Shown here: piece by piece, positions 1 through 64,000 of the stretch
Position numbering within the stretch: position 1 is the first letter of the stretch
How the letters are laid out: every line of letters begins with the position of its first letter
Origin: Orbicella franksi
Taxonomy: Eukaryota
Length of the DNA stretch: 64,000 bases
Reading direction: 5' to 3'
Assembly (NCBI GenBank): GCA_964199315.1
Contig: OZ116711.1
Location: 4,960,001 to 5,024,000 of the forward strand
The notes under the pieces: model-generated
The model's database searches: none
What the model saw: the letters and a program-made list of their open reading frames with translations, nothing else
What the model was told of the DNA's origin: nothing
Translations under genes and position numbers: made by a program

Positions 1-306
1 AAACGGTTGCGTATTAAATAATGCAGTATTTTTTTGTTAGCTGTGTGGAAATATTTCCAAAACATTTTATGTGATCCTTGTTCTGAGACTTGCAGAATGG
101 AATTAAATACACCTTCATGCAAATGTACATGTAAGCCGACACCTAAAACTCAACTCAAAGAGTGACTCAATTCTTAACACTTGATTCATCCTCACAAATA
201 TCACCATACTGAAGCATTCTTGATTATTCATACTTTAAGTTTTGGCATCAAGCAAACAATTTTTTTGCAGTTTGCTCTTCTTTTAGTTGGGAGGTGTAAC
301 AAAATA

Positions 307-442
307 CTTAATGACTGGCCCAACAGGAAACACTGGATTTGTTTCCCTGAAACCCTCAATGTTTGCCGAGGTGAAGCTTAGGGGAACACTGAGGGTCTCA
401 AGGAAACAAAACTCCATGTTTCCCTTGTGACCAGTCATTAAG
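307..442. repeat. Imperfect 136-bp palindromic (hairpin) dispersed repeat
   Basis: cttaatgactgg ... ccagtcattaag with inner inverted segments. Confidence 0.7.
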
Positions 443-933
443 TGCTTATTATACCTGTCTTTGACCCTACATTAATTTTATAAGGAAAATGAGAGCGGAA
501 ATAATTTAGCTTAAAGAGTTTTGGCAGTAAACTATAGTTCTCTAAAAAAAATGGCTTAAAAACACAGCTTTGGTGAGATATTCACTATGGAAAATACAAT
601 AAGTAATGGGTAATAGCATCTCTAAAATAATGAAAAGCCACAGAATGTCAGATTTAATTCAGCTACATAGACTTTGATACAGTTTGTTGAATTGAAAAGG
701 CTTGTAACATGTACAACAAAAGCAACTGAATGAAGAAAAAAGGTAGCAAAATCAAAGGGAATATCCACGACAGTTTTGTTCAAAAATTGAAATTGAACTC
801 AGATTTTAGGTATACAATTCAGGTTTGCGCTTCAGCTGAGTTTTTAACCTTACAGTTAGGTCCTGTGCTCCTATACTTTGGGGAACTTTACATCCTGAGC
901 AATAAATTATTTAAGAAATAGAAAACATGTACC

Positions 934-1545
934 GTGTTTCTATCGAGTTATAGAAACACAAGTGGAAGTTTGGGAGAATGAGAAATGCTGTGGGAACAAG
1001 CCGTGGGTGAGTGTTGCCACGGCTTTTTTGAGTTCTTCAAAAACTTTCACGAGTGTTTCTATTAAACAATTAGATTACAGTATGAGCTCGAGATTTCTAT
1101 CACATGATAGATGATGAGGCGCAGCCCGAGTCAACTATCACACATACAAATTGAGAGCGAATAATCTAATTGTTTTAGTATAAATCTACTAGTCGTTCAA
1201 AACTTTAACCAGATCCTCTTCAAAGACTTTGAAAATGCAAAGAAGCGGCCATCATTTTGGTGACAACCGCACACTGCTGCGCTACTCACTATCTATCACA
1301 GAATAGAAAACAAGTGGCGCAGCCAATCAGAGAACAACATTTGTGATAGAACGCTAGTAGATTTATAGTAAAACTCGATAGAAACATGGCAAACATGTTT
1401 TCTATTTCTTTTAGAAAACACTGTGAAGAAAAAAAGAAAAAAGAGCTTGTTTACTTTGATCATCAAAATGTAAATTGTCTCTGCTCGCGCCATCATTATG
1501 TCAATGTCGTGCTAGTTCTGTGTTTCCATCGAGTTATAGAAACAC
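934..1545. repeat. Composite repeat bounded by two palindromic gtgtttc.atcgagttatagaaacac motifs, with an internal hairpin at 1064-1175
   Basis: Motif at 934-959 and 1520-1545; aaacaattagatta ... taatctaattgttt arms. Confidence 0.65.
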
Positions 1546-1962
1546 GATTTTTAACCAATCAGTGTGCATATTTTCTTAGGACTGTTTTCTAATGTCATCT
1601 ATTGATGGTGACAGTTGTGTCAGGTAGGTAAACCCTTGATTCTGACACTCAACTTGTATAAGTCTGCACTTTCAAAACAATTAGCACAGGCAAGCAGAAG
1701 GCCATTTAAAATGTTGAGGATATCGGTGCGGGGGAGGGGAGGGGGATGTGAAAGCCAATAATTTTAAAGGAAATATATAGCTTGCCTGGAATTTCTACAG
1801 CGTGGAGGGGGGGGGGGGGGGGTCAAAGCAAAATACTTTCTGTTGGAAGGGAAAGGAAATTCTGTGAAGAAACACATAGTAGACTTCTGACAAAAAGAGA
1901 GGACTTTTGTTACTTCCACCATTGTTAAATTATTGGAGAACTAAGAATCTGCACTATATACT

Positions 1963-2210
1963 GAGGGTGGTAAAGGGGGGGTATAGATTGATCACGTTTC
2001 ACGGAAAATAAAGCAGCCCTTTCACAATTCACGAAAAATACAACATTGGCATTTCACGCTTCATGGAAAATAAAAGAGAACGTTTTGGAAAATCGCGGTT
2101 CACGGCGACTATGGAAATCACGATTCATGAGGAATAAAATGGCCATTTCACATTTCACAGGAAATAAAAAGGGCCGATCACGGGTCACGAAAATACCCTT
2201 TACCACCCTC
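1963..2210. mobile_element. MITE with perfect 15-bp TIRs and internal tcacg/aaaata repeats
   Basis: gagggtggtaaaggg ... ccctttaccaccctc. Confidence 0.75.
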
Positions 2211-4498
2211 TACACTGTATATGACTTATATGATTTAAACATGGGAAAACAAGTGGCTTTTCTGACTTTATAAATAAGCTTAATATGGAAGGTGTTTGCT
2301 TACAAACATTGTTCTTGTTATTTAAATGTTCAAAACGTTAAACAAAAGAATTCTTTGTTTCCCAGGCCTAAAGTTCCCTGGTTCGCATATTAATAACAAT
2401 AGGTGACGTCACTGATATCTTTGCAATAAGTTGTAAACAAACTCATCTAGATCGAATGAAGATACCAGTTTATCTATGCACCTCTACCAAGGTAGAATAA
2501 ACTCCTAGGTACATATACGACATTTAAATCCTACACTATTATCTAGTCTATTATTGCAAGGCAATATAATCATCAGTTTACCTTCAAACGGAGATCTTCT
2601 GAGTTTGTCAACAAACGCACACACAACGTCTCCATATTCTACCTCCTGGTTCCAAAACGTAATAAAAGTATCGTAAATCGACTTATATCTGTTATACCTG
2701 GTTTAAAGCGTTTTTAAACAAAGAACAAACCTGTTAAACTCAATTTTTTTCATTGTTTTCTTGCACACGTGCCAAAATGGCGGAGACGAACCACACTCGC
2801 AAAGATCCCTGGGGGATAGCTCCGACGGAAAAATGGCGGGAAAAGCCAACCTCCGCCATTTTGAAAATCGTCGAGAAGAAGGCCCTGGGGACAAGGTTGA
2901 GGAAAAGGCCGTTGGGAGGTGGGACGAAGGAAGTCTGGGAGTAGGGAGCAGGGAGGGACCCGGCGGGGAATTCGATATGAAAATGACGGGGTTGCTCGTC
3001 GTACCTTTTAGGGGTTGAAAAAGCGGTTTTGGTACCGAAAAAAATTGACAGGAGGTAATGTGGTTTGCTTTAGAACTGGTACCTCTTAGAAAAGAGTCCC
3101 CCCGGGGGAGGGGTCACCTACGGGAAAGAAGGCATCTCAATCACTCCAAATCCAAACATTTCCCAACAATTTAATCAATAATGAGTGTAAGCAGGCTAAC
3201 CAGGGCTGATAAAAATTTTAAAACATAATTAAATTTTGCGTCTTGATATGGTGAAAATTCTAATAACTAAGGATTTCAACATCGCTGTGGGAGTGAAAGA
3301 CACTTTATGCACAGGTCTCCACACTACATTGACGGCATATAACTTGCTGTGTGTGGTCGATCTCGGACTATGCCATTAGGTTCAGAGGGCTTTATTTGAG
3401 TGTTCCGAAGACCACCACATAGAAAACGATCAAACTTGAAGCTAAAAACCGCATGATCGCCCCTACAAACCTACGACGCACTTCGACGATGAACCACAAC
3501 ACGAATAAATGCTATTCGATTCCATTCATTTCCCCTAAACGGAGTTATCTGGTTATTCAGCAAAACGAAGGTATCAGCAACAGACATTTTTGACTCAGCC
3601 TGTTTTCTTCTCATCATTTTACGGTAAGCAGTGAGGCGAGGGTTTGTGTGTGGAAGTTCCAAGATAACTTTTGCACAACTCAAAAACAAAACGTTTGACA
3701 AATGACATAAGTGTTATCATCGTGCTTTTTCTTATCTTGTGCACTTCAAAATTATCATTTAGTTGTAATAAAATCCCCCCAGCCTTCTCAATATAATCAC
3801 TAGAATGCGAAGAGTGGATCAAGTCTTCTCTCAAATCCGTGTTGAACAACTCAAGCGAAATAAAATTGTCGTGGTGTCAGTACCTTATGTTCGAACCACG
3901 AGTATCTTGTGGCCTCAGTGCTGCAGAGAAATTAGAATGTGGCTAAACTGCCCGAAGCTTCGATCGCCGCTTGCCTTACTGACCACGCTATCTTCCCTTT
4001 CGCTGTACAATATAACTAATAAAATGTTAAACTGGGCAGCTTTTGGTCCCTTTATTTTGTTGAGTGTTCCTTTACGAAAGAGGCGAGGCCACGATCCAGG
4101 AGTCTGGTGAGTATTCAAGCACTCGCGCGCAAAAAATAACCCTCCAGCTATCCAGACTATCTCTTTCAGCGCGTGTGATGTGACAAAATTTTAGCCTCCT
4201 TTCTTTTAGGCTCGTCACGCAATCTGAACGTCTGCCTGTCGAGTCAAAGAGTTTCAGCGTGAATACAAGATATTTTCAGAGCCATCGAGTCGAACACAAT
4301 GCAAGTAAGAAGTTTGACGTTTGTTGACCATCAAATTGGTTTAGGAGGCAAAATGTTTAGAACTTCGTAAAAACGGTCTTAAAATATGCACATTCAAGGA
4401 GTGAAAGCTACCGTGGGAATAAAAACATAAAACTATACTGTTGGTCATTGAATTTTGTATCATTTGATTTGTTTTGGCGGGAAACCCACAAAGTGAGT

Positions 4499-4871
4499 TT
4501 ACCTGCTGCTGGTGTACTTGGTCATAGCCTTGGTTGCTTCACTCATATTGTGTTTGGTCAGTTCACCGGGCAGAAGCAGCCTGATGGCGGTCTGGATCTC
4601 GCGGGAGCTGATGGTTGATTTCTTGTTGTAGTGGGCAAGGCGGGAAGCTTCGGTGGCGACGCGCTCGAAGACGTCGTTGACGAACGAGTTCATGATGTCC
4701 ATGGCTTTGCTGGAGATACCAGTGTCAGGGTGAACTTGCTTCAACACCTCATAGATGTAGATAGCATAGCTTTCTTTTCTCTTTCCCCTCCTCTTCTTCT
4801 TTCCATCAGCGGTGGCCTTTGCCTTACCGTCTTTCTTCTAACCTCTTTCCCCCTGCTACTTTGCGTGCCAT
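4499..4871 (-). pseudogene. H2B: Histone H2B pseudogene (isolated copy)
   Basis: MARKVAG...[34 protein letters not shown]...[24 protein letters not shown] to stop is 373 nt (one extra base in the G run near 4849-4853), there is a TAG at 4840-4838 in the histone frame, and conserved residues are substituted (AKHAVSEG to TKHNMSEA). Confidence 0.9.
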
Positions 4872-6110
4872 GTCTGCAAATCAGAAAGGAATTGAATGAC
4901 AGAAGGATGGATAGGATACGTATTAAGGATCTCTTACATAAGGATTGATCCTTAATTTGTGATGCGGTCATATTATTTTGCTATTTTTCATGGATTTTAT
5001 CAGTTAAAATTTCTGATCATTTCTCAGCTATCACTTGAAAAGCGCGTCATTATTCAGCTTACATTTTAAATTTTGCACAATGAAGTTCTTGGCTTAAGCC
5101 CTGGTCAAACGGACTCGCAAGTAGACGCAAGTTGAAAACTTGGGTCTACTTGCGACTCCGTTTGGCCAGGCCATGCGTGCACTTGCGTTGACTTGCGCTC
5201 ACTTTGGTCGAGATCAAATTTGTACGCAAGTCGACGCAAGTTTTTCACCGTTTAGCCACCCAACCCAAGTCAACACAACTTGTGTTCGCTCGCTTCCAGT
5301 TGTTCGATCTTCGCCTGGAAAAGGAAAGGAAAGGTCTGTTACGCAAGCTAGTGGGAGAAGTACACAACCACTTGATATAGATTTTTAAGCTTAATTATGG
5401 ACTCTCAAGGTAGAAGAAGTACCAGCGCTCTTTCTACACCGTTCCAAGAGTTCCAAGAACTGTATTAACGATTTTTTCCCAAAACAAGTTTACCAAAAGG
5501 TCTTCTTAGTACAAGGGTTTTTTTCAAAGGTAAACAGGTTTTAGGGATTTTGTCTGCAAATATTCGTTTTACAGTTTCAAGATAGGAAATGCTAAACTAC
5601 AAAAAGTTTACCAAATTGGTTCTTTCATTTCACCGTACAGTACATTTGGTTTGAGAGTGTGAACAATTATTAAGGATTTCTACCTACGCTAATTCAATAC
5701 AGAGACCTGCAAAATTATAATTTCCTTTGTATTAAGCCGTCTAATGTTTCACCTGCAAACTTAATTATCTGTTTTCTCAGTAAATGGTTTCAGTAAGTGA
5801 AACGTGCCTGTACCCATCAGCCAACAGTGGTGCAGCCGGGCAGCTTGTCAATGAATGCAAATTGGGCCAGCCTCCTCTTGGTCAAAGTTAATCAATTTAC
5901 CACCATTTGTATTCATGGTAAAACAATCCAAGTGGCTACAAACAATACTCGAGTTAACATGCTGTCTACATTAGCTAACTAACATTAGAAAGGCTTTTGT
6001 AACGTCTTCAGTTCTCCTCAGTTCTCGTGTTATCTTAACACAAGAAAACCCTCGTAGACCTCGAAAATTAAAAATCCTGCTTCGTAAGTACCATTAGCTA
6101 GGTGACGTAA

Positions 6111-6353
6111 AGGAGCTCAGCCACGATATTAATTTTGAGTTATTTTGGCCACGTGCAAAATTACTTTTAAATTGAAGAAAACGTGAAAATCGTAGTTTAC
6201 TAAGATAGAAAAGCACCAAAGAAATAATACTAAACCATGAAGGTACAAGGATTGCTAAGGCCAGGATGGAGAAGATTAACACGGATTAGAAACGACGAAC
6301 TTGAAAAATTTAGACTAAACCTTTCCACATGCGCAAAACGTGACGGGGCTCCT
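6111..6353. mobile_element. Copy of the TTAA-flanked Kolobok-like MITE family
   Basis: aggagctcagccacg ... cgtgacggggctcct|ttaa. Confidence 0.7.
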
Positions 6354-8056
6354 TTAAATATGGTGCTAACGATTCTAGGTGATTCTAAAAATAAAAGCGT
6401 ACTAAGCATCATTACTCGAGACATGGAATACTTTATACTCTACGAAGCTTTTTTTAAAGTTTGAGTGTGACGGCGAAAAACGCACGTTCTCGCACGTCGA
6501 GGGCCTGCCTACTAAATTTCAATTTGAAATTACAGTCAAACACTGAGGGCAAATTAATGTTATCAGTAGTAAAGCTGGAGGTTATTTAGTCTCTAAGAGC
6601 ATCTTTTTAATGAAAAAGTCAGTGGTGACAAAAGGGGCGCCGGGGGGACTGAGTATTCCACATCTCGAGTGTTTGACCGAAATATTCCGTTTCCCGTTAA
6701 TTCTAGCCGCCAAAATTTACAATTTTCCTCCTCGAGATCCCGTTTTATCTGGTCTGAATATCACTAATCCCATTACTTTTTACTCCATATATCCCTTATC
6801 CCGTTAATCTTTTACCTAAATATCCTGCATCCCGAAAACCCCTAATAGGGCCTCAGCGGCATTTTCCATTAGTTTTGCAAACAGTAGGTTGTTAGCGACA
6901 GATCGCAAGTAGATATTTGCTGTAGCACTCAAAATAAATTATAGAAAATGTAAAGAAATGTAGTAGAGTTCTCAAATCCGAGAAAGAAACACAGATGTAT
7001 GGGTTTACGTCACATCCGAAACGTTTGCCTTTATAACAGTTACAAAATTTGAGCACTCTAACAAATTTCTCAGTATTTTCTATCATTAGCAACAGAAATC
7101 ATTCAAGTGCACGTTTAAATATTGATTGATGGCGAATGGCAGGTGTTCATGTTCAGGCGATCTAATTTGAAAAAGTTCCAAATGGACAGCTCTAATTTGA
7201 CAAGTACTTCACCGTGCTGAGAAGCACAAATAATAGGCGCGCTGAGAACCAATCGGAAAAGAGAATTTTGTTATCTGATACCAGTAAAACGTAATAACAT
7301 TAATGGTTTTATAATCATAATAGACCTGGCAAGTGACTGAGAACTTTAGGAGGTGGAACCCATGGCTAATGAAATGAATAATAATACAACACCGGCAAAC
7401 TTGAAATGTGAAACTCCGGTTAATAATTCATTTGACCCTTGTTTCAAAATGAAATTCTTTAATCTTATTTAGCTGAGTTTAATCTTATTAAGATTGAATT
7501 TAACAGAATTAATTAAGGAGGGGAAACGTAGATGTTACTTCTAATCACAAATTTAAAATTCTACAGATCTTAGACAGCATGAAGTGATAAGTCAACTAGT
7601 TTGATAGACAAGTTCAAAAAAATATATTTAATCGAAAACGGTTGTTAAACCCAATTTGGCCGCGAAAGTATTTCCCTGAGGAAAGCATTTTGCTAAGACA
7701 GATGTTATCGCGATTCTTAAATTATAGGTAATGGCTAAAATCGATTGATTTCGTTTCAGAATTAAAGTTAATAAGATTGCGAATTGTTTGCCATAATTTA
7801 CGTAAATTCTGTCAAACAGGTTGAAGGTCGGAAATGAAATCTTCACCAGAAATAGATTAGCTTGCCCTTGCAACCAATAAAAAACCTACTTGTCAAAAAC
7901 TCATTAAAATCGTCATTTGCTAAAGGTACGCTTTTCAATTGAAGAAACTTATATGTTCGTCACCGACTAAAAGTAACTTAAAGACTGTTTTACTAAGTAA
8001 GCACTGAGAATTCCCCACTCTGTTTGCAAATCATCTTTTTCGGTGTATTCAAGACG

Positions 8057-8959
8057 ATGGAAACAAGCGCTTGCTTCAACAAAGAACATCATCTTCGTGC
8101 AATATTTGGAATCATCTATTTGCTTACATCTCTCGTTGCCTCGATTGGAAATGGCGTTCTGCTTTACATCGTAAACCGTGATCCACTGAAACTCTTCAAC
8201 AAACCTACCAACGTGTTGAACATTTTCGCCGCACTCAACCATTTTTCCTCGGGCGTCGTTGTTCTTCCACTTATTGGAATTAACAGTATTTTGACGAGCC
8301 AAGGGATCGCCAGTGAAGTCGCAAAGTTATTCGAAAATGTTTTGGTTAGCTTTGTTGCAAGTAATGAATCTGTGTTGCTCCTCATTCTGTTCGTTGAACG
8401 CTACACTGCTTTTGTGTTCCCGCTGTCAAATCGACACTACGCCACTATGACACGAGCGAAACGAGTCTGCACCGCATCGACAATAACCTGTTTGCTGTTT
8501 TCCTGCATCTTATTCGTAGGCGTCTCCGAATACGTGTTTTACCTGTTGACCCTTTCACTGTTTATATTGCTACCATGCTTCCTAATGATAATTGTACTTA
8601 TTGCAGGATTTTGCGGTTTGAAACGCCGGACTCAAGTGAAGCCAGGCAACTCAAGCGAGCTATCGCTAGACCAAAGTAAGAAAAAACGAAATTTGCAACT
8701 TCGCAAGTACTTAAACGCGGCGACTCGAGGAACAATTTCTGCTATACTACCCTTGATATTTTACTGTGTTGTTAAGTTTCTCGGACTACGTGAAGCTGAA
8801 TTTTCTACAACTTCATGCTATGATCTTCTTGAACATATATCATTTGTAATTTTGTTCTTTCCATCCGTGGTGACTCCTGTCATTGTGTATTGGAAAATTC
8901 CCGTGTATAGGCGCTCAGCAAGACATCTTTGGCAGCGAAGAAAACAAGGTGCCATTTAA
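8057..8959 (+). CDS. Intronless class A (rhodopsin-like) orphan GPCR, 300 aa
   Basis: Uninterrupted ORF with seven hydrophobic segments; TM1 GN, TM3 ERY, TM7 TPVIVY followed by helix-8-like IPVYRRS; ATG at 8057 preferred over the TTG at 8024. Confidence 0.85.
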   Translation: METSACFNKEHHLRAIFGIIYLLTSLVASIGNGVLLYIVNRDPLKLFNKPTNVLNIFAALNHFSSGVVVLPLIGINSILTSQGIASEVAKLFENVLVSFVASNESVLLLILFVERYTAFVFPLSNRHYATMTRAKRVCTASTITCLLFSCILFVGVSEYVFYLLTLSLFILLPCFLMIIVLIAGFCGLKRRTQVKPGNSSELSLDQSKKKRNLQLRKYLNAATRGTISAILPLIFYCVVKFLGLREAEFSTTSCYDLLEHISFVILFFPSVVTPVIVYWKIPVYRRSARHLWQRRKQGAI

Positions 8960-9077
8960 AAAGATAGTATTCTCTTTTCTAGCTGGCCATTGCATTTTGA
9001 AGGATTCAACTGGTTCCCATTTACACACATTGCTAAAAGGTTTTTAAAACAAACTTGGAAAATTAATTAATTTATCG

Positions 9078-9510
9078 TTTCATAAAGTGTCATGCGATCG
9101 ATGTTTTACTCTATGGTTCTGAGATCTGGCCCATGACTAAAGCTGATAAAAACACGTTTAGCACCTTCCAACATAAACGTTTCAAGATATGGCCCTATGA
9201 TAGTTAGAAATGAGGAAGTCAAAAGAGAATTAGATATGGCTCAAGTGAACTAAATACCATGGAAGAGGTGGCAGTGGTTTGGTCTAGGTTAGGAATGGAG
9301 AAGGATAAGATACCACGGATCGCCGTGACGTGGGCACAAGAGGAAAACAGAATGAGAGGACGACCGAGAGAGGCATGGGGAGATAATCAAACAGCAGGAG
9401 TTGGGAGTAAGATCTTGGGCCCAGGCCTCCACTGTTGCGCGCGATAGAGGTCGCTAGACAGAATTCCCTACAGGGGAAAATTAAATAGAATAAAAATAAA
9501 GAAAGAGATT
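9078..9510 (+). mobile_element. Decayed, 5'-truncated RTE-type LINE 3' fragment
   Basis: Frameshifted remnants VLLYGSEIWP, RWQWFG, RMEKDKIPRIAVTW and RMRGRPRE match the RTE-clade ORF C-terminus; A-rich tail follows. Confidence 0.75.
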
Positions 9511-11101
9511 TTCTTGTCAAACGCCAAGAATATAGGAATTAATTTTAATATTGTGAGACAGGTGAAGTCGCGGGATCAGTTTTCCACGTACAAGCAGAAC
9601 TCTAATTAAAATATTTTATCTAACGTACAGTTTGTCTTCCATGTGTGTCTTCACAAGGTGAACTAATATTTACATTTTGTAAGTACAACAAAAAAGAGAA
9701 AAAATTGTCAGCTTAAAGACAAGTTATTTTTAATGTATCTTTATGGTATAGAAATTCTTTTTAAATGTAAATAGATTTAGGTGTAAGTGTCTTAATAGCG
9801 GTAAGGTTACAAAAGTTTGCGTTTGGGAGATGAATATTCCGTATCAGTTTTTCGTAAATAAATTATAAAAGATATGAGTTTACTGAGTTATCGGCCCTTT
9901 CTTATTTCCGCGTGGTTATGAATTATTGGACATTTCCAGCTATTCCCTTGTACCGTGTCAACCAGTATCAGAGAATGTTTTTCGCTCTTTTGCATGTTTA
10001 AGCTTAATGTCGCAAAAAATGAACGAGGCCAATATCCAGCCATCTCAGGTTTTGGTTCATTTTGCCACTCAAGGAGCAAACTGTTTTTAACCAATCAGAA
10101 GCAGCAAAACCACTCGTGACGTCGTATTCGCTCGTTTTCCCGCGCTCAGCGCGTGTTACCTGTTAAGACTTTGATTCTGATTGGATTAGTACGTCGCCGT
10201 ACGTTTACCGTGATTGTCCAGACTTTTTTCGTTCGGTTTTGGCTTCATATCGTCTCTGACGGAGAAATTATTCACGCTGCATTTAGTGACTGAAAATTTC
10301 CAACGGAAGCTAAGGTTTCCTTAGCCTGTGTACAGCCGTCTAACTTGCGGTTGTGCTCAACATTGATACAGACGTTGAACGCCGTTTGATTCGAGCGTTG
10401 AATGAAAGGAGCGTTAGTGACGGTGGAAATTTGTATCCTCTGTGGTTGGTGATTATCAAGTGCATTTGATATTGTGTCGGAGAGAGTTTCTAGCTGCGAT
10501 ACAGACGGCAGTGAGCTGTAGTGAGCTACATTTCGCTCGCTGCTGTGCCCTGAAACAGACAGAGAACCTCACGCTGATGTTTCTTTCCTAACACCAATCT
10601 GAGTAAACAGTTATTTCGAGACGGAGAAAAGTTGGAGAAAAGTTGGAAAAGTTCTTAATTACATTAATCTCATAAACAATTAGCTTATTAGATTTGTTAA
10701 ATTCGAGGCAAAGAAATGGCTTTTTTTTTTTTTCCTGAAATGACTAATTTTGTGTTTGGTTTTAGTCTCGCTCGACTGCCGACTGAGACCGCTCGAGAAT
10801 TTTTTCCGAGCCATTTTCCATGAAGAAACGGCTTTTTCTTTCTTCTTTCTGCTTCTCATACCTGTTCACAGCCTCGACAAGACGTTTTTCTACCGTACAC
10901 TTCGCTCAGTCACTTAAAACATTATCGAAATTCTCAAATCTTTCCGTCATTTAACAAAAAATAGAAGGAAAATGTTTGTTATATTGACGTCATGTATCAT
11001 TTTCTGTCCTCAAATAGATCATAGGTGAGAACCAGTGAAAATGCGACAATTATTTGACTTATTATGTAAAAGTGGTTAAATTATTTCTACTTAATTTTTA
11101 G

Positions 11102-11316
11102 GTAATGCCCTTTTCATCTGTGAGCAGATTTTAAATGGGGATAAAAGCGGCCCAGAGGAAGTTGTTTCTGAGTCACTGAACATGTTACTGGTATGTGAAG
11201 GAAAGGAAAGATCAGCAAAAGAATACAAACAGGTTTTGGAGAAGCATGGCTTTGTCGACATTCAAGTGAAACTAGTTCGCATTGCTATGGATGCCATTTT
11301 ATGCGAAAATAATTGA
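11102..11316 (+). CDS. ASMT: Terminal exon of an acetylserotonin O-methyltransferase-like (class I SAM O-methyltransferase) gene; upstream exons not found, so possibly a pseudo-exon
   Basis: Acceptor tttttag at 11100-11101, phase 1, open to TGA: GNALFICEQILNGDKSGPEEVVSESLNMLLVCEGKERSAKEYKQVLEKHGFVDIQVKLVRIAMDAILCENN*. This resembles the ASMT/HIOMT C-terminus pattern (E..L..D..GP.....SLNML...EG.ER....Y..LL...GF......DAIL) recalled from knowledge of the family. Confidence 0.7.
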
Positions 11317-11856
11317 CTTTCTACCCAGCATGGGTCCAAGTGTCCCATTCATGCTTAGCCGTTTGGGCGTTTCACTTAATTTCTCCTTATATCTTTGCCC
11401 TTAAACCTAATGACAACCTTGAAGTTTCGGGGTTTACAAGTTCTCGTTACTTTCAAAGTTTCAACAATTTTCATAAATTTCAGTCCTCGAGGGGCACAAG
11501 AGAGGTGGGGGGTGGGGGGAGTGTAAGTTGGTAAGTTTGTAAGTTCAGGTTTCCGCGTTTCAATAAGTTTTACTATGTTTCCAGGTTTACGTTTTTAGGT
11601 TTCGTGATATTCATAGTTTAGATTTTCATAGGTGTGAATAGGCTTGATCCAAAATGTGGAAGCGTAATGTACAAATTACAATTATATCTACATTTTGTAT
11701 ATCATTAACTTACTTTAAATAGAATTTATTTACGTTTTAAAGATCAGCAACTTAGTTTTAGTTTAGAACACGATGAGACTGCAAGCGTCAGCGAAAAATA
11801 AAGCAAAATCGAGCTTACGATGACAATTGCCACAACCGTTTATGGTTTTAGATAAC

Positions 11857-11868
11857 TTTATTTTTATT
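11857..11868 (-). promoter_or_regulatory. Tandem AATAAA polyadenylation signals of the giant gene
   Basis: tttatt at 11857-11862 and 11863-11868 on the plus strand, downstream of the predicted stop. Confidence 0.55.
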
Positions 11869-11998
11869 CAGTAAACAGAACAACAACGTGTTTATCTGAT
11901 TCAGATTAGCTTTAGTTAAATTAAGAGTAAGGATATCCCAGCAAATCTAAGAATATATAACTCATTTAAGATTAAATGAAATGTAATTTTGTTAAATA

Positions 11999-12088
11999 TT
12001 ATTGCTGGGTCTTCTTGGTTTCATTTTCTTCTTTCTGCATTAACGGCCTCAGAAGTTCTGCTCGTTTATGGATATCCGCTTCCTTGGA
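11999..12088 (-). CDS. Probable terminal coding exon (SKEADIHKRAELLRPLMQKEENETKKTQQ*)
   Basis: Strong GTAAGA donor at 12933; pyrimidine-rich acceptor (ttttttccctttgatcaacag) at 12089; phase 0; TAA at 12001-11999; AATAAA signals ~130 nt downstream. Confidence 0.7.
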   Translation of the reverse strand, partial: SKEADIHKRAELLRPLMQKEENETKKTQQ

Positions 12089-15000
12089 CTGTTGATCAAA
12101 GGGAAAAAAGGTTTTAAATTGGGTATTTTGTCGGCCTAGTCGTTAACGGTATCGGTAGCTTTAGTCCGGGGGGAGAGTCCCATATGAAAAGGTCTGGTAT
12201 GCTCGTCGTCTCGTTTAGGATTGTAACTGTAGAGTCTTACCTAGGGTGCCTAGGACGAAACGCCACTGTTTTAAACCGCCGAAGTATCTTTTAGGGTGCT
12301 CTTGAAGAAGTAATAAAAAAAAAACGTTGTCATTTTCGTTTCAAGTGGTATCTTTCAGGGTCAACTAAACCCATATTGGTCACCCTTGGCAGTTTAATTC
12401 AAATTTTCCGAAAAGCATCTCCGACCTTTTCATATGGGAGTGCCCCCTCCCCACCCCCAGGGTTTCAGCATGTCATTCTAATGTTATTCGTATTATGTCA
12501 TGTTATAATCAGCTATCGCGGAAAGAAAAACACTTAAGGTTTAGTTTATATTTAACCTCTAGTCACAGCATTTATTTTCTTGCTTTATAAGAGTCTTAAA
12601 CTTATAACTTAGTTACCTGACACAGAGTACGCTGTTAATGTTGATATGGTTAAGTCGACTGGGTACAATTTCCTTTTACTTTATTTTTGACAAAAAATTG
12701 TAATTTTGCCGCTTTCACTGGAGTTTAATTGTACTTCATATTACAGATTGTCAGCTAAAAAAATGAAAGTTAAGAACACTCATTAAATGCAGTAATTGTT
12801 CCCTCTAAGTTTGTGTGATTTTGATAACTGTCCAAAACAATGCTTACATGGTCAAACACACAGATGTAATTTGTTCAAAAGTTTTAAAACACCTTTTAAA
12901 TGAGCTTCGCGTTACACTGTTCACCAATCTTACCTGTTCGCTGCAGATGGTGCCTGCGATCTGATTGGCCCTGGCCAGTAGCGATCCAAACGTCTTCATG
13001 TAGTACACATGCTTATTTTTGTACGCGATACTTCTCAGTTCGCTCCGGAACGCGCGGCCAACGCCCATGGCGTAAACTTGGACGCCCTTGCGTATGAATC
13101 TTGATGCCATGCGTTTGATAGCGTACGCGCGTCTGCGGTTGGGTGGGCCGCCAGTCATTACGACCAAAACACGCTGGATGTACGTTGGTTCGTTTTTGTA
13201 GAACGTGTCATAAGCGGCTTGAAGGGCGAGATCTAAACGTTTTCCTCCACGATTGATGTACGGCGCTTGGTCGACCGCACGGCGAACAGCTGTGAGGAAA
13301 AAAGGAAAGTTAACCTCTACGATTCTTCTAAACTCATCTTAGAAAATTAAACAGCTTTCATTGAAAGACAACTAAACAATTTTTGGAACCCACGTTACTC
13401 CAACATTCAGTGTCTAATTCATAGAGGATATTAAAACGGCGGTGCAAAGAGACGAATTTAATTTCGAGTGATAAGACAATATTTTCACGAACAAGCGCAG
13501 CGAGCGAGTAAAATACTGTTTTCAATACAGTATGAAATATGTTTCACAAAGAAGACCACTTCATTTACACATACTCAACGTATCAACAGATAGCCATACC
13601 AAATAGAGAGTTGTACTGTCTGAACCTCATCCTCAGTGATGGCAGGTTAGCGTACGTGATCAGACCGATGTGGGACTGGTGCTTAGTGATGGTAAACTTG
13701 CTAGACACAGTCTTGACGAAAGCTTTCTCGAGCTGGAAGTCTCGGCGGGAAACATGGTTTGACGCGTCCATCACAAAGGCCAGATCCAAGGTGACCGGGC
13801 AGCTCTTGATGGCAACTGAGTACGATACAATTTAAGCTGGTGTTAACGACGTTACTGTATTCTTGATGTACATAGCACGCGCTTTTTGATCGTTCAATTT
13901 TAAGGGCCTTATTCCACAGCGCAACTCACTTTCCTCCCAGGGGGTACCCTAGGGGGGTACTCTATGAATCTTTGGGTGGGGGTGTGCGCTGGAACACTGA
14001 AACCCTTACCCTATACTAGACGTTGATCAGCTTGATTTTGCAACCCTAGTCTAGACCTAGACACCAAAAACCCCTACCCTACCCCAGACTAGCTATTTTC
14101 CATGCAAAAACTTTATCACTATCGTAGTACAACATACACTAACTAAACCAATATCTCCGACAAAGTCATTCCGAGTTTCAATTTCTATTACAGAACTGCA
14201 TGTGAAGAACACTGTTAAAGACTAATTTATTTATAAACTGGCCACTTTTCCGGTAAATTATACCCTATCCCAGACTACACTACGTGAAAATCACACCCTT
14301 CACAGCGGCACATACCCAAAGAACTAATATATGGGAATCCCTACACTGGGCGCTTGATTTGAAATGTTTTCATTTTTTCAAAGCGAGAGGTTTGAGAAAG
14401 AACTTATTGATCTTGTTCTTGGTCCGTACACACACAGACTCCCATTTTCTTTCGTTGAATTTATAGCCCTGAAGGTGATATATGTGTCTTTCAACTCCTA
14501 ACGACGACATAACATAATTAGGATTTTATGTTTCAGCGCCATCAATTTATTGGTTGTTTCAAAAATACCAACGATACTGTACACAAAACCTTTACGTGTT
14601 CTTGAAGCTACTGAATGCCAGCATATCAAAAGGCTAAGACATGGACTTTTTTCCGTATGATCGCATAACTTCATTTGTTCTTTTAGTTGTCCTACGAACA
14701 CCACTAAGTCTCTCTCGAAGTCATTTATATGATTTGAATGGGAATACAATTATACGTGCACGATAAAAGTAATATCTGATATGTATTTCGTTTCCGAACT
14801 ACGTCAGGAAGAAGTGACCGACAGAGACCTTATGGAACCCAATTCTACATAACTACAATTGCAAAGCCGAATTCTTAAAACATTTTAAACGGATGCAAAC
14901 TAGAAGGATCTGTTTGAGGGAACGTTAACTGCACACCCAACTAAACCACTGGTAGGTCACTGACTATATAGTAAGAGGCCTTAGGTAAGGAGTGAAGAAT

Positions 15001-18000
15001 GATTGGTAAAAGACGGTTCAAAAGTCTACCTGGTGGTTTGACGGGCGGTCTAATAGGAGGTCTGACGGGCGGTCTGATTGGTGGTCTGACAGGTGGTCTG
15101 ACACGCGGCGGTCTAACAGGTTTAACCGGTTTAACTCTCTCGGCTGTAACAGAGAAAAACAGAATACAAGTTAGCAAAAAGTTTACTGTCCCAAATAATG
15201 CGTATATGATGTCCAATTCCAAGGAAAAGAAGGTTTATAAGGAGGAAGGATTAACTGGGGAAGGGACTAAAGGGCAAGAGAAGAGGAAACAAAGAATTTT
15301 GAGAAGCAACTGACTGGCCACTCTCACCTCTTCTCTTTCCGTAGACCTCAAATCTCATGGAGATGTGTCTGAACCACGTGCGAGGTTTGATTTTCACGTA
15401 GCGTGCGTAGATATGCGGTGTCAGAACGTGTGCCACCACGCTGTTACGGTCATTGTTAGCCGGGAAGATCTGGAAAATAAAAAGAATCCATATTAAGTTT
15501 AACGTTCAAATCATGTGTCACATCCGTAATGATATTGTATCATAGTTAACCAAGCGAAACACTGTGCTGAGTATTTTTTTATGGAGTATCTTTCCTGCTC
15601 AAAAATAATACACTTTTCTCAGTAAAAAAAGGCGCAGTTTGAAACAAGTAGCTTAAATATATCAACTTCAATTCGTCTCAACATTAACCATCTTAGATGT
15701 TCCTCCTGACCTTTCATCCCGCCGGGGGGGAACTGCCATATAAAAAGGACGGGGGTACTCGTCGTTCCTTTTAATTGTTACAGAAGCGGTTTGGGTGCCT
15801 CAAAGAGTGTTCAGCATCAAAAGGTCCACAGCAGGAGCTTTTGCGGTACTTTTTGGGGCATTGAGGCGAAAAAAAATGACGGAAAATAATGTGTTGTTTT
15901 AGAATAGACCATTTTACAGTTGTCTGCTCAGTGACCTGGCCTTTGTATGGCAGCGAGGCTAGAGTTGACCTTGTTTTGATACAGACCTCACTGCTTTTGT
16001 TGTGTAAAACACGTTGTTCTGATGCTAACTAGGTGCATTTACATGACAAAAGCAGTGAGGTCTGTATCAAAACAAGGTCAACTCTAGCCTCGCTGCCATA
16101 CAAAGGCCAGGTCACTGAGCAGACAACTGTAAAATGGTCTATTGGTACCTCTTAGGGGTGAAAACAACTTCAAGCCACGTCCACAAAGTAGGATCTTGGC
16201 CGGTACCTCTTAGTTCTGACGAGCACCCTCGTCTTTTTTATGTGGGATTCCCCCGGGCCTTTCACTCTAGCTCACACCATTACATTAGAGGTTCTTCGAC
16301 ATCGATTGAAGATGAGTTTGTACAAAACCCAAAAACGTTAACTATCCCGACAAAACTCAGTCTTTCAGTTAGTCGTCTTTTCTGTTTGTGTACATTTTTT
16401 TTCTTTGTATATTTACTATCATTCTGTGCCTCCCTACCTTGACTTGTCCACGTTTCGTGTAAGGTCTGAAGGTGTTTCCGTTATTACTGTACTCCACTGA
16501 GTAACTTGTCACCCACTGGTTCATGTCCTGCCGTCCCTGAGTCAGTATGCGTTTGATAATAGTACGCCGTTTGAGATCCACCTGTAAGAAGAGATAAGAA
16601 AAAAACTCTCTTAGTTCATATAAATGCAACAGGGTATCAACTTAAACTCATAACACCAACTGGAATTTAGATGAGACTTTTCACGACTCATTAACTTGGT
16701 TAGGGTAATGAATTTATATCTGAACTCGTGTAAGGTTTATTAAGGTTTAACAGCAAAGCAAAAGGACGCTTCGTGTTTTCAGTCACCTAACAGGAAACTT
16801 TGTAAAAGTCTTTACGGCAGCAGTTTCATTAACGTTTTCAGCAGGGAGGAAACTGGTTTTCATAGGCCGGCGGCTGCTGTTTTGAACTGAAAAACGTTCG
16901 TCTAGATGGCCAAACCAGGCGGGCAAAATCGCCCTCACAGCTAGTCAATTTGCCCGGTACCCGGCCCCCAATGAAACCCCTACATTACGGACATTTAAAA
17001 AAAGCCTTGTTGTGTACCTCTGAAAAGAAATTTTTAGCTCAATTTATTTCGCCAATGACGCTTTCAGTGATTTCTTTGCCATGCCAGAAGCTCTTAACAT
17101 AGGATCAATGACATACTGCAGGTAAAACTAACCATAATATATTGCCGTCGGTTGTTCCTCTTTGCCGACCACGCTCCTCTGTTCCTACCACGTGCCACAG
17201 TGTTCAATCTTCCAAAGCGTGCCCCATGATATTTGTTCCACTCAGATGACGCAGTCAGATAGCGGTCTCGAATCTTACGATCCTCGATACCCAATGGTAG
17301 ATCCTTTCTTGCTGTAGAAACAAATCAAATTTGTATCATGAATGTGAAGCTAATACCGATAACTCGGGAACAAACGGAAAACGCCCGCACTCCAGGCTAG
17401 AAAAATACCACTTACATGCTCGACCTCCATAGAACTCCAGCCTCATTGAAATATGGTTCACCCATGTTCGTGCATACACACGAACAAACCTTGATCTGAA
17501 TGGAGGGTCAAAACTGTTTTCTTTGATGGAGTAGTGATCACGGTTTCCTCGGAACACCTTCAAGAAAATTAACGAAAATGATTCACACAGGCTCGTTTGT
17601 CTTTTTTAGTGCACTAATGTACGCGAGGCCCAGGTTCCTTCATACTTTAAGGAAGCTCAGTCACGTTATTTTAAGTTATTTTGGCCCCGACCAAAATGAC
17701 CTTTGAAGAAAACCTGAAAATAGTAGTTTACTATGATAGAAAAACACCGCTCAGGGATTACTTTGGGAACTGAAGGGGAACCTCCTCTATGTATTCCCTC
17801 GGTGGAGGTCTTGCTTGAGGAAAAAAAACGCTAAGTTTTGATTTTCTTGTTATATCTAATTGTCTATGGTTTCTAGCCTAGCCTTATAATATAACTTTCC
17901 GCTCGGGGATTACTTTGGGAACTGTAGGGGAACCTCCCTTATCTATTCTCCTAGTGAAGGGCCAGCTTGAGGTCTAATTCGTTCATTATTACCTTAAGTC

Positions 18001-21000
18001 TTGAGTTAACTTTAAAAGGTGTCCATCGATATCCGTCAGGACTGTAAGCCACAGCAAAGTTAGTGACATATTGTTTAGCGTCACTTCTGCCCTGACAAGC
18101 AACCTTAGAGATCCTAACAGGCTTCCTGAAGTCAAACTGGATCCATTGTTTACGGTTGTTCTTCTTGGCTGACCATCCTCCCTTGAATCGACCACTTGGT
18201 TTCTGGTTCAGCCTTGCAAGGTGTGCGGCATGGTAACGATCCCACTCACTCGATGCCTTGATGTATTGCTTCTTAACCAGTCCCTTGGAGACACCGAGGG
18301 CCTTCACAACAGGTCTTGGAACTACAAAACAAAGAGAATGATCAGCATCTTATTTTTTTTGTACAATATCCATACAATGTCATGCAGATGGGTACTGAGA
18401 ATATAAAAGATCATAGATCAACTTTTAGCTTAGAACGAAAGTGTCTACCGCGTCCAACGTCCTGTTTTGACTCCCAGAAAGGGTAAAAAACTTGATCAAT
18501 GACAACAAAACACGTACGTGCTGCGACACTACGCTTCAAATTCGTTCTGAACATACAAATACTCCTTATTTGTCTCAACACACTTCTTAAAGTCCTATTA
18601 GGAGAAATTTGTTTCTGGTCACTGTGATCTTGGGGGACCAATCTCCTATCTTGCAAAACTAAATATAGTGGGCTGCTTTCGGTTTTGTGCAAAAATGTTT
18701 ATTATAAATTGAACAAAGTGCATGAAGTAGGCGGTTTGCGTCAGTTTAAACTGAAACATTGGGCAAAGCGCATTTTATATTTCCCTCTCTACGTTCTCTA
18801 TGCCATAAAAATCAGCGTGTCGCAAGTAAATTATCTCATTTCAAAGCATCATCCACTAATTTAAGTCTCCTATAGTTTATTGGTAAAATTTATTGCTGAT
18901 CTTAGTGTTAATTCTATGTACGAAATCGAAATTAAACAAAGCATTCCTTACCAAGGCGACGCCCATAGACCTCGACCCTCATGGAGATGTGCCTATGCCA
19001 TGTGTATGGCACCACACGGAGGTAACGGGCTCGGAGACGACGTGCAAATCGGTGCCGCACTATGGTGTTCCTGTCGCGGTTACCAGTCAAGAGCTGTGAA
19101 AAAATTTGAAGTTTTAGAGTTACAGGAAACTATTGTAAACAAGTTCTCATCTCGCCAAGCAAGTAACAATCCAACAGTAGTATCCTAAACAACTCACCAA
19201 AGTTCTACGACGCACTTGGTACCACCTCCAGCGGACGCCATCAGAACTGTACATGACTTTGTATGTCTTCACCCACTGTCCTAGATCCTGTCTTCCTTGA
19301 GTGGCCATGCCGTACAAAAAGGCTTTGCTTCCGACATCAATCTGCAGCCACTGGGCACGGTTGTTAGCACGTGACGACCACGCCCCTCTGTGCCTGCCTC
19401 GTCTCTGAGCGTTCAGTCTGCAGCGGTGAGGTCCGTGGTACGCGTCCCACCGTGAGGAGGAACTCAGGGCACTGTCTGGGATGCGACGATCCTCTACTCC
19501 CAATGGTAGTCTCTTTGTAACTGAAATATTAGAAAACAGTTTCATTGTATATGGTAGTAAAGGTTAAGTCTGCATACGAGCCAAGTGGCCCATCAGGCCA
19601 GCGCTTATGCCGGTTTCTGTAGCATGAAGCAACTAGCAGTACTTCTACTCCTCCCTGGATGGGATGCTATTCCATCGCAGGTAAACTCCCAGCATTAAGT
19701 TCGCCAGTACCCATTTATACACCTGGGTGGAGAGAGGCGCTGTGAGAGTAAAGTCCTGCCTAAGAACACGACACAATGTTCCTGGTCAGGACTCGAACCA
19801 GGACGGCTCGATACGGAGACGAGCGCACTAACCATGAGGCCACCGGGCCTCTACATTGTACAAACTAGCAGAAGTAATCTCGGGCGGAACGCTAAAGTAC
19901 TGAACTAACAAAGGTCTACTAGATTTATACTTTTGTTTAGTAGTAAATTTGCAAGTGAACTAAACATTCATCGAGTGGCTTGGTTCCAAAGTGTTTTGAA
20001 CATCGTTCATACCTGCATTGCGACCATACAGCTCAATTCTCATAGAGATATGTCCCCGCCAGCTGACAGGCCTGACACGAATTGATGACGCTCGTATGGC
20101 GGGTTGTAGGTAATGACGAACAATTGAGTTTCTGTTAGTATTGGCACGGAATGTCTGCAAATATACAAAGAAAAATCTGTTATTTGATATACATTAATAA
20201 CGAGTTTAGGGTAAGTAAATTTATCACAGTCGTAAGAATAGACAGTGCTGCATGTTTCTAGTTGTCGGCGCTTGAAGGAGCTACAGTACGTCACGGTTTG
20301 CGCTTCTTGAAACGTTAAGCGTAAATTTTTCAAGCTCGTCGTTTGTAATCCGTGTTAATCTTCTCCATGCTTAACCATCCTTCTTCCTTTATGGTTTATT
20401 ATATCTCTATGGTGCTTTTTTATTTTAGTAAACTGTTATTTTCAGGTTTCCCTCAATATAAACGTAACTTTGTACTAGGCCAAAATAACTCAAAATATCG
20501 TGACTGAGCTCCTTTAACTCCAGATTTTGAGCATGAAGCGGCTAGGAGTATTTCTGCTCCCACCTGGAATGGGATACTTGTTCATCGCAGGGTCCCCTCC
20601 CCCCCTTTCAGCATTTTGCAAAAGCACTGTGTCTGAGAGCTCATTAAAGCCCAAAATCTTCGGAGGCGTTTAATGTCCGGCTCAATATGGATGTGCAATA
20701 GCGGAAGCATGTCTAACGTTAAACGTGTCTCGGATTTTTTGTGGGCAAACGCCGCTGGAAATCTCAACAAACCTTAGTGACTCCCAGCTGTTTGTAATAC
20801 ACATAGTGAGTCTTGTCCATGCTGAACGTAAGGCGGTATTTTGTCACCCACTGGTTCATGTCTTCTCTTCCTTGGGAGGCAATGGCCACAATTTTCTTGG
20901 GTCTCTTGAAACACACTTCTAACCATTGGAAGCGGTCGTTGATTCGTGACGACCACGCTCCTCTGTACCTGTTAGATAAAGATATGAAAGTTATTGTAAG

Positions 21001-24000
21001 GTAGAGGAAAATAACAGCGTTTGCTTTATTTTCAGGTTCAAGACTTTCTTTCGTAATTCATCTCAATCTTCCCCAATCTTCCCCCATCCTTGCTTCTTTT
21101 TGGTTTGTTTTTACCTCTTTGATATTTTTCAACCGTAGTAAATTATTAATTTGAACTTTTCTTCGATTGGAAAGAAATTTTGTCCCCACGTCACAAGAGA
21201 TAACTGAACACTTAATTGCGACATAACTTTTTGACTACCCATTAACAAAAGCTGCACCATTTTTACCACCTTAAGTTTTACCTTACGACTAAAGTGTCGT
21301 CAAGGGTATGTATAAAATAGTCATACTAGTAATCGCTTTGCTGATTTAAAAAAATAAATAAATAAATAAATAAAAAAGAATGATGTTTGTACCCGGCTTG
21401 TCGCTTGACGTTCAGCCTCGCCCGCCAAGCTGCGTGGTATTTGTCCCAAATAGACGAAGCTCTGACAGCATGGTTTCTTATACGACCGTTCTCCATTCCA
21501 AGAGCTCGGAGTCGAGGCTTAATGATTCCTTAGAAAGAGATTGCAAGGGCAACATCATAAGAAATGCCAAGAAAAACAAATTTTTGTCAGTAGTGTAAGT
21601 ATAAGCTGAGTATTGCAAGTGGCGTAAGTAGTCGTATTGTATTGTAAGTAGTGCAAGTAATGGTAAGTACTAGAAAAGAAATGCGAAGATATAGTTAAGA
21701 GAATTAACTGAATTGTGGGGAAACTGCGATAACTCCGAAATGCCTTGAACAGACTACGCTAATCAAAAAGAATTAGAAACCAGGAATAACAACAAAAAAG
21801 AAACTTACATTTGCCTCCAATTTTAACGCGGAGCCTTTCAAGGATGTGCAACGAAAGCTCAAAATTGCTCACATACAGTTTGCATCACAAAGATATTGTG
21901 GTAACATATCCAATCCCAAAATTAACTTGACAATATACTACCATGAAAATCACTTGACCAATTCAAATGCGCACTCAGTTACAACAATCGGTGAAGGATT
22001 GTGAAGTGTAATTTTGACATCAAATTTAACCCCATAAACCCAGACAATATAGCTCTCAGCAAAACACTAATGACGTACCTGGTCGGCGTCCATAGAATCC
22101 AACTCTCATAGAGATATGTCCGTACCATGACACCACAACGATTCTGATGTACCTGGCGCGGATGGGAGGACGCAGTGGATTCGTGACGATACTGTTCCTA
22201 TCACTGTTTCCACGGAATATCTGACAAAAAGAGAACGTTTATCAACTTCGACTGGATGTGCCACAACAAAAAAATCTCAGTGACATGACAAGCAAGGCGT
22301 TTGCTGTGAGTTACAAAATAAATGCTATGCATAAACAAGAACCTTGACCAATATTCACGGAGTCATGAAAATCAAAATTTAAAGTTGTAAAACACTCCAA
22401 AATGGGTCAGATATGTTTGCTAGTGAAAAAAACCTCAACAGTATTTTGATGCAAATATTCGAGCTTCCCATTTAGATTGTAGTGAGTCAGTGAACGTTCT
22501 CGTTCGAAGGAATCATCGTTTTAACACCTTATTCCATAAAAACAGTGAATAAGAAAAGACAAAACTGTTTACAGAAAGATAAGGAACCGTAACGTTAGAT
22601 AATGTTGTTACAATCTTCCGAAAGGCTGCTGCTTTTTCAGTCTCATTTTACTGCTAATAACGGCGCCCTCTGTACAGTGAATCGAACAGGATTTTCCTCG
22701 CGTCGGTTCGCCGATCTTTACGCTTTATTCCTAACGAAAACTTACTAAAACCTCCAGACCACGCCCCAGGGTGAACGCTGTATAAGTTTCCACTGTGTCT
22801 GCAGACTCACCTTAACTCGCCCGCCTTTCTTATAAGGTATAAACCGAACTCCGTCATTTCCAAACAACAGCTTATAACTGGTGACCCACTGGTTTGCATC
22901 CTGTCGTCCCTGTGTTCTTATCGCTGTTATCAGAGTCGGGCTTCCGAAGTTGAACTGTAAGAACTGACGCCTGTCATTCTTCTTTGCTGACCAGGCTCCC
23001 TTATTTCGGCCTCGGGCTTGGTTATTCAGTCGTCCGAGCCAGGGGGCATGGTAACGATTGTATGTAGAGGAGGCAGTGACGTAACTGTTTGGAATCTTGC
23101 CGTCTTCGACTCCGATTGGCACAGAATTACGAGCTGATAAAAAAAGTTGGAAAAGAATTTTAAGACTCTCTTGGTTCACTGTTTTAGAATTGAAACAACT
23201 TGGGCAACTCACTCAAGTTACTGAAATTACCTTTATCTGTAAGTAAAGTTCTTATCAAGATTGTTTTATCAAATTAATTCCTAAATTTTGTCATGTTGGG
23301 TGTCTAACAGAGATGTCTGCTAGCAGGTACTTACAGATTTTCCTGACGTAGAACTCAGCTCTCATAGATATGTGTCCAACCCATGTCCACGGGTGAATAC
23401 GTACATATCGGGCCCGGAATGGAGGGATAAATAAGTTCTCCTTCAGTGTGTTCCGGTCTTTGTTTCCAGGGAAAATCTGAAACAAGGCAAAAACACGAAC
23501 AAAATTGTTACTATGGGTAGATACTACACTGCAAGACATTATTCAGTTACTGAATGAAGTGGTGTGTCATAGCTGGAGCTATTAAGAGCTAAGTTCGCAT
23601 TCACAATCCTAAAAGAGGGAATTAAGCACACAACTAAATGGCCTATTGATCTCGCGCACGATTGTCGTATACTAAAACAGAAGTAATCAAACCATGCCAT
23701 TGGCAAAAGAAACGCATTAATAAGCAAAAACACACCACACCAAGTTTATAAGGAAAAAAATACAAACGGAGCACAATCCTTTTAATCCCTTACCTTGACT
23801 CTTCCGTATTTCTTGTACCGTATCCACCGATATTTATCCTGACTGTACGAAATAATAAAGCTTGTGACCCACTGTTTGGCATCATATCTTCCCTGTGTAA
23901 CCACTTTAACAACCTTTCTAGGCTTTTTAAGATCAAACTGGAGATACTGGCGGCGATTGTTCTTCCTCGCTGACCAGCCTCCACGGTATCGTCCTGTGAC

Positions 24001-27000
24001 TCGCTGATGCAACCTGGCTCGCCAGGGAGCGTGGTGTTTGTCCCATGAGCTGGAAGCCGTAATGTAGCGTGCGCCGCGTCTTCCGGTTGGAATGCCACTT
24101 GGTCGTACGGGAGCCTCACGGACTAGAGTGAATCAAAATCAAGAGCGCTTTAATTTTTTTGCCGCGGTTTTTAGTTCTTTGCGTCCAGCAAAATTATCTT
24201 TCCTTTGTATGTTCGCAATATCGCGGAGAAATGAGCTTTTACATCCGATAGCGTCTTGAAAAAGTCCAACATCCAAATGGGTGAAGTCGCAAAGTTGTCT
24301 TAATTTGATAATCAACCTTCTCCTGATCTCTCATAAGCAACAACTTTTCTGACAAGCTCAAGACAAGAACTAATTTGTGTAGTCAAACTTAAATCTAGCT
24401 TACTGTTGTCTTGTACGACATGAGAAGTGAATTTTTGAAAAATGCTTAAATACTCTACAACAAACGCAGCCTTAAGAAATTGATATATGCTGAAAGGTTT
24501 ATGACATTTTTGCATGATATGAGGTATAAACGTCGCATGTAACAACACTGTATTGTCTTAGTAAGTCGTAAGACATGAAAATTGAATTCTACTCACCAAG
24601 AAGATATCCATAAAGCTCGACTCTCATAGAAATATGAGCACGCCAACTTACTGGATGGAACTTGACAAATCGAGCAACGACGGGGCGTCGGAAAAAGTGC
24701 TTTACGACAGTGTTTCTATCCTTATTGCCACGGAAAAGCTATGAAAAAATAAAAGCAGACATAGATAAGAATAGGTTTGCAAGACAAAACTATCTCCCTT
24801 TTTTTATTTTTGTGAACAATGTTAACGCCCTTCGCAATAGTTCGCTTTTTCTTCGTTGTAAATCAGCTATCCCAAGAGCTAAGCTAAGAATCGCGCATCT
24901 TATTCTTCATTTTTCTCGTTAGAAATCCGTCTTTCCAATCTTTTCCAAACTAAACCACGAGGAAGGCGAAACGTTAAGGCTCTTCCGATGTTTATTCCTG
25001 TAATTACATTCATAAATAAACTTACCTTGTTCCATTTTAGTTTACTACTAACTCTTCGAAAATGGTCTATTGTGGATTTGAAAATGACTTTTCAATGCGT
25101 ATTGAAAGAGACTACGTTGGAACTCTTGACTCCTGTAACAGTTCAGCACAGTAGTAGAGAGCACTGTAAACACACCTTAGGTCTTCTCCTCTCGGTATAA
25201 TAGCGGAAATAGATTCCGCCTTTGCTGTATGATATTCTAAGACTTGTCACCCACTGGCTGTAATCCTGCCGGCCCTGAACAGCGAAGCCAACAACACGAG
25301 CTAGCTTAGTGATGTCAACCAGCAGCCATTGCGCGCGATTGTTAGAGCGGGCGCACCACGCCCCTGTCAACCTTCCCCGTCGGGGGATGTTCAGACGTGC
25401 ACGCTTAGGACCATGGTTTCTGTTCCAGCTGGATGAAGCACTGAATCCTCCATCCGGGATACGGCGGTCCTCGACTCCAAGAGCCAAACGAGAAGGCACT
25501 GGTAATGGACAGAGAATGCACGTTGGTCAGAAAAATACGTCCGCAATGCGTACGCATTTCCTATTTTGAGCTCGTGTACAAACATTAAAGTACACGACTA
25601 ACAGTAATCACAGAGTACAGAAGGACAATGTTCATACTTTCATGTTCAGGTGCTGAGAAAAACAGTCTTACCAAATTAATAAGGAACATTTTCCAAGCTG
25701 AAAATCAGTAATGCTTTTTAAAGTTTAAAGACCTGAACTTTTACTTGAGTAAATCGCAAATTTTTGGTTAAGGTGGCCGAACACAGTTTTCGCGCGCGCT
25801 TTCGTTGATGCAATTCAGCGCGCGCACAAGGATTGCAAAACACAAACATGCCGTCAATAGAGCGATCATTTTATTTACTCAACACCCGCAGTATATGTGC
25901 TATTTTTCTCTATAATTGAACGCAGTGTATTGATGGCTTTAGTCTTTTATCACAAATATATGTTAGAATAGGTAAAGATGCAAAGAACTCAGCAATTCTC
26001 AGCTAAATGCAGCGCATGCGTAGTAAGTCAAAAAATTGCGATGGAATGAAAATTTGCACTCTTGGAAATACGCCTATTTCTCGAGAACCACTCATTAGAA
26101 TTTCACGAAATTTGGCACGAAAATACTTTAGGAAATAAAAAACCGGAGTATTGAAAATAATTGAACTTTAACAAAGGAAACTCTAGATATTGAAGTAAAC
26201 CTTCAACAAGGGATAATTAAAGATTTCTCTGTTAAATTATTAGCAAAATGGCGTTAACTTGTGAGAATCGTTACAAGCATGTTGCATGCAAATTATAAAG
26301 AAAATCTAATGACTAGATTTTCTACAAATAAACAAAACCGATTTTAAAGGCCCGTTTATTTTTATTCGTGTCGCCATGGCAACGGCACATACGTCAGCTT
26401 AACCATCAGAAAACCAAAGTTTGTGTCGTTAACCTGCTTGCTGCCATTTTTGACGACCGAGAGATCAAGGGTTTTAGAGAAAAAGGTGAATGAAACACAG
26501 GTATCAAAAACTGTGTTCAGCCACCTTAAGGTACATGCCTTAAAATACCTGTACTTCGAACACCAAATTAAACAACGAAAGCTCTATAATGGTCTCTTTT
26601 CTCTATAACTGAGCAACGCTTAAACATTGCCATAGGACTAAAGAGTAAACAACAACAACAAACACGGTACACAAAGCCTGTTAGACTTTATTAAGTAACG
26701 TACCAGTAGCTCTTCCATAGAATTCTACTCTCATGGAGATGTGATTAACCCATCTGACGGGGTGAACACGGATAACTCGCGCCTTTATTTTGGGCCTCAA
26801 TAAGTGCATTACAACTGTGTTTCTGTCTCTGTTTCCTCTGAAATACTAAACATAGAGGCAAAGGGAGTGAGAACAGAGCATGATGAGGGACCGCAGTAAA
26901 AATCATTACATTTACAACGAAGAATTTCCGAAAGGAACACCTCTAGACCTCAAAGAAATTTTTCTCAACGAATTGTCAGCAAAATAAGCAAAATAAGAAG

Positions 27001-30000
27001 CGAGAGGGAGTCAAAGTAAATAACAAAATTCTCTACTTTTATAGGCCCCTACGGTTTTGGTATGATCGCAATTATTAAAGATCAAAATATGTCGAATCCA
27101 AACGTCAGTCCTTAAGCTACTCTAAAAAGTGTGTTACGACTTCTTCGCTAACGCAGCACAAATTTCTTTACAGACTAATTTTCAACTATGTTTTTACCTT
27201 TGTTCTGCCATTCTTCCTGTATTTAGCAAAGTAAGTACCGTCCACACTGAATGACAGATAGTACAGAGTCACCCATTGGTTGTAGTCGTTTCTTCCTTGG
27301 GTTGCCACGGCAACTATTTTCTTAGCGCCTCTGAAGTCCACCTGCAGGTATTGCCCGCCGTTGTTTTTCTTTGCGCACCAGGCCCCGGCGTACCGTCTTC
27401 GTCTCGGTCGCTTAAGCCTGCCTAGCCAAGCAGCGTGGTATCTGTCCCATCGTGATGAGGCTGTGATAGCTCTGTTGGGTATGCGACCGTTTTGTAGTCC
27501 AAGAGGTTTAGGAGCCGCTCGCCTGACACCTAAGATAACAACATGAAAATTAGAGAACACATTGTCGAGCAACTTGTCATTTGCAGTTCAGGAGTCACAC
27601 GAAAATAAGTAGAGTTAATTTTTAAGCTGAGAATTCTTTTAGCAGGTTAGCCAATTACAACCCTTCTTCAAAACCTAAACGAGCTAGCTCCAGAATTCTC
27701 TGGGGCTAGAAGCAATGCTCAAGTCGCCAGTATCTTGGACACAACAGGAGGGGGAAGGAGGAATGAAAGAACTCCTCCTCTCTCTCAAACCCGCAGGTAC
27801 CTTTCATCGATAGCTTATTCCACAATCAAGGTGATCAACTCACAGAATAAGAGGAGGGCCTCCAGACGAGAAAATCGGGTCATTGCAAAGCCAGAACAAC
27901 CTACTAGTATCTCTTTTACATGTTATTTCACGCCAATGTTCATTGAAACTTTAAGGAGCGGAACTGTAAAACCATATTGGGAACATAACTCCATACCAGC
28001 CCTCTGTCCGTAGAGCCCAATCCTCATGGAGATATGTCCGTACCACGTGATTGGATGGAACCTGACATATTTCGTGAAAAGAGGTCTTTGAAGTCTGTGA
28101 GACACCTGGCTATTACGGTCCCTATTTCCTGGGAATACCTGCAATAAAAGAACAAAGGGAGAGATGGGAAGGTTAACTACGCTTCTGCAACAGACTCCTC
28201 CCCGCCGGATTGCGTCGTTCAGCGACTCGTTCTTCGCTTGCGTGTTTGACTTAAAGGTGAGTCTACGGGAAGGCTAATTATTTCAACTGCTGAATATTGT
28301 TTCTAGCCTTATTTGACGTTTACCCTGCTTTCTTTCTATTTTCTCATGGTTTAATCTTCTAATCTCTGCCACTTCTGATCGTCGTTGTGATATCTTAGGG
28401 ATATGTCAAGAACACACACCAGTTCGCAAGTCAAACGTTTCTCACCAGTTTATGGTTGACTTTGTGCATCTTGCAGGGCCAAGGTACAAATTTGACAAAT
28501 CTACTCAAATTTCTGTTTGAAAATTACGTGATAGGAATGCCTCTTAAATATTTGCTCTTTAGGCTTTCAATCACCTAGTGCTTAAAAAAACACCAAATGG
28601 TTCAGTGAAGTTTTAACTCTATGTTGGAAAGGTTCAACAGAAAAATTCATCTAACTCAGATAACTCAGATAGTGAGTAGCGTAGCCAATAACAGAACTAC
28701 ATTCGTGATAGAACGCTACTACATTTATACTAAACTAAAATAGTCACCTTCATTCGGCCGTTTTCTCTGTACGGACGGAACGTGCGTCCATTCAAGCTAT
28801 ACGATATGCTGTAACTTGTCACCCATTGGTTGGCATCCTGTCGACCTTGCGTCACCACACCGGTAATTCTTGTTTTGTGACCCAGTTTGACCTGTATCCA
28901 CTGTCGCTTGTTGTTCTTCCTAGCAGACCAGGCTCCTCGGTGGCGTTTATTCGCCACAGTGTTGAGTCTCGCCCTATCGGCGCGATGGTACCTGTCCCAC
29001 TTACTGGAGGCCGTAAACGCCCCGTTTGGAATCTTGCCATCTTCTAAACCAACTTCCACGCTGTATTTAGCTGTCGGAAAGTAGCGCAGTGAAAATATTA
29101 AGCACACTTTCAATTTAGCAGCCTTACCCTAAAGGAGAATCCTCATTTTACGAAACATCGATTTTTCGCAACGCTCGATTATTCGAAACAAATCTTTGTC
29201 CCCTTGGCAAAACAGTTAGGAACAATTCACCCTCGATGTTACGTACCTCCAGCTTTCTCGAACCAATTTCCGATCCTCTAGACGGTTCGAAAAAGCGGAA
29301 TTACAAAGAAAACAGCAAATACTTACGTAAGGTGTTTCCATAGAATTCAGCTCTCAATGACATATGTCCCACCCAAGCAATGGGATAAATTCGTACATAT
29401 CGTGCCTTGATTGGTGGATCGAAAACGTTCGACTTGACTGTGTGTTGGTCTTTGTTTCCAGGGAAGACCTGAGGGTGGAAGTTAATAAACACAATTTAGT
29501 TTTATTATTCTCTTCGGATATCTCATTTAGACAATAGACGATTGGTGATAGATCTCTCCTTTGACATTGGACAACGAATGCATACATGTATTCATAAACT
29601 CTAAGATTAACTTAATTACGACGTTCAGTTAGGGCTGAGGTTTCCAAAAAAGTGGCGGTTGAAGCTACAATCATGGACAAAAGTCTTGGGACAATTTTTC
29701 ACACACGCCAGACAAACACCTGCCTAGACTCTTCCCTCACCTTACAAACAAGGCTGAAAACTAGCACCTGTATATTTTCCTGATCGTCTACATTATATTG
29801 GGTGGGGGGGGGGGGGGGGAGGGGAGGGGATACAGAAACGCGTTTTTAAATGTATAACAGCGCTTTTTCAAACTTCAGTTGTAAAACACAGAAAACACGT
29901 TGCATTACACCAGTTTCCCAAGGACTTTTCTCCTCCATTGTAGCTGGTCAGAAATATCTGGCACCCCAAAAAGTACGGAACCAAAGTGTTTTGTAAAAAC

Positions 30001-33000
30001 GTCAAAAGACATACATATTAAACTTTATCGCCATTTTTCAGCAACGATCTACGCTGATCATCGCTCAAAACATCAGCTTTCCAATTTCACTTAGGCGGTT
30101 AAAATCTATTAGTTCACGATGTACAATATTAAAGTTACCTTACCTGCACTCGACTGTATTTCCTGTAAGGTGTCCAATAGAAGGCGTCAGCGCTGTATTT
30201 GATAATGTATCGTGTTACATACTGTCTGAGGTCGGACCGTCCTTGTGTCGCGACCTTGACAATTTTTCTTGGCCGCCTAAAGTCAAACTGTATCCACTGT
30301 CCTCGTTTGTTTACTTTAGCAGACCATCCACCACGGTAGTGCCCGCGTTTTCTGTTGTACAGCCGCGCTAACCAGGCGGCGTGGTATTTGTCCCAGATGC
30401 TGGACGCTGTTATGTAGCGGTTGCTAAGACGGTTGTTGGAAAGGCCAAGAGGCTTGGCAACAGGGCGAGGCCCTGGAAAATACAAATCAGTATTGTGAAG
30501 CCGCTATCTTAAAAGGACTTTGTATGTTGGTTGTAAAGAAAAATAGGACCGTTTTGCGATACGTAGTTAACATGAATAAATCACAATACGCTCGTGATAA
30601 GTCTTCCCAACACTGAAATAAATCTAGACCAAAGTTTTCGCAAAGCAAAACAAAACTTTAATATTTTCTCTGATAAAACTAATTTTCAAAGAATATAAAT
30701 TCAAATTATCTGACAACAAAACCACACCAGTTCACATACTTATGCCTTTTCTTTACTTACTCAAATATTTTCCATACAACTCCACCCTCATAGACATGTG
30801 TCTGTACCAGGACTGCGGGTAAAAACGCAAATATCGAGCTCTGATGGAGGGCACAAGAGCATTTCTGACCACAGTGTTCCTGTCTCGATTACCGCGGAAT
30901 ACCTGGGATCGAGATAGTTCAAAAGACTAAAATGAATCTTGAAAAACACAAAATTAACGCAGAGAAACTAAGGCTATGTTCACACTACGCCGAAGAAATT
31001 TGAAAACGGTGTTTTCACTCTGAAAATGCATCAAATGTTTTCCGCCCACACTGCGCCGGAGAAATTTGAAAACCCAACAGTTAGCGGTCATTTTGTACTT
31101 GTATTTGAGGAAAACTTGGGGAGGGAAATATCATGATTATCGCAATGTCATCGTTTTCGTAAACCTTCGTTTTCGAAAAATGTGCACTTCACACAGGGGA
31201 AAGATTTATTTCATCTGTAGTGATAATTAAATATCTTGTAAACATTCTTTACCCCTCTTCGTCCAGGTCGATAATTTCGGAATCGTATCCCATCGTCACC
31301 ATACATTACTCTGTAACTTGTCACCCATTGGTTAGCGTCTTGGCGACCTTGGATTGCGGTAGCCACGATACTCGCACGAGTGCGGAGGTCAACCTGTGAG
31401 GAAAAATTCACAATTTGTTAAAGTAAGGTAGAGTCTGCGTCGGGGCAAGTGGTCCATACCGTCATAACTTATTCGGGTTTCCGTAGAATTAATCTACTAG
31501 AAATATTTCTACTCCCCCTGATAAAATGCTAGTCCATCACCGGTACCCATTTATACACCTGGGTTTCTTGCCCGAGAGCACATCACATTGTACCTGGCCA
31601 GGGGCCCGTTTCTCGAATGTCCTGAGAAGTTTTCGCAACCGGAAAGTCGTAGCAAAATCTCAAACCTTATGAACACAGAGCCATTTTATTCACATATTCT
31701 TCATATGAACAGGGTTCCCTTTATACAAGTAGTTACAAATTAACTAAAAATGGCTTTGCACGCCGAAAAGTTTCCGGGGCTTTCTAGAAACTGGTCCAAG
31801 GGCTCGAACCCGGACTGATGATAACGCCATTACAATGAGCACGCAATTATAAGGTTCAATAAGGTTCACTATTTCGAGTGCTGACAACAATCTACTAGCT
31901 CTCTCGGTAAAGAGTGGGTTTTTAAATCGTAAAAAAACACCAAACAAGCTACAGAAATACTTGTCTCCAAATTAACTCAATAGCGTGCGTATACTTCTTT
32001 GAGGTACGGTTACTAATCTTCTCTAAGTCAGTCACTAACCTGTAGCCACTGTCCTCGGATATTTCTTCTTGCCGACCAAGCTCCCCGGAATCTTCCTGAC
32101 TTACATATATGAAGTCTTCCTCGCGAGGCGGCGTGGTATCGGTCCCATAAACTCGAGGCACTTAGAGCGCTATCACGTATTCTCTTATCACTGACACCAA
32201 GAGGAAGTCTTGATACAGCTACAAAAATAAACAAGGCAGCGTAATTGTAAAGCATTGTTTCCATGCAACTTATTTTATTGCAGATGAATGTAAAATTGAT
32301 TCTGTTTTTTTGAATGAGTAGAGTCTTATAAGCAAGAAAATAGACCAATGAGCACTCGTCGACGCAAATACACGTGACCAGCGCCGAGCGCCCGAAAACG
32401 CACTTGACAAAAATGCGATTGGTTTTTAATTGTCTTGAATCTGATTGGTTGATTAAGTGGCGTGAGTTTTTTAACCAATCACAGAGCGAAGAAAAGCCAA
32501 CCCAAAACATTTCATGATCAATTTCGATCCTCAATGGAAAGTCACTCTAACAATTTATTTTGAAATGTTTTGGTTTGATTTTTGTAAGTCCTTAACTCTC
32601 ACCAGTTCTGTGTCCATAGAATTCAGCCCTGAGCGAGATGTGTCCTCTCCAGCCGACTGGGTGAATGCGGATGAAACGTGTCCGGATTGCCGGAGACAGG
32701 CGCCGTCTTACAATTGTGTTCCTATCTCTATTTGCACGGAAAATCTAACAACAAGCAAAACAAAATTGGTTATAGCAAGGGACCGTAAAAGTCCGATAAT
32801 AAAGTCCCACGAAATAAGCCAGCTCCCAAAATGTCACATAATAGCTGCCAATCCCTAAATTTTAACCAATCTTTGGGTATTCTTGTCCCCTCTCCTCCCT
32901 CCCTCTTGGTATGCTGGTTTCTCGGTAAGTATTCAGTCAGGTAAGTTATTCCCAATGATATCTTTCAACGTGAAGGTGCCAGTTAGCGGCCGCTTGTTTG

Positions 33001-36000
33001 GGTGGTTCCCACTTCCAGGGTTACCATGGACACTTCTCTTCTGCATATTGCATTTGGCACCCCGCTTACCTTTTAGGCACCAGTTCCCAAGCTCATCTAT
33101 TTGAGATGAGTTTAACGGTAATTTCTGTCACAGGTTTATGTCACGTCGATCGTAGCGTAATATGCCCGCCAACTGGCAGAAACCAGTACTAACATTTCTG
33201 ACTTACCTTTCGGCACAAATAGGGCACAAAGTTGATGCCATCAAACCCGTATGACAGATAGTATCTTGTCACCCATTGGCTGGCGTCCTGACGACCTTGT
33301 GTAGCAACAGCTAGTACCTTGACTGGACTGGTGAAGTCGACCTTAAGCCATTGGTGAGGATTGTTATGCTTAGCTGACCAGGCTCCTATGTAACGACCGC
33401 GCCGAGAAATTTGAAGCCTGGCACGATTTGGTCCATGATAGCGATCCCATTTAGAGGAAGCTGTGATCGCTCGGGATGGAATACGGCCATTCTTCATTCC
33501 TAATGGTTTGTATTGTTGTGATACTGAAGAAGAAAGAGCAGCGGTATAGTTAGGTAGGGCCAACTAAGGAATAAAAATTACCATGGTGATTGCACGTTGT
33601 TACTTAAGCCAGTTTTCCAGAACTTAGCACACTACCTGGTCAATAGACCTTTCCCACATTCCAACAAACAACGACGCCGAGGCCAGGTCAAGGTGGACAA
33701 AAATACAGCAAATGTATGAAAATATCCACCCCAACCTCACTCTAGTGCTATTGTTCGTATACTATTGTACATTATATACAGTGGTTGTGTTTGCAAATGT
33801 ATGGAAGTCAGAAACCTAACGTGTGTGACTTTAAAATTACTAAGACTGCTAATTTTAAGACTACTAATATGTAAAGGTAAATTTTTGTGAACGTTTGAAA
33901 GTTTTAAAAATCAAGATTTATGACGATAAGTTGTTGAAATAAAAGCTGCCATTCAACATCCAAATCTTTAAAATGCTTTCACTTTTCTTTTCTTTCCGAT
34001 TTCCATTAACTTAAACATAAATGGTCTCTCAATTGACAGTTTTACTAATTTCATCTAATGGTTTGTCCCATTTCTGAGGTTCAATTTGTTCCACGATCAT
34101 GGTGTAGGAATGAGTGACATCACAAACCTCTTGTCCAGCCACCCCTGGTGATCTGTGGAATGCATTTAAGTCTTCTGTTCTTCGGATGGCGTTCATTTGC
34201 AGCATAGCATAGTCCTTTGATGATGCAGTTATTTCTCTGTGTTCATAGAACAAATCAGAATAAATTTAAGTGAAGAGTGGAACAGGAAACCTGAGACAAC
34301 AGATCGAACCGAACCCGGAATCAAGCTGGAAATTCCATAGACATGAAGTGGTTATTCTAAAATCTGGCTGCTGTCTCTGATAAAGCCTTAGATTTTACAG
34401 TGTGCCCGTCTTTCTGGCATGCTATCAGTAATAAAATATTGCGGAACCAGCTTTCCGCAAGAACGTTTGAATTACCGCTGACACACTCTCCACGCGCTTG
34501 GCCCTGATAACTACAGGCCTATCTATCATTTATGAAACCAGACAGCAGCATCTGAACACCAACAAGAATAACGCAATACCTTTCGCCAGCAGAGCCCATT
34601 TGATAAACATCTATGGCAGGCCGAGTCGTAAATAATCAACTTAAGACGATTGCTAAGCAAGACACCATTATTTGAAATGGCCACTAACACTCTCAGGGGT
34701 AGGCCGCGAAGCTTTCTCGCTGTGGGAAACTTGAAAGGAAGTTTACATCTTGCTTCCCTGAAACTCTGCAAATGGCCGTGGTTCTTCCTTTGCGCACCGA
34801 TACCATGCCATCTGCGACGCAACAACTGAACAGGAAAATGAAATACATTGTGGTCAGTAAAAATAGAAAACATTTTTAACCGCGCGACCACGGGTCGAGC
34901 GCAGTTCTTGCTTCGCCAGGAACCAGGCTCTCACTCCCACCCTCCCACTTCGCAGCATCAGATGTTTTATGAAGCTGCCAGCAGTTGCTTCTTCTGGTTT
35001 AGCCAGTAAATAGAGTCACTGTGTTGCTGCTGTTTGGCTAGTGCTGCTTCATAGAACTGTTTTCTATCGATTCGAGATAGTGTAGTTTAAATTTCACCGC
35101 GCGGGGTTAAGCTTCCTGTTTTTTTTTTTTTTTTTACCCTAGCGAGTGGGTTGGTGCGGTTGGGTGAAAATTCAATACTGGTGACTCTGTGGCTCTGATG
35201 TGTAATTAAGTGTAGAAATCCTTACTTCTTGTAGAGGAGAAACACCTGAACCGTGCAGTAAGATTTAGAGGTAATCGATACATAAAACTTTAATAAACCT
35301 TGCGTTTGGTCTTATTCAGCATATAAGTAGCTTCAAAGGTTTTCATAAAATCAAATAAGGCCAACACTAACAATCATTCTGAGAGCACGTTATGCATTTT
35401 AATCTTCCCCTCTTTTTAACCATTGGTATTATACTTTAAAAGTAAATGTGATGCTTTTGCCAACGTTACACATCTTGATATGTACATGTTACCAAAAAAC
35501 TTAGGTATTTACACTTCCAAAAAATACAGATACCTTGGGTAACCTATTTAAAATCGTAAAAAAATAAAACGAACACCAAAAACAACAACAACAGATATTC
35601 GAACTCTTACCCGAGCTTTCTGTATGTGACAGCTCACGTGACCTTCCCAGAAACCTCTTCCGTACACACTAGCAAATCGGCAAGCACGCTTCCTCAGGTC
35701 ACACACTCCTTTAGACTGCAGTCCTTGCAGCTTCGGAGGTTTTCTTTTATCTACCGAACAATCACTTGAACCATAACCGCGATAGCAGCGACATTTTCCG
35801 TTCACGCATCGTCCTCGCTTATTGCAGTTGTCTGGACAGAGTTTTGCCAGGATTTTTGTGTTAGGGACAAGGCGACCTTTCTTCTTCTTGTAGTTTTTGG
35901 GATTAACAAGAGCTGCGGTTTTACAAGCGTCTTGGAGACTGGATAATGCTGACTTGGCCATAGATAGCTTTCCTGAAATCTAGTATTACCAAAAAAAAAG

Positions 36001-39000
36001 GGCATTAAAAAACAAACAAGCAGCAGGGATACACGAACAATTATTTTTTGACGGTGGTAGGGGTGGGGGGAGGGCGTGGGCGATTTTCTGGGGCACGAAA
36101 GTAATTTTTTTCAACGTTAGGTTGTGCATGATTTTTTTTGGTGGGCAATAGCTTGTGCAAGAATTCTTTTATCATCAATCTTAAAATAATGATAGTGGGA
36201 AGCACTTGCTCGATTTTTTCCTCCATGGCTCCCCTTGCACGAGTTTTTTTCAGCAGTCAGTTTTGTTCTGCAAGAACTTATTTTTGGAAACTGCCCAACC
36301 TCTTCCCCCCCCCCCCCCCCCCCTCTTACCTTATCCCTCCTCTTCAAAAAATAATGGTCCGTTCCTTAACAACGCCACAGTACCACCGTGGTCACACAAC
36401 TCACCTTAATATCTGTCACGCATTCTGTCATGACTTTGAGCTTCTTGGCGTTGACAACCTTCTTACACACACGTAAGATGCGACTCATCTCTCTTTTGCA
36501 ATGCCTAATTGCCTTCTTGCGAGTTATTCCAGTCGGTGTTGGCCAGGTGGGGACACGATACTTAACTTTAGGGGGTTTAAAAACATAGTTTACAGAGTTC
36601 GGGTCGTAATCTCGATTGTCGGTTTTTCCGGGTTTCTTCGGATGAGGTCGAACTTTGATCGGTTTCACTGGTTTCCCTCCCTTGTCCGTATCTGGTATTG
36701 GTTTGACGTCACAGGTGTTGAAACGGCGGTTGCCCTTCTTGACGCATGCACAAGATGGTTTGACGCGTCGGCTTACAGATGAGATGCGAGGTGGAAGCCT
36801 CTCGAAGAGACTTTTACCAGGCTTTAACCTGAAAAGCCAAAATAATGATATTACGAATACATTAGAGCCTTACCTTACGAAAACTTATGGTCGTCTTCCC
36901 TTGGTGTTAAATTTAACTTGAGAATGAAGGCTAGAACAAACGTTTTACACGTCATAAAGATCACTACAAACTAAATTTCTATTCACCAATAAGTAGACTT
37001 AATTTTTGTTCTTATCCAGTTGCGACTTTCAGTAACCTCTTATGACTTAGTGGTACATTGTGTTTCAGTACTCTCAAACCACTATATCAATTGAGTCGAG
37101 TTATTGATCTTTCATATAAGACCAGCTTGATCTAGCAGCCTTTATAACCAATAAGTTAGGCAATGACTTCTTTGCTTCTAAAGTAAATCTTAGTTGCAGT
37201 TTTCCTTGTGAACCCGAGCTATCTTCCAGCTTGATCTAGCAGCTTTTGTAACCAATAAGTAAGTAAAGCAAAGACTCGTTTGGTCCTAAAGTAAATCTAA
37301 GTAGGATTGTTGTTGTTGTTGTTTATCCAAGCGGCAGTTTTCCTTGTCGACAAGGCTATCCTCCTGTTACTTACATGTACTTCCTGGCAAACGTGTAAAT
37401 GCCTTTTCCCTCCAGATCGTCACGTGGATTGCCGTTGTTGTTCCCGCAGAGTCCCACAGTAGCTGAGGTGTCTGCACCAGGGACTGTGACGTACAAACTC
37501 ATTCCCCAGTATGCACAGTGAGCTTCGACCACAGCTCCTGACCTCATCATGACCTGGGAAATGACATCAAAAGACCAGTTACATTCAACTTCCAAACATG
37601 TTGCTTTCAATGAAACTGATATTACTTAAAACCAGGCAGGGTTGCAATAAAACCCCGCGAGTAAGAACCAGCACAATAAGTTCTTCCGGTATTTTGGGGG
37701 TAGTTGTTAATTACCAGAAAAATAAATAAACTTGGGTTTGGTCCTTAAAATAATACAGTATTTATACACAACTGTATTACTTATTTTCTTGTAACATAAA
37801 TTTGCAATCTTATATCACACTCTTCGCTGAAATTGTTTAACATAATTAAACTGTAACCCACATACAAGAACTAAAAACCCGCTTGATCTTGCTTGGCTAA
37901 ACAGGTTTTTATATTCTTGGGTATTAAAATGGCAAAGGTTCTTAAATCACTAGGTTCTCACACGCGGGTTTTTACTGCACTGCATGGTCAATTGAAGTTC
38001 CCCGGGCTTTCAAGACAGACCTCATCTAGGCAAAACATGAAAATGAACTTTTGACTTCCGGTTGATTTGAGTGAAACAAAATAATAAAGAAGACGTCGCA
38101 AACCTTAAAACGCGTGCTTTGACCAGATCCATATCTTCGGATTCTCATTCGGTTGCCGAGAGGTCGTGGTGACTTCTGTACAACACGTGGACTGGTCCTG
38201 CGCCAAGCTCCGTTACACATGTCAATAGTCACCACGTCATTGTTCTCACGGATAGCCACACCGCAGTTACACACCACTCGCCAGCACGGCCAGATACGCG
38301 CCTGTACCTAAAGAGAAAAAACACGAAAGAACATGTTTGACAAAATTTCCAAACACCGAGAGAAGAGTTGAAAATACGACGTGTAGCGGAGTATTTTTGA
38401 CGAACTTCGAGGTGTTTGGTGAAGTGGTTAAACACTGTCTTTAGTGTTTGATATATCCGCTCACTTTGAAACTAAAACAGAGGAAAAGCAAGGCACTGGC
38501 TTAAATACAACTTATCCAGTCAGCTGAAATAATACTGAGTCCGAAATACACGAAGGCATCGAGTGATAGCAAAAAAGAATTGCTCCCGGTTATTGTAAAA
38601 CTTGAAAGAATCATACCTCGAAGTTCCTTCTCAGACTCTTCACCATAACGTAAGTTCCAGCGTTTCTCAAAATGTCGTAATACCTAACAAAAAGGCAAGC
38701 GCACAAAACAGGTAAATTAAAAAACAAAAAAACAAACAAAAAAACAACAAACCAAGTAGTGCTAGTCCATCGTAAGGTTACCCCGAGCATCAAATTCGCT
38801 GGTACCCATTCATACACCTGGGTGGCCAGCATGGAGAAAGGTAGTGTGGGAATAAAGTGTCCTGCCTAAGAACACAACACAATGTCCCCGGCCAGGACTC
38901 GAACCCGGACCACTCGACACAGTAGATACACTGCAAAATTATTTTTGTTTTTTCCAGACAGATTGAATTCCCCCGCTTACGGAGTCAAGTCTTCACTGCT

Positions 39001-39797
39001 CAACTCATATAAATCTAACACATCTTCCAAGTCCTTGTATGCTATGAATAAAATCCTCAAATTTTTCCATTCAAATCTACTTTTAGTACTTTTTCGTTGT
39101 GCTGTTCATTTTTAATAGTTATTACAGGCAAGTCGAAATGTTTGAAAACGTTCTATAGTTGTACACACACACTGACGAATGATAGCAAATCTGACTTACT
39201 TGTTATCAAATGTTCGATAATGTGGGTCTCCAGTTCCCTGACATTTCTTGAAGCCTCGGTTAGATGTTATGACCTACAATTCAAGAATAGTTTGGATGAT
39301 CTCGACGCCCATATGTTTGGGATAAAAAAGCAAACCAACAAACTTTACCATAGTTGAAACTGGTCACCTTGCAAAAAGATACAAAACAAGCAATTTGGAT
39401 CATTATAAAGCACTGCACGTCAGCAACTTGCATGCAGTTGTACTGACCAATCTCAACATGCTCTGTAAAAAAAAAACCTGCATGCCTCCCCCCTCCCTCT
39501 CCCAAAAACACAAAACGAACTTATCTAAAAACAATCCTCCGATTTCTTCCGATTGTAAGCCAGTAAAAGTTTTTTCTACGTCATTGTATAATAACATGCT
39601 CAGACACGTCTGATGTTCGTCCAGATACTGTAGCACTTGCTTTTTGTCTCGCCGTTATAGTCGACATGTTTTAAAGAGTTTCGATTTTTCTTTGCTGACC
39701 AGTTGCAAGACAGCTGAACGTACCCATCTCGAACACTCCGCTATCTGCAACTCAAATTAATGTCTCTTGGATATGCTTTTCCAGTCATTACAATCTC

Positions 39798-39834
<37 letters not shown>

Positions 39835-41441
39835 ATTTCGAACTACTTGTTTTTGTTTTCCTTGAAAGTTGGAGATAGCGGAGTTCAACAACAGTACATC
39901 AGTCTAATATACAACAGAAATAATTTGGACGCAATGTAACCTCGATCATTTATAAATTGCAAAATAATACGTGCATGTACACACTTACAAAAACAATGTT
40001 AAATCATGATATACCTTGATAGGGGGAAGTCTGTATCCTTTCCAAAATCCACAGAACCCAGGCGTGGATCTTATAGGGCTGAAGTGAATACGGATATTCT
40101 GCCTTTTCAGCTTTCTGAAATCATGCACAGGTTTCACGTAAAATCCGTAATTCTTCCTGTTTCTTTCCGTCAGCATCATCCGGCACCTGTCTGTTACAAA
40201 ACGGGAGTGTGACTCAAGCTTAAGGCCTACAAAACATCTTCTACGACCACGGCATCTGATTGGAACAGAGGTGCGTAGTTTGATCAGTTTCCAGCCGGAG
40301 CTGTCTGTCATAGAAAAAGCTTTAGGATGAACCTGCAAGAAAACGACGGAGTAGTCAAAATTCAATTTCTCGATCTAATCGTATCGCGTACAGAAATCTC
40401 GCGGTGCGTGGCGTGGAATTCGACTTCACAATTGGATTACTATCCACGGGAAGCATTGCAATCATCTCTTGAAGTTATTCGATTCAAGGACAAATGATTT
40501 TTAAGGTTGGGTGCTGAATGTAAATTTCACAATTTCATGCCTAACGTGGAAATACAGTAGCAAATTTCAGTACAAAACATGATTACTTGGTGCTGAAAAA
40601 ATCAATCCACAAGAACAAAAGGAATCATCTACTAGGGTAAGTAATGACATACTATGAAATTCTCAGCGCTTTGATCATAACAAACAGCATGAAAAGAACT
40701 GCGGATTGTCGAGGAGGAAGTGATGTTGCCATAAATTTCTGAAACTTCACCTTGATGCCTGCAAAGAAGTCTTTACTTCTCGTGGTCATTGTCCAATCCT
40801 TACCACTGGAGTATCGTGCCCTTACTTTGCATGCAACCTGAAACGAATCAGTCACCACAAACACCATTACAATTCTAACTCGGATTGCAAAATAGAAAAC
40901 ACTGGCAAAAGAGTACAAACAGGGTTGAGAAAAGTATTTTACTTTGTCTTTGGCATGCAAACAGTGTTTAATTTTATTTACACGAGAAAAAATTATTCGT
41001 CATTCGATTCTTTAATTAGCAAGTTGCCTTATTTATTTGACTCGGGCGCTTGTTTCTCAGAACCATTTTTATTCTTAACAACAATATTTAAGATATGATT
41101 GGAACACCAATAAAGCAGATTCAGATACAAAAATTATTCACCAGGAAGGATGTCTTTAGTTGAATTAACAGTCCTTTAATTAAAGGACCATTTCACTCTA
41201 CTAACCGTTGTTCCAGCCTTGAAGCCATAAGTGTTTTCCAAGAGCTCAGCATGAGTTCCTCGCACGGTTTCTGTTTTGGTCACTCGCTTGTTCACAATCC
41301 ATTGCACACGTGCAATGAATCGGCTGTTTCTTCGTCCGCGGATGTTGAAGTAGCAGCGAAGGGCAACCTTAGAACAGCCACGGCCAGGTTTAATGACAGG
41401 GCGCACGACAGGTCGGGAAATGACAGGATAATCTGACACAT

Positions 41442-41481
<40 letters not shown>

Positions 41482-44400
41482 ATCGATCGATCGATCAAGC
41501 AGGTAGTCAGTCAGTCAGTCAGTCAGCGTCCACGCATTTAAAGGAACTAAGTCAAGGGCTACGCAATTTTAAAAACGTAACCTACTCTTTTTTTTAAGCA
41601 GGTCTTTCGTAATTGTTCCTTGTTTGTTTTTTATAACCTCTTAATGTTCTTCTAACCTTGTTAATAACTATATCGAAGTTTTCCCCAAATGAAAAACGTC
41701 ACTTAACACATTCCAAAGAAGTTTCTTTTCAGAATTTTTGGCATTTTTTAGCCTTTAGGTTTGTGCAGCCATACAGTTACTGAGTTGACGTTTCCACTCT
41801 CACCTGCACGACAACCGTACACCTCGACCCTCATAGATATGTGACCATGCCAAGATCTGGGGTTAAATTGTACATAGTGTCCGTTAACAGGCGGGTCGAT
41901 TGGCTGTTCTACCAAGGAATATCGGTCAAAGTTGCCTCGGAACAGCTGAAATATTAAACAGATAAATTCTGTGAGTCCTGACTCTGCCCCCTTCCACCCC
42001 CCTGGAACCCCTCCTCCACCCTCCGAAAATAACCCCTCCTCCACCCTCCCCGAAAATAACCCCTCCTCCACCCCTCCGAAAATATCCCCTCCTCCACCTC
42101 TTCCAAAAATAAGCAGTCCTCCACCCCTCCCGAAAATAACCCCTCCTCTCTAATTTCGGGAGCACAAAAAACATTGGATAATATCCTTGCACCTCACTTC
42201 AATTTAAGCCCAGAGTTCTTCGTATTTGCAACTGAAAATGTTCAGTCAATACATCCAAACTCAAGTCTGACTATATTTGAAAATCAAAAGTCCTTCGGGT
42301 AACATTATACTATTCCTAAATTGAGCCATTCCCCCCAAATTTTCGTAATGTTCTGATCATTAACATTATCCCTACATTGACGGAGACAATATCTCCTGAT
42401 TGAAAAGTTCGGTCTTTACGCTTCCATATAAATAATGAATAAATAATAAATTGCAATACTTAGAGAGGAAGCAACATCAGCCCTAGCTGGTTTTCAAGTG
42501 GGTCTTCTTTCCGGATCGATTTTGATTTTGGAAATGTTGGTTTTTCAGGAGGGAGGAAAACCGGAGAACCCGGAGAAAAACCCGCGAAGCAAGGCGAGAA
42601 ACAACAACAAACTCAACCCATATATGACACCGGGTCGGAATCGAACCAAGGCCACATTTGGGGGAGGCGAGCACTCTCACTGCTGCTCGTAAAATATACC
42701 GTATTAATAACACTGTTGTTTCGCAAACCTTAATCTTCCCTCCTTCCTTGATGGGTAAGAAAGTCCTTCCATTCTGACTGTAGTACAAATAGTACGTCCT
42801 GACAAACTGGGTTGCATCATCCCTCCCCTGAGTGGTGACTTTTGTTATCCTGGTGGGTCTCCTGAGGTCGATCCGCAGCCACTGGTTTCGGTCATTACGT
42901 CTTGCACACCACGCGCCAACGAGACGGTGGACACGTCTTCAAATAAAACCAATTTTATGAACACACGATTTTTATCTTTACATGACGAAAATAAGCGATT
43001 TTTTAACATTCTTTTACGGTTATACCTTTTAATCCACCGTACGAAAAAATATGGCGACTGACACATTTACCCATAATTCTTGCCGCACGAAAACTTTACC
43101 AACGCTCATAAAAAAGTACAAAATAATTCTAACATCTTTAAACCTAGCATACAATGTGTCGTTAGCACAGGGACAAATATTGCAAATATATGATGTTCCT
43201 TGTACTTTAGAGTCTGTGTAAGGTTCGCATGGTATTACGGTAAAATGTTCAGCCACCATCTTTTCTTTTTCTCTATAACCTTAGTTGTAGTATTCAAAAT
43301 TTATTTGTGTAGCTTTTGCCGAGCCTATCACCAAAAACACTGACATGATTTTAACGCAAGACGAATTGGAAAATCCGTTTTGAAATTTAAACTCAAGCAT
43401 ATTGGCAAAATTCGAGGAACATTTCATTGTCAGTTTCCTTTGTAAAGTCAAATGTAATTTTTTTGCCATCACAAGGGTTGAGTTTCATTTCTACTTAATT
43501 ACGATATTACAAATATAAAGTAACACGTGTGTCGAGGTCCTGAACAAAGCAAGTTTAAAAATGTACATCAAACTCTTGACATGTGCTGAGGACTTCTAAA
43601 CCAAATTGCTAAGCACAGGTTCAGTTCAAGCAGTCAGTCTTGCCAGCGGACTTACCTCTGGTTAAGCCGAGCCCGAGATGGATTATGGTTCCCATCCCAT
43701 GACGAGGAAGCTCTGATAGCATGATTTGGAATACGGCCATTTTGCATTCCAAGAGGTTGGAAACACATACGGAACATGGCTAACAAAGAACGAACAAATA
43801 TAATAGGTAAGCTAAGAGAAGAGCAGTGCGTACAAGTTATAAGAATCATAAAGACCAGGGCCGGGTTGTTCAAAGCCCGATTAAGCTAACCCAGGATTAG
43901 CAAGAATTTTGATTTCAGTTTGGTAACTTTTGGGTGCCGTTTTCTGTTTATATTGTTTGTCCTTCAGGTTTGAGTTTGAAAAATCTCAAACTACGTAAAA
44001 CATAAGCAGTGAAAAGCATTTTTATACAAGAAAAATGGATACTTCGATTAACTTTTAATCCTGGGTTAGCGTTAACCGGCTTTCGAACAACCGGGCCCAG
44101 CATAATAAGCCAGGTTCAACATATCAACATTCTAACATGGCTTCGAGACTTTCAGGACAAACTTCTATATTTGGTGTGTTTCCTTTGTATCCAAGTCTCT
44201 TATGGGAATTGAGGGGGAAAAAAAACTTCAAAAATTTGCAATTTTAACGTGAAAGCCACGGAGCCATGTTTCAATATTGTTGTAGCGAACGTGACCTATT
44301 GAAACAAAAGTACCCTAGAACGGTATTGGAAAACTAACAGTCATTTAAATGGGAACAGTATGTTTAACGGTATGTAAGGTTTTACTTACCCTTATTGCAG

Positions 44401-47400
44401 CCATAAAGTTCCACTCGCATAGAGATATGGCCATGCCACTGTTTGGGATATATACGAACATAACGCGCTTTGAAACCGGGGTAAAGGCGGTTGTATACAA
44501 CAGTGTTCCTGTCACTGTTACCAGGGAACATCTGTTTAAAAAAAACAGACAGAAATAACCAATGAATGAATGAATGAAAGAATCAATGAATCAATCAATG
44601 AATCAATGAATCAATCATCAATCAATCAATCATTCAATTAATCAATCCAGCAGTCAGTCAGCGAGTCTGTCACACAATCTGTCTGTCAGTCAGTCTGTAA
44701 GTCAGTCTGTATGTCAGTCAGTCAGTCTGTTAGTCTTTAAGTCTTAATCTGTCAATCTGTCAGTCTGTCAGTCACTCAGTCAGTATGTCAGTATGTCAGT
44801 CAGTCTGTTAGTCTGTAAGTCTGCGAGTCTGTCACTCTTTCAGACTGTCAATCTGTCAGTCTGTCAGCCTGTCTATCAGTCAATCTGTCAGTCTATCTGT
44901 CAGTCTGTCTGTCTCCCAGTCAGTCAGTCTGTCAGCCTCTCAGTCCGTCAGTCAGTCTGAGGAATAATCGAGCTCACGAAGGAAGACTCTGTTCACTCAG
45001 GAAAACAAAATATACATATGAGGCTACTTACGAAAGACTAAATGACAAGCAAATGAGTTTTATTGCATTTAGTTTTTACCTGAACTTTTCTGTTGATGCT
45101 GTAAAACTTAATCTTATTGCCAAACAAGCCGTAGCTAATCTCGTATTTCTTCACCCATTGGTTGGCATCGTATCGTCCTTGCGTTGCACAAGCAACAACC
45201 TTTGTGACGTAACCAAGATATATCTGCAGCCACTGGAACACGTTGTTATATCGTGACGACCAAGCACCAGTGCCTCCGCGGTTGAGAATATTTAATCGGG
45301 CTCTGTACGGACCATGTCGCCTATCCCACATGGAAGAAGCTGTCATGGCATTCTTTGAAATACGACCATCTTCAAGACCCAGTGGAGCCCCACATGCACC
45401 TATCAAGGAATAAATGAACATTACAGTGTGAACATTACATGCTATGGGACGTGAGATTCCCTTATGAAAGGGTCGAGGATGCGCGTCGGACAATTTGAAT
45501 TAAGCCCCTAATGGAGCCCACGCTAGTTGAACGGACTCGAGAGAGCGGCGGAAATCGAACTTAAACGTAAATGAGAGTGTTTTTCATTGTTATTTCTTCG
45601 AGTGTACCCTAAAAGATACTTTCACAACTAAAAATAGTGGCCTTCGTTCTGAAAACTCTAAGTGAGACCAAAATCCTAGATGTACACCCCTCAACAAGAC
45701 GACAAGCACCTCCGACAATTTCGTATGGGAGTTCCCCCAGGGGGGACATCTGTTAGACAGCACTTTTGTTGACCAGCAGCCATTACTGTACTTACCTAGA
45801 GCACAGCCAAACACCTCCACGCGCATAGAGATGTGACTTCTCCAGCCCCACGGATGGAATCGGAGGAAGCGAGCACGAATAGACGGGATGATTGAGTTGT
45901 ACACTATAGTGTTTCTGTCACGGTTGCCACGGAAATACTGCAAAGAAACTCAAATGTTACTGCATTGTAAACATGAAATACAACACACAAACTGGTCGCT
46001 AGGCCAATTCTGGCCCTCTCTCTGTAACGCAACGCTACTCCCGGGAACGTTAAGTGACATAGGACCAGAACTCGACTAAATGGTTAGAGTTTACTAATCA
46101 AATGGTAATCTGATTGGATGAGCAACCCCAAATTATTTTTCTCACCTTATCTCGGGAGTTCTTCCTGTACCTAGCAAAGTGCACTCCATCCACACTGAAT
46201 GAGAGATAGTACACCGTCACCCACTGACTTGCCATGGCTCTACCTTGTGTAGCAACACGTATGATCTTAGATATTCGGCCAAGATCCAGCTGCAGAAATT
46301 GGTGACGATTGTTGTACCTTGGGGATAGACAAGAAATGATTAAAAACTGAAGGGGCGACCTGCACCGTTTACAAAGTTCTGTATAATTGGCTAAACGAAA
46401 CAATAGGTTAACGACACAAACAATACCTCTAGGCCTAGGAACAAAAGAGGTACAGATTAACAATAAAAACAGATGTTTTAAAGAGGTGCAGGGCAACTGA
46501 AACTAAAACGTGATTGTTGAAAAAGTGGTTTTTAAAGGAGCTTTGTCACGATATTTTGAGTTGTTTTTGTTATATTGAAGGAAACTTGAAAATAATAGTT
46601 TACCAAGAGAGAAAAACACCAAAGAGATAATAAAAAACCATAAAGGAACAAGGATGGTTAAGGATAGAGAATATTAACAAGGATTACAAATGATGAACTT
46701 GAAAACTTTAGGCTAAAATTTTCAAGACGCGCAGGACAAAATGGTACTTGTTATGTCACCCCAGTTACTTGTGGGACGAGAGTGGGGTGGGACAAAGCTT
46801 CCGTTTTCTAGAGCCTGCATTACCTGGCTGACCAAGCGCTCTGGTATCTGCCCATGCGTCGTGCATTAAGCCTGGCTAAATGAGGACCGTGGAATTTGTC
46901 CCACATGGACGACGCTGTGATGGCTGAATTTTTAATGCCTCCCGTCATCATGCCAAGAGGTCGATTACACATGTGACCTGCAAAAAGAAAAAGAAATTCA
47001 TAAAAACATTGGTGAAATTTAACACTCGCTCCATGGACAGCGAGAAGTTCTATCGTTAAAAGTGAAAATAGTCGTTTCCATTTACATTACCTGCAAAAAC
47101 TTTCGGACGATTATAATTTCGGACAAAAAAAAGCTTCCGAAAATAAAAAAGTCCGAAATTTTGAAGCGTCCAAAATTTCAAACGTCCGAAACATTTACAG
47201 TACAGTATAACATTTTAAAGTTGCTTCAAAGCTCTTAGGTTCCTTTATGAGGCGAACTCTAGCTGAGAAACTGATTGAGATACGTAACGGCTCGATAGAA
47301 TTTGTGTCATTTACTCCTCGGTCCATGCATATCTCTAAAACCACGAGATTGCAGTAAAACTATCGTTTTTACAGATGCTGCTTTAGTTCAATTCGTGTTT

Positions 47401-50400
47401 TGTAGGCGTAAATTTACTTCAGCTTTGTTTGCTCACAGTGTCCGAAATTTGTCCGAAATGAGATAAAAAGTGTCCAAACATTAAACGTTCGAAATTTTAA
47501 CGCCCGAAATGTTTGGCAAGTATGTATCTTTTTTTCAAACAAAATATGGTTGAACTGAATCAAGTAAATTTCAGTGTTAATTAGGGTTAATCAATAAAGG
47601 TTAACTAACGTTAACTAAGGTTTGCAAGTTCTTCTTAACTTAAACCCCTTCTTTCATTCAATCAAAAAAGGAAATCATTGATTAATGTAGATCAGAGTTG
47701 CAAAGTTTGTAGATGAAATCCTAAATTGCAACTCTTCAAATGAAAGCTATTGAGCAGTATTTCAGGTTTTCATGTTCACTTTTAAAACAAATCAAAGTAA
47801 AATTCTAAGTTAAATTTGGTTCACTTACGAAGTGACAAGTTTTTTCCCCAACATTTAGTATTTTTACCTTTACTGCAGCCATACAACTCAAGTCTCATAG
47901 AAATATGACCATGCCAAGTTCTGGGATAAAGTTTTACAAAGCGAGCACGAATCGGTGTCCGGAAGCGACTGATAACCACTATCTGCCTCTCAGAGTTTCC
48001 TTGGAAGACCTGTTTGGAAAAAAAGTTTAAATCAACAAGTAAGGCTATGCAGTTGAGAACAAGTATTTGTTAATGTGTGATATTTTCAGTTGTTTGACAC
48101 ATGGATAGTCTTTACAGAAATAAAAGGAAAACAGCTGATTTCATAACTTCATTAAATTTTATTTAGTGGTGCATGTTAATTATAGAAAGCCACAAACTCA
48201 CATTCGCTAGGACTAAGTAGAAACACAATTACTCTTACATCTCAACCAATTTATACCTTGTACTCCTCCATCATGTCAGGTCAGAACAGAAAAAAAAAAC
48301 CCCACTACTCAAGATGTAATGTCAATTCAGTACATGGAACCTGGAGAATTGACCTTTTCGCCTTTGAAGTATGCCAAACCTCTGATAACTTCAATAACGG
48401 CTATTTGCCCTTTGAATGGCCATTTTATGAGGATTAAAATGGATTATAATTAAAGGAGTTCAGTCACGGTGCTTTGGCCACGTACTAAATCTCCTTTAAA
48501 TGGAAGGAAACCTGAAAATAATAGTTCATGACTACGATAGAAAAACATCAAAGAGATAATAATAAGCGATAAAGGAACAAGGATGGTCAAGGATGGCGAA
48601 GAATGACACGGATTGCAAACGACGAATTTGAAAAATTTAAGCTAAACTTTTCAAAATGTACAAACCATGACTGAGCTCCTTTAACTTAGTGAGACATACC
48701 CTTGTTCTCCCCCCTTCCTTGTAGAAGCGGAAATGAAATCCGTTCATCCCGTAAGCAATTGTGTAACTCTTCACCCACTGATTAGCGTCATATCGTCCTT
48801 GAATTCCAATCTTAATCACGATTGCTTTGTTTCCGAGGTCAATCTGGAACCACTGCCGTCTGTTGTTGTACCGTGCAATCCATGAACCAAATTTCGAGCC
48901 ACTGCGCACGGCATTTAGCCTGCCTTGATAAGCGGCATAATGGGCGTTGTAGATGGAGGAAGCTGTGAAAGCGACGTCGGGCAAGCGGCCGTCTTCTGAG
49001 CCAAGAGGGATGTCACAACGCTCTGGAACAAAGAAAGAGGAATATGAATGAACTACGGTTACTTTCAACATGTGCCAATAAGCAATGAGAATTGTGCAGA
49101 TAGCTTTTTCATCGTCCGCTTTCTGTTCTTCTTACGCCTTGTTATGACTGTGTTGGAGTAGCTGGAAAGTACATTTTCCTCTCTTATTTCTACTAATCAT
49201 CTTGACTGAATATTGGAGTACTACAGTTGAAACCCATAAGTGGATAACCACTCAATATCGTCAAGAGGGAGATGTCAGACATACAGCGATCAGCTGGAGA
49301 ATATGGCACAGGACATTACAGACAGCGTTGGAGGACTCTCATTGATGGCCTATACTCCAGGAGGGGCAAAGGTAACCTAAGTGAAAAACTCAGTATCGGG
49401 AGTTCATATAATAATGGACAGCAAAAACGTGATTTCTGTATTCCCAAGGTATTCATCTCACCTGGTGTACAGCCGTGTAGTTCAACTCTCATGGAGATAT
49501 GTCTGTACCACCCACGAGGGTGAATACGAACACACCGTGCTATCATTGGTGGAGTCAATGTCCTCGTGACGATTGAAGCCCCGTCGTAGTTTCCAACGAA
49601 GTACTACAAGAAAAAAAAACGGTTTCATTGAATTCAACTGAAAAAATATATAGACCTATTTTATGAATTTTCACTTGCTTATTGCCACATCAATTGTTAA
49701 TATGGTTTTGATTTTTAAATAAACAAATGATTTACTTCATGATTCATGGATAAAATTTGCATCTCGAAGCGTCTCTTTATGAGGAAAAATTTCATTCCTA
49801 CCTTCAGTCGATCTCTTTGTTTGTAAGGTACAAAGTGCACGCAATCCACACTGTGTGCAAGCGTATATCGTGTCACCCACTGTTTGACAATTTTCCTTCC
49901 TTGTGTTGATATCATGGTGATCTTGTAGATGCGGCGCATATCAAACTGAATCCATTGGTGATGATTGTTGTGTCTGGCTGCCCAGCCTCCCACGTACCGA
50001 CCAGTGCGCACGCGCTTCAGTCGTCCAAGGAACGGTGCGTGGTAGCGGTCCCACATGGATGATGAAGTAATCTGAGCATTTTTGATGCGACCGCTCTGGA
50101 CGCCAAGAGGATAGCTACAAACTCTTGTCAGTTCTGCAAAACAATTAATTTTTTGTTCCCTTTTTATCAGGTAAGAACAAATTATTTTGACAGTCAACTC
50201 CTTCATTAAACCAGAGAGATGGGGCGCTTACCATTTAGCTTGAAAATCCAAAAATTCCGGTTGAACTGAAGTCAAATGGAACAGTAATTTTCCAGAAAAT
50301 CCGTTCGGTAATGATAGACTACCTCCAGAAGTAGTCCTTATTTTTTCGTTCGGAATGGAACGGCGGAAATTTCCTTCCCATTTGATAAATTTTCCAGTTT

Positions 50401-53400
50401 CCAGTCTCTCATCATCCGAAAACGACAACGCGAAATTGAGTTGTAAATGGTAAGCGCCATATCGGTCGGTTGGTCTGCTGATTTTGGAAAAACCCTTACT
50501 ATTCAAAGGTCATTCCAGCCGTTTATTCTGATAAATTGTAAGCCACCTCTTTACAGCTCTCAGACGACATTTTAACAAGTTTACCTCAGTGTGTCTGTGT
50601 GCTTAAGCCACCCCTTAAGGTACACACTTCTCTGTAAGAGAAGCATTTGTCGCACACTTCTCTAAGACTGTCACTTCCCCAATTAAGTCAGAAAATTCTT
50701 CACGATAGGACTGACAGTTCTCTAAATTAGAAATCTATCCAAGCAGACTCTTCTTTAAGTCAAACACCTCCACAAGACTGATAATTTCTAATCGTACCTC
50801 TCTGACATCCGTAAAGTTCAGCCCTCATGGATATGTGACTTCTCCAGGCTTTAGGGTGAATACGGACATACTGGGCTCTGAATGGTCGCAACAAGGTATA
50901 TGATACGATCGAATTTCTGTCTGAGTTACCACGGAACATCTAGCAAGATAAAGTGGTGAAAGAATAGTTGAAAACTAAGTGCTTTAGCATAATTGCTACT
51001 GGCACGTAATGGATTCAATTATTCGATGTACGAACACGATGTGCGGGCTATTTTGAAAATTGTTCTCAAAGCTACGCATACTTTGGTGGCCTTACGGATT
51101 GTGGTGTGTTGGCATTCACTAGTCAACGAAATTTAAAGCCAGTCAGACACAAATTAATCTCTTGGACAAGCGTCCTTAGCAAATTTTGTGTGTGCGAACG
51201 AAAAACAAATTTCTTATTAAAGGAATTCTTATTTAGTTGACTAAATTCTTTGAAGCCTTTCTATACCCTATATGCATTTCAGAATGTTCATAAACGCAAT
51301 TTCGCCACAACAATACGTTTAAGATGAACATCTGAACACAAACCTCAGAGAACTTACCCTAACTTTCCTCCTTTCCCTGTAAGCTTTAAAGATGGACCCA
51401 TCTCCATAGGACAACACATACCGAGTCACCCACTGATGAGCATCTCGTCTGCCTTGTGTTACAATTCCTGTAACACGTGCAATATTACCGAGGCATATCT
51501 GAAGCCACTGTCGAGCATTATTAACACGTGCGCTCCAAGAGCGGATAGAGTTGATTCGTCCCAGCCATGGCGCCAAGTGGTGATTGTAGTATGTCGAGGC
51601 ACTAAGGGCTCCGTCTACGATTCGTTTATCCTCCAAGCCAAGTGGAAGAGCACAGCGTCCTGAGAAGTCGGAGAGTCAACAGATCAGTTATGTCTTATGT
51701 TGATGTGGGAAGAAACTACTCCGAGGAAAACGATGTAAGGTAAATATAACGCCAGAGTTTCAAAATAAAAAAGTAGAACATTAGTTCAACTACTTGTGTA
51801 GCTGCCACAACTTGATTAGAAGTATTAAATTATAATTAAAAGAGTACACACTTCTAAGTATGGCAGTCTAAATTAATCTAGGTACTATGGACCAAACCTC
51901 TGGAACTCTGTAGGCGACAAACTAAAACTTTACTGTTAACATCAAAACTTTCACCAAGGAAAGTAGGAGAGAGACATTTTACACATGTAATCGCTGTTTC
52001 TGCAATAGCTAGAATCTTTCTACTTTCCACACGTGAGTCAATGTTGTATTGTGAAGGTGAGCAGAATCGGCAAGGAAAATGGTGTAAGGTAAATATTTCG
52101 CCAGATAGTTTCAAAATAAAAAGGTAGAACATTAGTTCAATGGTACGTTTGCGACACCCTAAGCTTAGTAAAAGTAATAGATTAGAATTACAAGAGTAAG
52201 CACTTCTAAGTACGGTCTAAATACATTTGCGTGCTATGGACTAAGACTCTGGTACTCTCTGGACGACAAAACTGCTGCTAATATCAAACATTTTAACTTA
52301 TGAGAGAGACATTATATTATATTCGACACCTGTAATTGATATTTGTGCATTAGTTAGATTCTTTCTGCCTACCATAGTTTACGTGAGCAAATGTTTTAGT
52401 ATTTTATATTTTAAGTTTAAATTAAGCTATAAATTGATTAGCCTATTATATTTATGTTGCAAATTGAAGTTATTACATGCGCACATTTAATTCTCTTACT
52501 CGATCTTAACTAAAGTATCAGTGAACAAACAAACAGTGTTTACCAGCTGGACAGCCATTGAGTTCAACTCTCATGGAAATGTGTCTGTACCACCCTCTGG
52601 GTAGAAAACGTATGAATCTCGCGCGGGCGACTGGGAAGAGTCTGTGCTGCTTGATAGTGTTCCTATCACGGTTTCCAAGGAAATACTAACAAAATAAAAG
52701 AGAAAGAGATTAACAGCAAAAGTAATTAACAAAGCTACTTTTTGTCTTTACACCGAAACCAACAGACCATATTTGTATTATCGGTATTGGACCGGAACTA
52801 GCTTGCAACTGAGGCTAACGCAAGGAATCTTTTCAAACGCAAATGTATTCATCGTTTGTTAATGATATTCCCCACATGAGCCTCCACTGCAAGCTATATT
52901 TCCAGTCCAACAGCAAGAATACGAATACGGTCTACTCAAACAGTGACATACCCAAGGTCTTCCTTGTGACCAATAAATGGTGTAATGTGCTCCATCAATA
53001 CTATACGACAGCATATATTTCGTCACCCACTGACTAGCATCACTTCTTCCTTGAGTCGCAACACTTGTCACCTTCATCGGTACTCGCATGTCAATCTGCA
53101 GGAATTGATGATGGTTGTTCACCCTTGCTGACCATGCGCCCATAGTCCTTCCCGTTCGCTTCTGGTTCAATCTGGCCAAGCGCGCGCCGTGGTTTGCATC
53201 CCACTCGGATGAGGCGCTGATCTGGTTGCTGCGTATGCGGCGGTTTTCCATTCCCATTGGGCGATTACATTGTGGTCCTACAAGTTACAGTTGGTAAGCA
53301 AAGTAAGTATCGTTCCTAAACTTGATTGTTGAAAGGCTAGATAATTTCCATCCATCAGGACCCAGTTATTCAAGGGGTGGATAACACTATCCGATGGACA

Positions 53401-54727
53401 AATCAAGATAGTGTTTGACCACATTTCGAAACACCTCGAAGTTTGTCAAAAAATACTCCGTTACGCGTCCTATTTTCAACTCTCTTCTCGGTGCTTGGAA
53501 ATGTGGCCAAACACGGTTTTTCGTGTTTGATATTACATATAAAAGGTACAGACCGATGATACATCCAAAGAATTCAACCCTCATAGACATCCATCCACGA
53601 TACGCTCTGGGGTGAACACGAACATATCGAGCAACAAATGGTTTGTTAAGGGTGTGTGTTACCACGATGTAACGGTCGTAGTTGCCACGGAATAGCTGCA
53701 ATAAAAATGAAATCGTACAAAATTAGTTGAGTCGATAGATCTGTAGAAAAGCCGAGGGGGCAGAAACTTCACTAGAATCCTAAACGTATCGGTAAATAAC
53801 TGAAAATGATTAGCACGTCCCAAGTAATATAGTCGGAAGAAAAACAAACGTTTCTCGGCAAATTTTCGCACAGTTTTGTACTCTTACTATTAAAACATTG
53901 TGACCACTCGTGAGCATTCGGAACATTAACACGTCAGTAGTGCACAATGAGGTTAAGGCATTGTTATTTAGCAACATGTCGTAACGTACGTAGGTGATGA
54001 AAACTGCAGACTTGATACAAATTTCTTCCTCAAAGCTGACCTTAACTGGTGCTTGTTCAATGGAGTGAACATGTCTCCGAGACATTACTAAAAACAGTGT
54101 TTCATCAAGATTTCAGTCTTGGACGATCCCAAATATAGATATGTGTCAGGTGTTACTAGAAATACATGCTAGTCAATGAAATTACAGCAAAGGTCCGAAA
54201 CAGATCACGCTAGCGGCCAAACTGGTAACAGTATTATTTGGTTAAAAGCTTCTTAGGGTATCGCCTGAGGACACATTTTACCTTGATTACTTTTCGTTCG
54301 GCGTAATATTTATAAGTAGATCCATCACGGCTGTAAGTTATTCTGTAAGTCCTGACCCACTGTTCTGCGTCATGTCGGCCCTGAGTGGCGATGCCTGTTA
54401 CACGAGTCAGTGCTTCAAAATCAATCTGCAAGGAAATCGTATGTGAGATAAAAGCTAACAGTTTGTGAAACTAATACGCACATTTGTTCACTCAAAGACA
54501 TCTTGTACAGTTGTACAGTGGTACCGTTGGACACCACTAATTCAAACTCGGTTATTTCGAATTCCTCGTTATTTGAAACTCAAACCCATTTCCTTTGGAT
54601 TTGCCCTTCACTCATTTACTATCGGCTTTTTCGAAATCCCGATATTTCGAACTATTTTTCGTTTCCCCAGAGAGTTCGACTGTCTATAACGTAGGAAGCC
54701 TATTCTGCAAATAGTGCGTATTTAAAG

Positions 54728-54786
<59 letters not shown>

Positions 54787-57700
54787 ATTGATATCTTCTT
54801 TTTGGTTTCGAGGCCCTAGAAAACCCATAGAGAAAAATTAAACATTTTTATTTTTCATCGAGTATATACGCTTAGTACCCATTTGAACTATTCACTGTAC
54901 CTGCAAATACTGTTTGAGATCATTTCTACGCGCGCACCATGATCCACCCAATCTTCCCACTCTCCTCTGATGCAGGCGAGCATTCCATGGTCCACAATAG
55001 AAACTGTGGTACGATGAAGCTGTGATTAACGGATTGGCAATACGCCGGTCCGCCATGCCTAGAGGCATGTTACACTTGTCTAGAAAAAAAAAAAAAGAGA
55101 AAAGGCATGTATTGTTAGGCTGTTATTTCACTGCTGATTTACTTGTACAACGCAGTTCAACTTCAGATCTCAAATATCTTAGGCGCACATGAGCCAACTG
55201 AAAAACAAAACGTAAAACTTGAGTTCAACAGGCTCACCGTACGACCCTGAAAAGTTTGTGAACAGTTGATTTGATATAAGTTGGGCATGTTTATGGTGCA
55301 ATTAGAACTTAGATCAATACACAGGGATAGTTACAGTGTATCATTAAGGGTTTCTTAGGGTTCACAATCTAACTGTTTGATTTTCTCCCGCGACACAACA
55401 ACAGACTTCAGAAAATTCTCCTTTTCCTTTCATTCTGGTATGCTAGGTGTGAGGTTTATGTAGCCAGTTGGCGAGTTTTTGACGACAAATAACGTCATTA
55501 AAACAATCCAAAAACCTATTCACTTACGCTCTGGGCACCCATAAAGTTCCAGTCTCATAGCTATGTAACTGTGCCAGCCCTTGGGTACGACACGGAAATA
55601 CACAGCTTTGATTGGCGGAGAGAACGCTTGGGTCTTCACAGAGTGACGATCATTGTTGCCTGGGAAATACTGCAAAAGAGGAAAAGATATTTTTGCGTAA
55701 TGTTAGTAGGATTCAAATATATTTGTCGATTTAAACCTGAATGCTTTCGATTCGGTTCCTCCCGTTATGTTCCTATTCTTTTTATGATAGCTCCAGTTTA
55801 CTTACAAGAACTTGTTGGTATATCAAAACAACGGCTCTTATTTTATAGTTTTCGTATTTATTCCAACATTTACCTGCTTTGCCAAGCGCGGCAGAGTCCA
55901 AACAAAATTATACATTGTTGAAGTTATTGCTAAGGCTAACAGGCATAAAGTCTGAGAGAAAAAAATATTTTGTTGAACAGTTTCCCCTTCATTGCTATCC
56001 CTAACAAGACAGGTGTATGACTGAAATTCAGACAAAAAATTCCTTACTGATTTTATGCTTTGATCTGAGACATGCGAGGTAACAATAGGCTTGAGAAGAA
56101 AAACTGCTCTTTTCAGTGGCTCTCAACAGTTAGCAGATACTTGCTCCTGTTTTTTTCCACATAAGAATCCCACAACTTAGCTGCATACCTTAAAATTCCC
56201 GTACTCCATGTAGTACTCAAAGTGCATGTTATCCTGGCTGAAAGCCACCAAATAACGCGTTACCCACTGATTAGCGTCATGCCTTCCCTGTGTCGCAATT
56301 CCTGTGATTTTCATTGGTCGACCCAGAGCGATCTGTAGATATTGATTGGCATTTCGTATACGTGCTACCCAGGCTCCCATATAGCGGCCAGTACGTGAGC
56401 GGTGGAGTCGAGCGAGGTATGGACCGTGGAACACATTATAGGATGAGGACGCAGTCATAGCAGTGTTCTTGATTCGGCCGCTCTGTATGCCAACTGGAGC
56501 GGCACACGGTCGAACTGGAAATTGAGATTTTGGAGTTAATTACTGAACATGCATACGTGTAGACCAAATTGCACTTTTAGGATGATAATAGTTGTGAACA
56601 AATCTGGCACACAACACCAGACAGCAAATGCTTGTAGAATTTATACTCATGTCCCACTTCCATTTCGACATACCACTAAAAACGAAACCTGCTTAAAAAA
56701 TGTTAATCACAAGTTTGCTATTATACACATGTGACAACTACCATATTGCTTGAGGTACTGTACATACCAGCCAGACAGCCATAGAATTCAACCCTCATCG
56801 AGATGTGGCTGCGCCAAGATTTGGGATGGATTCGTACAAACTGTGCTTTAAAAGGCGGGACAAATCTGTAGGCTACCACTGTATGGCGATCAAAATTACC
56901 ACGGAATACCTACAAGAAATACGCACATTGTCACTGTTAGTAACAATATTGCTATATAACACTCACCTACCGTCATTTTATGTATGGTCAAATTATTGTT
57001 AAGCCAAAGCACATATCATTTTGTGAGCTTTAAAGTTCAACTCAGGGCATATTAAAAGTGATACTTTTACGTCTCATTTACAAAGTAGAAAATCAAACGA
57101 ATTTTCAGCTGATGATATAGGAAAAAAAATGCAAGCTAAATGTGAAGTAAGTCAAGACAAGAGAAGTATTTCAGGACTAAAATTGTACGTATCCTCGTTT
57201 GTCACGATGTGCCAAGTCACCCTTACGGTAAATTAAGACCGCCTTTGAAACTAAATTTTTCTTCTTTGATTAAGATGCCATATGAAGCAATTCTTGAATA
57301 TACTTTGAACATTAACTTCATTTTTTTCTAGCTCTGGGGAAAATAATCTAGAAAAATGGCTTTTACACAGTAGCACATCGTGCGAAGTATACTACTGAAA
57401 GTTGGAGATTCCCATGTGAGTGAGCAGTACCAGTTCACATGCATCCCATGTTTATGTAGACAAATCAACGCACCCTTGTTCGTCCGTACTGCTTGTAAGA
57501 GAAGAATGTTCTTCCATTTCTGCTGTATGACACAATATATGACGTCACCCACTGGTGAGCATCTTGCCTTCCTTGAGTAGCCACGCCCTCTAGGCGACCC
57601 AAGACACCAAAGTCAACCTAATTACAGGTAAATTAATATTATTAACCAAATCAATGAAAGAGTACCAAAACGAACTATTGTGACAATGAAAATTGTTCAG

Positions 57701-60700
57701 TTATGTCAAGAAAAAATTGAATCCCTCATTACTACCCAACCAGTTAGCTTAAGAGTCTTTGGCTTAGAGTACACGCAACCTAATTACTTTCTAATTTGAC
57801 TTAAGAAACCGGTTAAGCCTAGATTCAGAATTTATGTATCTCCTGTCCTTATTTATCACTGACTGAGAAAGTTACTTCATTGTGATCGGCTGAAATAAGC
57901 AAAAATATAGTTAATTTTTCATTTGCACTACAGCGCAAATTATACAGGCGCATTCGTAATTTTCATAGTCATAAAATAAATGAGTAATCGTATGAAAGAT
58001 CGAACAATCAAGGATTTACATTACTCATGATATATGAAAATTATTTTAAATTGCGCTCGCCTTATGGTTCCTGCAATTTTGAGAGAATTTTCAAATAAAG
58101 CCTTCACTGCACTCGCATTCATACAATTATTTTGACTACACTTGTAAAAGTTGTACCAGAGTTAACCAATGTATACTTACCTGCAGCCATTGTCCAGCGT
58201 TATTTCTCTGGGCACACCAGGCACCAGTCCTACCACGACCAGCAACCATATTGAGCCGCCCGCGATCTGGGCCATGTCTAGAGTTGTGACTTGAAGAGGC
58301 AGACAGTGCACCGCTTGGGATGCGGCGATCTTCTATACCAATAGGAACCTTACATCGTCCTTGAAAGTACATAAGAGAACACATAATTTCAAGTTCAAGT
58401 TGCATGAAGAAAAATCTTCAAAATACTGTTCAATACAATGACAAAACGACACACCGAAACCTCCGAATCTTTGCTGACTTCCAAATTGCTAGAAAACAAC
58501 TTTCCACAACAACAGAATTTATTTACCCCATTTAATAGCTTATATGTACAATCATTTCAAATGATCTTTTGAAAAATTGAAAGGTTACCAGCTCCCTGAA
58601 ATAACTAAAAAGCTAAAGATGCCAGGGAGCTGGTTTATTTTCACTGACTATAATTCGATTGATCAAATTTACACTAAAAATGTGCTGCTTTACTTTCTTT
58701 AACGGGAAAACATTGTTCATTGATCATTATAAAATGGTCATCACCAACACAACTTAAAACCAAAACCAGAAGAAACAAAACTCTAACTCTGACTTTGAAT
58801 TTTCTTGCTAGGATCAACAAATATTAAACGCTAGCACTTGTTTGGCCATTGGAAAAAAAAATTCCCGAAATCATTTTTTTAGGGCCTACGGAAACCATAA
58901 CAATATTTCAAGCTGATATCAGAAGAATAAAGTAAAATGAAAATAAGTCACTGCACTAGAAGAAACAGTTAACCTTACCGATTGTACAGCCATAGAGCTC
59001 AACTCTGATTGAGATGTGTCGGTACCAGGACCTGATGTGAAGTCGCACAAAACGGCCTCGGATTGGTGGAACAAGGGCATGGGAAACAACTGTGTTCCTA
59101 TCGCGGTTGGCTTGGAAAATCTGATGAACGAAGATCAAGTAAAGTACCTCAGGTTAAGGAATGAAATACAATTTTCACTGACCGTACATGTGATATGACG
59201 GATCGAACAAAAAGTAGCCCAATTACGCTTTTAATTTGCTGTTATTTCGTTGGCAGTAAGTATCTAGCATTGGCCGTACAATGCCGGCCCCTTATCAAAA
59301 CATGCAGCGACCTTAAAATAAAACGTCTTGACTTTACACTGACTTTGACAAAAATGTTAAGCATTTTCAGTTCCCGAGTATTAGCCGATCGCGAAATAAG
59401 TTTCTTATTTCCCGACTTATTTCCCCGTCCACTAGCAGCCACGATATTTTAGCTGTACAAGAATATTTCGAAATGAAACCCACCTTCCTCGTATTGCGTT
59501 CAAAATAAAAAGCAAAGTAAACTCCATCCTGACTGTACAGTAGATAATATGATGTGACCCATTGGTTAACGGTGGGTCTACCTTGAGTCGATATACGGAC
59601 GATTTTAGTGGGTCTCCCCAAGTCAATTTGTAACCACTGGAAGGCGTTATTCGCTCCTGCAGACCAGCCGCCCATGTACCTCCCCCTGCGTTGGTTTTGT
59701 AGCCGAGCTAAATAAGGAGCATGATGATTATCCCAGCGAGATGATGACGTAATGGCGACATTTCTGATGCGGCGATTCTGCATTCCCAACGGACGATTAC
59801 ACAGTTTACCTGTGAAGGCAACATCACATACATTTTTACAGAGACGTTCCTGGTTTTCGAGAAGACTTTGGTATGAAAATGTTTCTTCTCGTAAGAACTT
59901 CAATTGTACAAGACCATTCATGGCCATATAGCCAGACAAAAAATTTAATAAGGCAATGTCCATGAAAAAAGTATGACTGAAGCAATGTCCATGAAAAAAA
60001 TGACTGAAGCAAACTCCATGAAAAAATTATGAGTGAGACAATGTTTATGGTTAAATTCTCTTCTTAGTTATTTAGGGTGTTTATGATGACTGTAAACAAC
60101 AAAAACAAAAAGGCAAGTGTCTCGGTTGGCCTCTTACTAGTTACGGCCCAAGCAATTTATAAATTCGCTGGGAAGAAATCATGCAGTTTGTTATAAGTTG
60201 GAATTTGTTACATCAAAGTCTTTTCATACTCTACTGTATATCACAAAGTTCCGTAACTGTTGTTGGAAATTTCGCGTCACCCACAAGGTTACTGCTACTT
60301 TTTAGATTACTCCCTTTTTTGTTTGTTTTATAAGGTGTTTGTGGCCTCAAGATTACTTGCATCAGAATTATTTAGCTTCAGCTGGCCTCACCTAATCTGC
60401 AGCCATAGAGTTCCACTCTCATGGAGATGTGACTGCGCCATGTTCGGGGGTGAATACGAACATACCGTGCTTTGAAAGGGCGCAGGAAGCGATGGGTTAC
60501 GACGAAGTTCCTCTCGAAGTTCCCTTTGAAAACCTGTGTAAAACAAATGAAACAAGAGAACACGTCAGAAAGTTATTTCACATGCAAACTTCACAGAAGG
60601 CTACTTAAATTAATGACATTGACAAAGAAAATTACTTCACCTTAATCCTTCTTCCTTCCCTATATGGGATGGATCTGACATTGTTCATACTGTAGGACAC

Positions 60701-60956
60701 TGCATAACTCGTGACCCACTGGTCAGCGTCATATCTACCCTGGGTAGCGATTCGCTTGAGTCGAGAGACTGTGCCCAGGTCTATATTCAAGTACTGCCTG
60801 GCATTGTTGTACCTGGCGGTAGATAAGTAAGACATAACAGCATAGATAAGTTCAAGTGCCAGTTTCTCTGGCAAAGTAAGTTTCTTTTCTATCATACATG
60901 ATACTGAAGGGAAACTGGCCAAAGAAAAATAGGCCATTTTCTACAAATAGGGCATT

Positions 60957-60993
<37 letters not shown>

Positions 60994-63900
60994 CTGAGGC
61001 TGATGAGTCATTTCAAATGCAAATGATGGTAATCTGTTTTTATTGATAGTCCTCCGCATGAGCTCCATTGTCAGCTAGTTTCAGCCCTATATCGAGAACA
61101 CGAATATGGCCTGTTGGGAACACCAAAACCTTACTTACTTACAACAATATAAAAAGTTAATATGATAAAGAGGTATTTTGCCGAAACACTGAACGAAACC
61201 ACAAAATTAAGTCTGAGCGTGTCCAAATGTAATCGTACAGTACTCACTTTGCGATCCAACCTCCTCGAACATAGCCGTGATTCCTGGACTGAAGTCTGGC
61301 ATTCCACGGTCCGTAGTAATAGTTGTACATGGACGATGCCGTAACAGCTTGTTTGGTAACGCGACCGTCCTCCATTCCCAAGGGAACATCACAAGGATCT
61401 TATATGAACCAAGGAAGAGATTAGCCAAAAGGAATGCATAAGTAACAACTGAATGAGTAATAAAGTACATGTAACTCGGCTGAATGAGTAATTTATAACG
61501 TGCAACTGAACTAAATTTCTACGAGTTTTGATAACAAGAACAAAGTGAAATTATTCTTCATGAAATGGGTACCGTTATTCTTATATTCCCGGGAGCCGTG
61601 GGTAAGGGTGGGTTGAGTCGCCAAAAGGCCTCTGAATTCTTTTTATTATTATTATTATTATTATTATTTTGTCTCAACGTATAGCATCCTCAAGGACTAA
61701 GGGGGAGAGTCGGGTCAAAATTTTTGGGTCAGAAAGAAGGCAACCGGGACTATTTACCCCTGGGTCTCCGAGGATGCACCTATAGTTGTGTGTTATATGA
61801 AAACAACAACAACATACAACGTTTTTTTCTCAAGGTCGGTTGATGAGACAGGGGTGAAGTGCCCCAAACTCAAAATTGGAGCAAACGACAGTCAGCTCTC
61901 TGGCCAGAACAGGAAAACAGTAGAAAATAACTGTCCATAAGATTTTGAATTAATAACTGCAATATCATGCAAGCAAGTCACATTTCTACTAAAGACCTTC
62001 TTTCTGTCTATTAAATACTGTGTATCACTTAAGACCTTTACCTGCTCTGCAGCCATAAAACTCGGCTCTCATGGAGATGTAGCCATGCCATCCCCACGGG
62101 TGCAGACGAAGATAGCGAGTTTGTATTGGTGGAGACAGGACGTTATCCACAACGCTGATACGGTCACGATTGGCAGTGAAGTACTACAAAGAGTAAACAA
62201 AACATTGTTCATCTAAATGAGCTGAAAACACTTCACTATCACTATAAGGAACTGAGGTAATACACACGTTGCCAAAAACGTCCGTTGCTAAGTTAACATG
62301 TGCACGATTTGTTTTTCTGCAAAACCACAATGAGGCAGTGTTGCAAGATAGGTTGCACCCAATAACAGACGGTTAAACGTCAAACTGCTATACTTACAGG
62401 GACTTTAATAACTGTTCTGCTTCGAGCTGATAACTGGTCATTTAGACACATGCCCAGTTGTATAAGCTTCAACTCGAATCTTAGGAAGACCATAGTGTAA
62501 ATATGATACGATTTCGTGTTTAAATAAAGATTGAATTGTCTTGACTTATACCATCTGTAAGCATCAAAAGGAAACAAATCTGACCTTATCCTGACTTCTC
62601 TGTCTGTAGGTTGCCCAGTGCAGCGTGTCCAAGCTGTATGTCAGCTTGTATCTTGTCACCCACTGGTTGGCATCTCGTCTTCCCTGTGTAACAATCTTTC
62701 GCACAGTTGTAGTTCTTAAAAAGTCGACCTTAAACCACTGGTTACGATTGTTATGTCTGGCAATCCAGCAGAAAGGCTTGTGAAGTCGTCCATTTGGTGC
62801 TGTGTAGCGTCCATTGTAAGCCGATGAGGAGGTGATTCGTGCATTGGGGATTCTTCCAGATTCTAGGCCCAGTGGACGGTTGCAAAGTGGGGCTAAATGG
62901 CAACAAAACAGCAACTAAGAAGAAGGTCCACCACACCTTGTACTTGTTTTTGACATTTTGTGGCTTACAGTTGTTTTAGTTGGAAAATTTTATAACCAGT
63001 TTGATTCTCATTTTCTTTTGTTTCAGATACTGATACGAAATTTTAAGCAAAGTTAAATAAAACGAAACTTTGAAAAAAGGCAAATTAAATGGAAAATTAA
63101 AGGTAAATTGAAGGTAAATGAATGTAAAAACGTCGCGTTTAAAAAGGATTCAAATCAACTTTTTTGATCTTTGATTCTCTTTGGTTTATTGACTCTTTCT
63201 TATGCAAGTAAATATATGAAGCATACCTCAACTGCGGAATTAAGATTTAAAGATATGAGGGATAATCGAAGACTTGAAACCTAAGCAGTAAGTTCAACTA
63301 TTTAAGGTTTCCTTCAATGTGAATGTGCGTAATTTAGTACATCTCAAAATATGACTTATTAGCACATAATAACATGACCAATAAGTTCATGTAACGACTT
63401 ACCAATAGGGCATCCTATGAATTCCACTCTCATGGACATCCAGCCATACCAGGTCAGCGGATAAACACGGATGTATGAAGCGGCTATGGATCTGGGGAAA
63501 GTGTTGGTGACTATTGTGTGACGGTCACTGTTGGCTGTGAAAACCTGTCAAACAGGAATGCATAGAGCAGCAGGTATTAATTGTAAATGCGACCGAATTA
63601 CCCACCGTGTTTTAACATTCATATAAGACCAAAGCGTTTTGGAACGAAGCTAAGTTAAGTGTTAGAACTGATATTTTGAAGCGGTTGTTAAAGGATGAGT
63701 GGTGAAGAGACAGAACAAAAGATGTTGACAAAGTTTTTGTTCGTTAGGAGAGTAGAGAAACTTTACGAATGGCCAATTCGCTCTGTGAAACGTGTCTGCA
63801 GGGCCGGGAATCATGGTAGTTGTATTCATCAGAAAAAATATCCTGTCTAAGATGATGAATATAACTACCATAATTCCTTGCAAGCCCATCTCATAGAGGA

Positions 63901-64000
63901 TGGAGGAACCCCTTGTACTGCTTCTATTATTACCCTTAATCACTGGAGAACACTTTACCTTTGGATACTTTACAAATTTAAATCCATCTCTACTAAACGT
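11999..64000 (-). CDS. Giant secreted-type multidomain protein, 5'-partial: 26 F5/8 type C (discoidin) domains in two arrays flanking a VWDE-like VWD/EGF core, with a C-terminal VWA domain; 75 exons and 4,968 aa within the window
   Basis: Exons in transcript order: 64000-63959, 63544-63403, 62892-62585, 62183-62042, 61398-61248, 60812-60641, 60533-60392, 59809-59484, 59120-58979, 58359-58181, 57617-57474, 56909-56768, 56514-56189, 55669-55528, 55079-54901, 54425-54282, 53695-53554, 53277-52952, 52685-52544, 51659-51358, 50939-50798, 50133-49802, 49603-49462, 49022-48700, 48009-47868, 46977-46824, 46317-46146, 45937-45796, 45399-45080, 44531-44390, 43779-43656, 42936-42729, 41945-41804, 41432-41206, 40837-40751, 40332-40015, 39273-39200, 38683-38617, 38307-38104, 37553-37375, 36828-36405, 35979-35611, 34825-34580, 34236-34128, 33523-33207, 32744-32603, 32218-32040, 31393-31253, 30902-30761, 30472-30144, 29468-29327, 29070-28748, 28138-27997, 27529-27198, 26845-26704, 25498-25176, 24738-24597, 24122-23794, 23476-23335, 23133-22811, 22220-22079, 21528-21393, 20968-20773, 20154-20013, 19520-19198, 19093-18952, 18321-17993, 17557-17416, 17311-17133, 16581-16438, 15469-15328, 15143-15030, 13815-13600, 13289-12934, 12088-11999. 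All internal junctions are GT-AG with compatible phases and no in-frame stop; the total of 14,907 nt is divisible by 3. Confidence 0.9.
12166..12462. mobile_element. MITE of the same cccggggg/ctcccatatgaaaagg family
   Basis: tcccatatgaaaaggtc and gaccttttcatatggga inverted termini. Confidence 0.75.
12934..13815 (-). CDS. von Willebrand factor type A (VWA) domain (2 exons), MIDAS-degenerate
   Basis: Exon 13815-13600 (CPVTLDLAFVMDASNHV...HIGLITYA) and exon 13289-12934 (LDLAL...RVLVVMTGG...GVQVYAMGVG...ELRSIA...IC). Confidence 0.92.
15030..15143 (-). CDS. Proline-rich linker exon (RPP[VI] repeats)
   Basis: AERVKPVKPVRPPRVRPPVRPPIRPPVRPPIRPPVKPP; phase 1 at both ends, AG/GT boundaries. Confidence 0.85.
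15328..17311 (-). CDS. Discoidin domain D26 (type B, no Cys pair, 3 exons)
   Basis: RKDLPLGIEDRKI...YIM|VDL...TQGR; EVYGKRR. Confidence 0.92.
15718..16257. mobile_element. cccggggg...atatgaaaagg TIR family non-autonomous element (host of the palindromic MITE)
   Basis: Inverted termini; related copies at 12166-12462, 45444-45744 and about 2950-3110. Confidence 0.65.
15906..16140. mobile_element. Young palindromic MITE with 95-bp perfect TIRs and an AT target duplication, nested in an older repeat
   Basis: 15903-16000 is the exact reverse complement of 16046-16143; the host repeat target agaATtggtacc is split as agaAT-[element]-ATtggtacc. Confidence 0.85.
17416..18321 (-). CDS. Discoidin domain D25 (type A, no Cys pair)
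   Basis: PRPVVKALGVSKGLV...CQGR; EFYGGRA. Confidence 0.92.
18952..19520 (-). CDS. Discoidin domain D24 (type B, no Cys pair)
   Basis: TKRLPLGVEDRRI...TQGR; EVYGRRL. Confidence 0.92.
19556..19851 (-). mobile_element. Near full-length tRNA-derived SINE (cnidarian type)
   Basis: The minus strand begins with a tRNA-like head (GGTGGCCTCATGGTTAGTGCG A box; GGTTCGAGTCC B box), has the ccaggtgtataaatgggta core and a (TTTACC)-like tail. Partial copies lie at 20531-20604, 31421-31820 and 38760-38920. Confidence 0.85.
20013..21528 (-). CDS. Discoidin domain D23 (type A, no Cys pair, 3 exons)
   Basis: PRLRALGMENGRI...RQAG|YRGAW...SQGR; ELYGRNA. Confidence 0.92.
20276..20513. mobile_element. Reverse-oriented copy of the TTAA-flanked Kolobok-like MITE family
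   Basis: ggccaaaataactcaaaatatcgtgactgagctcct|ttaa. Confidence 0.7.
22079..23133 (-). CDS. Discoidin domain D22 (type B, no Cys pair)
   Basis: RNSVPIGVEDGKI...TQGR; VGFYGRRP. Confidence 0.92.
23335..24122 (-). CDS. Discoidin domain D21 (type A, no Cys pair, divergent N-terminus)
   Basis: EAPVRPSGIPTGRRGARYITASS...TQGR; EFYVRKI. Confidence 0.9.
24597..25498 (-). CDS. Discoidin domain D20 (type B, no Cys pair)
   Basis: PSRLALGVEDRRI...VQGR; ELYGYLL. Confidence 0.92.
25772..26525. mobile_element. 754-bp non-autonomous DNA transposon with 19-bp TIRs and TTAA duplication (Kolobok-like)
   Basis: ttaa|ggtggccgaacacagtttt ... aaaactgtgttcagccacc|ttaa, one TIR mismatch. Confidence 0.8.
26704..27529 (-). 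CDS. Discoidin domain D19 (type A, no Cys pair)
   Basis: RRAAPKPLGLQNGRI...TQGR; EFYGRAT. Confidence 0.92.
27997..29070 (-). CDS. Discoidin domain D18 (type B, no Cys pair)
   Basis: KYSVEVGLEDGKI...TQGR; IGLYGQRA. Confidence 0.92.
29327..30472 (-). CDS. Discoidin domain D17 (type A, no Cys pair)
   Basis: PRPVAKPLGLSNNRL...TQGR; EFYGNTL. Confidence 0.92.
30761..32218 (-). CDS. Discoidin domain D16 (type B, no Cys pair, 3 exons)
   Basis: SRLPLGVSDKRI...WLQ|VDL...IQGR; ELYGKYL. Confidence 0.92.
31421..31820 (-). mobile_element. Truncated copy of the same SINE, interrupted by a MITE (31602-31797)
   Basis: The SINE B-box motif ccagggctcgaacccgg is split by an element with gggcccgtttctcgaa / tagaaactggtcc termini. 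Confidence 0.7.
32603..33523 (-). CDS. Discoidin domain D15 (type A, no Cys pair)
   Basis: SQQYKPLGMKNGRI...TQGR; EFYGHRT. Confidence 0.92.
34128..36828 (-). CDS. Post-VWD Cys-rich region, EGF-like domain and Cys-rich tail of the VWDE-like core (4 exons)
   Basis: Exon 36828-36405 (WPTPTGIT...HC...C...CVTDIK); exon 35979-35611 with the EGF-like CPDNCNKRGRCVNGKCRCYRGYGSSDC; exon 34825-34580 (VAISNNG...IYDSACHRC); exon 34236-34128 (NNCIIKGLCY...KCIP...W). Confidence 0.88.
37375..39273 (-). CDS. von Willebrand factor type D (VWD) domain (4 exons)
   Basis: CQGTGDPHYRTFDNK|YYD...; VQARIWPCWRVVCNCGVAIRENNDVVTIDMC; GLCGNNNGNPRDD. GDPH...TFD and GLCGN.N are the hallmark VWD motifs. Confidence 0.92.
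38760..38920 (-). mobile_element. Partial copy of the same tRNA-derived SINE
   Basis: Contains ggtacccattcatacacctgggtg and ggactcgaacccggacc, shared with 19556-19851. Confidence 0.75.
40015..41432 (-). CDS. Pro/Val/Arg linker and beta-rich pre-VWD region of the VWDE-like core (3 exons)
   Basis: Exons 41432-41206 (DYPVISRPVVRPVIKPGRGCSKVALRCYF...), 40837-40751 (VACKVRARY...) and 40332-40015 (VHPKAFSMTD...YRLPPIK); phases fit. Confidence 0.8.
41442..41526. repeat. Compound microsatellite (ATCA)n(GATC)n(CAGT)n
   Basis: Direct reading. Confidence 0.95.
41804..43779 (-). CDS. Discoidin domain D14 (type A, Cys pair, 3 exons)
   Basis: MCFQPLGMQNGRI...LNQR|RVHRLVGAW...TQGR; EVYGC. Confidence 0.9.
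41987..42148. repeat. ~27-bp C-rich minisatellite, about 6 copies
   Basis: Unit approximately cccctcctccaccctcccgaaaataac. Confidence 0.9.
42431..42688 (-). mobile_element. Second tRNA-derived SINE family
   Basis: B-box-like ggttcgattccgacccgg on the minus strand, ggagaacccggagaaaaaccc core and AT-rich tail. Confidence 0.65.
43859..44097. mobile_element. MITE with CAG target duplication (PIF/Harbinger-like)
   Basis: cag|ggccgggttgttcaaagcc ... ggctttcgaacaaccgggcc|cag. Confidence 0.75.
44390..45399 (-). CDS. Discoidin domain D13 (type B, Cys pair)
   Basis: ACGAPLGLEDGRI...TQGR; ELYGC. Confidence 0.92.
44561..44958. repeat. ~400-bp compound microsatellite (AATG)n/(AATC)n/(CAGT,CTGT)n
   Basis: Direct reading. 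Confidence 0.95.
45796..46977 (-). CDS. Discoidin domain D12 (type A, Cys pair, 3 exons)
   Basis: MCNRPLGMMTGGI...WSAR|YNN...TQGR; EVFGC. Confidence 0.92.
47088..47522. mobile_element. Decayed DNA transposon with many subterminal tccgaaa / tttcgga repeats
   Basis: Inverted clusters of (g)tccgaaa at both ends; tacctgc...gcaagta termini. Confidence 0.55.
47868..49022 (-). CDS. Discoidin domain D11 (type B, Cys pair)
   Basis: RCDIPLGSEDGRL...IQGR; ELYGC. Confidence 0.92.
48454..48680. mobile_element. TTAA-flanked ~230-bp non-autonomous element (Kolobok-like), multicopy
   Basis: TTAA on both sides; TIRs aggagttcagtcacgg / catgactgagctcct; homologous copies at 6111-6353, 20276-20513 (reverse), 46536-46731 and 17650-17749 (partial). 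Confidence 0.75.
49462..50133 (-). CDS. Discoidin domain D10 (type A, Cys pair)
   Basis: VCSYPLGVQSGRI...TQGR; ELHGC. Confidence 0.92.
50221..50547. mobile_element. MITE with ggcgcttaccattta inverted termini
   Basis: Perfect 15-bp inverted match between 50223-50237 and 50444-50458; a second degenerate end lies near 50530-50547. Confidence 0.6.
50798..51659 (-). CDS. Discoidin domain D9 (type B, Cys pair, loop deletion)
   Basis: RCALPLGLEDKRI...GRINSIRSWSAR...TQGR; ELYGC. Confidence 0.92.
51724..52400. repeat. Diverged intronic tandem duplication with a ~350-bp period
   Basis: ggaaaa..gtgtaaggtaaat...gtttcaaaataaaaa.gtagaacattagttcaa...cacttctaagta occurs near 51724 and again near 52074. 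Confidence 0.85.
52544..53277 (-). CDS. Discoidin domain D8 (type A, Cys pair)
   Basis: QCNRPMGMENRRI...TQGR; ELNGC. Confidence 0.92.
52761..52936. mobile_element. MITE family with aatag/ctatt-type termini; second copy at 60946-61115
   Basis: Shared core gtattggac.ggaactagcttgcaactgaggct and inverted ends. Confidence 0.7.
53554..55079 (-). CDS. Discoidin domain D7 (type B, Cys pair, 3 exons)
   Basis: KCNMPLGMADRRI...YLQ|IDFE...TQGR; EFFGC. Confidence 0.92.
54728..54792. repeat. (TTGA)n microsatellite
   Basis: Direct reading. Confidence 0.95.
55528..56514 (-). CDS. Discoidin domain D6 (type A, Cys pair)
   Basis: PCAAPVGIQSGRI...TQGR; ELYGC. Confidence 0.92.
56768..58359 (-). CDS. Discoidin domain D5 (type B, Cys pair, 3 exons)
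   Basis: RCKVPIGIEDRRI...WLQ|VDFG...TQGR; EFYGC. Confidence 0.92.
58979..59809 (-). CDS. Discoidin domain D4 (type A, Cys pair)
   Basis: LCNRPLGMQNRRI...TQGR; ELYGC. Confidence 0.92.
60392..61398 (-). CDS. Discoidin domain D3 (type B, Cys pair, 3 exons)
   Basis: PCDVPLGMEDGRV...WIAK|YNN...TQGR; ELYGC. Confidence 0.92.
60946..61115. mobile_element. Second copy of the 52761-52936 MITE family
   Basis: aatagggcattttcgtattctc ... gagaacacgaatatggcctgtt. Confidence 0.7.
62042..62892 (-). CDS. Discoidin domain D2 (type A, Cys pair)
   Basis: LCNRPLGLESGRI...TQGRRDANQWV; 142-nt exon ending EFYGC. Confidence 0.92.
63403..64000 (-). CDS. Discoidin domain D1 (partial; runs off the window)
   Basis: Exons 64000-63959 (TFSRDGFKFVKYPK) and 63544-63403 (VFTANSDRH...WMSMRVEFIGC). 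Confidence 0.85.

Follow-up and report, generated by a model that had tools for sequence, protein, structure and literature searches.

A conserved coral gene for a very large, strongly cationic protein built mostly of discoidin domains at a locus of Orbicella franksi

We analysed a stretch of 64,000 nucleotides from Orbicella franksi (GCA_964199315.1, contig OZ116711.1, positions 4,960,001 to 5,024,000, forward strand), hereafter the window, and all coordinates given without a locus name are window positions. The window is AT-rich eukaryotic DNA with ~40% GC and no N. The coding signal lies all on the minus strand, where a discoidin signature recurs in stop-free stretches from 64000 to ~12800. 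We wrote a dynamic program using splice sites and coding signal to obtain gene models, which were then curated by homology, with tblastn using VWDE-like proteins for the core. The curated model comprises 75 exons and 74 introns (14,847 nt) in a single frame of 4,948 amino acids with 0 internal stops, and AG and GT are found at every internal exon boundary. The encoded parts, listed from the N-terminal to the C-terminal side, are as follows.

41804..64000, minus strand: array 1, 33 exons encoding 14 discoidin (F5/8 type C) domains with a Cys clamp, of which the first is incomplete
40015..41432, minus strand: core part 1, the pre-VWD region, three exons, with a weak Pfam Ig_VWDE match (E=0.043)
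37375..39273, minus strand: core part 2, a complete VWD domain, four exons, with GDPHY at model residue 2299
34128..36828, minus strand: core part 3, the post-VWD Vwde region (36828-36405), the EGF exon (35979-35611) and the closing exons (34825-34580 and 34236-34128)
15328..33523, minus strand: array 2, 12 discoidin domains without the terminal cysteine pair, ~27-28 exons
15030..15143, minus strand: proline-rich cationic rod with (V/I)RPP repeats, model residues ~4711-4745, in a phase that fits both neighbouring exons
12725..13815, minus strand: VWA domain on two exons (13815-13600, 13289-12934), then the C-terminal end

The exons of the curated model, all on the minus strand, have the following coordinates.

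Array 1, first part: 64000-63959, 63544-63403, 62892-62585, 62183-62042, 61398-61248, 60812-60641, 60533-60392, 59809-59484, 59120-58979, 58359-58181, 57617-57474
Array 1, second part: 56909-56768, 56514-56189, 55669-55528, 55079-54901, 54425-54282, 53695-53554, 53277-52952, 52685-52544, 51659-51358, 50939-50798, 50133-49802
Array 1, third part: 49603-49462, 49022-48700, 48009-47868, 46977-46824, 46317-46146, 45937-45796, 45399-45080, 44531-44390, 43779-43656, 42936-42729, 41945-41804
Core (11 exons): 41432-41206, 40837-40751, 40332-40015, 39273-39200, 38683-38617, 38307-38104, 37553-37375, 36828-36405, 35979-35611, 34825-34580, 34236-34128
Array 2, first part: 33523-33207, 32744-32603, 32218-32040, 31393-31253, 30902-30761, 30472-30144, 29468-29327, 29070-28748, 28138-27997, 27529-27198, 26845-26704, 25498-25176, 24738-24597, 24122-23794
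Array 2, second part: 23476-23335, 23133-22811, 22220-22079, 21528-21393, 20968-20773, 20154-20013, 19520-19198, 19093-18952, 18321-17993, 17557-17416, 17311-17133, 16581-16438, 15469-15328
Tail: 15143-15030, 13815-13600, 13289-12934, 12754-12725

A preliminary description of this DNA had proposed one continuous frame of 4,968 amino acids with 74 introns, and our independent reconstruction arrives at nearly the same model (4,948 amino acids). The dynamic program also recovered on its own the junction 34128/33523 of that description, and the first domain of array 1 is partial at 64000, in keeping with an N-terminus outside the window. The 3' end, however, had been placed at 11999 and is probably near 12,700. 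Polyadenylation signals are present at 12729 and 12685 (the latter AATAAA), and the last exon is uncertain, being either 12754-12725, with its stop at 12725, or a read-through to the stop at 12847.

Several candidates were discarded during curation. Mini-exons of the first models at 55951-55874, 55197-55189, 42099-41998, 39462-39448, 39367-39344, 38865-38818, 36341-36330, 29740-29705, 19755-19723, 16061-16043, 15732-15689 and 14323-14297 were superfluous for the frame and without repeat homology. The exon candidate at 42147-41998 is an intronic G-rich tandem repeat, in which a related coral (see below) has indels of 1, 2 and 4 nt; the repeat holds a 50-residue open frame (RGGV/GGGG-like) that a gene finder mistakes for an exon. 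The dynamic program had shortened exon 34825-34580, which was restored to its full length by tblastn with VWDE-like proteins, and had chosen the acceptor 29040, for which we preferred 29070 on repeat homology; the related coral keeps the length, frame and AG of this exon. Outside the giant gene, a histone H2B-type open frame lies downstream (4502-4837, minus strand; Pfam Histone, 76.6 bits), and an intronless ORF of 311 residues (8024-8959, plus strand) weakly resembles rhodopsin-type 7TM proteins, its match (E=2.6e-5) staying below the cut-off.

With HMMs built from the window's own repeats, 14 C-terminal discoidin halves were located in 63547-41811 and 12 in 32744-15335. Every one of them has a matching N-terminal half, giving 26 N+C pairs, and the same HMMs found 0 halves on the plus strand of the window. 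Pfam F5_F8_type_C matches fall on 59370-60026 and 58959-59153; one N-half exon reaches 61.7 bits with PF00754 (cut-off 28.2), and a C-half exon alone 25.8 bits. The repeat unit consists of an N-half exon whose first two bases finish a codon begun in the preceding exon, then a phase-0 intron, and a 142-nt C-half exon running one base into the next codon, so that whole discoidin domains are phase 1-1 modules. The 142-nt C-half exons and the phase 1-1 units are uniform in both arrays, and the N-half exons of array 1 measure ~302-332 nt, five of them being split in two. The canonical first-to-last-residue disulfide positions are kept in array 1 only, where YGC ends all domains and C..PLG starts 13 of the 13 complete ones. 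The domains of array 2 hold 0-1 Cys each, none at the canonical positions, and end with YG[HKNQRYG] (one with YV). Array 2 can be described as a four-domain cassette repeated three times, because the identity between domains is 54% at lags 4 and 8 versus ~45% elsewhere, a value that 0 of 20,000 permutations reached.

The core between the two arrays is of the VWDE type. Pfam VWD matches 37374-37625 with 27.5 bits (cut-off 22.9), and the start of the VWD domain lies on 39202-39273. An HMM built from homologous VWD domains covers positions 1-156 of 161 across the four spliced exons (E=6e-37). The domain opens with GDPHY; in some VWD domains, a GDPH-type motif makes Asp-Pro self-cleavage possible. 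Teneurin/tenascin-type EGF models of Pfam (EGF_TEN/EGF_Teneurin) match 35551-35979 below the curated cut-offs, and PF26129 Vwde is recorded on orthologous ORFs in both related loci described below (L001 and L011). Pfam searches with the short core exons were mostly negative, and a PDB sequence search with one VWD exon matched nothing. The core aligns with the homologous protein P0076 in a single blastp alignment of ~740 residues (E=1.8e-100), with which tblastn is colinear, and one alignment with P0117 covers exactly model residues 2074-2841 (E=5e-81). The single alignment and the VWD HMM running across exons indicate that the 11 core exons are correctly joined and that the module occupies precisely the space between the two arrays. 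A colinear Ig_VWDE-VWD-Vwde-EGF module of ~770 residues is thus present in the core, its Ig_VWDE part being weak.

On the C-terminal side, PF00092 VWA matches with 42.1 and 53.2 bits (cut-off 23.8) over profile positions 1-60 and 62-168. Where a MIDAS would show DxSxS, the sequence has DASNH, an incomplete motif. The best solved-structure matches of this domain are the mussel proximal thread matrix protein 1 (PTMP1), a byssus protein, and collagen VI alpha-3 (E=2e-8). A transmembrane-like segment is absent from the 4,948 residues (maximum Kyte-Doolittle mean over 19 residues, 1.26). Pfam, the HMMs and the gene model agree on the architecture proposed earlier, namely a discoidin array, a VWDE-like core, a second discoidin array, a proline rod and a VWA domain without a transmembrane segment. 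The protein is probably secreted, since it is built of extracellular-type domains; its C-terminal part, within the window, shows neither a membrane anchor nor a signal peptide.

Do the two arrays and the core belong to one gene? The intron between array 1 and the core has 371 nt (41803-41433) and the one between the core and array 2 has 604 nt (34127-33524), both with matching phases and good splice sites. Two or three neighbours on the same strand, one with a discoidin array, one for VWDE and one combining a discoidin array with VWA, might instead have been fused by hand splicing. VWDE modules do stand alone in other proteins, and the joints 41804/41432 and 34128/33523 are bridged by no RNA read or contig. 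However, the borders between arrays and core contain neither a stop codon nor a start or signal exon, the joints are short and compatible in phase, and the homologues align with the core over precisely the residues that lie between array 1 and array 2. The border exons are also under purifying selection with their splice sites retained in the related coral, and the domain order is retained in the more distant relative. We consider a fusion of neighbours very unlikely and are confident that a single gene spans the arrays and the core.

RNA was inspected over 33100-39099, where one intron of the model is confirmed by a spliced contig of run X2.

37554..38103, minus strand: RNA-confirmed intron; the contig skips 550 nt with CT..AC ends, joining exactly at 38104/37553

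The other contigs over this interval are unspliced and of low depth, and a polyA raw-read run gave no exon reads there. The junction check asked of RNA bears out this one intron, which is thin support for the model, and the 34128/33523 joint was not seen. Within the introns at 38300-38499 and 38700-39099, RNA contigs reach depths from thousands up to tens of thousands and have many loose ends, which indicates a highly repeated transcribed element and not expression of the giant gene.

A related coral (ENA ERZ25878340, ctg58412, locus L001) is colinear with window positions 44727-27056. From exon 44531 to exon 27198, all 25 exons have the same length in both corals, with 0 indels, AG and GT kept and 0 stops, while all 24 introns differ in length. 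Over 1,703 codons, dS is 0.26 and dN 0.025 (dN/dS 0.098); the ratio is 0.08 in the pre-VWD exons and 0.095 in the two exons joining the core to array 2. These values bear on whether the locus might be a decaying or untranslated pseudogene array that merely keeps open frames. The RNA signal is very low and mostly unspliced, and the related coral carries a transposon within an upstream exon, both of which would fit such an array. Against this stand the absence of stops in the 4,948 residues here and in 5,749 residues of the relative's array 1, the dN/dS of 0.10, the lack of indels in 25 exons while every intron has them, and one correctly spliced RNA contig. Because of the dN/dS and the frame conservation, we reject the pseudogene reading as extremely improbable; the locus is a real, conserved coral gene for a very large, strongly cationic, mostly discoidin protein.

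The related coral also indicates how far the gene extends beyond the window. Walking upstream along the related contig via called ORFs, we merged ten loci (L001-L010) into 99.4 kb with no conflict. Array 1 of the relative contains 39 C-halves, and 38 of its domains link up into a single stop-free frame of 5,749 residues. The 14 domains of array 1 in the window correspond to the last 14 of these 38, and 24 more follow upstream in frame. If the present genome resembles that of the related coral, the 24 further domains would bring the full protein to ~8,600 residues with ~50 discoidin domains, in support of the earlier proposal of a single protein of more than 5,000 residues. In the merged locus, array 1 alternates two domain subtypes (48-57% identity at even lags, ~42% at odd lags) and shows a superrepeat of eight domains, with 57% identity at lag 8 and up to 78% between the best-matching partners; the youngest copies, those with up to 78%, lie in the part outside the window. 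In the model from the window, domain identities are 33-58%, so the repeats are old.

Upstream of the 38-domain chain, a discoidin N-half exon is interrupted by an insertion of ~8.1 kb (L010:8033-16127). Within the insertion lie ORFs for zf-AD and DUF6589, a tandem-repeat block and a minus-strand DEAD/Helicase_C ORF, and sequence coding for HLT at both of its ends resembles a target-site duplication. With a transposon in an upstream exon of the related coral, the true 5' extent may differ between species. Further upstream lie an orphan discoidin C-half without an N-half upstream of it (L010:7168-7308) and, ~1.3 kb upstream of this, an ORF with a hydrophobic, signal-peptide-like start (L010:5737-5907, MFFFLALFFVTVFFAG), which may be the 5' end of the gene in the related coral. 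A clear 7tm_1 gene is found on the upstream side of the giant gene in this coral (L010:2678-3703).

A more distant relative (ENA ERZ25073755, ctg66020, locus L011) shares 45-76% amino-acid identity across the core exons. Three domains of the YGC type are followed there by the complete set of 11 core exons and by Cys-free domains; the opening residues of the latter agree, one after another, with those of D15-D20, and the cassette order is the same. This locus has 47% GC versus ~40% in the window, and the ORFs called on it do not yield the database protein on translation, a mismatch that suggests calling under another genetic code. When representative sequences were searched exhaustively with the EGF exon, no full-length protein of the same architecture emerged; the matches were exon-sized fragments (88-90% identity) together with VWDE-like or EGF-repeat proteins.

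The composition of the protein is unusual in charge and in glycosylation sites. The 4,948 residues have a pI of 11.2 and a net charge of ~+695, with 13.5% Arg, 19.2% K+R versus 5.2% D+E, and 1.7% Cys. They contain 0 NxS/T sequons where composition predicts 28 (minimum of 12 in 2,000 shuffles), and the reversed motif occurs 24 times. The same depletion is found in the 25 complete discoidin domains (0 sequons versus 4.6 expected under a column-shuffle null, p=0.0055), in the core (0 versus ~4.3 expected from composition) and in array 1 of the related coral (0 in 5,749 residues versus 36.5 expected). In the distant relative, 1,359 discoidin residues contain 0 sequons and the core contains 1; the pI there is 10.6-11.4. 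High charge and sequon depletion are conserved traits, as both recur in L011 and the depletion also in the related coral. The positive charge, the near-absence of N-glycosylation sites and the split into clamped and unclamped arrays look selected and not accidental, because they persist across corals separated by far more than a species-level divergence.

Among characterised proteins, the nearest analogues are adhesive components from echinoderms, and the sea-star protein Sfp1 invites comparison. Sfp1 (426 kDa) has four discoidin domains together with VWD, C8, lectin (galactose-binding or C-type) and EGF domains, contains ~5% Cys, is auto-cleaved into four subunits and is found in the adhesive footprint (PMC7037938). 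Both proteins are very large and of the extracellular type, with discoidin, VWD and EGF domains, and the GDPH of the coral VWD domain makes a Sfp1-like auto-cleavage conceivable, a likeness that leaves aside the cleavage sites of Sfp1 themselves. Unlike Sfp1, the coral protein has 26 to ~50 discoidin domains, 1.7% Cys, a VWA end, a pI of 11 and a core of the VWDE type instead of the mucin/VWF type. There is no room for C8, TIL, SUEL or lectin domains, since the arrays, the core, the rod and the VWA domain fill all 4,948 residues. Lacking C8 and lectin domains and low in Cys, the coral protein falls outside the Sfp1 kind, and by analogy it may nevertheless work similarly.

The sea-urchin Nectin, a glycosylated protein of ~108 kDa with six discoidin domains, is present in an adhesive secretion and binds galactose and GlcNAc (PMC7037938). 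It shares with the coral protein an extracellular nature and tandem discoidin domains, but it is without VWD, EGF and VWA domains and is glycosylated, whereas the coral protein has no N-glycosylation sequon. In Exaiptasia, a five-discoidin gene named EDIL3-like is up-regulated in the pedal disc (PMC6626399), a lead that we set beside the coral gene by its description.

The coral core resembles the VWDE family in its complete VWD domain, Vwde region, teneurin-type EGF and weak Ig_VWDE. In the VWDE relatives that we examined, the module stands alone, is present in 3-4 copies, or is combined with SUEL, D8C or chitin-binding domains. When eight of these relatives were scanned with Pfam, discoidin domains were found in P0142 only (two), and in none of the eight did the module stand between two arrays. 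The factor V/VIII C domains, lactadherin/EDIL3 and the neuropilin b1/b2 domains belong to the same discoidin family and have the N-to-C disulfide in common with array 1, but these proteins contain one or two discoidin domains, and array 2 of the coral protein is without that disulfide. PTMP1 and collagen VI, the best matches of the coral VWA domain, are matrix VWA proteins; the similarity extends over ~70 residues only, and the coral MIDAS is incomplete.

It had been claimed that no characterised protein carries 26 or more discoidin domains around a VWD core. None was found here, and our search of the literature on discoidin domains in cnidarian adhesion, coral skeletal matrix, spirocytes and FA58C expansions revealed no description of such a protein. 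The architecture is nonetheless less unprecedented than first thought, given the six discoidin domains of Nectin and the combination of discoidin, VWD and EGF in Sfp1 (PMC7037938).

What might such a protein do? The best reading, which we think somewhat more probable than all others taken together, is a polycationic, multivalent adhesive or matrix scaffold. It is favoured by the domain types, the extreme basicity, the sequon depletion and a VWA domain closest to a mussel byssus protein, and in echinoderms proteins with discoidin arrays or with discoidin, VWD and EGF domains serve in adhesion or cohesion (PMC7037938); the ligand class and the adhesive or cohesive role are read from the sequence. 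Dozens of weak discoidin binding faces, together with a charge of about +700, might tether the protein to anionic glycans, lipids or surfaces, and the VWD/EGF core and the VWA domain might couple it to itself or to a collagen-like matrix. The near-absence of N-glycosylation sites could avoid N-glycans, for example those that the protein's own lectin-like domains might bind. As for where it acts, larval settlement, desmocyte attachment and cnida glue had been suggested; nothing in the present data supports these sites, and a full-text literature search found no paper linking discoidin proteins to spirocytes.

The ligands of discoidin domains also admit other roles. The protein might be a soluble immune agglutinin or mucus lectin, whose discoidin domains would recognise microbial or symbiont glycans and whose charge would add binding to negative microbial envelopes. 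Galactose and GlcNAc binding is possible for discoidin domains, as in Nectin (PMC7037938), and an extreme cationic charge is typical of antimicrobial binders. The repeats are old, however, and under purifying selection (dN/dS 0.10), unlike the fast diversification often found in recognition molecules, and the VWD domain, the VWA domain and the proline rod point rather to matrix assembly; we regard this role as unlikely. Still less probable in our judgement is a membrane phospholipid binder that would coat phosphatidylserine-exposing cells, vesicles or gametes, with the VWA domain bridging to the matrix. The nearest solved sequences to the array 1 discoidin domains are the C domains of factor VIII/V (E=1.7e-21), and CASPR2, lactadherin and neuropilins also match. 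The nearest of these relatives (factor V/VIII, lactadherin) are phospholipid binders and not sugar binders, and the strong positive charge would suit anionic lipids. The ligand of a discoidin domain cannot be predicted from sequence similarity, though, and the known lipid binders use one or two domains, which would leave ~50 unexplained.

The scaffold reading can be carried further, to a more specific model that we put forward as speculative and on the whole doubtful. The gene might encode a hexacoral polycationic bio-adhesive or structural rope of ~1 MDa, with ~50 discoidin domains and almost no N-glycosylation sites, of a kind previously undescribed, in which the clamped and unclamped halves are mechanically distinct. 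Since a disulfide ties the ends of each of its domains, the N-terminal array would be shielded from pulling force, and the 12 domains without a clamp could absorb shocks by unfolding and paying out hidden length. The VWD domain with its GDPH might cleave or cross-link the protein, and the charge might make the protein stick to mucus or biofilm of anionic character or to an acidic skeletal matrix.

In summary, the known proteins compared here contain one to six discoidin domains, and ~50 of them flanking a VWDE module lie far outside this range. The gene spans roughly 100 kb with well over 100 exons, which should serve as a warning for annotators. If the protein is not adhesive, it would still be a useful case of domain-array growth by the duplication of cassettes (eight-domain and four-domain units). 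If it is a cohesive or attachment material, it would provide a molecular handle on settlement, on the anchoring of tissue to the skeleton or on mucus structure, and a natural design for wet adhesives.

Follow-up and report, generated by a model that had tools for sequence, protein, structure and literature searches.

In factor V/VIII-type domains a pair of canonical cysteines forms a disulfide that links the domain termini. We analysed a stretch of 64,000 nucleotides from the coral Orbicella franksi (contig OZ116711.1, positions 4,960,001 to 5,024,000), in the following called the window, in which two tandem arrays of such discoidin domains flank a central core. One array carries the cysteine pair and the other lacks it. 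How did arrays of opposite cysteine status arise within one chain, and what would the missing disulfide, here called the staple, mean for the domains concerned? The best explanation, which we hold as a whole with a probability of about 0.7, starts from a very large coral gene of the secreted type. It would encode approximately 39 discoidin domains, a VWDE-like VWD-EGF core, 12 further discoidin domains, a proline-rich linker and a VWA domain.

Architecture of the gene

The gene lies on the minus strand, and the window is free of N runs. HMM matches and a spliced model place the window part of the Cys-bearing (N-terminal) array at 41811..64000, where it comprises the C-terminal half of D1 followed by D2-D14 (X26-X39 in the numbering of the full chain). 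The individual domains extend over 63410-64000 (D1, cut by the window end), 62049-62884 (D2), 60399-61393 (D3), 58986-59801 (D4), 56775-58354 (D5), 55535-56506 (D6), 53561-55074 (D7), 52551-53269 (D8), 50805-51654 (D9), 49469-50119 (D10), 47875-49017 (D11), 45803-46969 (D12), 44397-45394 (D13) and 41811-43765 (D14). The upstream limit of the array was found about 42.3 kb past base 64000, with 25 further domains outside the window, such that the 14 domains counted in the preliminary description become 39 once this sequence is included. The first upstream domain, X01, is represented by its C-terminal half-exon only. Neither an N-terminal half-exon nor a clear signal-peptide exon was found 5' of X01 up to the next genes.

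The central core (34126..41432) encodes approximately 810 aa in 11 conserved exons that are common to three other coral contigs. It is composed of a weak Ig_VWDE-like exon (41203-41430, weak Pfam match with E 0.043), a VWD domain (37374-37625, 27.5 bits at a Pfam cut-off of 22.9), an unnamed Cys-containing exon and an EGF of the teneurin/tenascin type (35551-35979, matches to EGF_TEN/EGF_Teneurin below their cut-offs). A Pfam search of six core exons returned nothing above threshold except VWD and EGF, and the family Vwde (PF26129) is on record only for the product of the orthologue on contig L015. The first VWD exon (39199..39273) contains the motif C-Q-G-T-G-D-P-H-Y, of which GDPH is kept in contigs L014, L015 and L016.

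D14 is joined in frame to the core by a donor at 41803 (phase 1) and an acceptor at 41432, and this adjacency is also kept in L015. On the other side, the last domain of the Cys-free (C-terminal) array, D26, is joined in frame by a donor at 15327 (phase 1) and an acceptor at 15143 to the proline-rich linker exon, an open frame with V-R-P-P-type repeats at 14944..15143. A VWA domain in two exons (12847..13831, Pfam E 1.4e-10 and 5.5e-14) lies C-terminal to the arrays.

Distribution of the cysteine pair

To compare the domains we used an HMM made from the window's own domains, which were joined in a splice-aware manner; the canonical cysteines correspond to columns 1 and 150. Column 1 is a cysteine in 13/13 domains of D2-D14 and in 0/12 of D15-D26 (Fisher p 1.9e-7), and column 150 in 14/14 of D1-D14 and again in 0/12 of D15-D26 (p 1.0e-7). 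At the level of the C-terminal half-exons, 14 (D1-D14) end in ..G-C and 12 (D15-D26) end without a cysteine, namely in YGH, YGK, YGN, YGQ, YGR, YGY, YVR, YGR, YGR, YGR, YGG and YGK, in this order. The claim that D15-D26 all lack both cysteines is thus confirmed by the splice-aware model, with a canonical cysteine at 0/24 positions. The companion claim, that the pair is present in every complete domain preceding the core, holds for D2-D14 in the window but fails beyond it: in the whole N-terminal array 37/38 complete domains carry the pair, and X07 lacks both cysteines. This independent paired loss inside the Cys-bearing array is conserved and brings the unstapled domains of the full chain to 13/51.

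The residues that replace the pair (columns 1 and 150, given in this order) vary from domain to domain. The first four-domain unit consists of D15 (X40, 32610..33523, type II, cassette position 1; Q and H), D16 (X41, 30768..32213, type I-like, position 2; S and K), D17 (X42, 29334..30461, type II, position 3; V and N) and D18 (X43, 28004..29065, type I-like, position 4; Y and Q). It is followed by D19 (X44, 26711..27515, type II; A and R), D20 (X45, 24604..25493; S and Y), D21 (X46, 23342..24111, type II, ending in ..FYVR; P and R) and D22 (X47, 22086..23128; N and R). The last unit comprises D23 (X48, 20020..21514, type II; R and R), D24 (X49, 18959..19515; K and R), D25 (X50, 17423..18310, type II; V and G) and D26 (X51, 15335..17306, with the exon end at 15328; K and K).

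Shifted cysteines were considered for D21 and D25, whose open frames run on to ..ICK and ..ACK, respectively. They were rejected, as the best donors precede these codons: the cysteine codons lie past GTAAGT donors (at 23334 for D21 and 17415 for D25) and are hence spliced out. Cys-containing alternative exons for D15-D26, which would have spoken against the proposed split, were also sought. A search of both strands at 15-34 kb revealed no spare discoidin exon and therefore no alternative Cys-bearing exons. The gene model hence shows twelve C-terminal domains without a covalent staple between the N- and C-termini. For the cysteine pairs of the N-terminal array we infer, by analogy with solved homologues, that they form the disulfide.

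Expression, selection and predicted fold

RNA contigs from three runs, examined over 6 kb, used 8/8 of the predicted junctions of D15-D18 exactly: 33207/32744 and 32603/32218 for D15, 32037/31390, 31251/30900 and 30760/30471 for D16, 30142/29466 and 29327/29070 for D17, and 28746/28136 for D18. One RNA contig of 6004 nt (run X4) reaches 1596 nt upstream of 33525, linking core and Cys-free array. The same run contained a non-canonical joint (28045/29024) with a side of 21 nt and no GT-AG, which we took to be an artefact of assembling repeat units.

On the window-derived HMM the 51 domains reach 155-232 bits, with equal scores in the two arrays. Pfam F5_F8_type_C (PF00754) was matched by nine A-exons of the C-terminal array and one of the N-terminal array with 51-78 bits (cut-off 28.2), D15 scoring 61.8 bits. 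For the Cys-free domains we obtained dN/dS values of 0.10 and 0.096, which indicate strong purifying selection. In view of intact frames, HMM scores, a dN/dS of about 0.1 and spliced RNA, we rejected the idea that the C-terminal array is a decaying pseudo-array.

As a proxy for the fold of the window's Cys-free domains we considered the model of a Cys-free domain of Nematostella (P0179:45-193), which has a pLDDT of 93.6. It superimposes over its full length on the C2 domain of factor VIII (4ki5_M, 1d7p) with a TM score of 0.90 and an rmsd of 1.7 Å. The fold predicted for the sea-anemone homologue is thus still of the factor VIII C2 type.

Orthologous arrays

The Cys-free array was found in three other coral contigs and matches there position by position. 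L014 and L016 contain Cys-free D15'-D18', while L015 comprises Cys-bearing D13'-D14' followed by Cys-free D15'-D21'. L015 is the one contig that spans D13-D14, and there the boundary is shared, a point that the preliminary description had proposed to check in orthologues. The residues of D15 are likewise kept, its orthologues reading QQ[YF][KR]PLG at the start and ..YGH at the end. D15 also has a lone cysteine that is conserved. Beyond the corals, P0179, a fragment from Nematostella, is Cys-free as well and shares 64% identity with D19.

An exhaustive representative search with the A-exon of D15 found no annotated full-length orthologue; it yielded single-exon fragments of the gene (82-96% identity) and otherwise only paralogous or foreign arrays. 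Spliced coral fragments sought with Nematostella P0179 were not found, and little was gained from the short contigs L011-L013 or from L017, a gap-filled Nematostella scaffold.

Origin of the Cys-free block

Both arrays are built of alternating type II-type I dyads. The linker from the type II to the type I domain measures 4 residues in 25/25 dyads (19/19 in the N-terminal and 6/6 in the C-terminal array), and the ED vs QN motifs of the C-terminal array are common to the Cys-bearing array. A leave-one-out classification assigned the correct type to 38/38 domains of the N-terminal array. The type II profile of the Cys-bearing array fits the six odd-position domains of the C-terminal array better by 22-37 bits. 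The even-position domains show only a weak likeness to type I (-3 to +11 bits). In ML trees the Cys-free domains split 6/6 between the two types, the type-splitting branch being supported by 91/98 in one tree and 75/37 in another. At a higher level, the C-terminal array is made up of three copies of a four-domain cassette, with the clades D16/D20/D24 (99/96) and D17/D21/D25 (100/99). The N-terminal array consists of about five copies of an eight-domain cassette. The starred clades recur accordingly with a period of 4 and 8, respectively, and the module borders in the cassettes are in phase 1.

It had been proposed that the block descends from one Cys-free founder, to be checked by an alignment and tree of all domains. 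The part concerning block ancestry stands: the tree recovers the cassettes, and the orthologous arrays agree with it. A single founder domain is disfavoured. In its strict form the proposal implies a one-time loss of the cysteine pair in one discoidin domain, from which all twelve C-terminal domains would descend. A single origin occurs in 0-3% of bootstrap trees, and constraining the tree to it costs 12-19 lnL units; AU tests nevertheless retain it, with p values of 0.123 (Cys columns included), 0.151 (excluded) and 0.131 (15 orthologous domains added), such that the twelve domains, or 25 when orthologues are included, may still be grouped as a single clan (p 0.12-0.15). The starred branches alone require one change only, and the even-position domains are not clearly type I. 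The odd positions, however, are clearly type II, and both the 4-residue II-to-I linker and the ED vs QN motifs would need to have arisen by convergence, such that we regard the one-domain origin as unlikely.

Since the types are shared between the arrays, the trees split 6/6 and the linker is fixed, the founder would have been at least a dyad with two lost cysteine pairs. Most likely, as judged from the sequences, the Cys-free block descends from a Cys-less dyad, with at least two paired losses in addition to that of X07. One ancestral two-domain unit, type II and then type I with the fixed 4-residue linker, would have founded both arrays. In the lineage of the C-terminal array the staple pair would have been lost from both domains of one dyad; this Cys-less dyad would have grown to a four-domain cassette, the triplication of which gave D15-D26. 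The N-terminal array would have retained the staple in its 37/38 complete domains. These events may be placed before the divergence of the sampled corals and probably before the split of corals and sea anemones. That the pair was lost rather than gained is argued from plausibility, the nearest outgroup, an echinoderm nectin-like clade, being itself Cys-free.

This outgroup position (SH-aLRT 84 and 95), together with nectin domains among the best matches of D15, would also fit a separate origin, in which the C-terminal array came from a nectin-like discoidin gene of ancient Cys-free status that fused with the coral gene. In a tree with other arrays, however, 50 domains of the gene form one clade with a moderate support of 86 that leaves nectin-like and other coral arrays outside. 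The closest neighbours of the C-terminal domains, after their own cassette copies, are N-terminal domains, and dyad types and linker lengths are common to both arrays. A fusion is therefore highly improbable in our view, and we retain descent from a dyad within the gene.

Functional readings and known systems

With regard to function, the dyad ancestry is compatible with a neutral founder effect, to which we give somewhat less than even odds. According to this explanation the fold does not need the staple, and its absence reached fixation by chance within a small unit that was then amplified; reversion would be hard, as it takes simultaneous changes at two residues. Arrays of Cys-free discoidin domains are functional elsewhere: in nectin 6/6 domains are Cys-free at these positions, and such arrays occur also in echinoderm, amphioxus and protist proteins. 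Since Cys-free arrays fold and function elsewhere, neutrality stays a strong rival. The replacing residues differ within cassette positions, which argues against a specific compensation; X07 represents a lone loss that was tolerated and conserved; and a Cys-free homologue is still confidently predicted to fold. Against neutrality, 37/38 domains of the N-terminal array retained both cysteines over an equal time span, which suggests that the staple is under selection where present, and the clean spatial separation of the arrays by the core is conserved.

The analogy to VWF A2 vs A1/A3 makes a mechanical role of the split plausible. Under tension the load on the N-terminal arm would be borne by the staple and that on the C-terminal arm by the beta-sandwich itself, such that the C-terminal arm could extend under load. 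One may tentatively picture the N-terminal arm as an inextensible tether and the C-terminal arm as an element that absorbs shocks or senses force beside the cross-linking VWD and VWA modules, a reading that we consider rather doubtful. In its joint form, for which we see a limited chance, the N-terminal arm would have 39 domains with an N-C disulfide in every one, conserved since before the coral/sea-anemone split. The 12 unstapled domains would unfold singly, which could possibly provide up to about 650 nm of extra length.

Among known proteins, sea-urchin nectin (Paracentrotus lividus, Q70JA0; P0003) comes close to D15-D26: it is secreted and built of discoidin (FA58C) domains in tandem, none of which has the terminal cysteine pair. 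In the tree its domains take the place of the nearest outgroup to those of the coral gene. Its Cys content is reported as low (1.1%), and one surface cysteine was proposed to serve dimerisation (PMC10057474). Nectin differs in having six domains only and no Cys-bearing array, VWD, EGF or VWA; with domains 35-45% identical to the coral ones it is not an orthologue. The C domains of factor V/VIII, lactadherin C2 and neuropilin b1 share the fold, and the cysteines of D1-D14 lie at the positions of their termini-joining disulfide. Such domains occur once or twice in these proteins and are stapled throughout, compared to 51 in the coral chain with 13 unstapled.

In VWF, as in the coral chain, homologous domains of one chain differ in the disulfide between their N- and C-termini. 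A2, which is without this disulfide, unfolds under force (PMC3144584). VWF differs by its VWA fold and in that only one of its domains is unstapled, a domain in which a protease site is known; the coral likeness is one of staple presence and absence alone. The core may resemble VWDE, given its VWD and teneurin-type EGF and weak Ig_VWDE and Vwde matches. Among the described VWDE and marine adhesive proteins we know of none in which two discoidin arrays are opposed in their cysteine status. Temporary adhesives from echinoderms, flatworms, limpets and cnidarians are reported to combine FA58C, VWD and EGF recurrently (PMC10057474). An adhesive role of the coral protein, from its domain content, would be a guess.

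Tandem discoidin proteins, including Cys-free ones such as nectin, are already known. In the literature searched we found no chain in which about 38 stapled discoidin domains and a conserved block of 12 unstapled ones surround a VWD-EGF core. If the two-arm reading were true, the gene would provide a discoidin counterpart of the VWF A2 principle in an invertebrate matrix protein. The two arrays offer a natural matched pair for what the termini-joining disulfide does for discoidin domains in terms of stability, folding and mechanical shielding. They may further serve as a worked example of how the amplification of exon cassettes, here dyad, four-domain and eight-domain units, spreads a structural change.

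Gene model and distribution of the terminal cysteines

All discoidin-coding exons of the window (G000:C14:4960001-5024000, within a 497-Mb stony-coral genome) lie on its minus strand. Each of them was located with a 150-position HMM made from 13 clean window domains. Within a domain, HMM positions 1-106 are encoded by the A part, which spans one or two exons, and positions 107-150 by the B exon. Fourteen B exons ending in ..G-C (63547 to 41751, minus) and twelve without terminal cysteine (32744 to 15254, minus) were found, in agreement with the preliminary description, which had counted domains D1-D14 before and D15-D26 after the VWD core. Exon pieces were spliced at GT-AG sites selected by frame and HMM continuity. 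In this model both arrays (N-array and C-array) read open and stop-free, with phase 1 at the module borders. The D14 donor (41803) leads in-frame to the acceptor of the first conserved core exon (41432), and the D26 donor (15327) to that of a proline-rich exon (15143), after which a VWA domain follows.

The core (41432-34126, minus) comprises 11 exons that are kept in other coral contigs and contains a VWD domain and teneurin-type EGF; VWDE-type signals are weak. The VWD domain starts with G-D-P-H (39199-39273, minus), and each of the three orthologous contigs keeps this motif. Some mucins and FCGBP undergo acid-triggered autocatalytic cleavage at G-D-P-H, which, if used here, would sever the protein between its two arms. 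An open reading frame resembling histone H2B (4502-4837, minus) lies past the downstream end of the giant gene, and an intronic element of ~130 bp (63768-63900) occurs in at least 40 copies of 80-88% identity spread over many chromosomes of the genome.

Fourteen RNA-labelled runs covered part of 28001-34000, four of which were mapped onto the stretch. Spliced contigs from three runs used all eight predicted D15-D18 junctions (33207/32744, 32603/32218, 32037/31390, 31251/30900, 30760/30471, 30142/29466, 29327/29070 and 28746/28136). A single 6004-nt RNA contig extended by 1596 nt on the upstream side, into the core, and by ~2.5 kb on the downstream side, so that core and Cys-free array share one transcript. 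That the N-array is joined to the core is indicated by frame compatibility and conserved adjacency in the orthologous contig L015 rather than by RNA. Summed RNA contig depth was very high in introns (hundreds to thousands, compared to ~10-100 on exons), with many loose ends, at 29600-30000, 30800-31200, 31400-31800, 33000-33200 and 33600-33800; transcription of repeats or of transposable elements is the probable cause.

The terminal cysteine pair, which in factor V/VIII-type domains joins the domain termini, corresponds to HMM columns 1 and 150. Column 1 is Cys throughout D2-D14 and column 150 throughout D1-D14, while D15-D26 have no Cys at either (Fisher p = 1.9e-7 and 1.0e-7, respectively). 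The dichotomy noticed earlier is thus correct and far above chance. The remaining cysteines are scattered without matching it. The open frames of D21 and D25 each run on into a Cys codon, but past a strong GTAAGT donor, so that these cysteines are only apparent. On neither strand were further discoidin exons detected within 15-34 kb, which rules out the Cys-bearing alternative exons that had been named as a possible refutation.

The N-array beyond the window

We examined 70 kb upstream of the gene's part in the window. There, 25 additional B exons follow on the same strand, reaching 42.3 kb past base 64000 (G000:C14:5024001-5066320, loci L004-L008). The N-array therefore totals 39 domains, X01-X39, with D1-D14 being X26-X39. 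It is an eight-domain cassette in about five repeats with a period of 12-15 kb, beginning with a half-domain (X01, C-terminal half-exon only). Next come two intronless, mutually paralogous rhodopsin-like GPCR reading frames directly upstream of the gene (327 and 353 aa; L008:5589-6569 and L008:8859-9917, minus).

Both cysteines are present in 37 of the 38 complete N-array domains. The exception is X07 (L007:1138-2285, minus; 31-32 kb past the window end), which starts with F-Y-D..G (Cys to Tyr) and ends with ..F-G-G (Cys to Gly). The claim that every N-side domain carries the pair hence holds within the window but not for the whole gene. Neither cysteine is missing from its cassette paralogues X15, X23 and X31, and the Cys-less start E-R-F-[YF]-D is kept in other-coral fragments of 64-92% identity, so that X07 represents an old, independent paired loss.

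Ancestry of the Cys-free block

In a maximum-likelihood tree of the 50 complete domains, clades recurred with period 8 in the N-array and period 4 in the C-array (D16/D20/D24 at 99/96; D17/D21/D25 at 100/99). The Cys-free array consists of three copies of a four-domain cassette. Two domain types, which alternate strictly down the N-array, are set apart by a deeper split (91/98); leave-one-out profile classification was right for 38/38. The Cys-free domains divide six to six between the types. Odd C-array positions (D15, D17, ..., D25) are clearly type II (-22 to -37 bits), while even positions lean towards type I yet are ambiguous (-3 to +11 bits). Independently of the tree, the II-to-I linker has 4 residues in 19/19 N-array and 6/6 C-array dyads; the I-to-II linker is 4-7 residues long. 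When orthologues were included and the Cys columns left out, the tree gave the exact type split again, though at a support of only 75/37.

The preliminary description had proposed descent from one Cys-free founder. A single founder domain is disfavoured: one clan of all Cys-free domains occurred in 0-3% of bootstrap trees and cost 12-19 lnL units, although the AU test did not reject it (p = 0.123, 0.151 and 0.131). We read the domain sequences as pointing to a II-I dyad as founder, in which both Cys pairs would already have been lost; this implies two or more paired losses besides X07. Block ancestry was thus right in outline, with three amendments: the founder probably comprised more than one domain, a third loss arose independently, and the N-array is much longer than assumed.

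For an outgroup tree, the data set was extended by domains from nectin and other echinoderm proteins, from two Cys-bearing arrays of corals and from protist arrays. The gene's 50 domains formed one clade (86), sister to a Cys-free echinoderm nectin-like clade (95), with the coral Cys-bearing arrays branching outside this grouping. Loss and gain required similar step numbers. On plausibility we infer loss, since a matched pair would otherwise have had to return two or three times to precisely the canonical positions, which is far less probable than its being lost.

Conservation and fold

Starting from fragment matches, we reached longer contigs in other coral samples, three in all. L015 (58-67% identical) aligns from D13 to D21 position by position, with two Cys-bearing domains, the VWD-EGF core and seven Cys-free domains in this order, and H and K at the Cys150 position of D15 and D16 as in the window. 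The boundary is thus shared with L015, the one contig reaching D13-D14. Cys-free D15-D18 are found in L014 and D15-D17 in L016 (both contigs 73-84% identical). The partial Nematostella protein P0179 has a Cys-free domain with 64% identity to D19; its preceding domain ends in ..Y-G-R. Across D15-D18, dN/dS was 0.10 against L014 and 0.096 against L016, and Cys-free domains were as identical to L015 as D13-D14. Together this shows an old, constrained array and rules out a decaying one.

Every A-exon tested exceeded the Pfam F5_F8_type_C cut-off. The fold was modelled on a proxy, the Nematostella Cys-free domain (47-row alignment), giving a pLDDT of 93.6. The predicted discoidin fold matched FVIII C2, lactadherin C2, FV C2 and neuropilin b1 most closely, with TM up to 0.90 over the full length including both termini.

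Cys-bearing and Cys-free domains are interleaved rather than in blocks in P0018 (Nematostella vectensis LOC5504709; 2144 aa, 14 discoidin domains), a useful comparison. Tandem discoidin domains are nearly or fully identical in the coral arrays P0002 (Acropora millepora LOC114977630; six/eight identical) and P0001 (Pocillopora verrucosa). These are very recent amplifications, unlike the cassettes of the present gene, which are old and diverged.

Relation to known systems

Neither the coral protein nor a stapled/unstapled split inside a discoidin array was found in the literature searched, which is not proof of absence. Sea-urchin nectin (P0003, Paracentrotus lividus), an adhesive/cohesive protein with six discoidin domains, lacks the terminal pair in 6/6 by the window HMM, as does the C-array. 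It contains 1.1% cysteine, its predicted disulfides include no termini-joining bond, and one surface Cys is proposed for dimerisation (PMC10057474). Echinoderm proteins other than nectin, and proteins of amphioxus and protists, also contain Cys-free arrays, and combinations of FA58C, VWD and EGF are recurrent in marine adhesives (PMC10057474). D15 has a sole cysteine (P-Y-L-C-R-K, column 101; 33213-33215, minus), kept in all orthologous fragments and contigs seen; by analogy to the proposal for Cys605 of nectin it suggests an intermolecular bond.

The best mechanical precedent for stapled and unstapled discoidin arms is VWF: A2 is without the N-C disulfide of A1 and A3, consistent with force-induced unfolding (PMC3144584), and A1 is shielded against force by a long-range disulfide (bioRxiv 10.1101/2022.01.13.476208). 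At present, a neutral founder effect behind the Cys-free block accounts for the data just as well. Given the good analogy to VWF, that the two arms may differ mechanically is a fair and testable hypothesis.

Follow-up and report, generated by a model that had tools for sequence, protein, structure and literature searches.

Two discoidin subtypes alternate in pairs along a probable giant gene of a stony coral

Factors V and VIII, lactadherin and EDIL3 carry a C1-C2 pair of adjacent, diverged discoidin domains (PF00754) with an N-to-C disulphide in each, and neuropilin has a tandem discoidin pair, b1-b2, in an extracellular protein; both arrangements resemble the coral locus described here. Titin, nebulin and similar giants contain super-repeats, a nested periodicity created by copying of multi-domain cassettes, and misfolding between similar adjacent domains has been argued to act as a selective force in titin-type tandem proteins. 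Sea-urchin Nectin is a secreted protein of six tandem discoidin domains that are 47-55% alike. Proteins that combine discoidin, vWD and EGF domains are known repeatedly from sea stars, flatworms, limpets and cnidaria, among the marine temporary adhesives of the Nectin or Sfp1 kind (PMC10057474). The coral locus shares with Nectin and these adhesives its tandem discoidin domains plus vWD and EGF content. It differs from them in having 75 discoidin domains, a strict order of two subtypes and an added VWA domain. No account of a gene of this kind came up in a literature search.

The window, 64,000 nucleotides of Orbicella franksi DNA (contig OZ116711.1, positions 4,960,001 to 5,024,000), probably holds the 3'-terminal third of a single giant stony-coral gene on the minus strand, as modelled. 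The interval C14:4975328-5152038 contains 75 discoidin (factor V/VIII C-type) domains, N1-N75, on the minus strand only, and the last 26 of them (D1-D26) fall in the window. Each domain is built from a first part of 302-332 nt, in some cases split by an intron, and a 142-nt exon 2 (n=26 in the window, with AG..GT borders). PF00754 matches exon-1 pieces with 53-78 bits (cut-off 28.2; profile positions 2-87) and exon-2 pieces with 25.5 and 28.9 bits (positions 86-127). Exon models were picked with an HMM built from these same domains. The 75 concatenated domains span 34,815 nt, or 11,604 codons, and D2-D26 alone span 3,881 codons, with zero stops in either case; all exons of the gene lie on the minus strand, with canonical AG/GT at every exon border. 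In the modelled order, 63 discoidin domains of the putatively disulphide-bearing kind would be followed by a VWD/Vwde/EGF module, 12 cysteine-free discoidin domains, a proline-rich linker and a VWA domain. The first and last exons of the gene and a signal peptide were not found.

The first array enters the window with D1 (N50, type B, subfamily b1; 63403..64000, exon 2 63544-63403), whose 305-nt exon 1 starts at 63944 and extends past the window end; read with the flank, it is of type B (PIGLEDK). The other type B domains of this array are D3 (N52, 60392..61398; exons 61398-61248, 60812-60641, 60533-60392), whose extra intron is kept in L018, D5 (N54, 56768..58359; exons 58359-58181, 57617-57474, 56909-56768), D7 (N56, 53554..55079; exons 55079-54901, 54425-54282, 53695-53554), D9 (N58, 50798..51659; exons 51659-51358, 50939-50798), D11 (N60, 47868..49022; exons 49022-48700, 48009-47868; PF00754) and D13 (N62, 44390..45399; exons 45399-45080, 44531-44390). 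Between them lie the type A domains D2 (N51, 62042..62892; exons 62892-62585, 62183-62042), with an orthologue in L018, D4 (N53, 58979..59809; exons 59809-59484, 59120-58979), matching PF00754 with 63.4 bits, D6 (N55, 55528..56514; exons 56514-56189, 55669-55528), D8 (N57, 52544..53277; exons 53277-52952, 52685-52544), D10 (N59, 49462..50133; exons 50133-49802, 49603-49462) and D12 (N61, 45796..46977; exons 46977-46824, 46317-46146, 45937-45796). The array ends with D14 (N63, type A, 41804..43779; exons 43779-43656, 42936-42729, 41945-41804), the last domain with a cysteine pair, which has an orthologue in L023. Each of D1-D14 has a cysteine near the N-terminus and another near the C-terminus, as do 59-60 of the domains N1-N63; every domain of D15-D26 lacks both, and so do N14, N23 and N31.

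A non-discoidin module (34126..41432), supported by Pfam matches, an RNA splice joint and conservation against L023, separates the two arrays. It consists of a proline-rich linker with an Ig_VWDE-like block (41432-41203), a VWD domain in several exons (39297-37377), a Vwde-like block (36830-36375), an EGF domain (35982-35599) and two more conserved blocks (34825-34562 and 34239-34126). The VWD domain scored 27.5 bits (Pfam cut-off 22.9), together with an EGF match and a weak Ig_VWDE match, and at least 11 coding blocks show 65-92% amino-acid identity to L023. PF26129 (Vwde) was called on the orthologous ORF, to which the window block, itself without a Pfam match, is 85% identical. The VWDE-like order of VWD, Vwde and EGF is present when the Vwde block is assigned through the orthologue. 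The module shares these elements with VWDE but does not stand by itself, being flanked by a discoidin array on each side. A single spliced RNA contig from the minus strand joins two VWD exons (38102|37551), the sole splice joint seen.

The second array starts with D15 (N64, type A, 32603..33523; exons 33523-33207, 32744-32603) and D16 (N65, type B, 30761..32218; exons 32218-32040, 31393-31253, 30902-30761), both cysteine-free. Further type A domains are D17 (N66, 29327..30472; exons 30472-30144, 29468-29327; PF00754), D19 (N68, 26704..27529; exons 27529-27198, 26845-26704), D21 (N70, 23335..24122; exons 24122-23794, 23476-23335), D23 (N72, 20013..21528; exons 21528-21393, 20968-20773, 20154-20013) and D25 (N74, 17416..18321; exons 18321-17993, 17557-17416). 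They are interleaved with the type B domains D18 (N67, 27997..29070; exons 29070-28748, 28138-27997; PF00754), D20 (N69, 24597..25498; exons 25498-25176, 24738-24597), D22 (N71, 22079..23133; exons 23133-22811, 22220-22079), D24 (N73, 18952..19520; exons 19520-19198, 19093-18952) and D26 (N75, 15328..17311; exons 17311-17133, 16581-16438, 15469-15328), the last discoidin domain. Directly after D26 lies a candidate proline-rich linker exon (15030..15143, phase 1-1) with (V/I)(K/R)PP repeats, recognised by splice sites and frame only. It is followed by a VWA domain (12847..13831) in two coding blocks, 13831-13586 and 13338-12847, which match PF00092 with 42.1 and 53.2 bits.

The alternation of two discoidin subtypes proposed in the initial annotation was confirmed in the window and extends over all 75 domains. 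Three positions after the glycine of the PLG motif, Asp occurs in 12/12 type B domains of the window and N, S, T or K in 13/13 type A domains, as had been described; across the 75 domains, Asp is found at this position in 36/37 B and 0/38 A. The exon-length rule also held. Exon 1 measures 323 nt in nine of 12 B domains (D3, 5, 7, 11, 18, 20, 22, 24 and 26), 320 nt in D13 and D16 and 302 nt in D9, and 326-332 nt in 11 of 13 A domains, the exceptions being D2 (308 nt, or 317 with an alternative donor) and D15 (317 nt). P-x-[KR] ahead of the TQGR strand, reported for most type A domains, was seen in 9/13 A and 0/12 B domains. The step from D14 to D15 joins two domains that are indeed both of type A, but they are not true neighbours, because the conserved VWD-EGF module separates the arrays. 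For a random order of 13 A and 12 B domains, the probability of at most one alternation break is ~5e-6, a figure that treats the copies as independent, which they are not; if ancestral cassettes are counted instead, the chance is only ~0.01 (2/70 x 2/6).

In the maximum-likelihood tree of 75 domains, A and B form the two sides of one branch (support 97/96, recovered in 98% of bootstrap trees). A trimmed tree, calculated with the first 20 alignment columns (the diagnostic N-terminal ones) left out, places 36 B domains opposite 38 A domains plus D22; here the clean split is likelier and is not rejected (AU p 0.68). D22 falls off the B side in a 25-domain tree as well. The predicted two-domain periodicity was recovered, mean identity in N1-63 being 0.41 at odd lags versus 0.48 at even lags, and the nearest neighbour by identity is of the same type for 75/75 domains. 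Neither outcome named in the initial annotation as refuting, a lack of separate A and B clades or of even/odd periodicity, was thus obtained. Within array 2, raw identity fails to part B from A: for instance, N65, N69 and N73 are 0.458 identical to a1 and 0.43-0.45 to b1-b4. Array-2 domains were assigned to B or A by the model-based tree, together with their diagnostic residues and the linker rule given below.

The pair had been named as the repeating unit. It does form the deepest layer, but the units that are seen to be duplicated are cassettes of 8 and 4 domains. An 8-domain cassette, a1 b1 a2 b2 a3 b3 a4 b4, is present in ~8 copies and a 4-domain cysteine-free cassette in 3 copies. Identity within N1-63 reaches 0.64, 0.62 and 0.60 at lags 8, 16 and 24, compared to 0.48 at other even lags, and within N64-75 lags 4 and 8 both give 0.54. 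The tree contains eight clades, each specific to one cassette position. Of 97 exon-exon DNA matches (HSPs) that could be assigned to a domain pair, 82 lie at offsets 8, 16, 24 and 32, with 69-89% identity; introns of domain copies are not alignable. Both marks of a super-repeat, a multi-domain lag peak and clades of same-position domains, were thus found. As in titin and nebulin, likeness is greatest between domains that occupy the same place in the cassette (0.64 at lag 8); the coral array differs in drawing on two subtypes of a single domain family, where those proteins show Ig/Fn3 patterns, in periods of 2, 4 and 8, and in being extracellular by domain content.

These observations suggest an ancestral unit of two domains, A then B, which may have been multiplied solely in even-numbered blocks: a pair would have given rise to an 8-domain cassette and then to ~8 copies of it, and a 4-domain cassette would separately have given 3 copies. 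Neither the tree nor the raw identities gave an order for the steps from 2 to 4 to 8 domains. Exon phases are symmetric (1-1) about every domain, so that each cassette duplication would have been in frame; recombination between like subtypes may hold the register. We consider it likely that the strict alternation goes back to an ancient A-B pair that was copied in even blocks and kept by selection.

Three other coral assemblies contain orthologues, in the same order, of N26-34, N48-58 and N63-74. These show 72-96% identity to the domain at the matching position and no more than 83%, in most cases 50-75%, to any other domain of this gene. In these assemblies the alternation is kept, as are the VWD module and the extra introns, and their introns have diverged past alignment. 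In 26 exon-1 pairs dS was 1.1-1.3 (~1.2) and omega 0.03-0.15 (~0.08). All 26 domains tested are under strong purifying selection and have a one-to-one counterpart in other corals. It follows that the array is a stable structure in use and not a homogenising repeat. N32 has Asn in this gene while its orthologue retains Asp at that position.

The linkers between domains separate the two kinds of junction. From A to B, the Cys-to-Cys linker is 4 residues in 31/31 junctions of array 1 and, counted by alignment column, in 6/6 of the cysteine-free array 2, or 37/37 overall. From B to A it is 4, 5, 6 and 7 residues in 5, 18, 5 and 3 junctions of array 1, and 6-7 in array 2. Factor VIII has the same spacing as the 37 A-to-B junctions, with the last Cys of C1 at 479 and the first Cys of C2 at 484 (4 between), and so does pseutarin C (Cys 1268 and 1273, 4 between). 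As in C1-C2-type tandems, adjacent diverged discoidin domains are joined by a short fixed linker; the coral protein differs in having 37 such pairs instead of one, and in the loss of both cysteines from its last 12 domains. Judged by linker length, the A-B pair is probably a folding and mechanical unit, and the B-to-A junction of 4-7 residues may be a looser hinge between pairs.

An alternative account is that an A-B seed arose by chance and was copied in even cassettes, with neither distinct roles for A and B nor a structural pair. Cassette copying by itself yields the pattern, the independent evidence comes down to the order inside one 8-domain and one 4-domain cassette (~0.01), and discoidin arrays of the same genome at C5:30.47-30.50 Mb and C5:33.96 Mb are one-domain repeats for which A and B profiles score at most 4 bits apart. 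We regard this history as possible but doubtful, since it does not predict an A-to-B linker fixed at 4 while the B-to-A linker varies, nor type-specific residues that are kept across subfamilies and species at dS >1 and omega ~0.08, including the Asp in the N32 orthologue. A more specific form of the selected pair can be put forward tentatively: A-B may be a rigid, two-headed module of the C1-C2 kind, and the protein a fibre of 37 modules with flexible B-to-A hinges, acting as an alternating, highly multivalent adhesive for two ligands. A and B would then bear different binding spikes; at the column of the second Trp in the membrane-binding spike of factor V C2, A has Trp and B has Tyr.

Selection against misfolding of similar adjacent domains could also keep A beside B. 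Similarity is indeed lowest between adjacent domains (mean identity 0.414, maximum 0.493, versus 0.48-0.64 for same-type domains), but an identity of 41% is not especially low, near-identical neighbours are tolerated in the one-domain arrays elsewhere in the genome, and the fixed 4-residue A-to-B linker is left unexplained, which makes this explanation rather unlikely. Descent of A and B from a C1/C2 or b1/b2 pair in a common ancestor with vertebrates is less probable still, although the junction spacing equals that of factor VIII C1-C2 and pseutarin C. In profile comparisons covering exon 1 only, the best stretch for A as well as for B is C2 in factors V and VIII (1sdd_B 489-595, 3cdz_B 525-633) and b1 in neuropilin (2qqj_A 6-110); a one-to-one correspondence was therefore found neither with C1/C2 nor with b1/b2. 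The B profile scored 38.7 bits against factor V C1 and 83.6 bits against C2, and both factor V domains have a residue other than Asp at the diagnostic position. The likeness to C1-C2 and b1-b2 drawn in the initial annotation stands as an analogy, in the adjacent pair and the factor VIII spacing, and not as descent. That the arrays are dead or mis-assembled repeats with a pattern made by gene modelling is scarcely credible: the HMM for exon choice came from the same domains and RNA support is thin, but the 11,604 codons lack stops, splice sites are canonical at all borders, and every domain is conserved in three independent assemblies at omega ~0.08 while introns cannot be aligned.

From its domain content, the product of the gene would most likely be a secreted adhesive or matrix fibre with many-fold glycan or lipid binding. 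For coral biology this points to a very large, conserved and probably secreted adhesion or matrix protein, with mucus, tissue-skeleton anchoring and larval attachment as candidate roles. The array has been fixed domain by domain across coral lineages with saturated synonymous sites, and the locus displays a giant extracellular protein built by cassette duplication in layers of 2, 4 and 8 domains. If the reading as a two-ligand fibre is true, no longer discoidin array would have been described, and the protein would offer a natural model of the way in which subtypes in alternation organise giant extracellular proteins. A concrete and testable idea comes from the A-to-B linker, invariant at 4 residues and matched by factor VIII C1-C2: pairing of two discoidin domains may be a structural solution that recurs, having arisen more than once.

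All discoidin coding pieces in the window (C14:4960001-5024000), which has no N runs, lie on the minus strand. Each of the 26 exons of 142 nt with AG..GT borders codes for the C-terminal third of a discoidin domain (positions 86-127 of Pfam PF00754), and each follows a first part (positions 2-87) with a phase-1 start and a phase-0 end. In 9 domains the first part is split between two exons; in the other 17, which comprise 16 of D2-D26 and also D1 (its exon 1 extends past the window end), it is a single exon. D2-D26 join into 3,881 codons with no stops. The initial annotation divided these domains into two subtypes, A and B, and its numbers hold: the residue three positions after the glycine of PLG (G+3) is Asp in 12/12 B domains and N, S, T or K in 13/13 A domains; the first part measures 323 nt in 9/12 B domains (320 nt in D13 and D16, 302 nt in D9) and 326-332 nt in 11/13 A domains (308 nt in D2 and 317 nt in D15); and P-x-[KR] ahead of TQGR is found in 9/13 A domains and 0/12 B domains. 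Introns did not provide a further marker of type B. One placed 144 nt from the exon-1 end occurs in D5, D7, D16 and D26 but also in N5, a type A domain further upstream, and an intron at -172 is common to D3 (B) and D12 (A). A 27/53-nt tandem repeat of 5.4 copies (window 42006-42148) sits in the intron immediately preceding exon 2 of D14.

An own-genome scan revealed further discoidin exons immediately upstream of the window. Over C14:4940001-5174000, discoidin exons occur on the minus strand only, from 5152038 down to 4975328, and make up 75 domains (N1-N75, with D1 equal to N50). The joined models add up to 34,815 nt, or 11,604 codons, with no stops. Asp at G+3 is found in all even-numbered domains from N2 to N62 except N32 and in all odd-numbered domains from N65 to N75, and is absent from every other domain. 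The Cys pair has been lost jointly in N14, N23, N31 and throughout array 2 (the 12 domains N64-N75, or D15-D26); N15 has lost the C-terminal Cys alone. The ends of this giant gene were not found. Two ORFs just upstream of N1 (L013:9243-9686 and L013:8547-8753, both minus strand) had no Pfam match; they carry a conserved-looking motif, C-x-N-F-D-F-E-x-G-N-L-x-G-W ... W-G-H-I-N-F-D-D, and may represent its N-terminal domain. Outside the window, at C14:5134711-5138400, a tandem satellite repeating roughly every 190-200 bp fills the 4.5-kb intron between exons 1 and 2 of N7. N25 is interrupted by a 34-kb intron (C14:5066294-5100542) packed with repeated elements about 1.2 kb long; within it, a 4-kb segment occurs twice at 96% identity, the copies lying 12.8 kb apart.

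A maximum-likelihood tree of all 75 domains separates A from B cleanly, on a branch with support of 97/96 that is present in 98% of bootstrap trees. When the first 20 alignment columns, which contain the three best diagnostic positions, were removed, the tree placed 36 B domains against 38 A domains plus D22, and a clean split was likelier (AU p 0.68). In the tree of D2-D26 the split is supported at 91/96 except for D22, which groups with D17, D21 and D25, and the clean-split tree is slightly better in likelihood (AU p 0.52). The expected two-domain periodicity is also present in the identity of the window domains, which averages 0.46 for A-A, 0.47 for B-B and 0.43 for A-B pairs. Measured by identity, the nearest neighbor of a domain shares its type in 75/75 cases; raw identity leaves A and B unseparated in array 2. 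Additional differences accompany G+3: A domains have one extra residue before the first Cys, a basic residue two positions after it (hydrophobic in B), Q at G+2 (E in B), SSxW (SSxY in B) and Tyr as the first residue of exon 2 (Val/Ile in B). In alignment, the W/Y position of SSx[W/Y] corresponds to the second Trp of the C2 spike of factor V, a residue with a role in membrane binding.

The initial annotation took the A-B pair as the repeating unit. The tree and the lag analysis bear out the alternation itself, yet the units that were actually copied are cassettes of eight and four domains. Among N1-N63 (array 1), mean identity is 0.41 at odd lags and 0.48 at even lags, and rises to 0.64, 0.62 and 0.60 at lags 8, 16 and 24. 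The tree of 75 domains contains eight clades by position, corresponding to a cassette a1 b1 a2 b2 a3 b3 a4 b4 that repeats as N1-8, N9-16 and onward to N57-63. At the DNA level, exons match one another at offsets of 8, 16, 24 and 32 domains with 69-89% identity; introns of the cassette copies are no longer alignable. The length of exon 2 varies without loss of phase: in cassettes 2-6 it measures 139 nt in b1 and 145 nt in b3, and 145 nt is also its length in N28. The Cys-free array 2 is a four-domain cassette present three times (identity of 0.54 at lags 4 and 8, and 0.46 at lags 2 and 6). Mirrored subfamily trees of A and B gave no resolution of the order of duplications.

Alternation was claimed across both arrays and is indeed found in both. 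The lone A-A step, D14/D15, concerns domains that are not neighbors in the protein, with a VWD/EGF module between them. This module is coded on the same (minus) strand as the discoidin domains in the 8.3-kb D14-D15 gap and comprises a block that is Pro-rich and Ig_VWDE-like, a VWD domain scoring 27.5 bits in Pfam (cut-off 22.9), a block with an orthologue that matches PF26129 Vwde, an EGF of tenascin type and two further conserved blocks. A B domain lost from between D14 and D15 was rejected as an explanation, the HMM scan of the gap having found no remnant of one and the conserved module standing in its place. The genome of the window is 497 Mb in size, and the RNA runs containing the window are labelled coral metagenome or coral holobiont. 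Splicing from the D14 donor was sought over 36001-42000 in four coral RNA runs, with both reads and contigs. The sole real splice joint in that interval, in an RNA contig, connects two VWD exons at 38102|37551 (GT..AG, minus strand); the remaining signal was unspliced and of low depth, and the raw-read run contained almost nothing. D14 and D15 can be connected by a phase-compatible path, with no reads showing it. An RNA depth peak of about 45 nt (window 38868-38911) was observed in an intron of the VWD module in three coral metatranscriptomes, where contig depth reaches about 10,000-19,000, with loose ends on either side. Rfam and tRNA scans of this peak found no match, and the signal probably reflects a short stretch shared with an abundant transcript or repeat located elsewhere.

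Spacing between neighboring domains depends on the type of junction. The Cys-to-Cys linker is 4 residues in 31/31 A-to-B junctions, while B-to-A linkers have 4, 5, 6 and 7 residues in 5, 18, 5 and 3 junctions. At the equivalent alignment columns in array 2, the A-to-B spacing is 4 in 6/6 junctions and the B-to-A spacing is 6-7. This spacing suggests that A-B would form a tight pair and the B-to-A junction a hinge. The A-to-B spacing equals that between C1 and C2 of the factor VIII light chain (last Cys of C1 at 479, first Cys of C2 at 484) and of pseutarin C (Cys at 1268 and 1273), with 4 residues between in each case. The proposed analogy to C1-C2 therefore holds in this geometry. It does not extend to descent, since for A and for B alike the exon-1 profile finds its best match in C2 of factors V and VIII; the B profile scores 38.7 bits against C1 of factor V and 83.6 bits against C2. 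Both C1 and C2 of factor V are non-Asp at G+3. A correspondence to b1-b2 of neuropilin fails, as both profiles match b1 best.

Other corals were surveyed by a word search with 18 exon-1 pieces as queries, which returned 960 matches. Among the matches listed (the best 120 of 960), all are unnamed, unspliced ORF fragments and none includes exon 2. They led to four loci (L018, L019, L020 and L023) from three other assemblies, which were compared; two further loci elsewhere on the L020 contig, L021 and L022, also have discoidin ORFs and were left out. The compared loci hold orthologues, in order, of N48-58, N26-34 and N63-74, and the VWD module between N63 and N64 is kept. Identity of a domain to its positional orthologue is 72-96%; to other domains of the window's gene it is, in the comparisons run, at most 83% and usually 50-75%. 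The A/B alternation, the extra introns and the Cys loss of array 2 are all kept, with both Cys absent from the array-2 orthologues in L020. The N31 orthologue in L019 also lacks both. The N32 orthologue has Asp at G+3, so the N32 exception in the window's gene is a local change. Between assemblies the exons alone are alignable, and 26 exon-1 pairs gave dS of 1.1-1.3, dN of 0.09-0.12 and omega of 0.03-0.15. All of the duplications are thus older than the split of these corals, and every tested domain is under purifying selection.

On the 3' side of the array, D26 is followed on the minus strand by a candidate Pro-rich exon and then by a VWA domain split into two blocks, which score 42 and 53 bits. 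A histone H2B-like ORF (window 4502-4837, minus strand; Pfam Histone 76.6 bits) limits how far the discoidin gene can extend at its 3' end. Downstream of the gene and on the opposite strand is an intronless 311-codon ORF (window 8024-8959, plus strand) that matches 7tm_1 (rhodopsin-type receptor) over the entire profile at 24.3 bits, below the cut-off of 30.5; a 7tm_1 gene likewise adjoins the array at the orthologous locus L019.

Other discoidin arrays of this genome, which has roughly 600 further discoidin exons, were judged by their A and B profile scores in two own-genome scans. The A and B profiles differ by 10-36 bits on independent upstream domains of the giant gene and by at most 4 bits on the arrays at C5:30474822-30500332 (period about 1196 bp) and C5:33964757-33979902 (1108 bp), the latter with identical scores. 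A/B alternation is thus not general to discoidin arrays of this genome. Both C5 arrays consist of near-identical one-domain units, and they are far younger than the 75-domain array. Among marine adhesives, sea-urchin Nectin contains six discoidin domains in tandem, and the combination of FA58C, vWD and EGF is recurrent (PMC10057474). From its domain content and this literature we infer that the product of the giant gene would likely be a secreted adhesive or matrix fiber.
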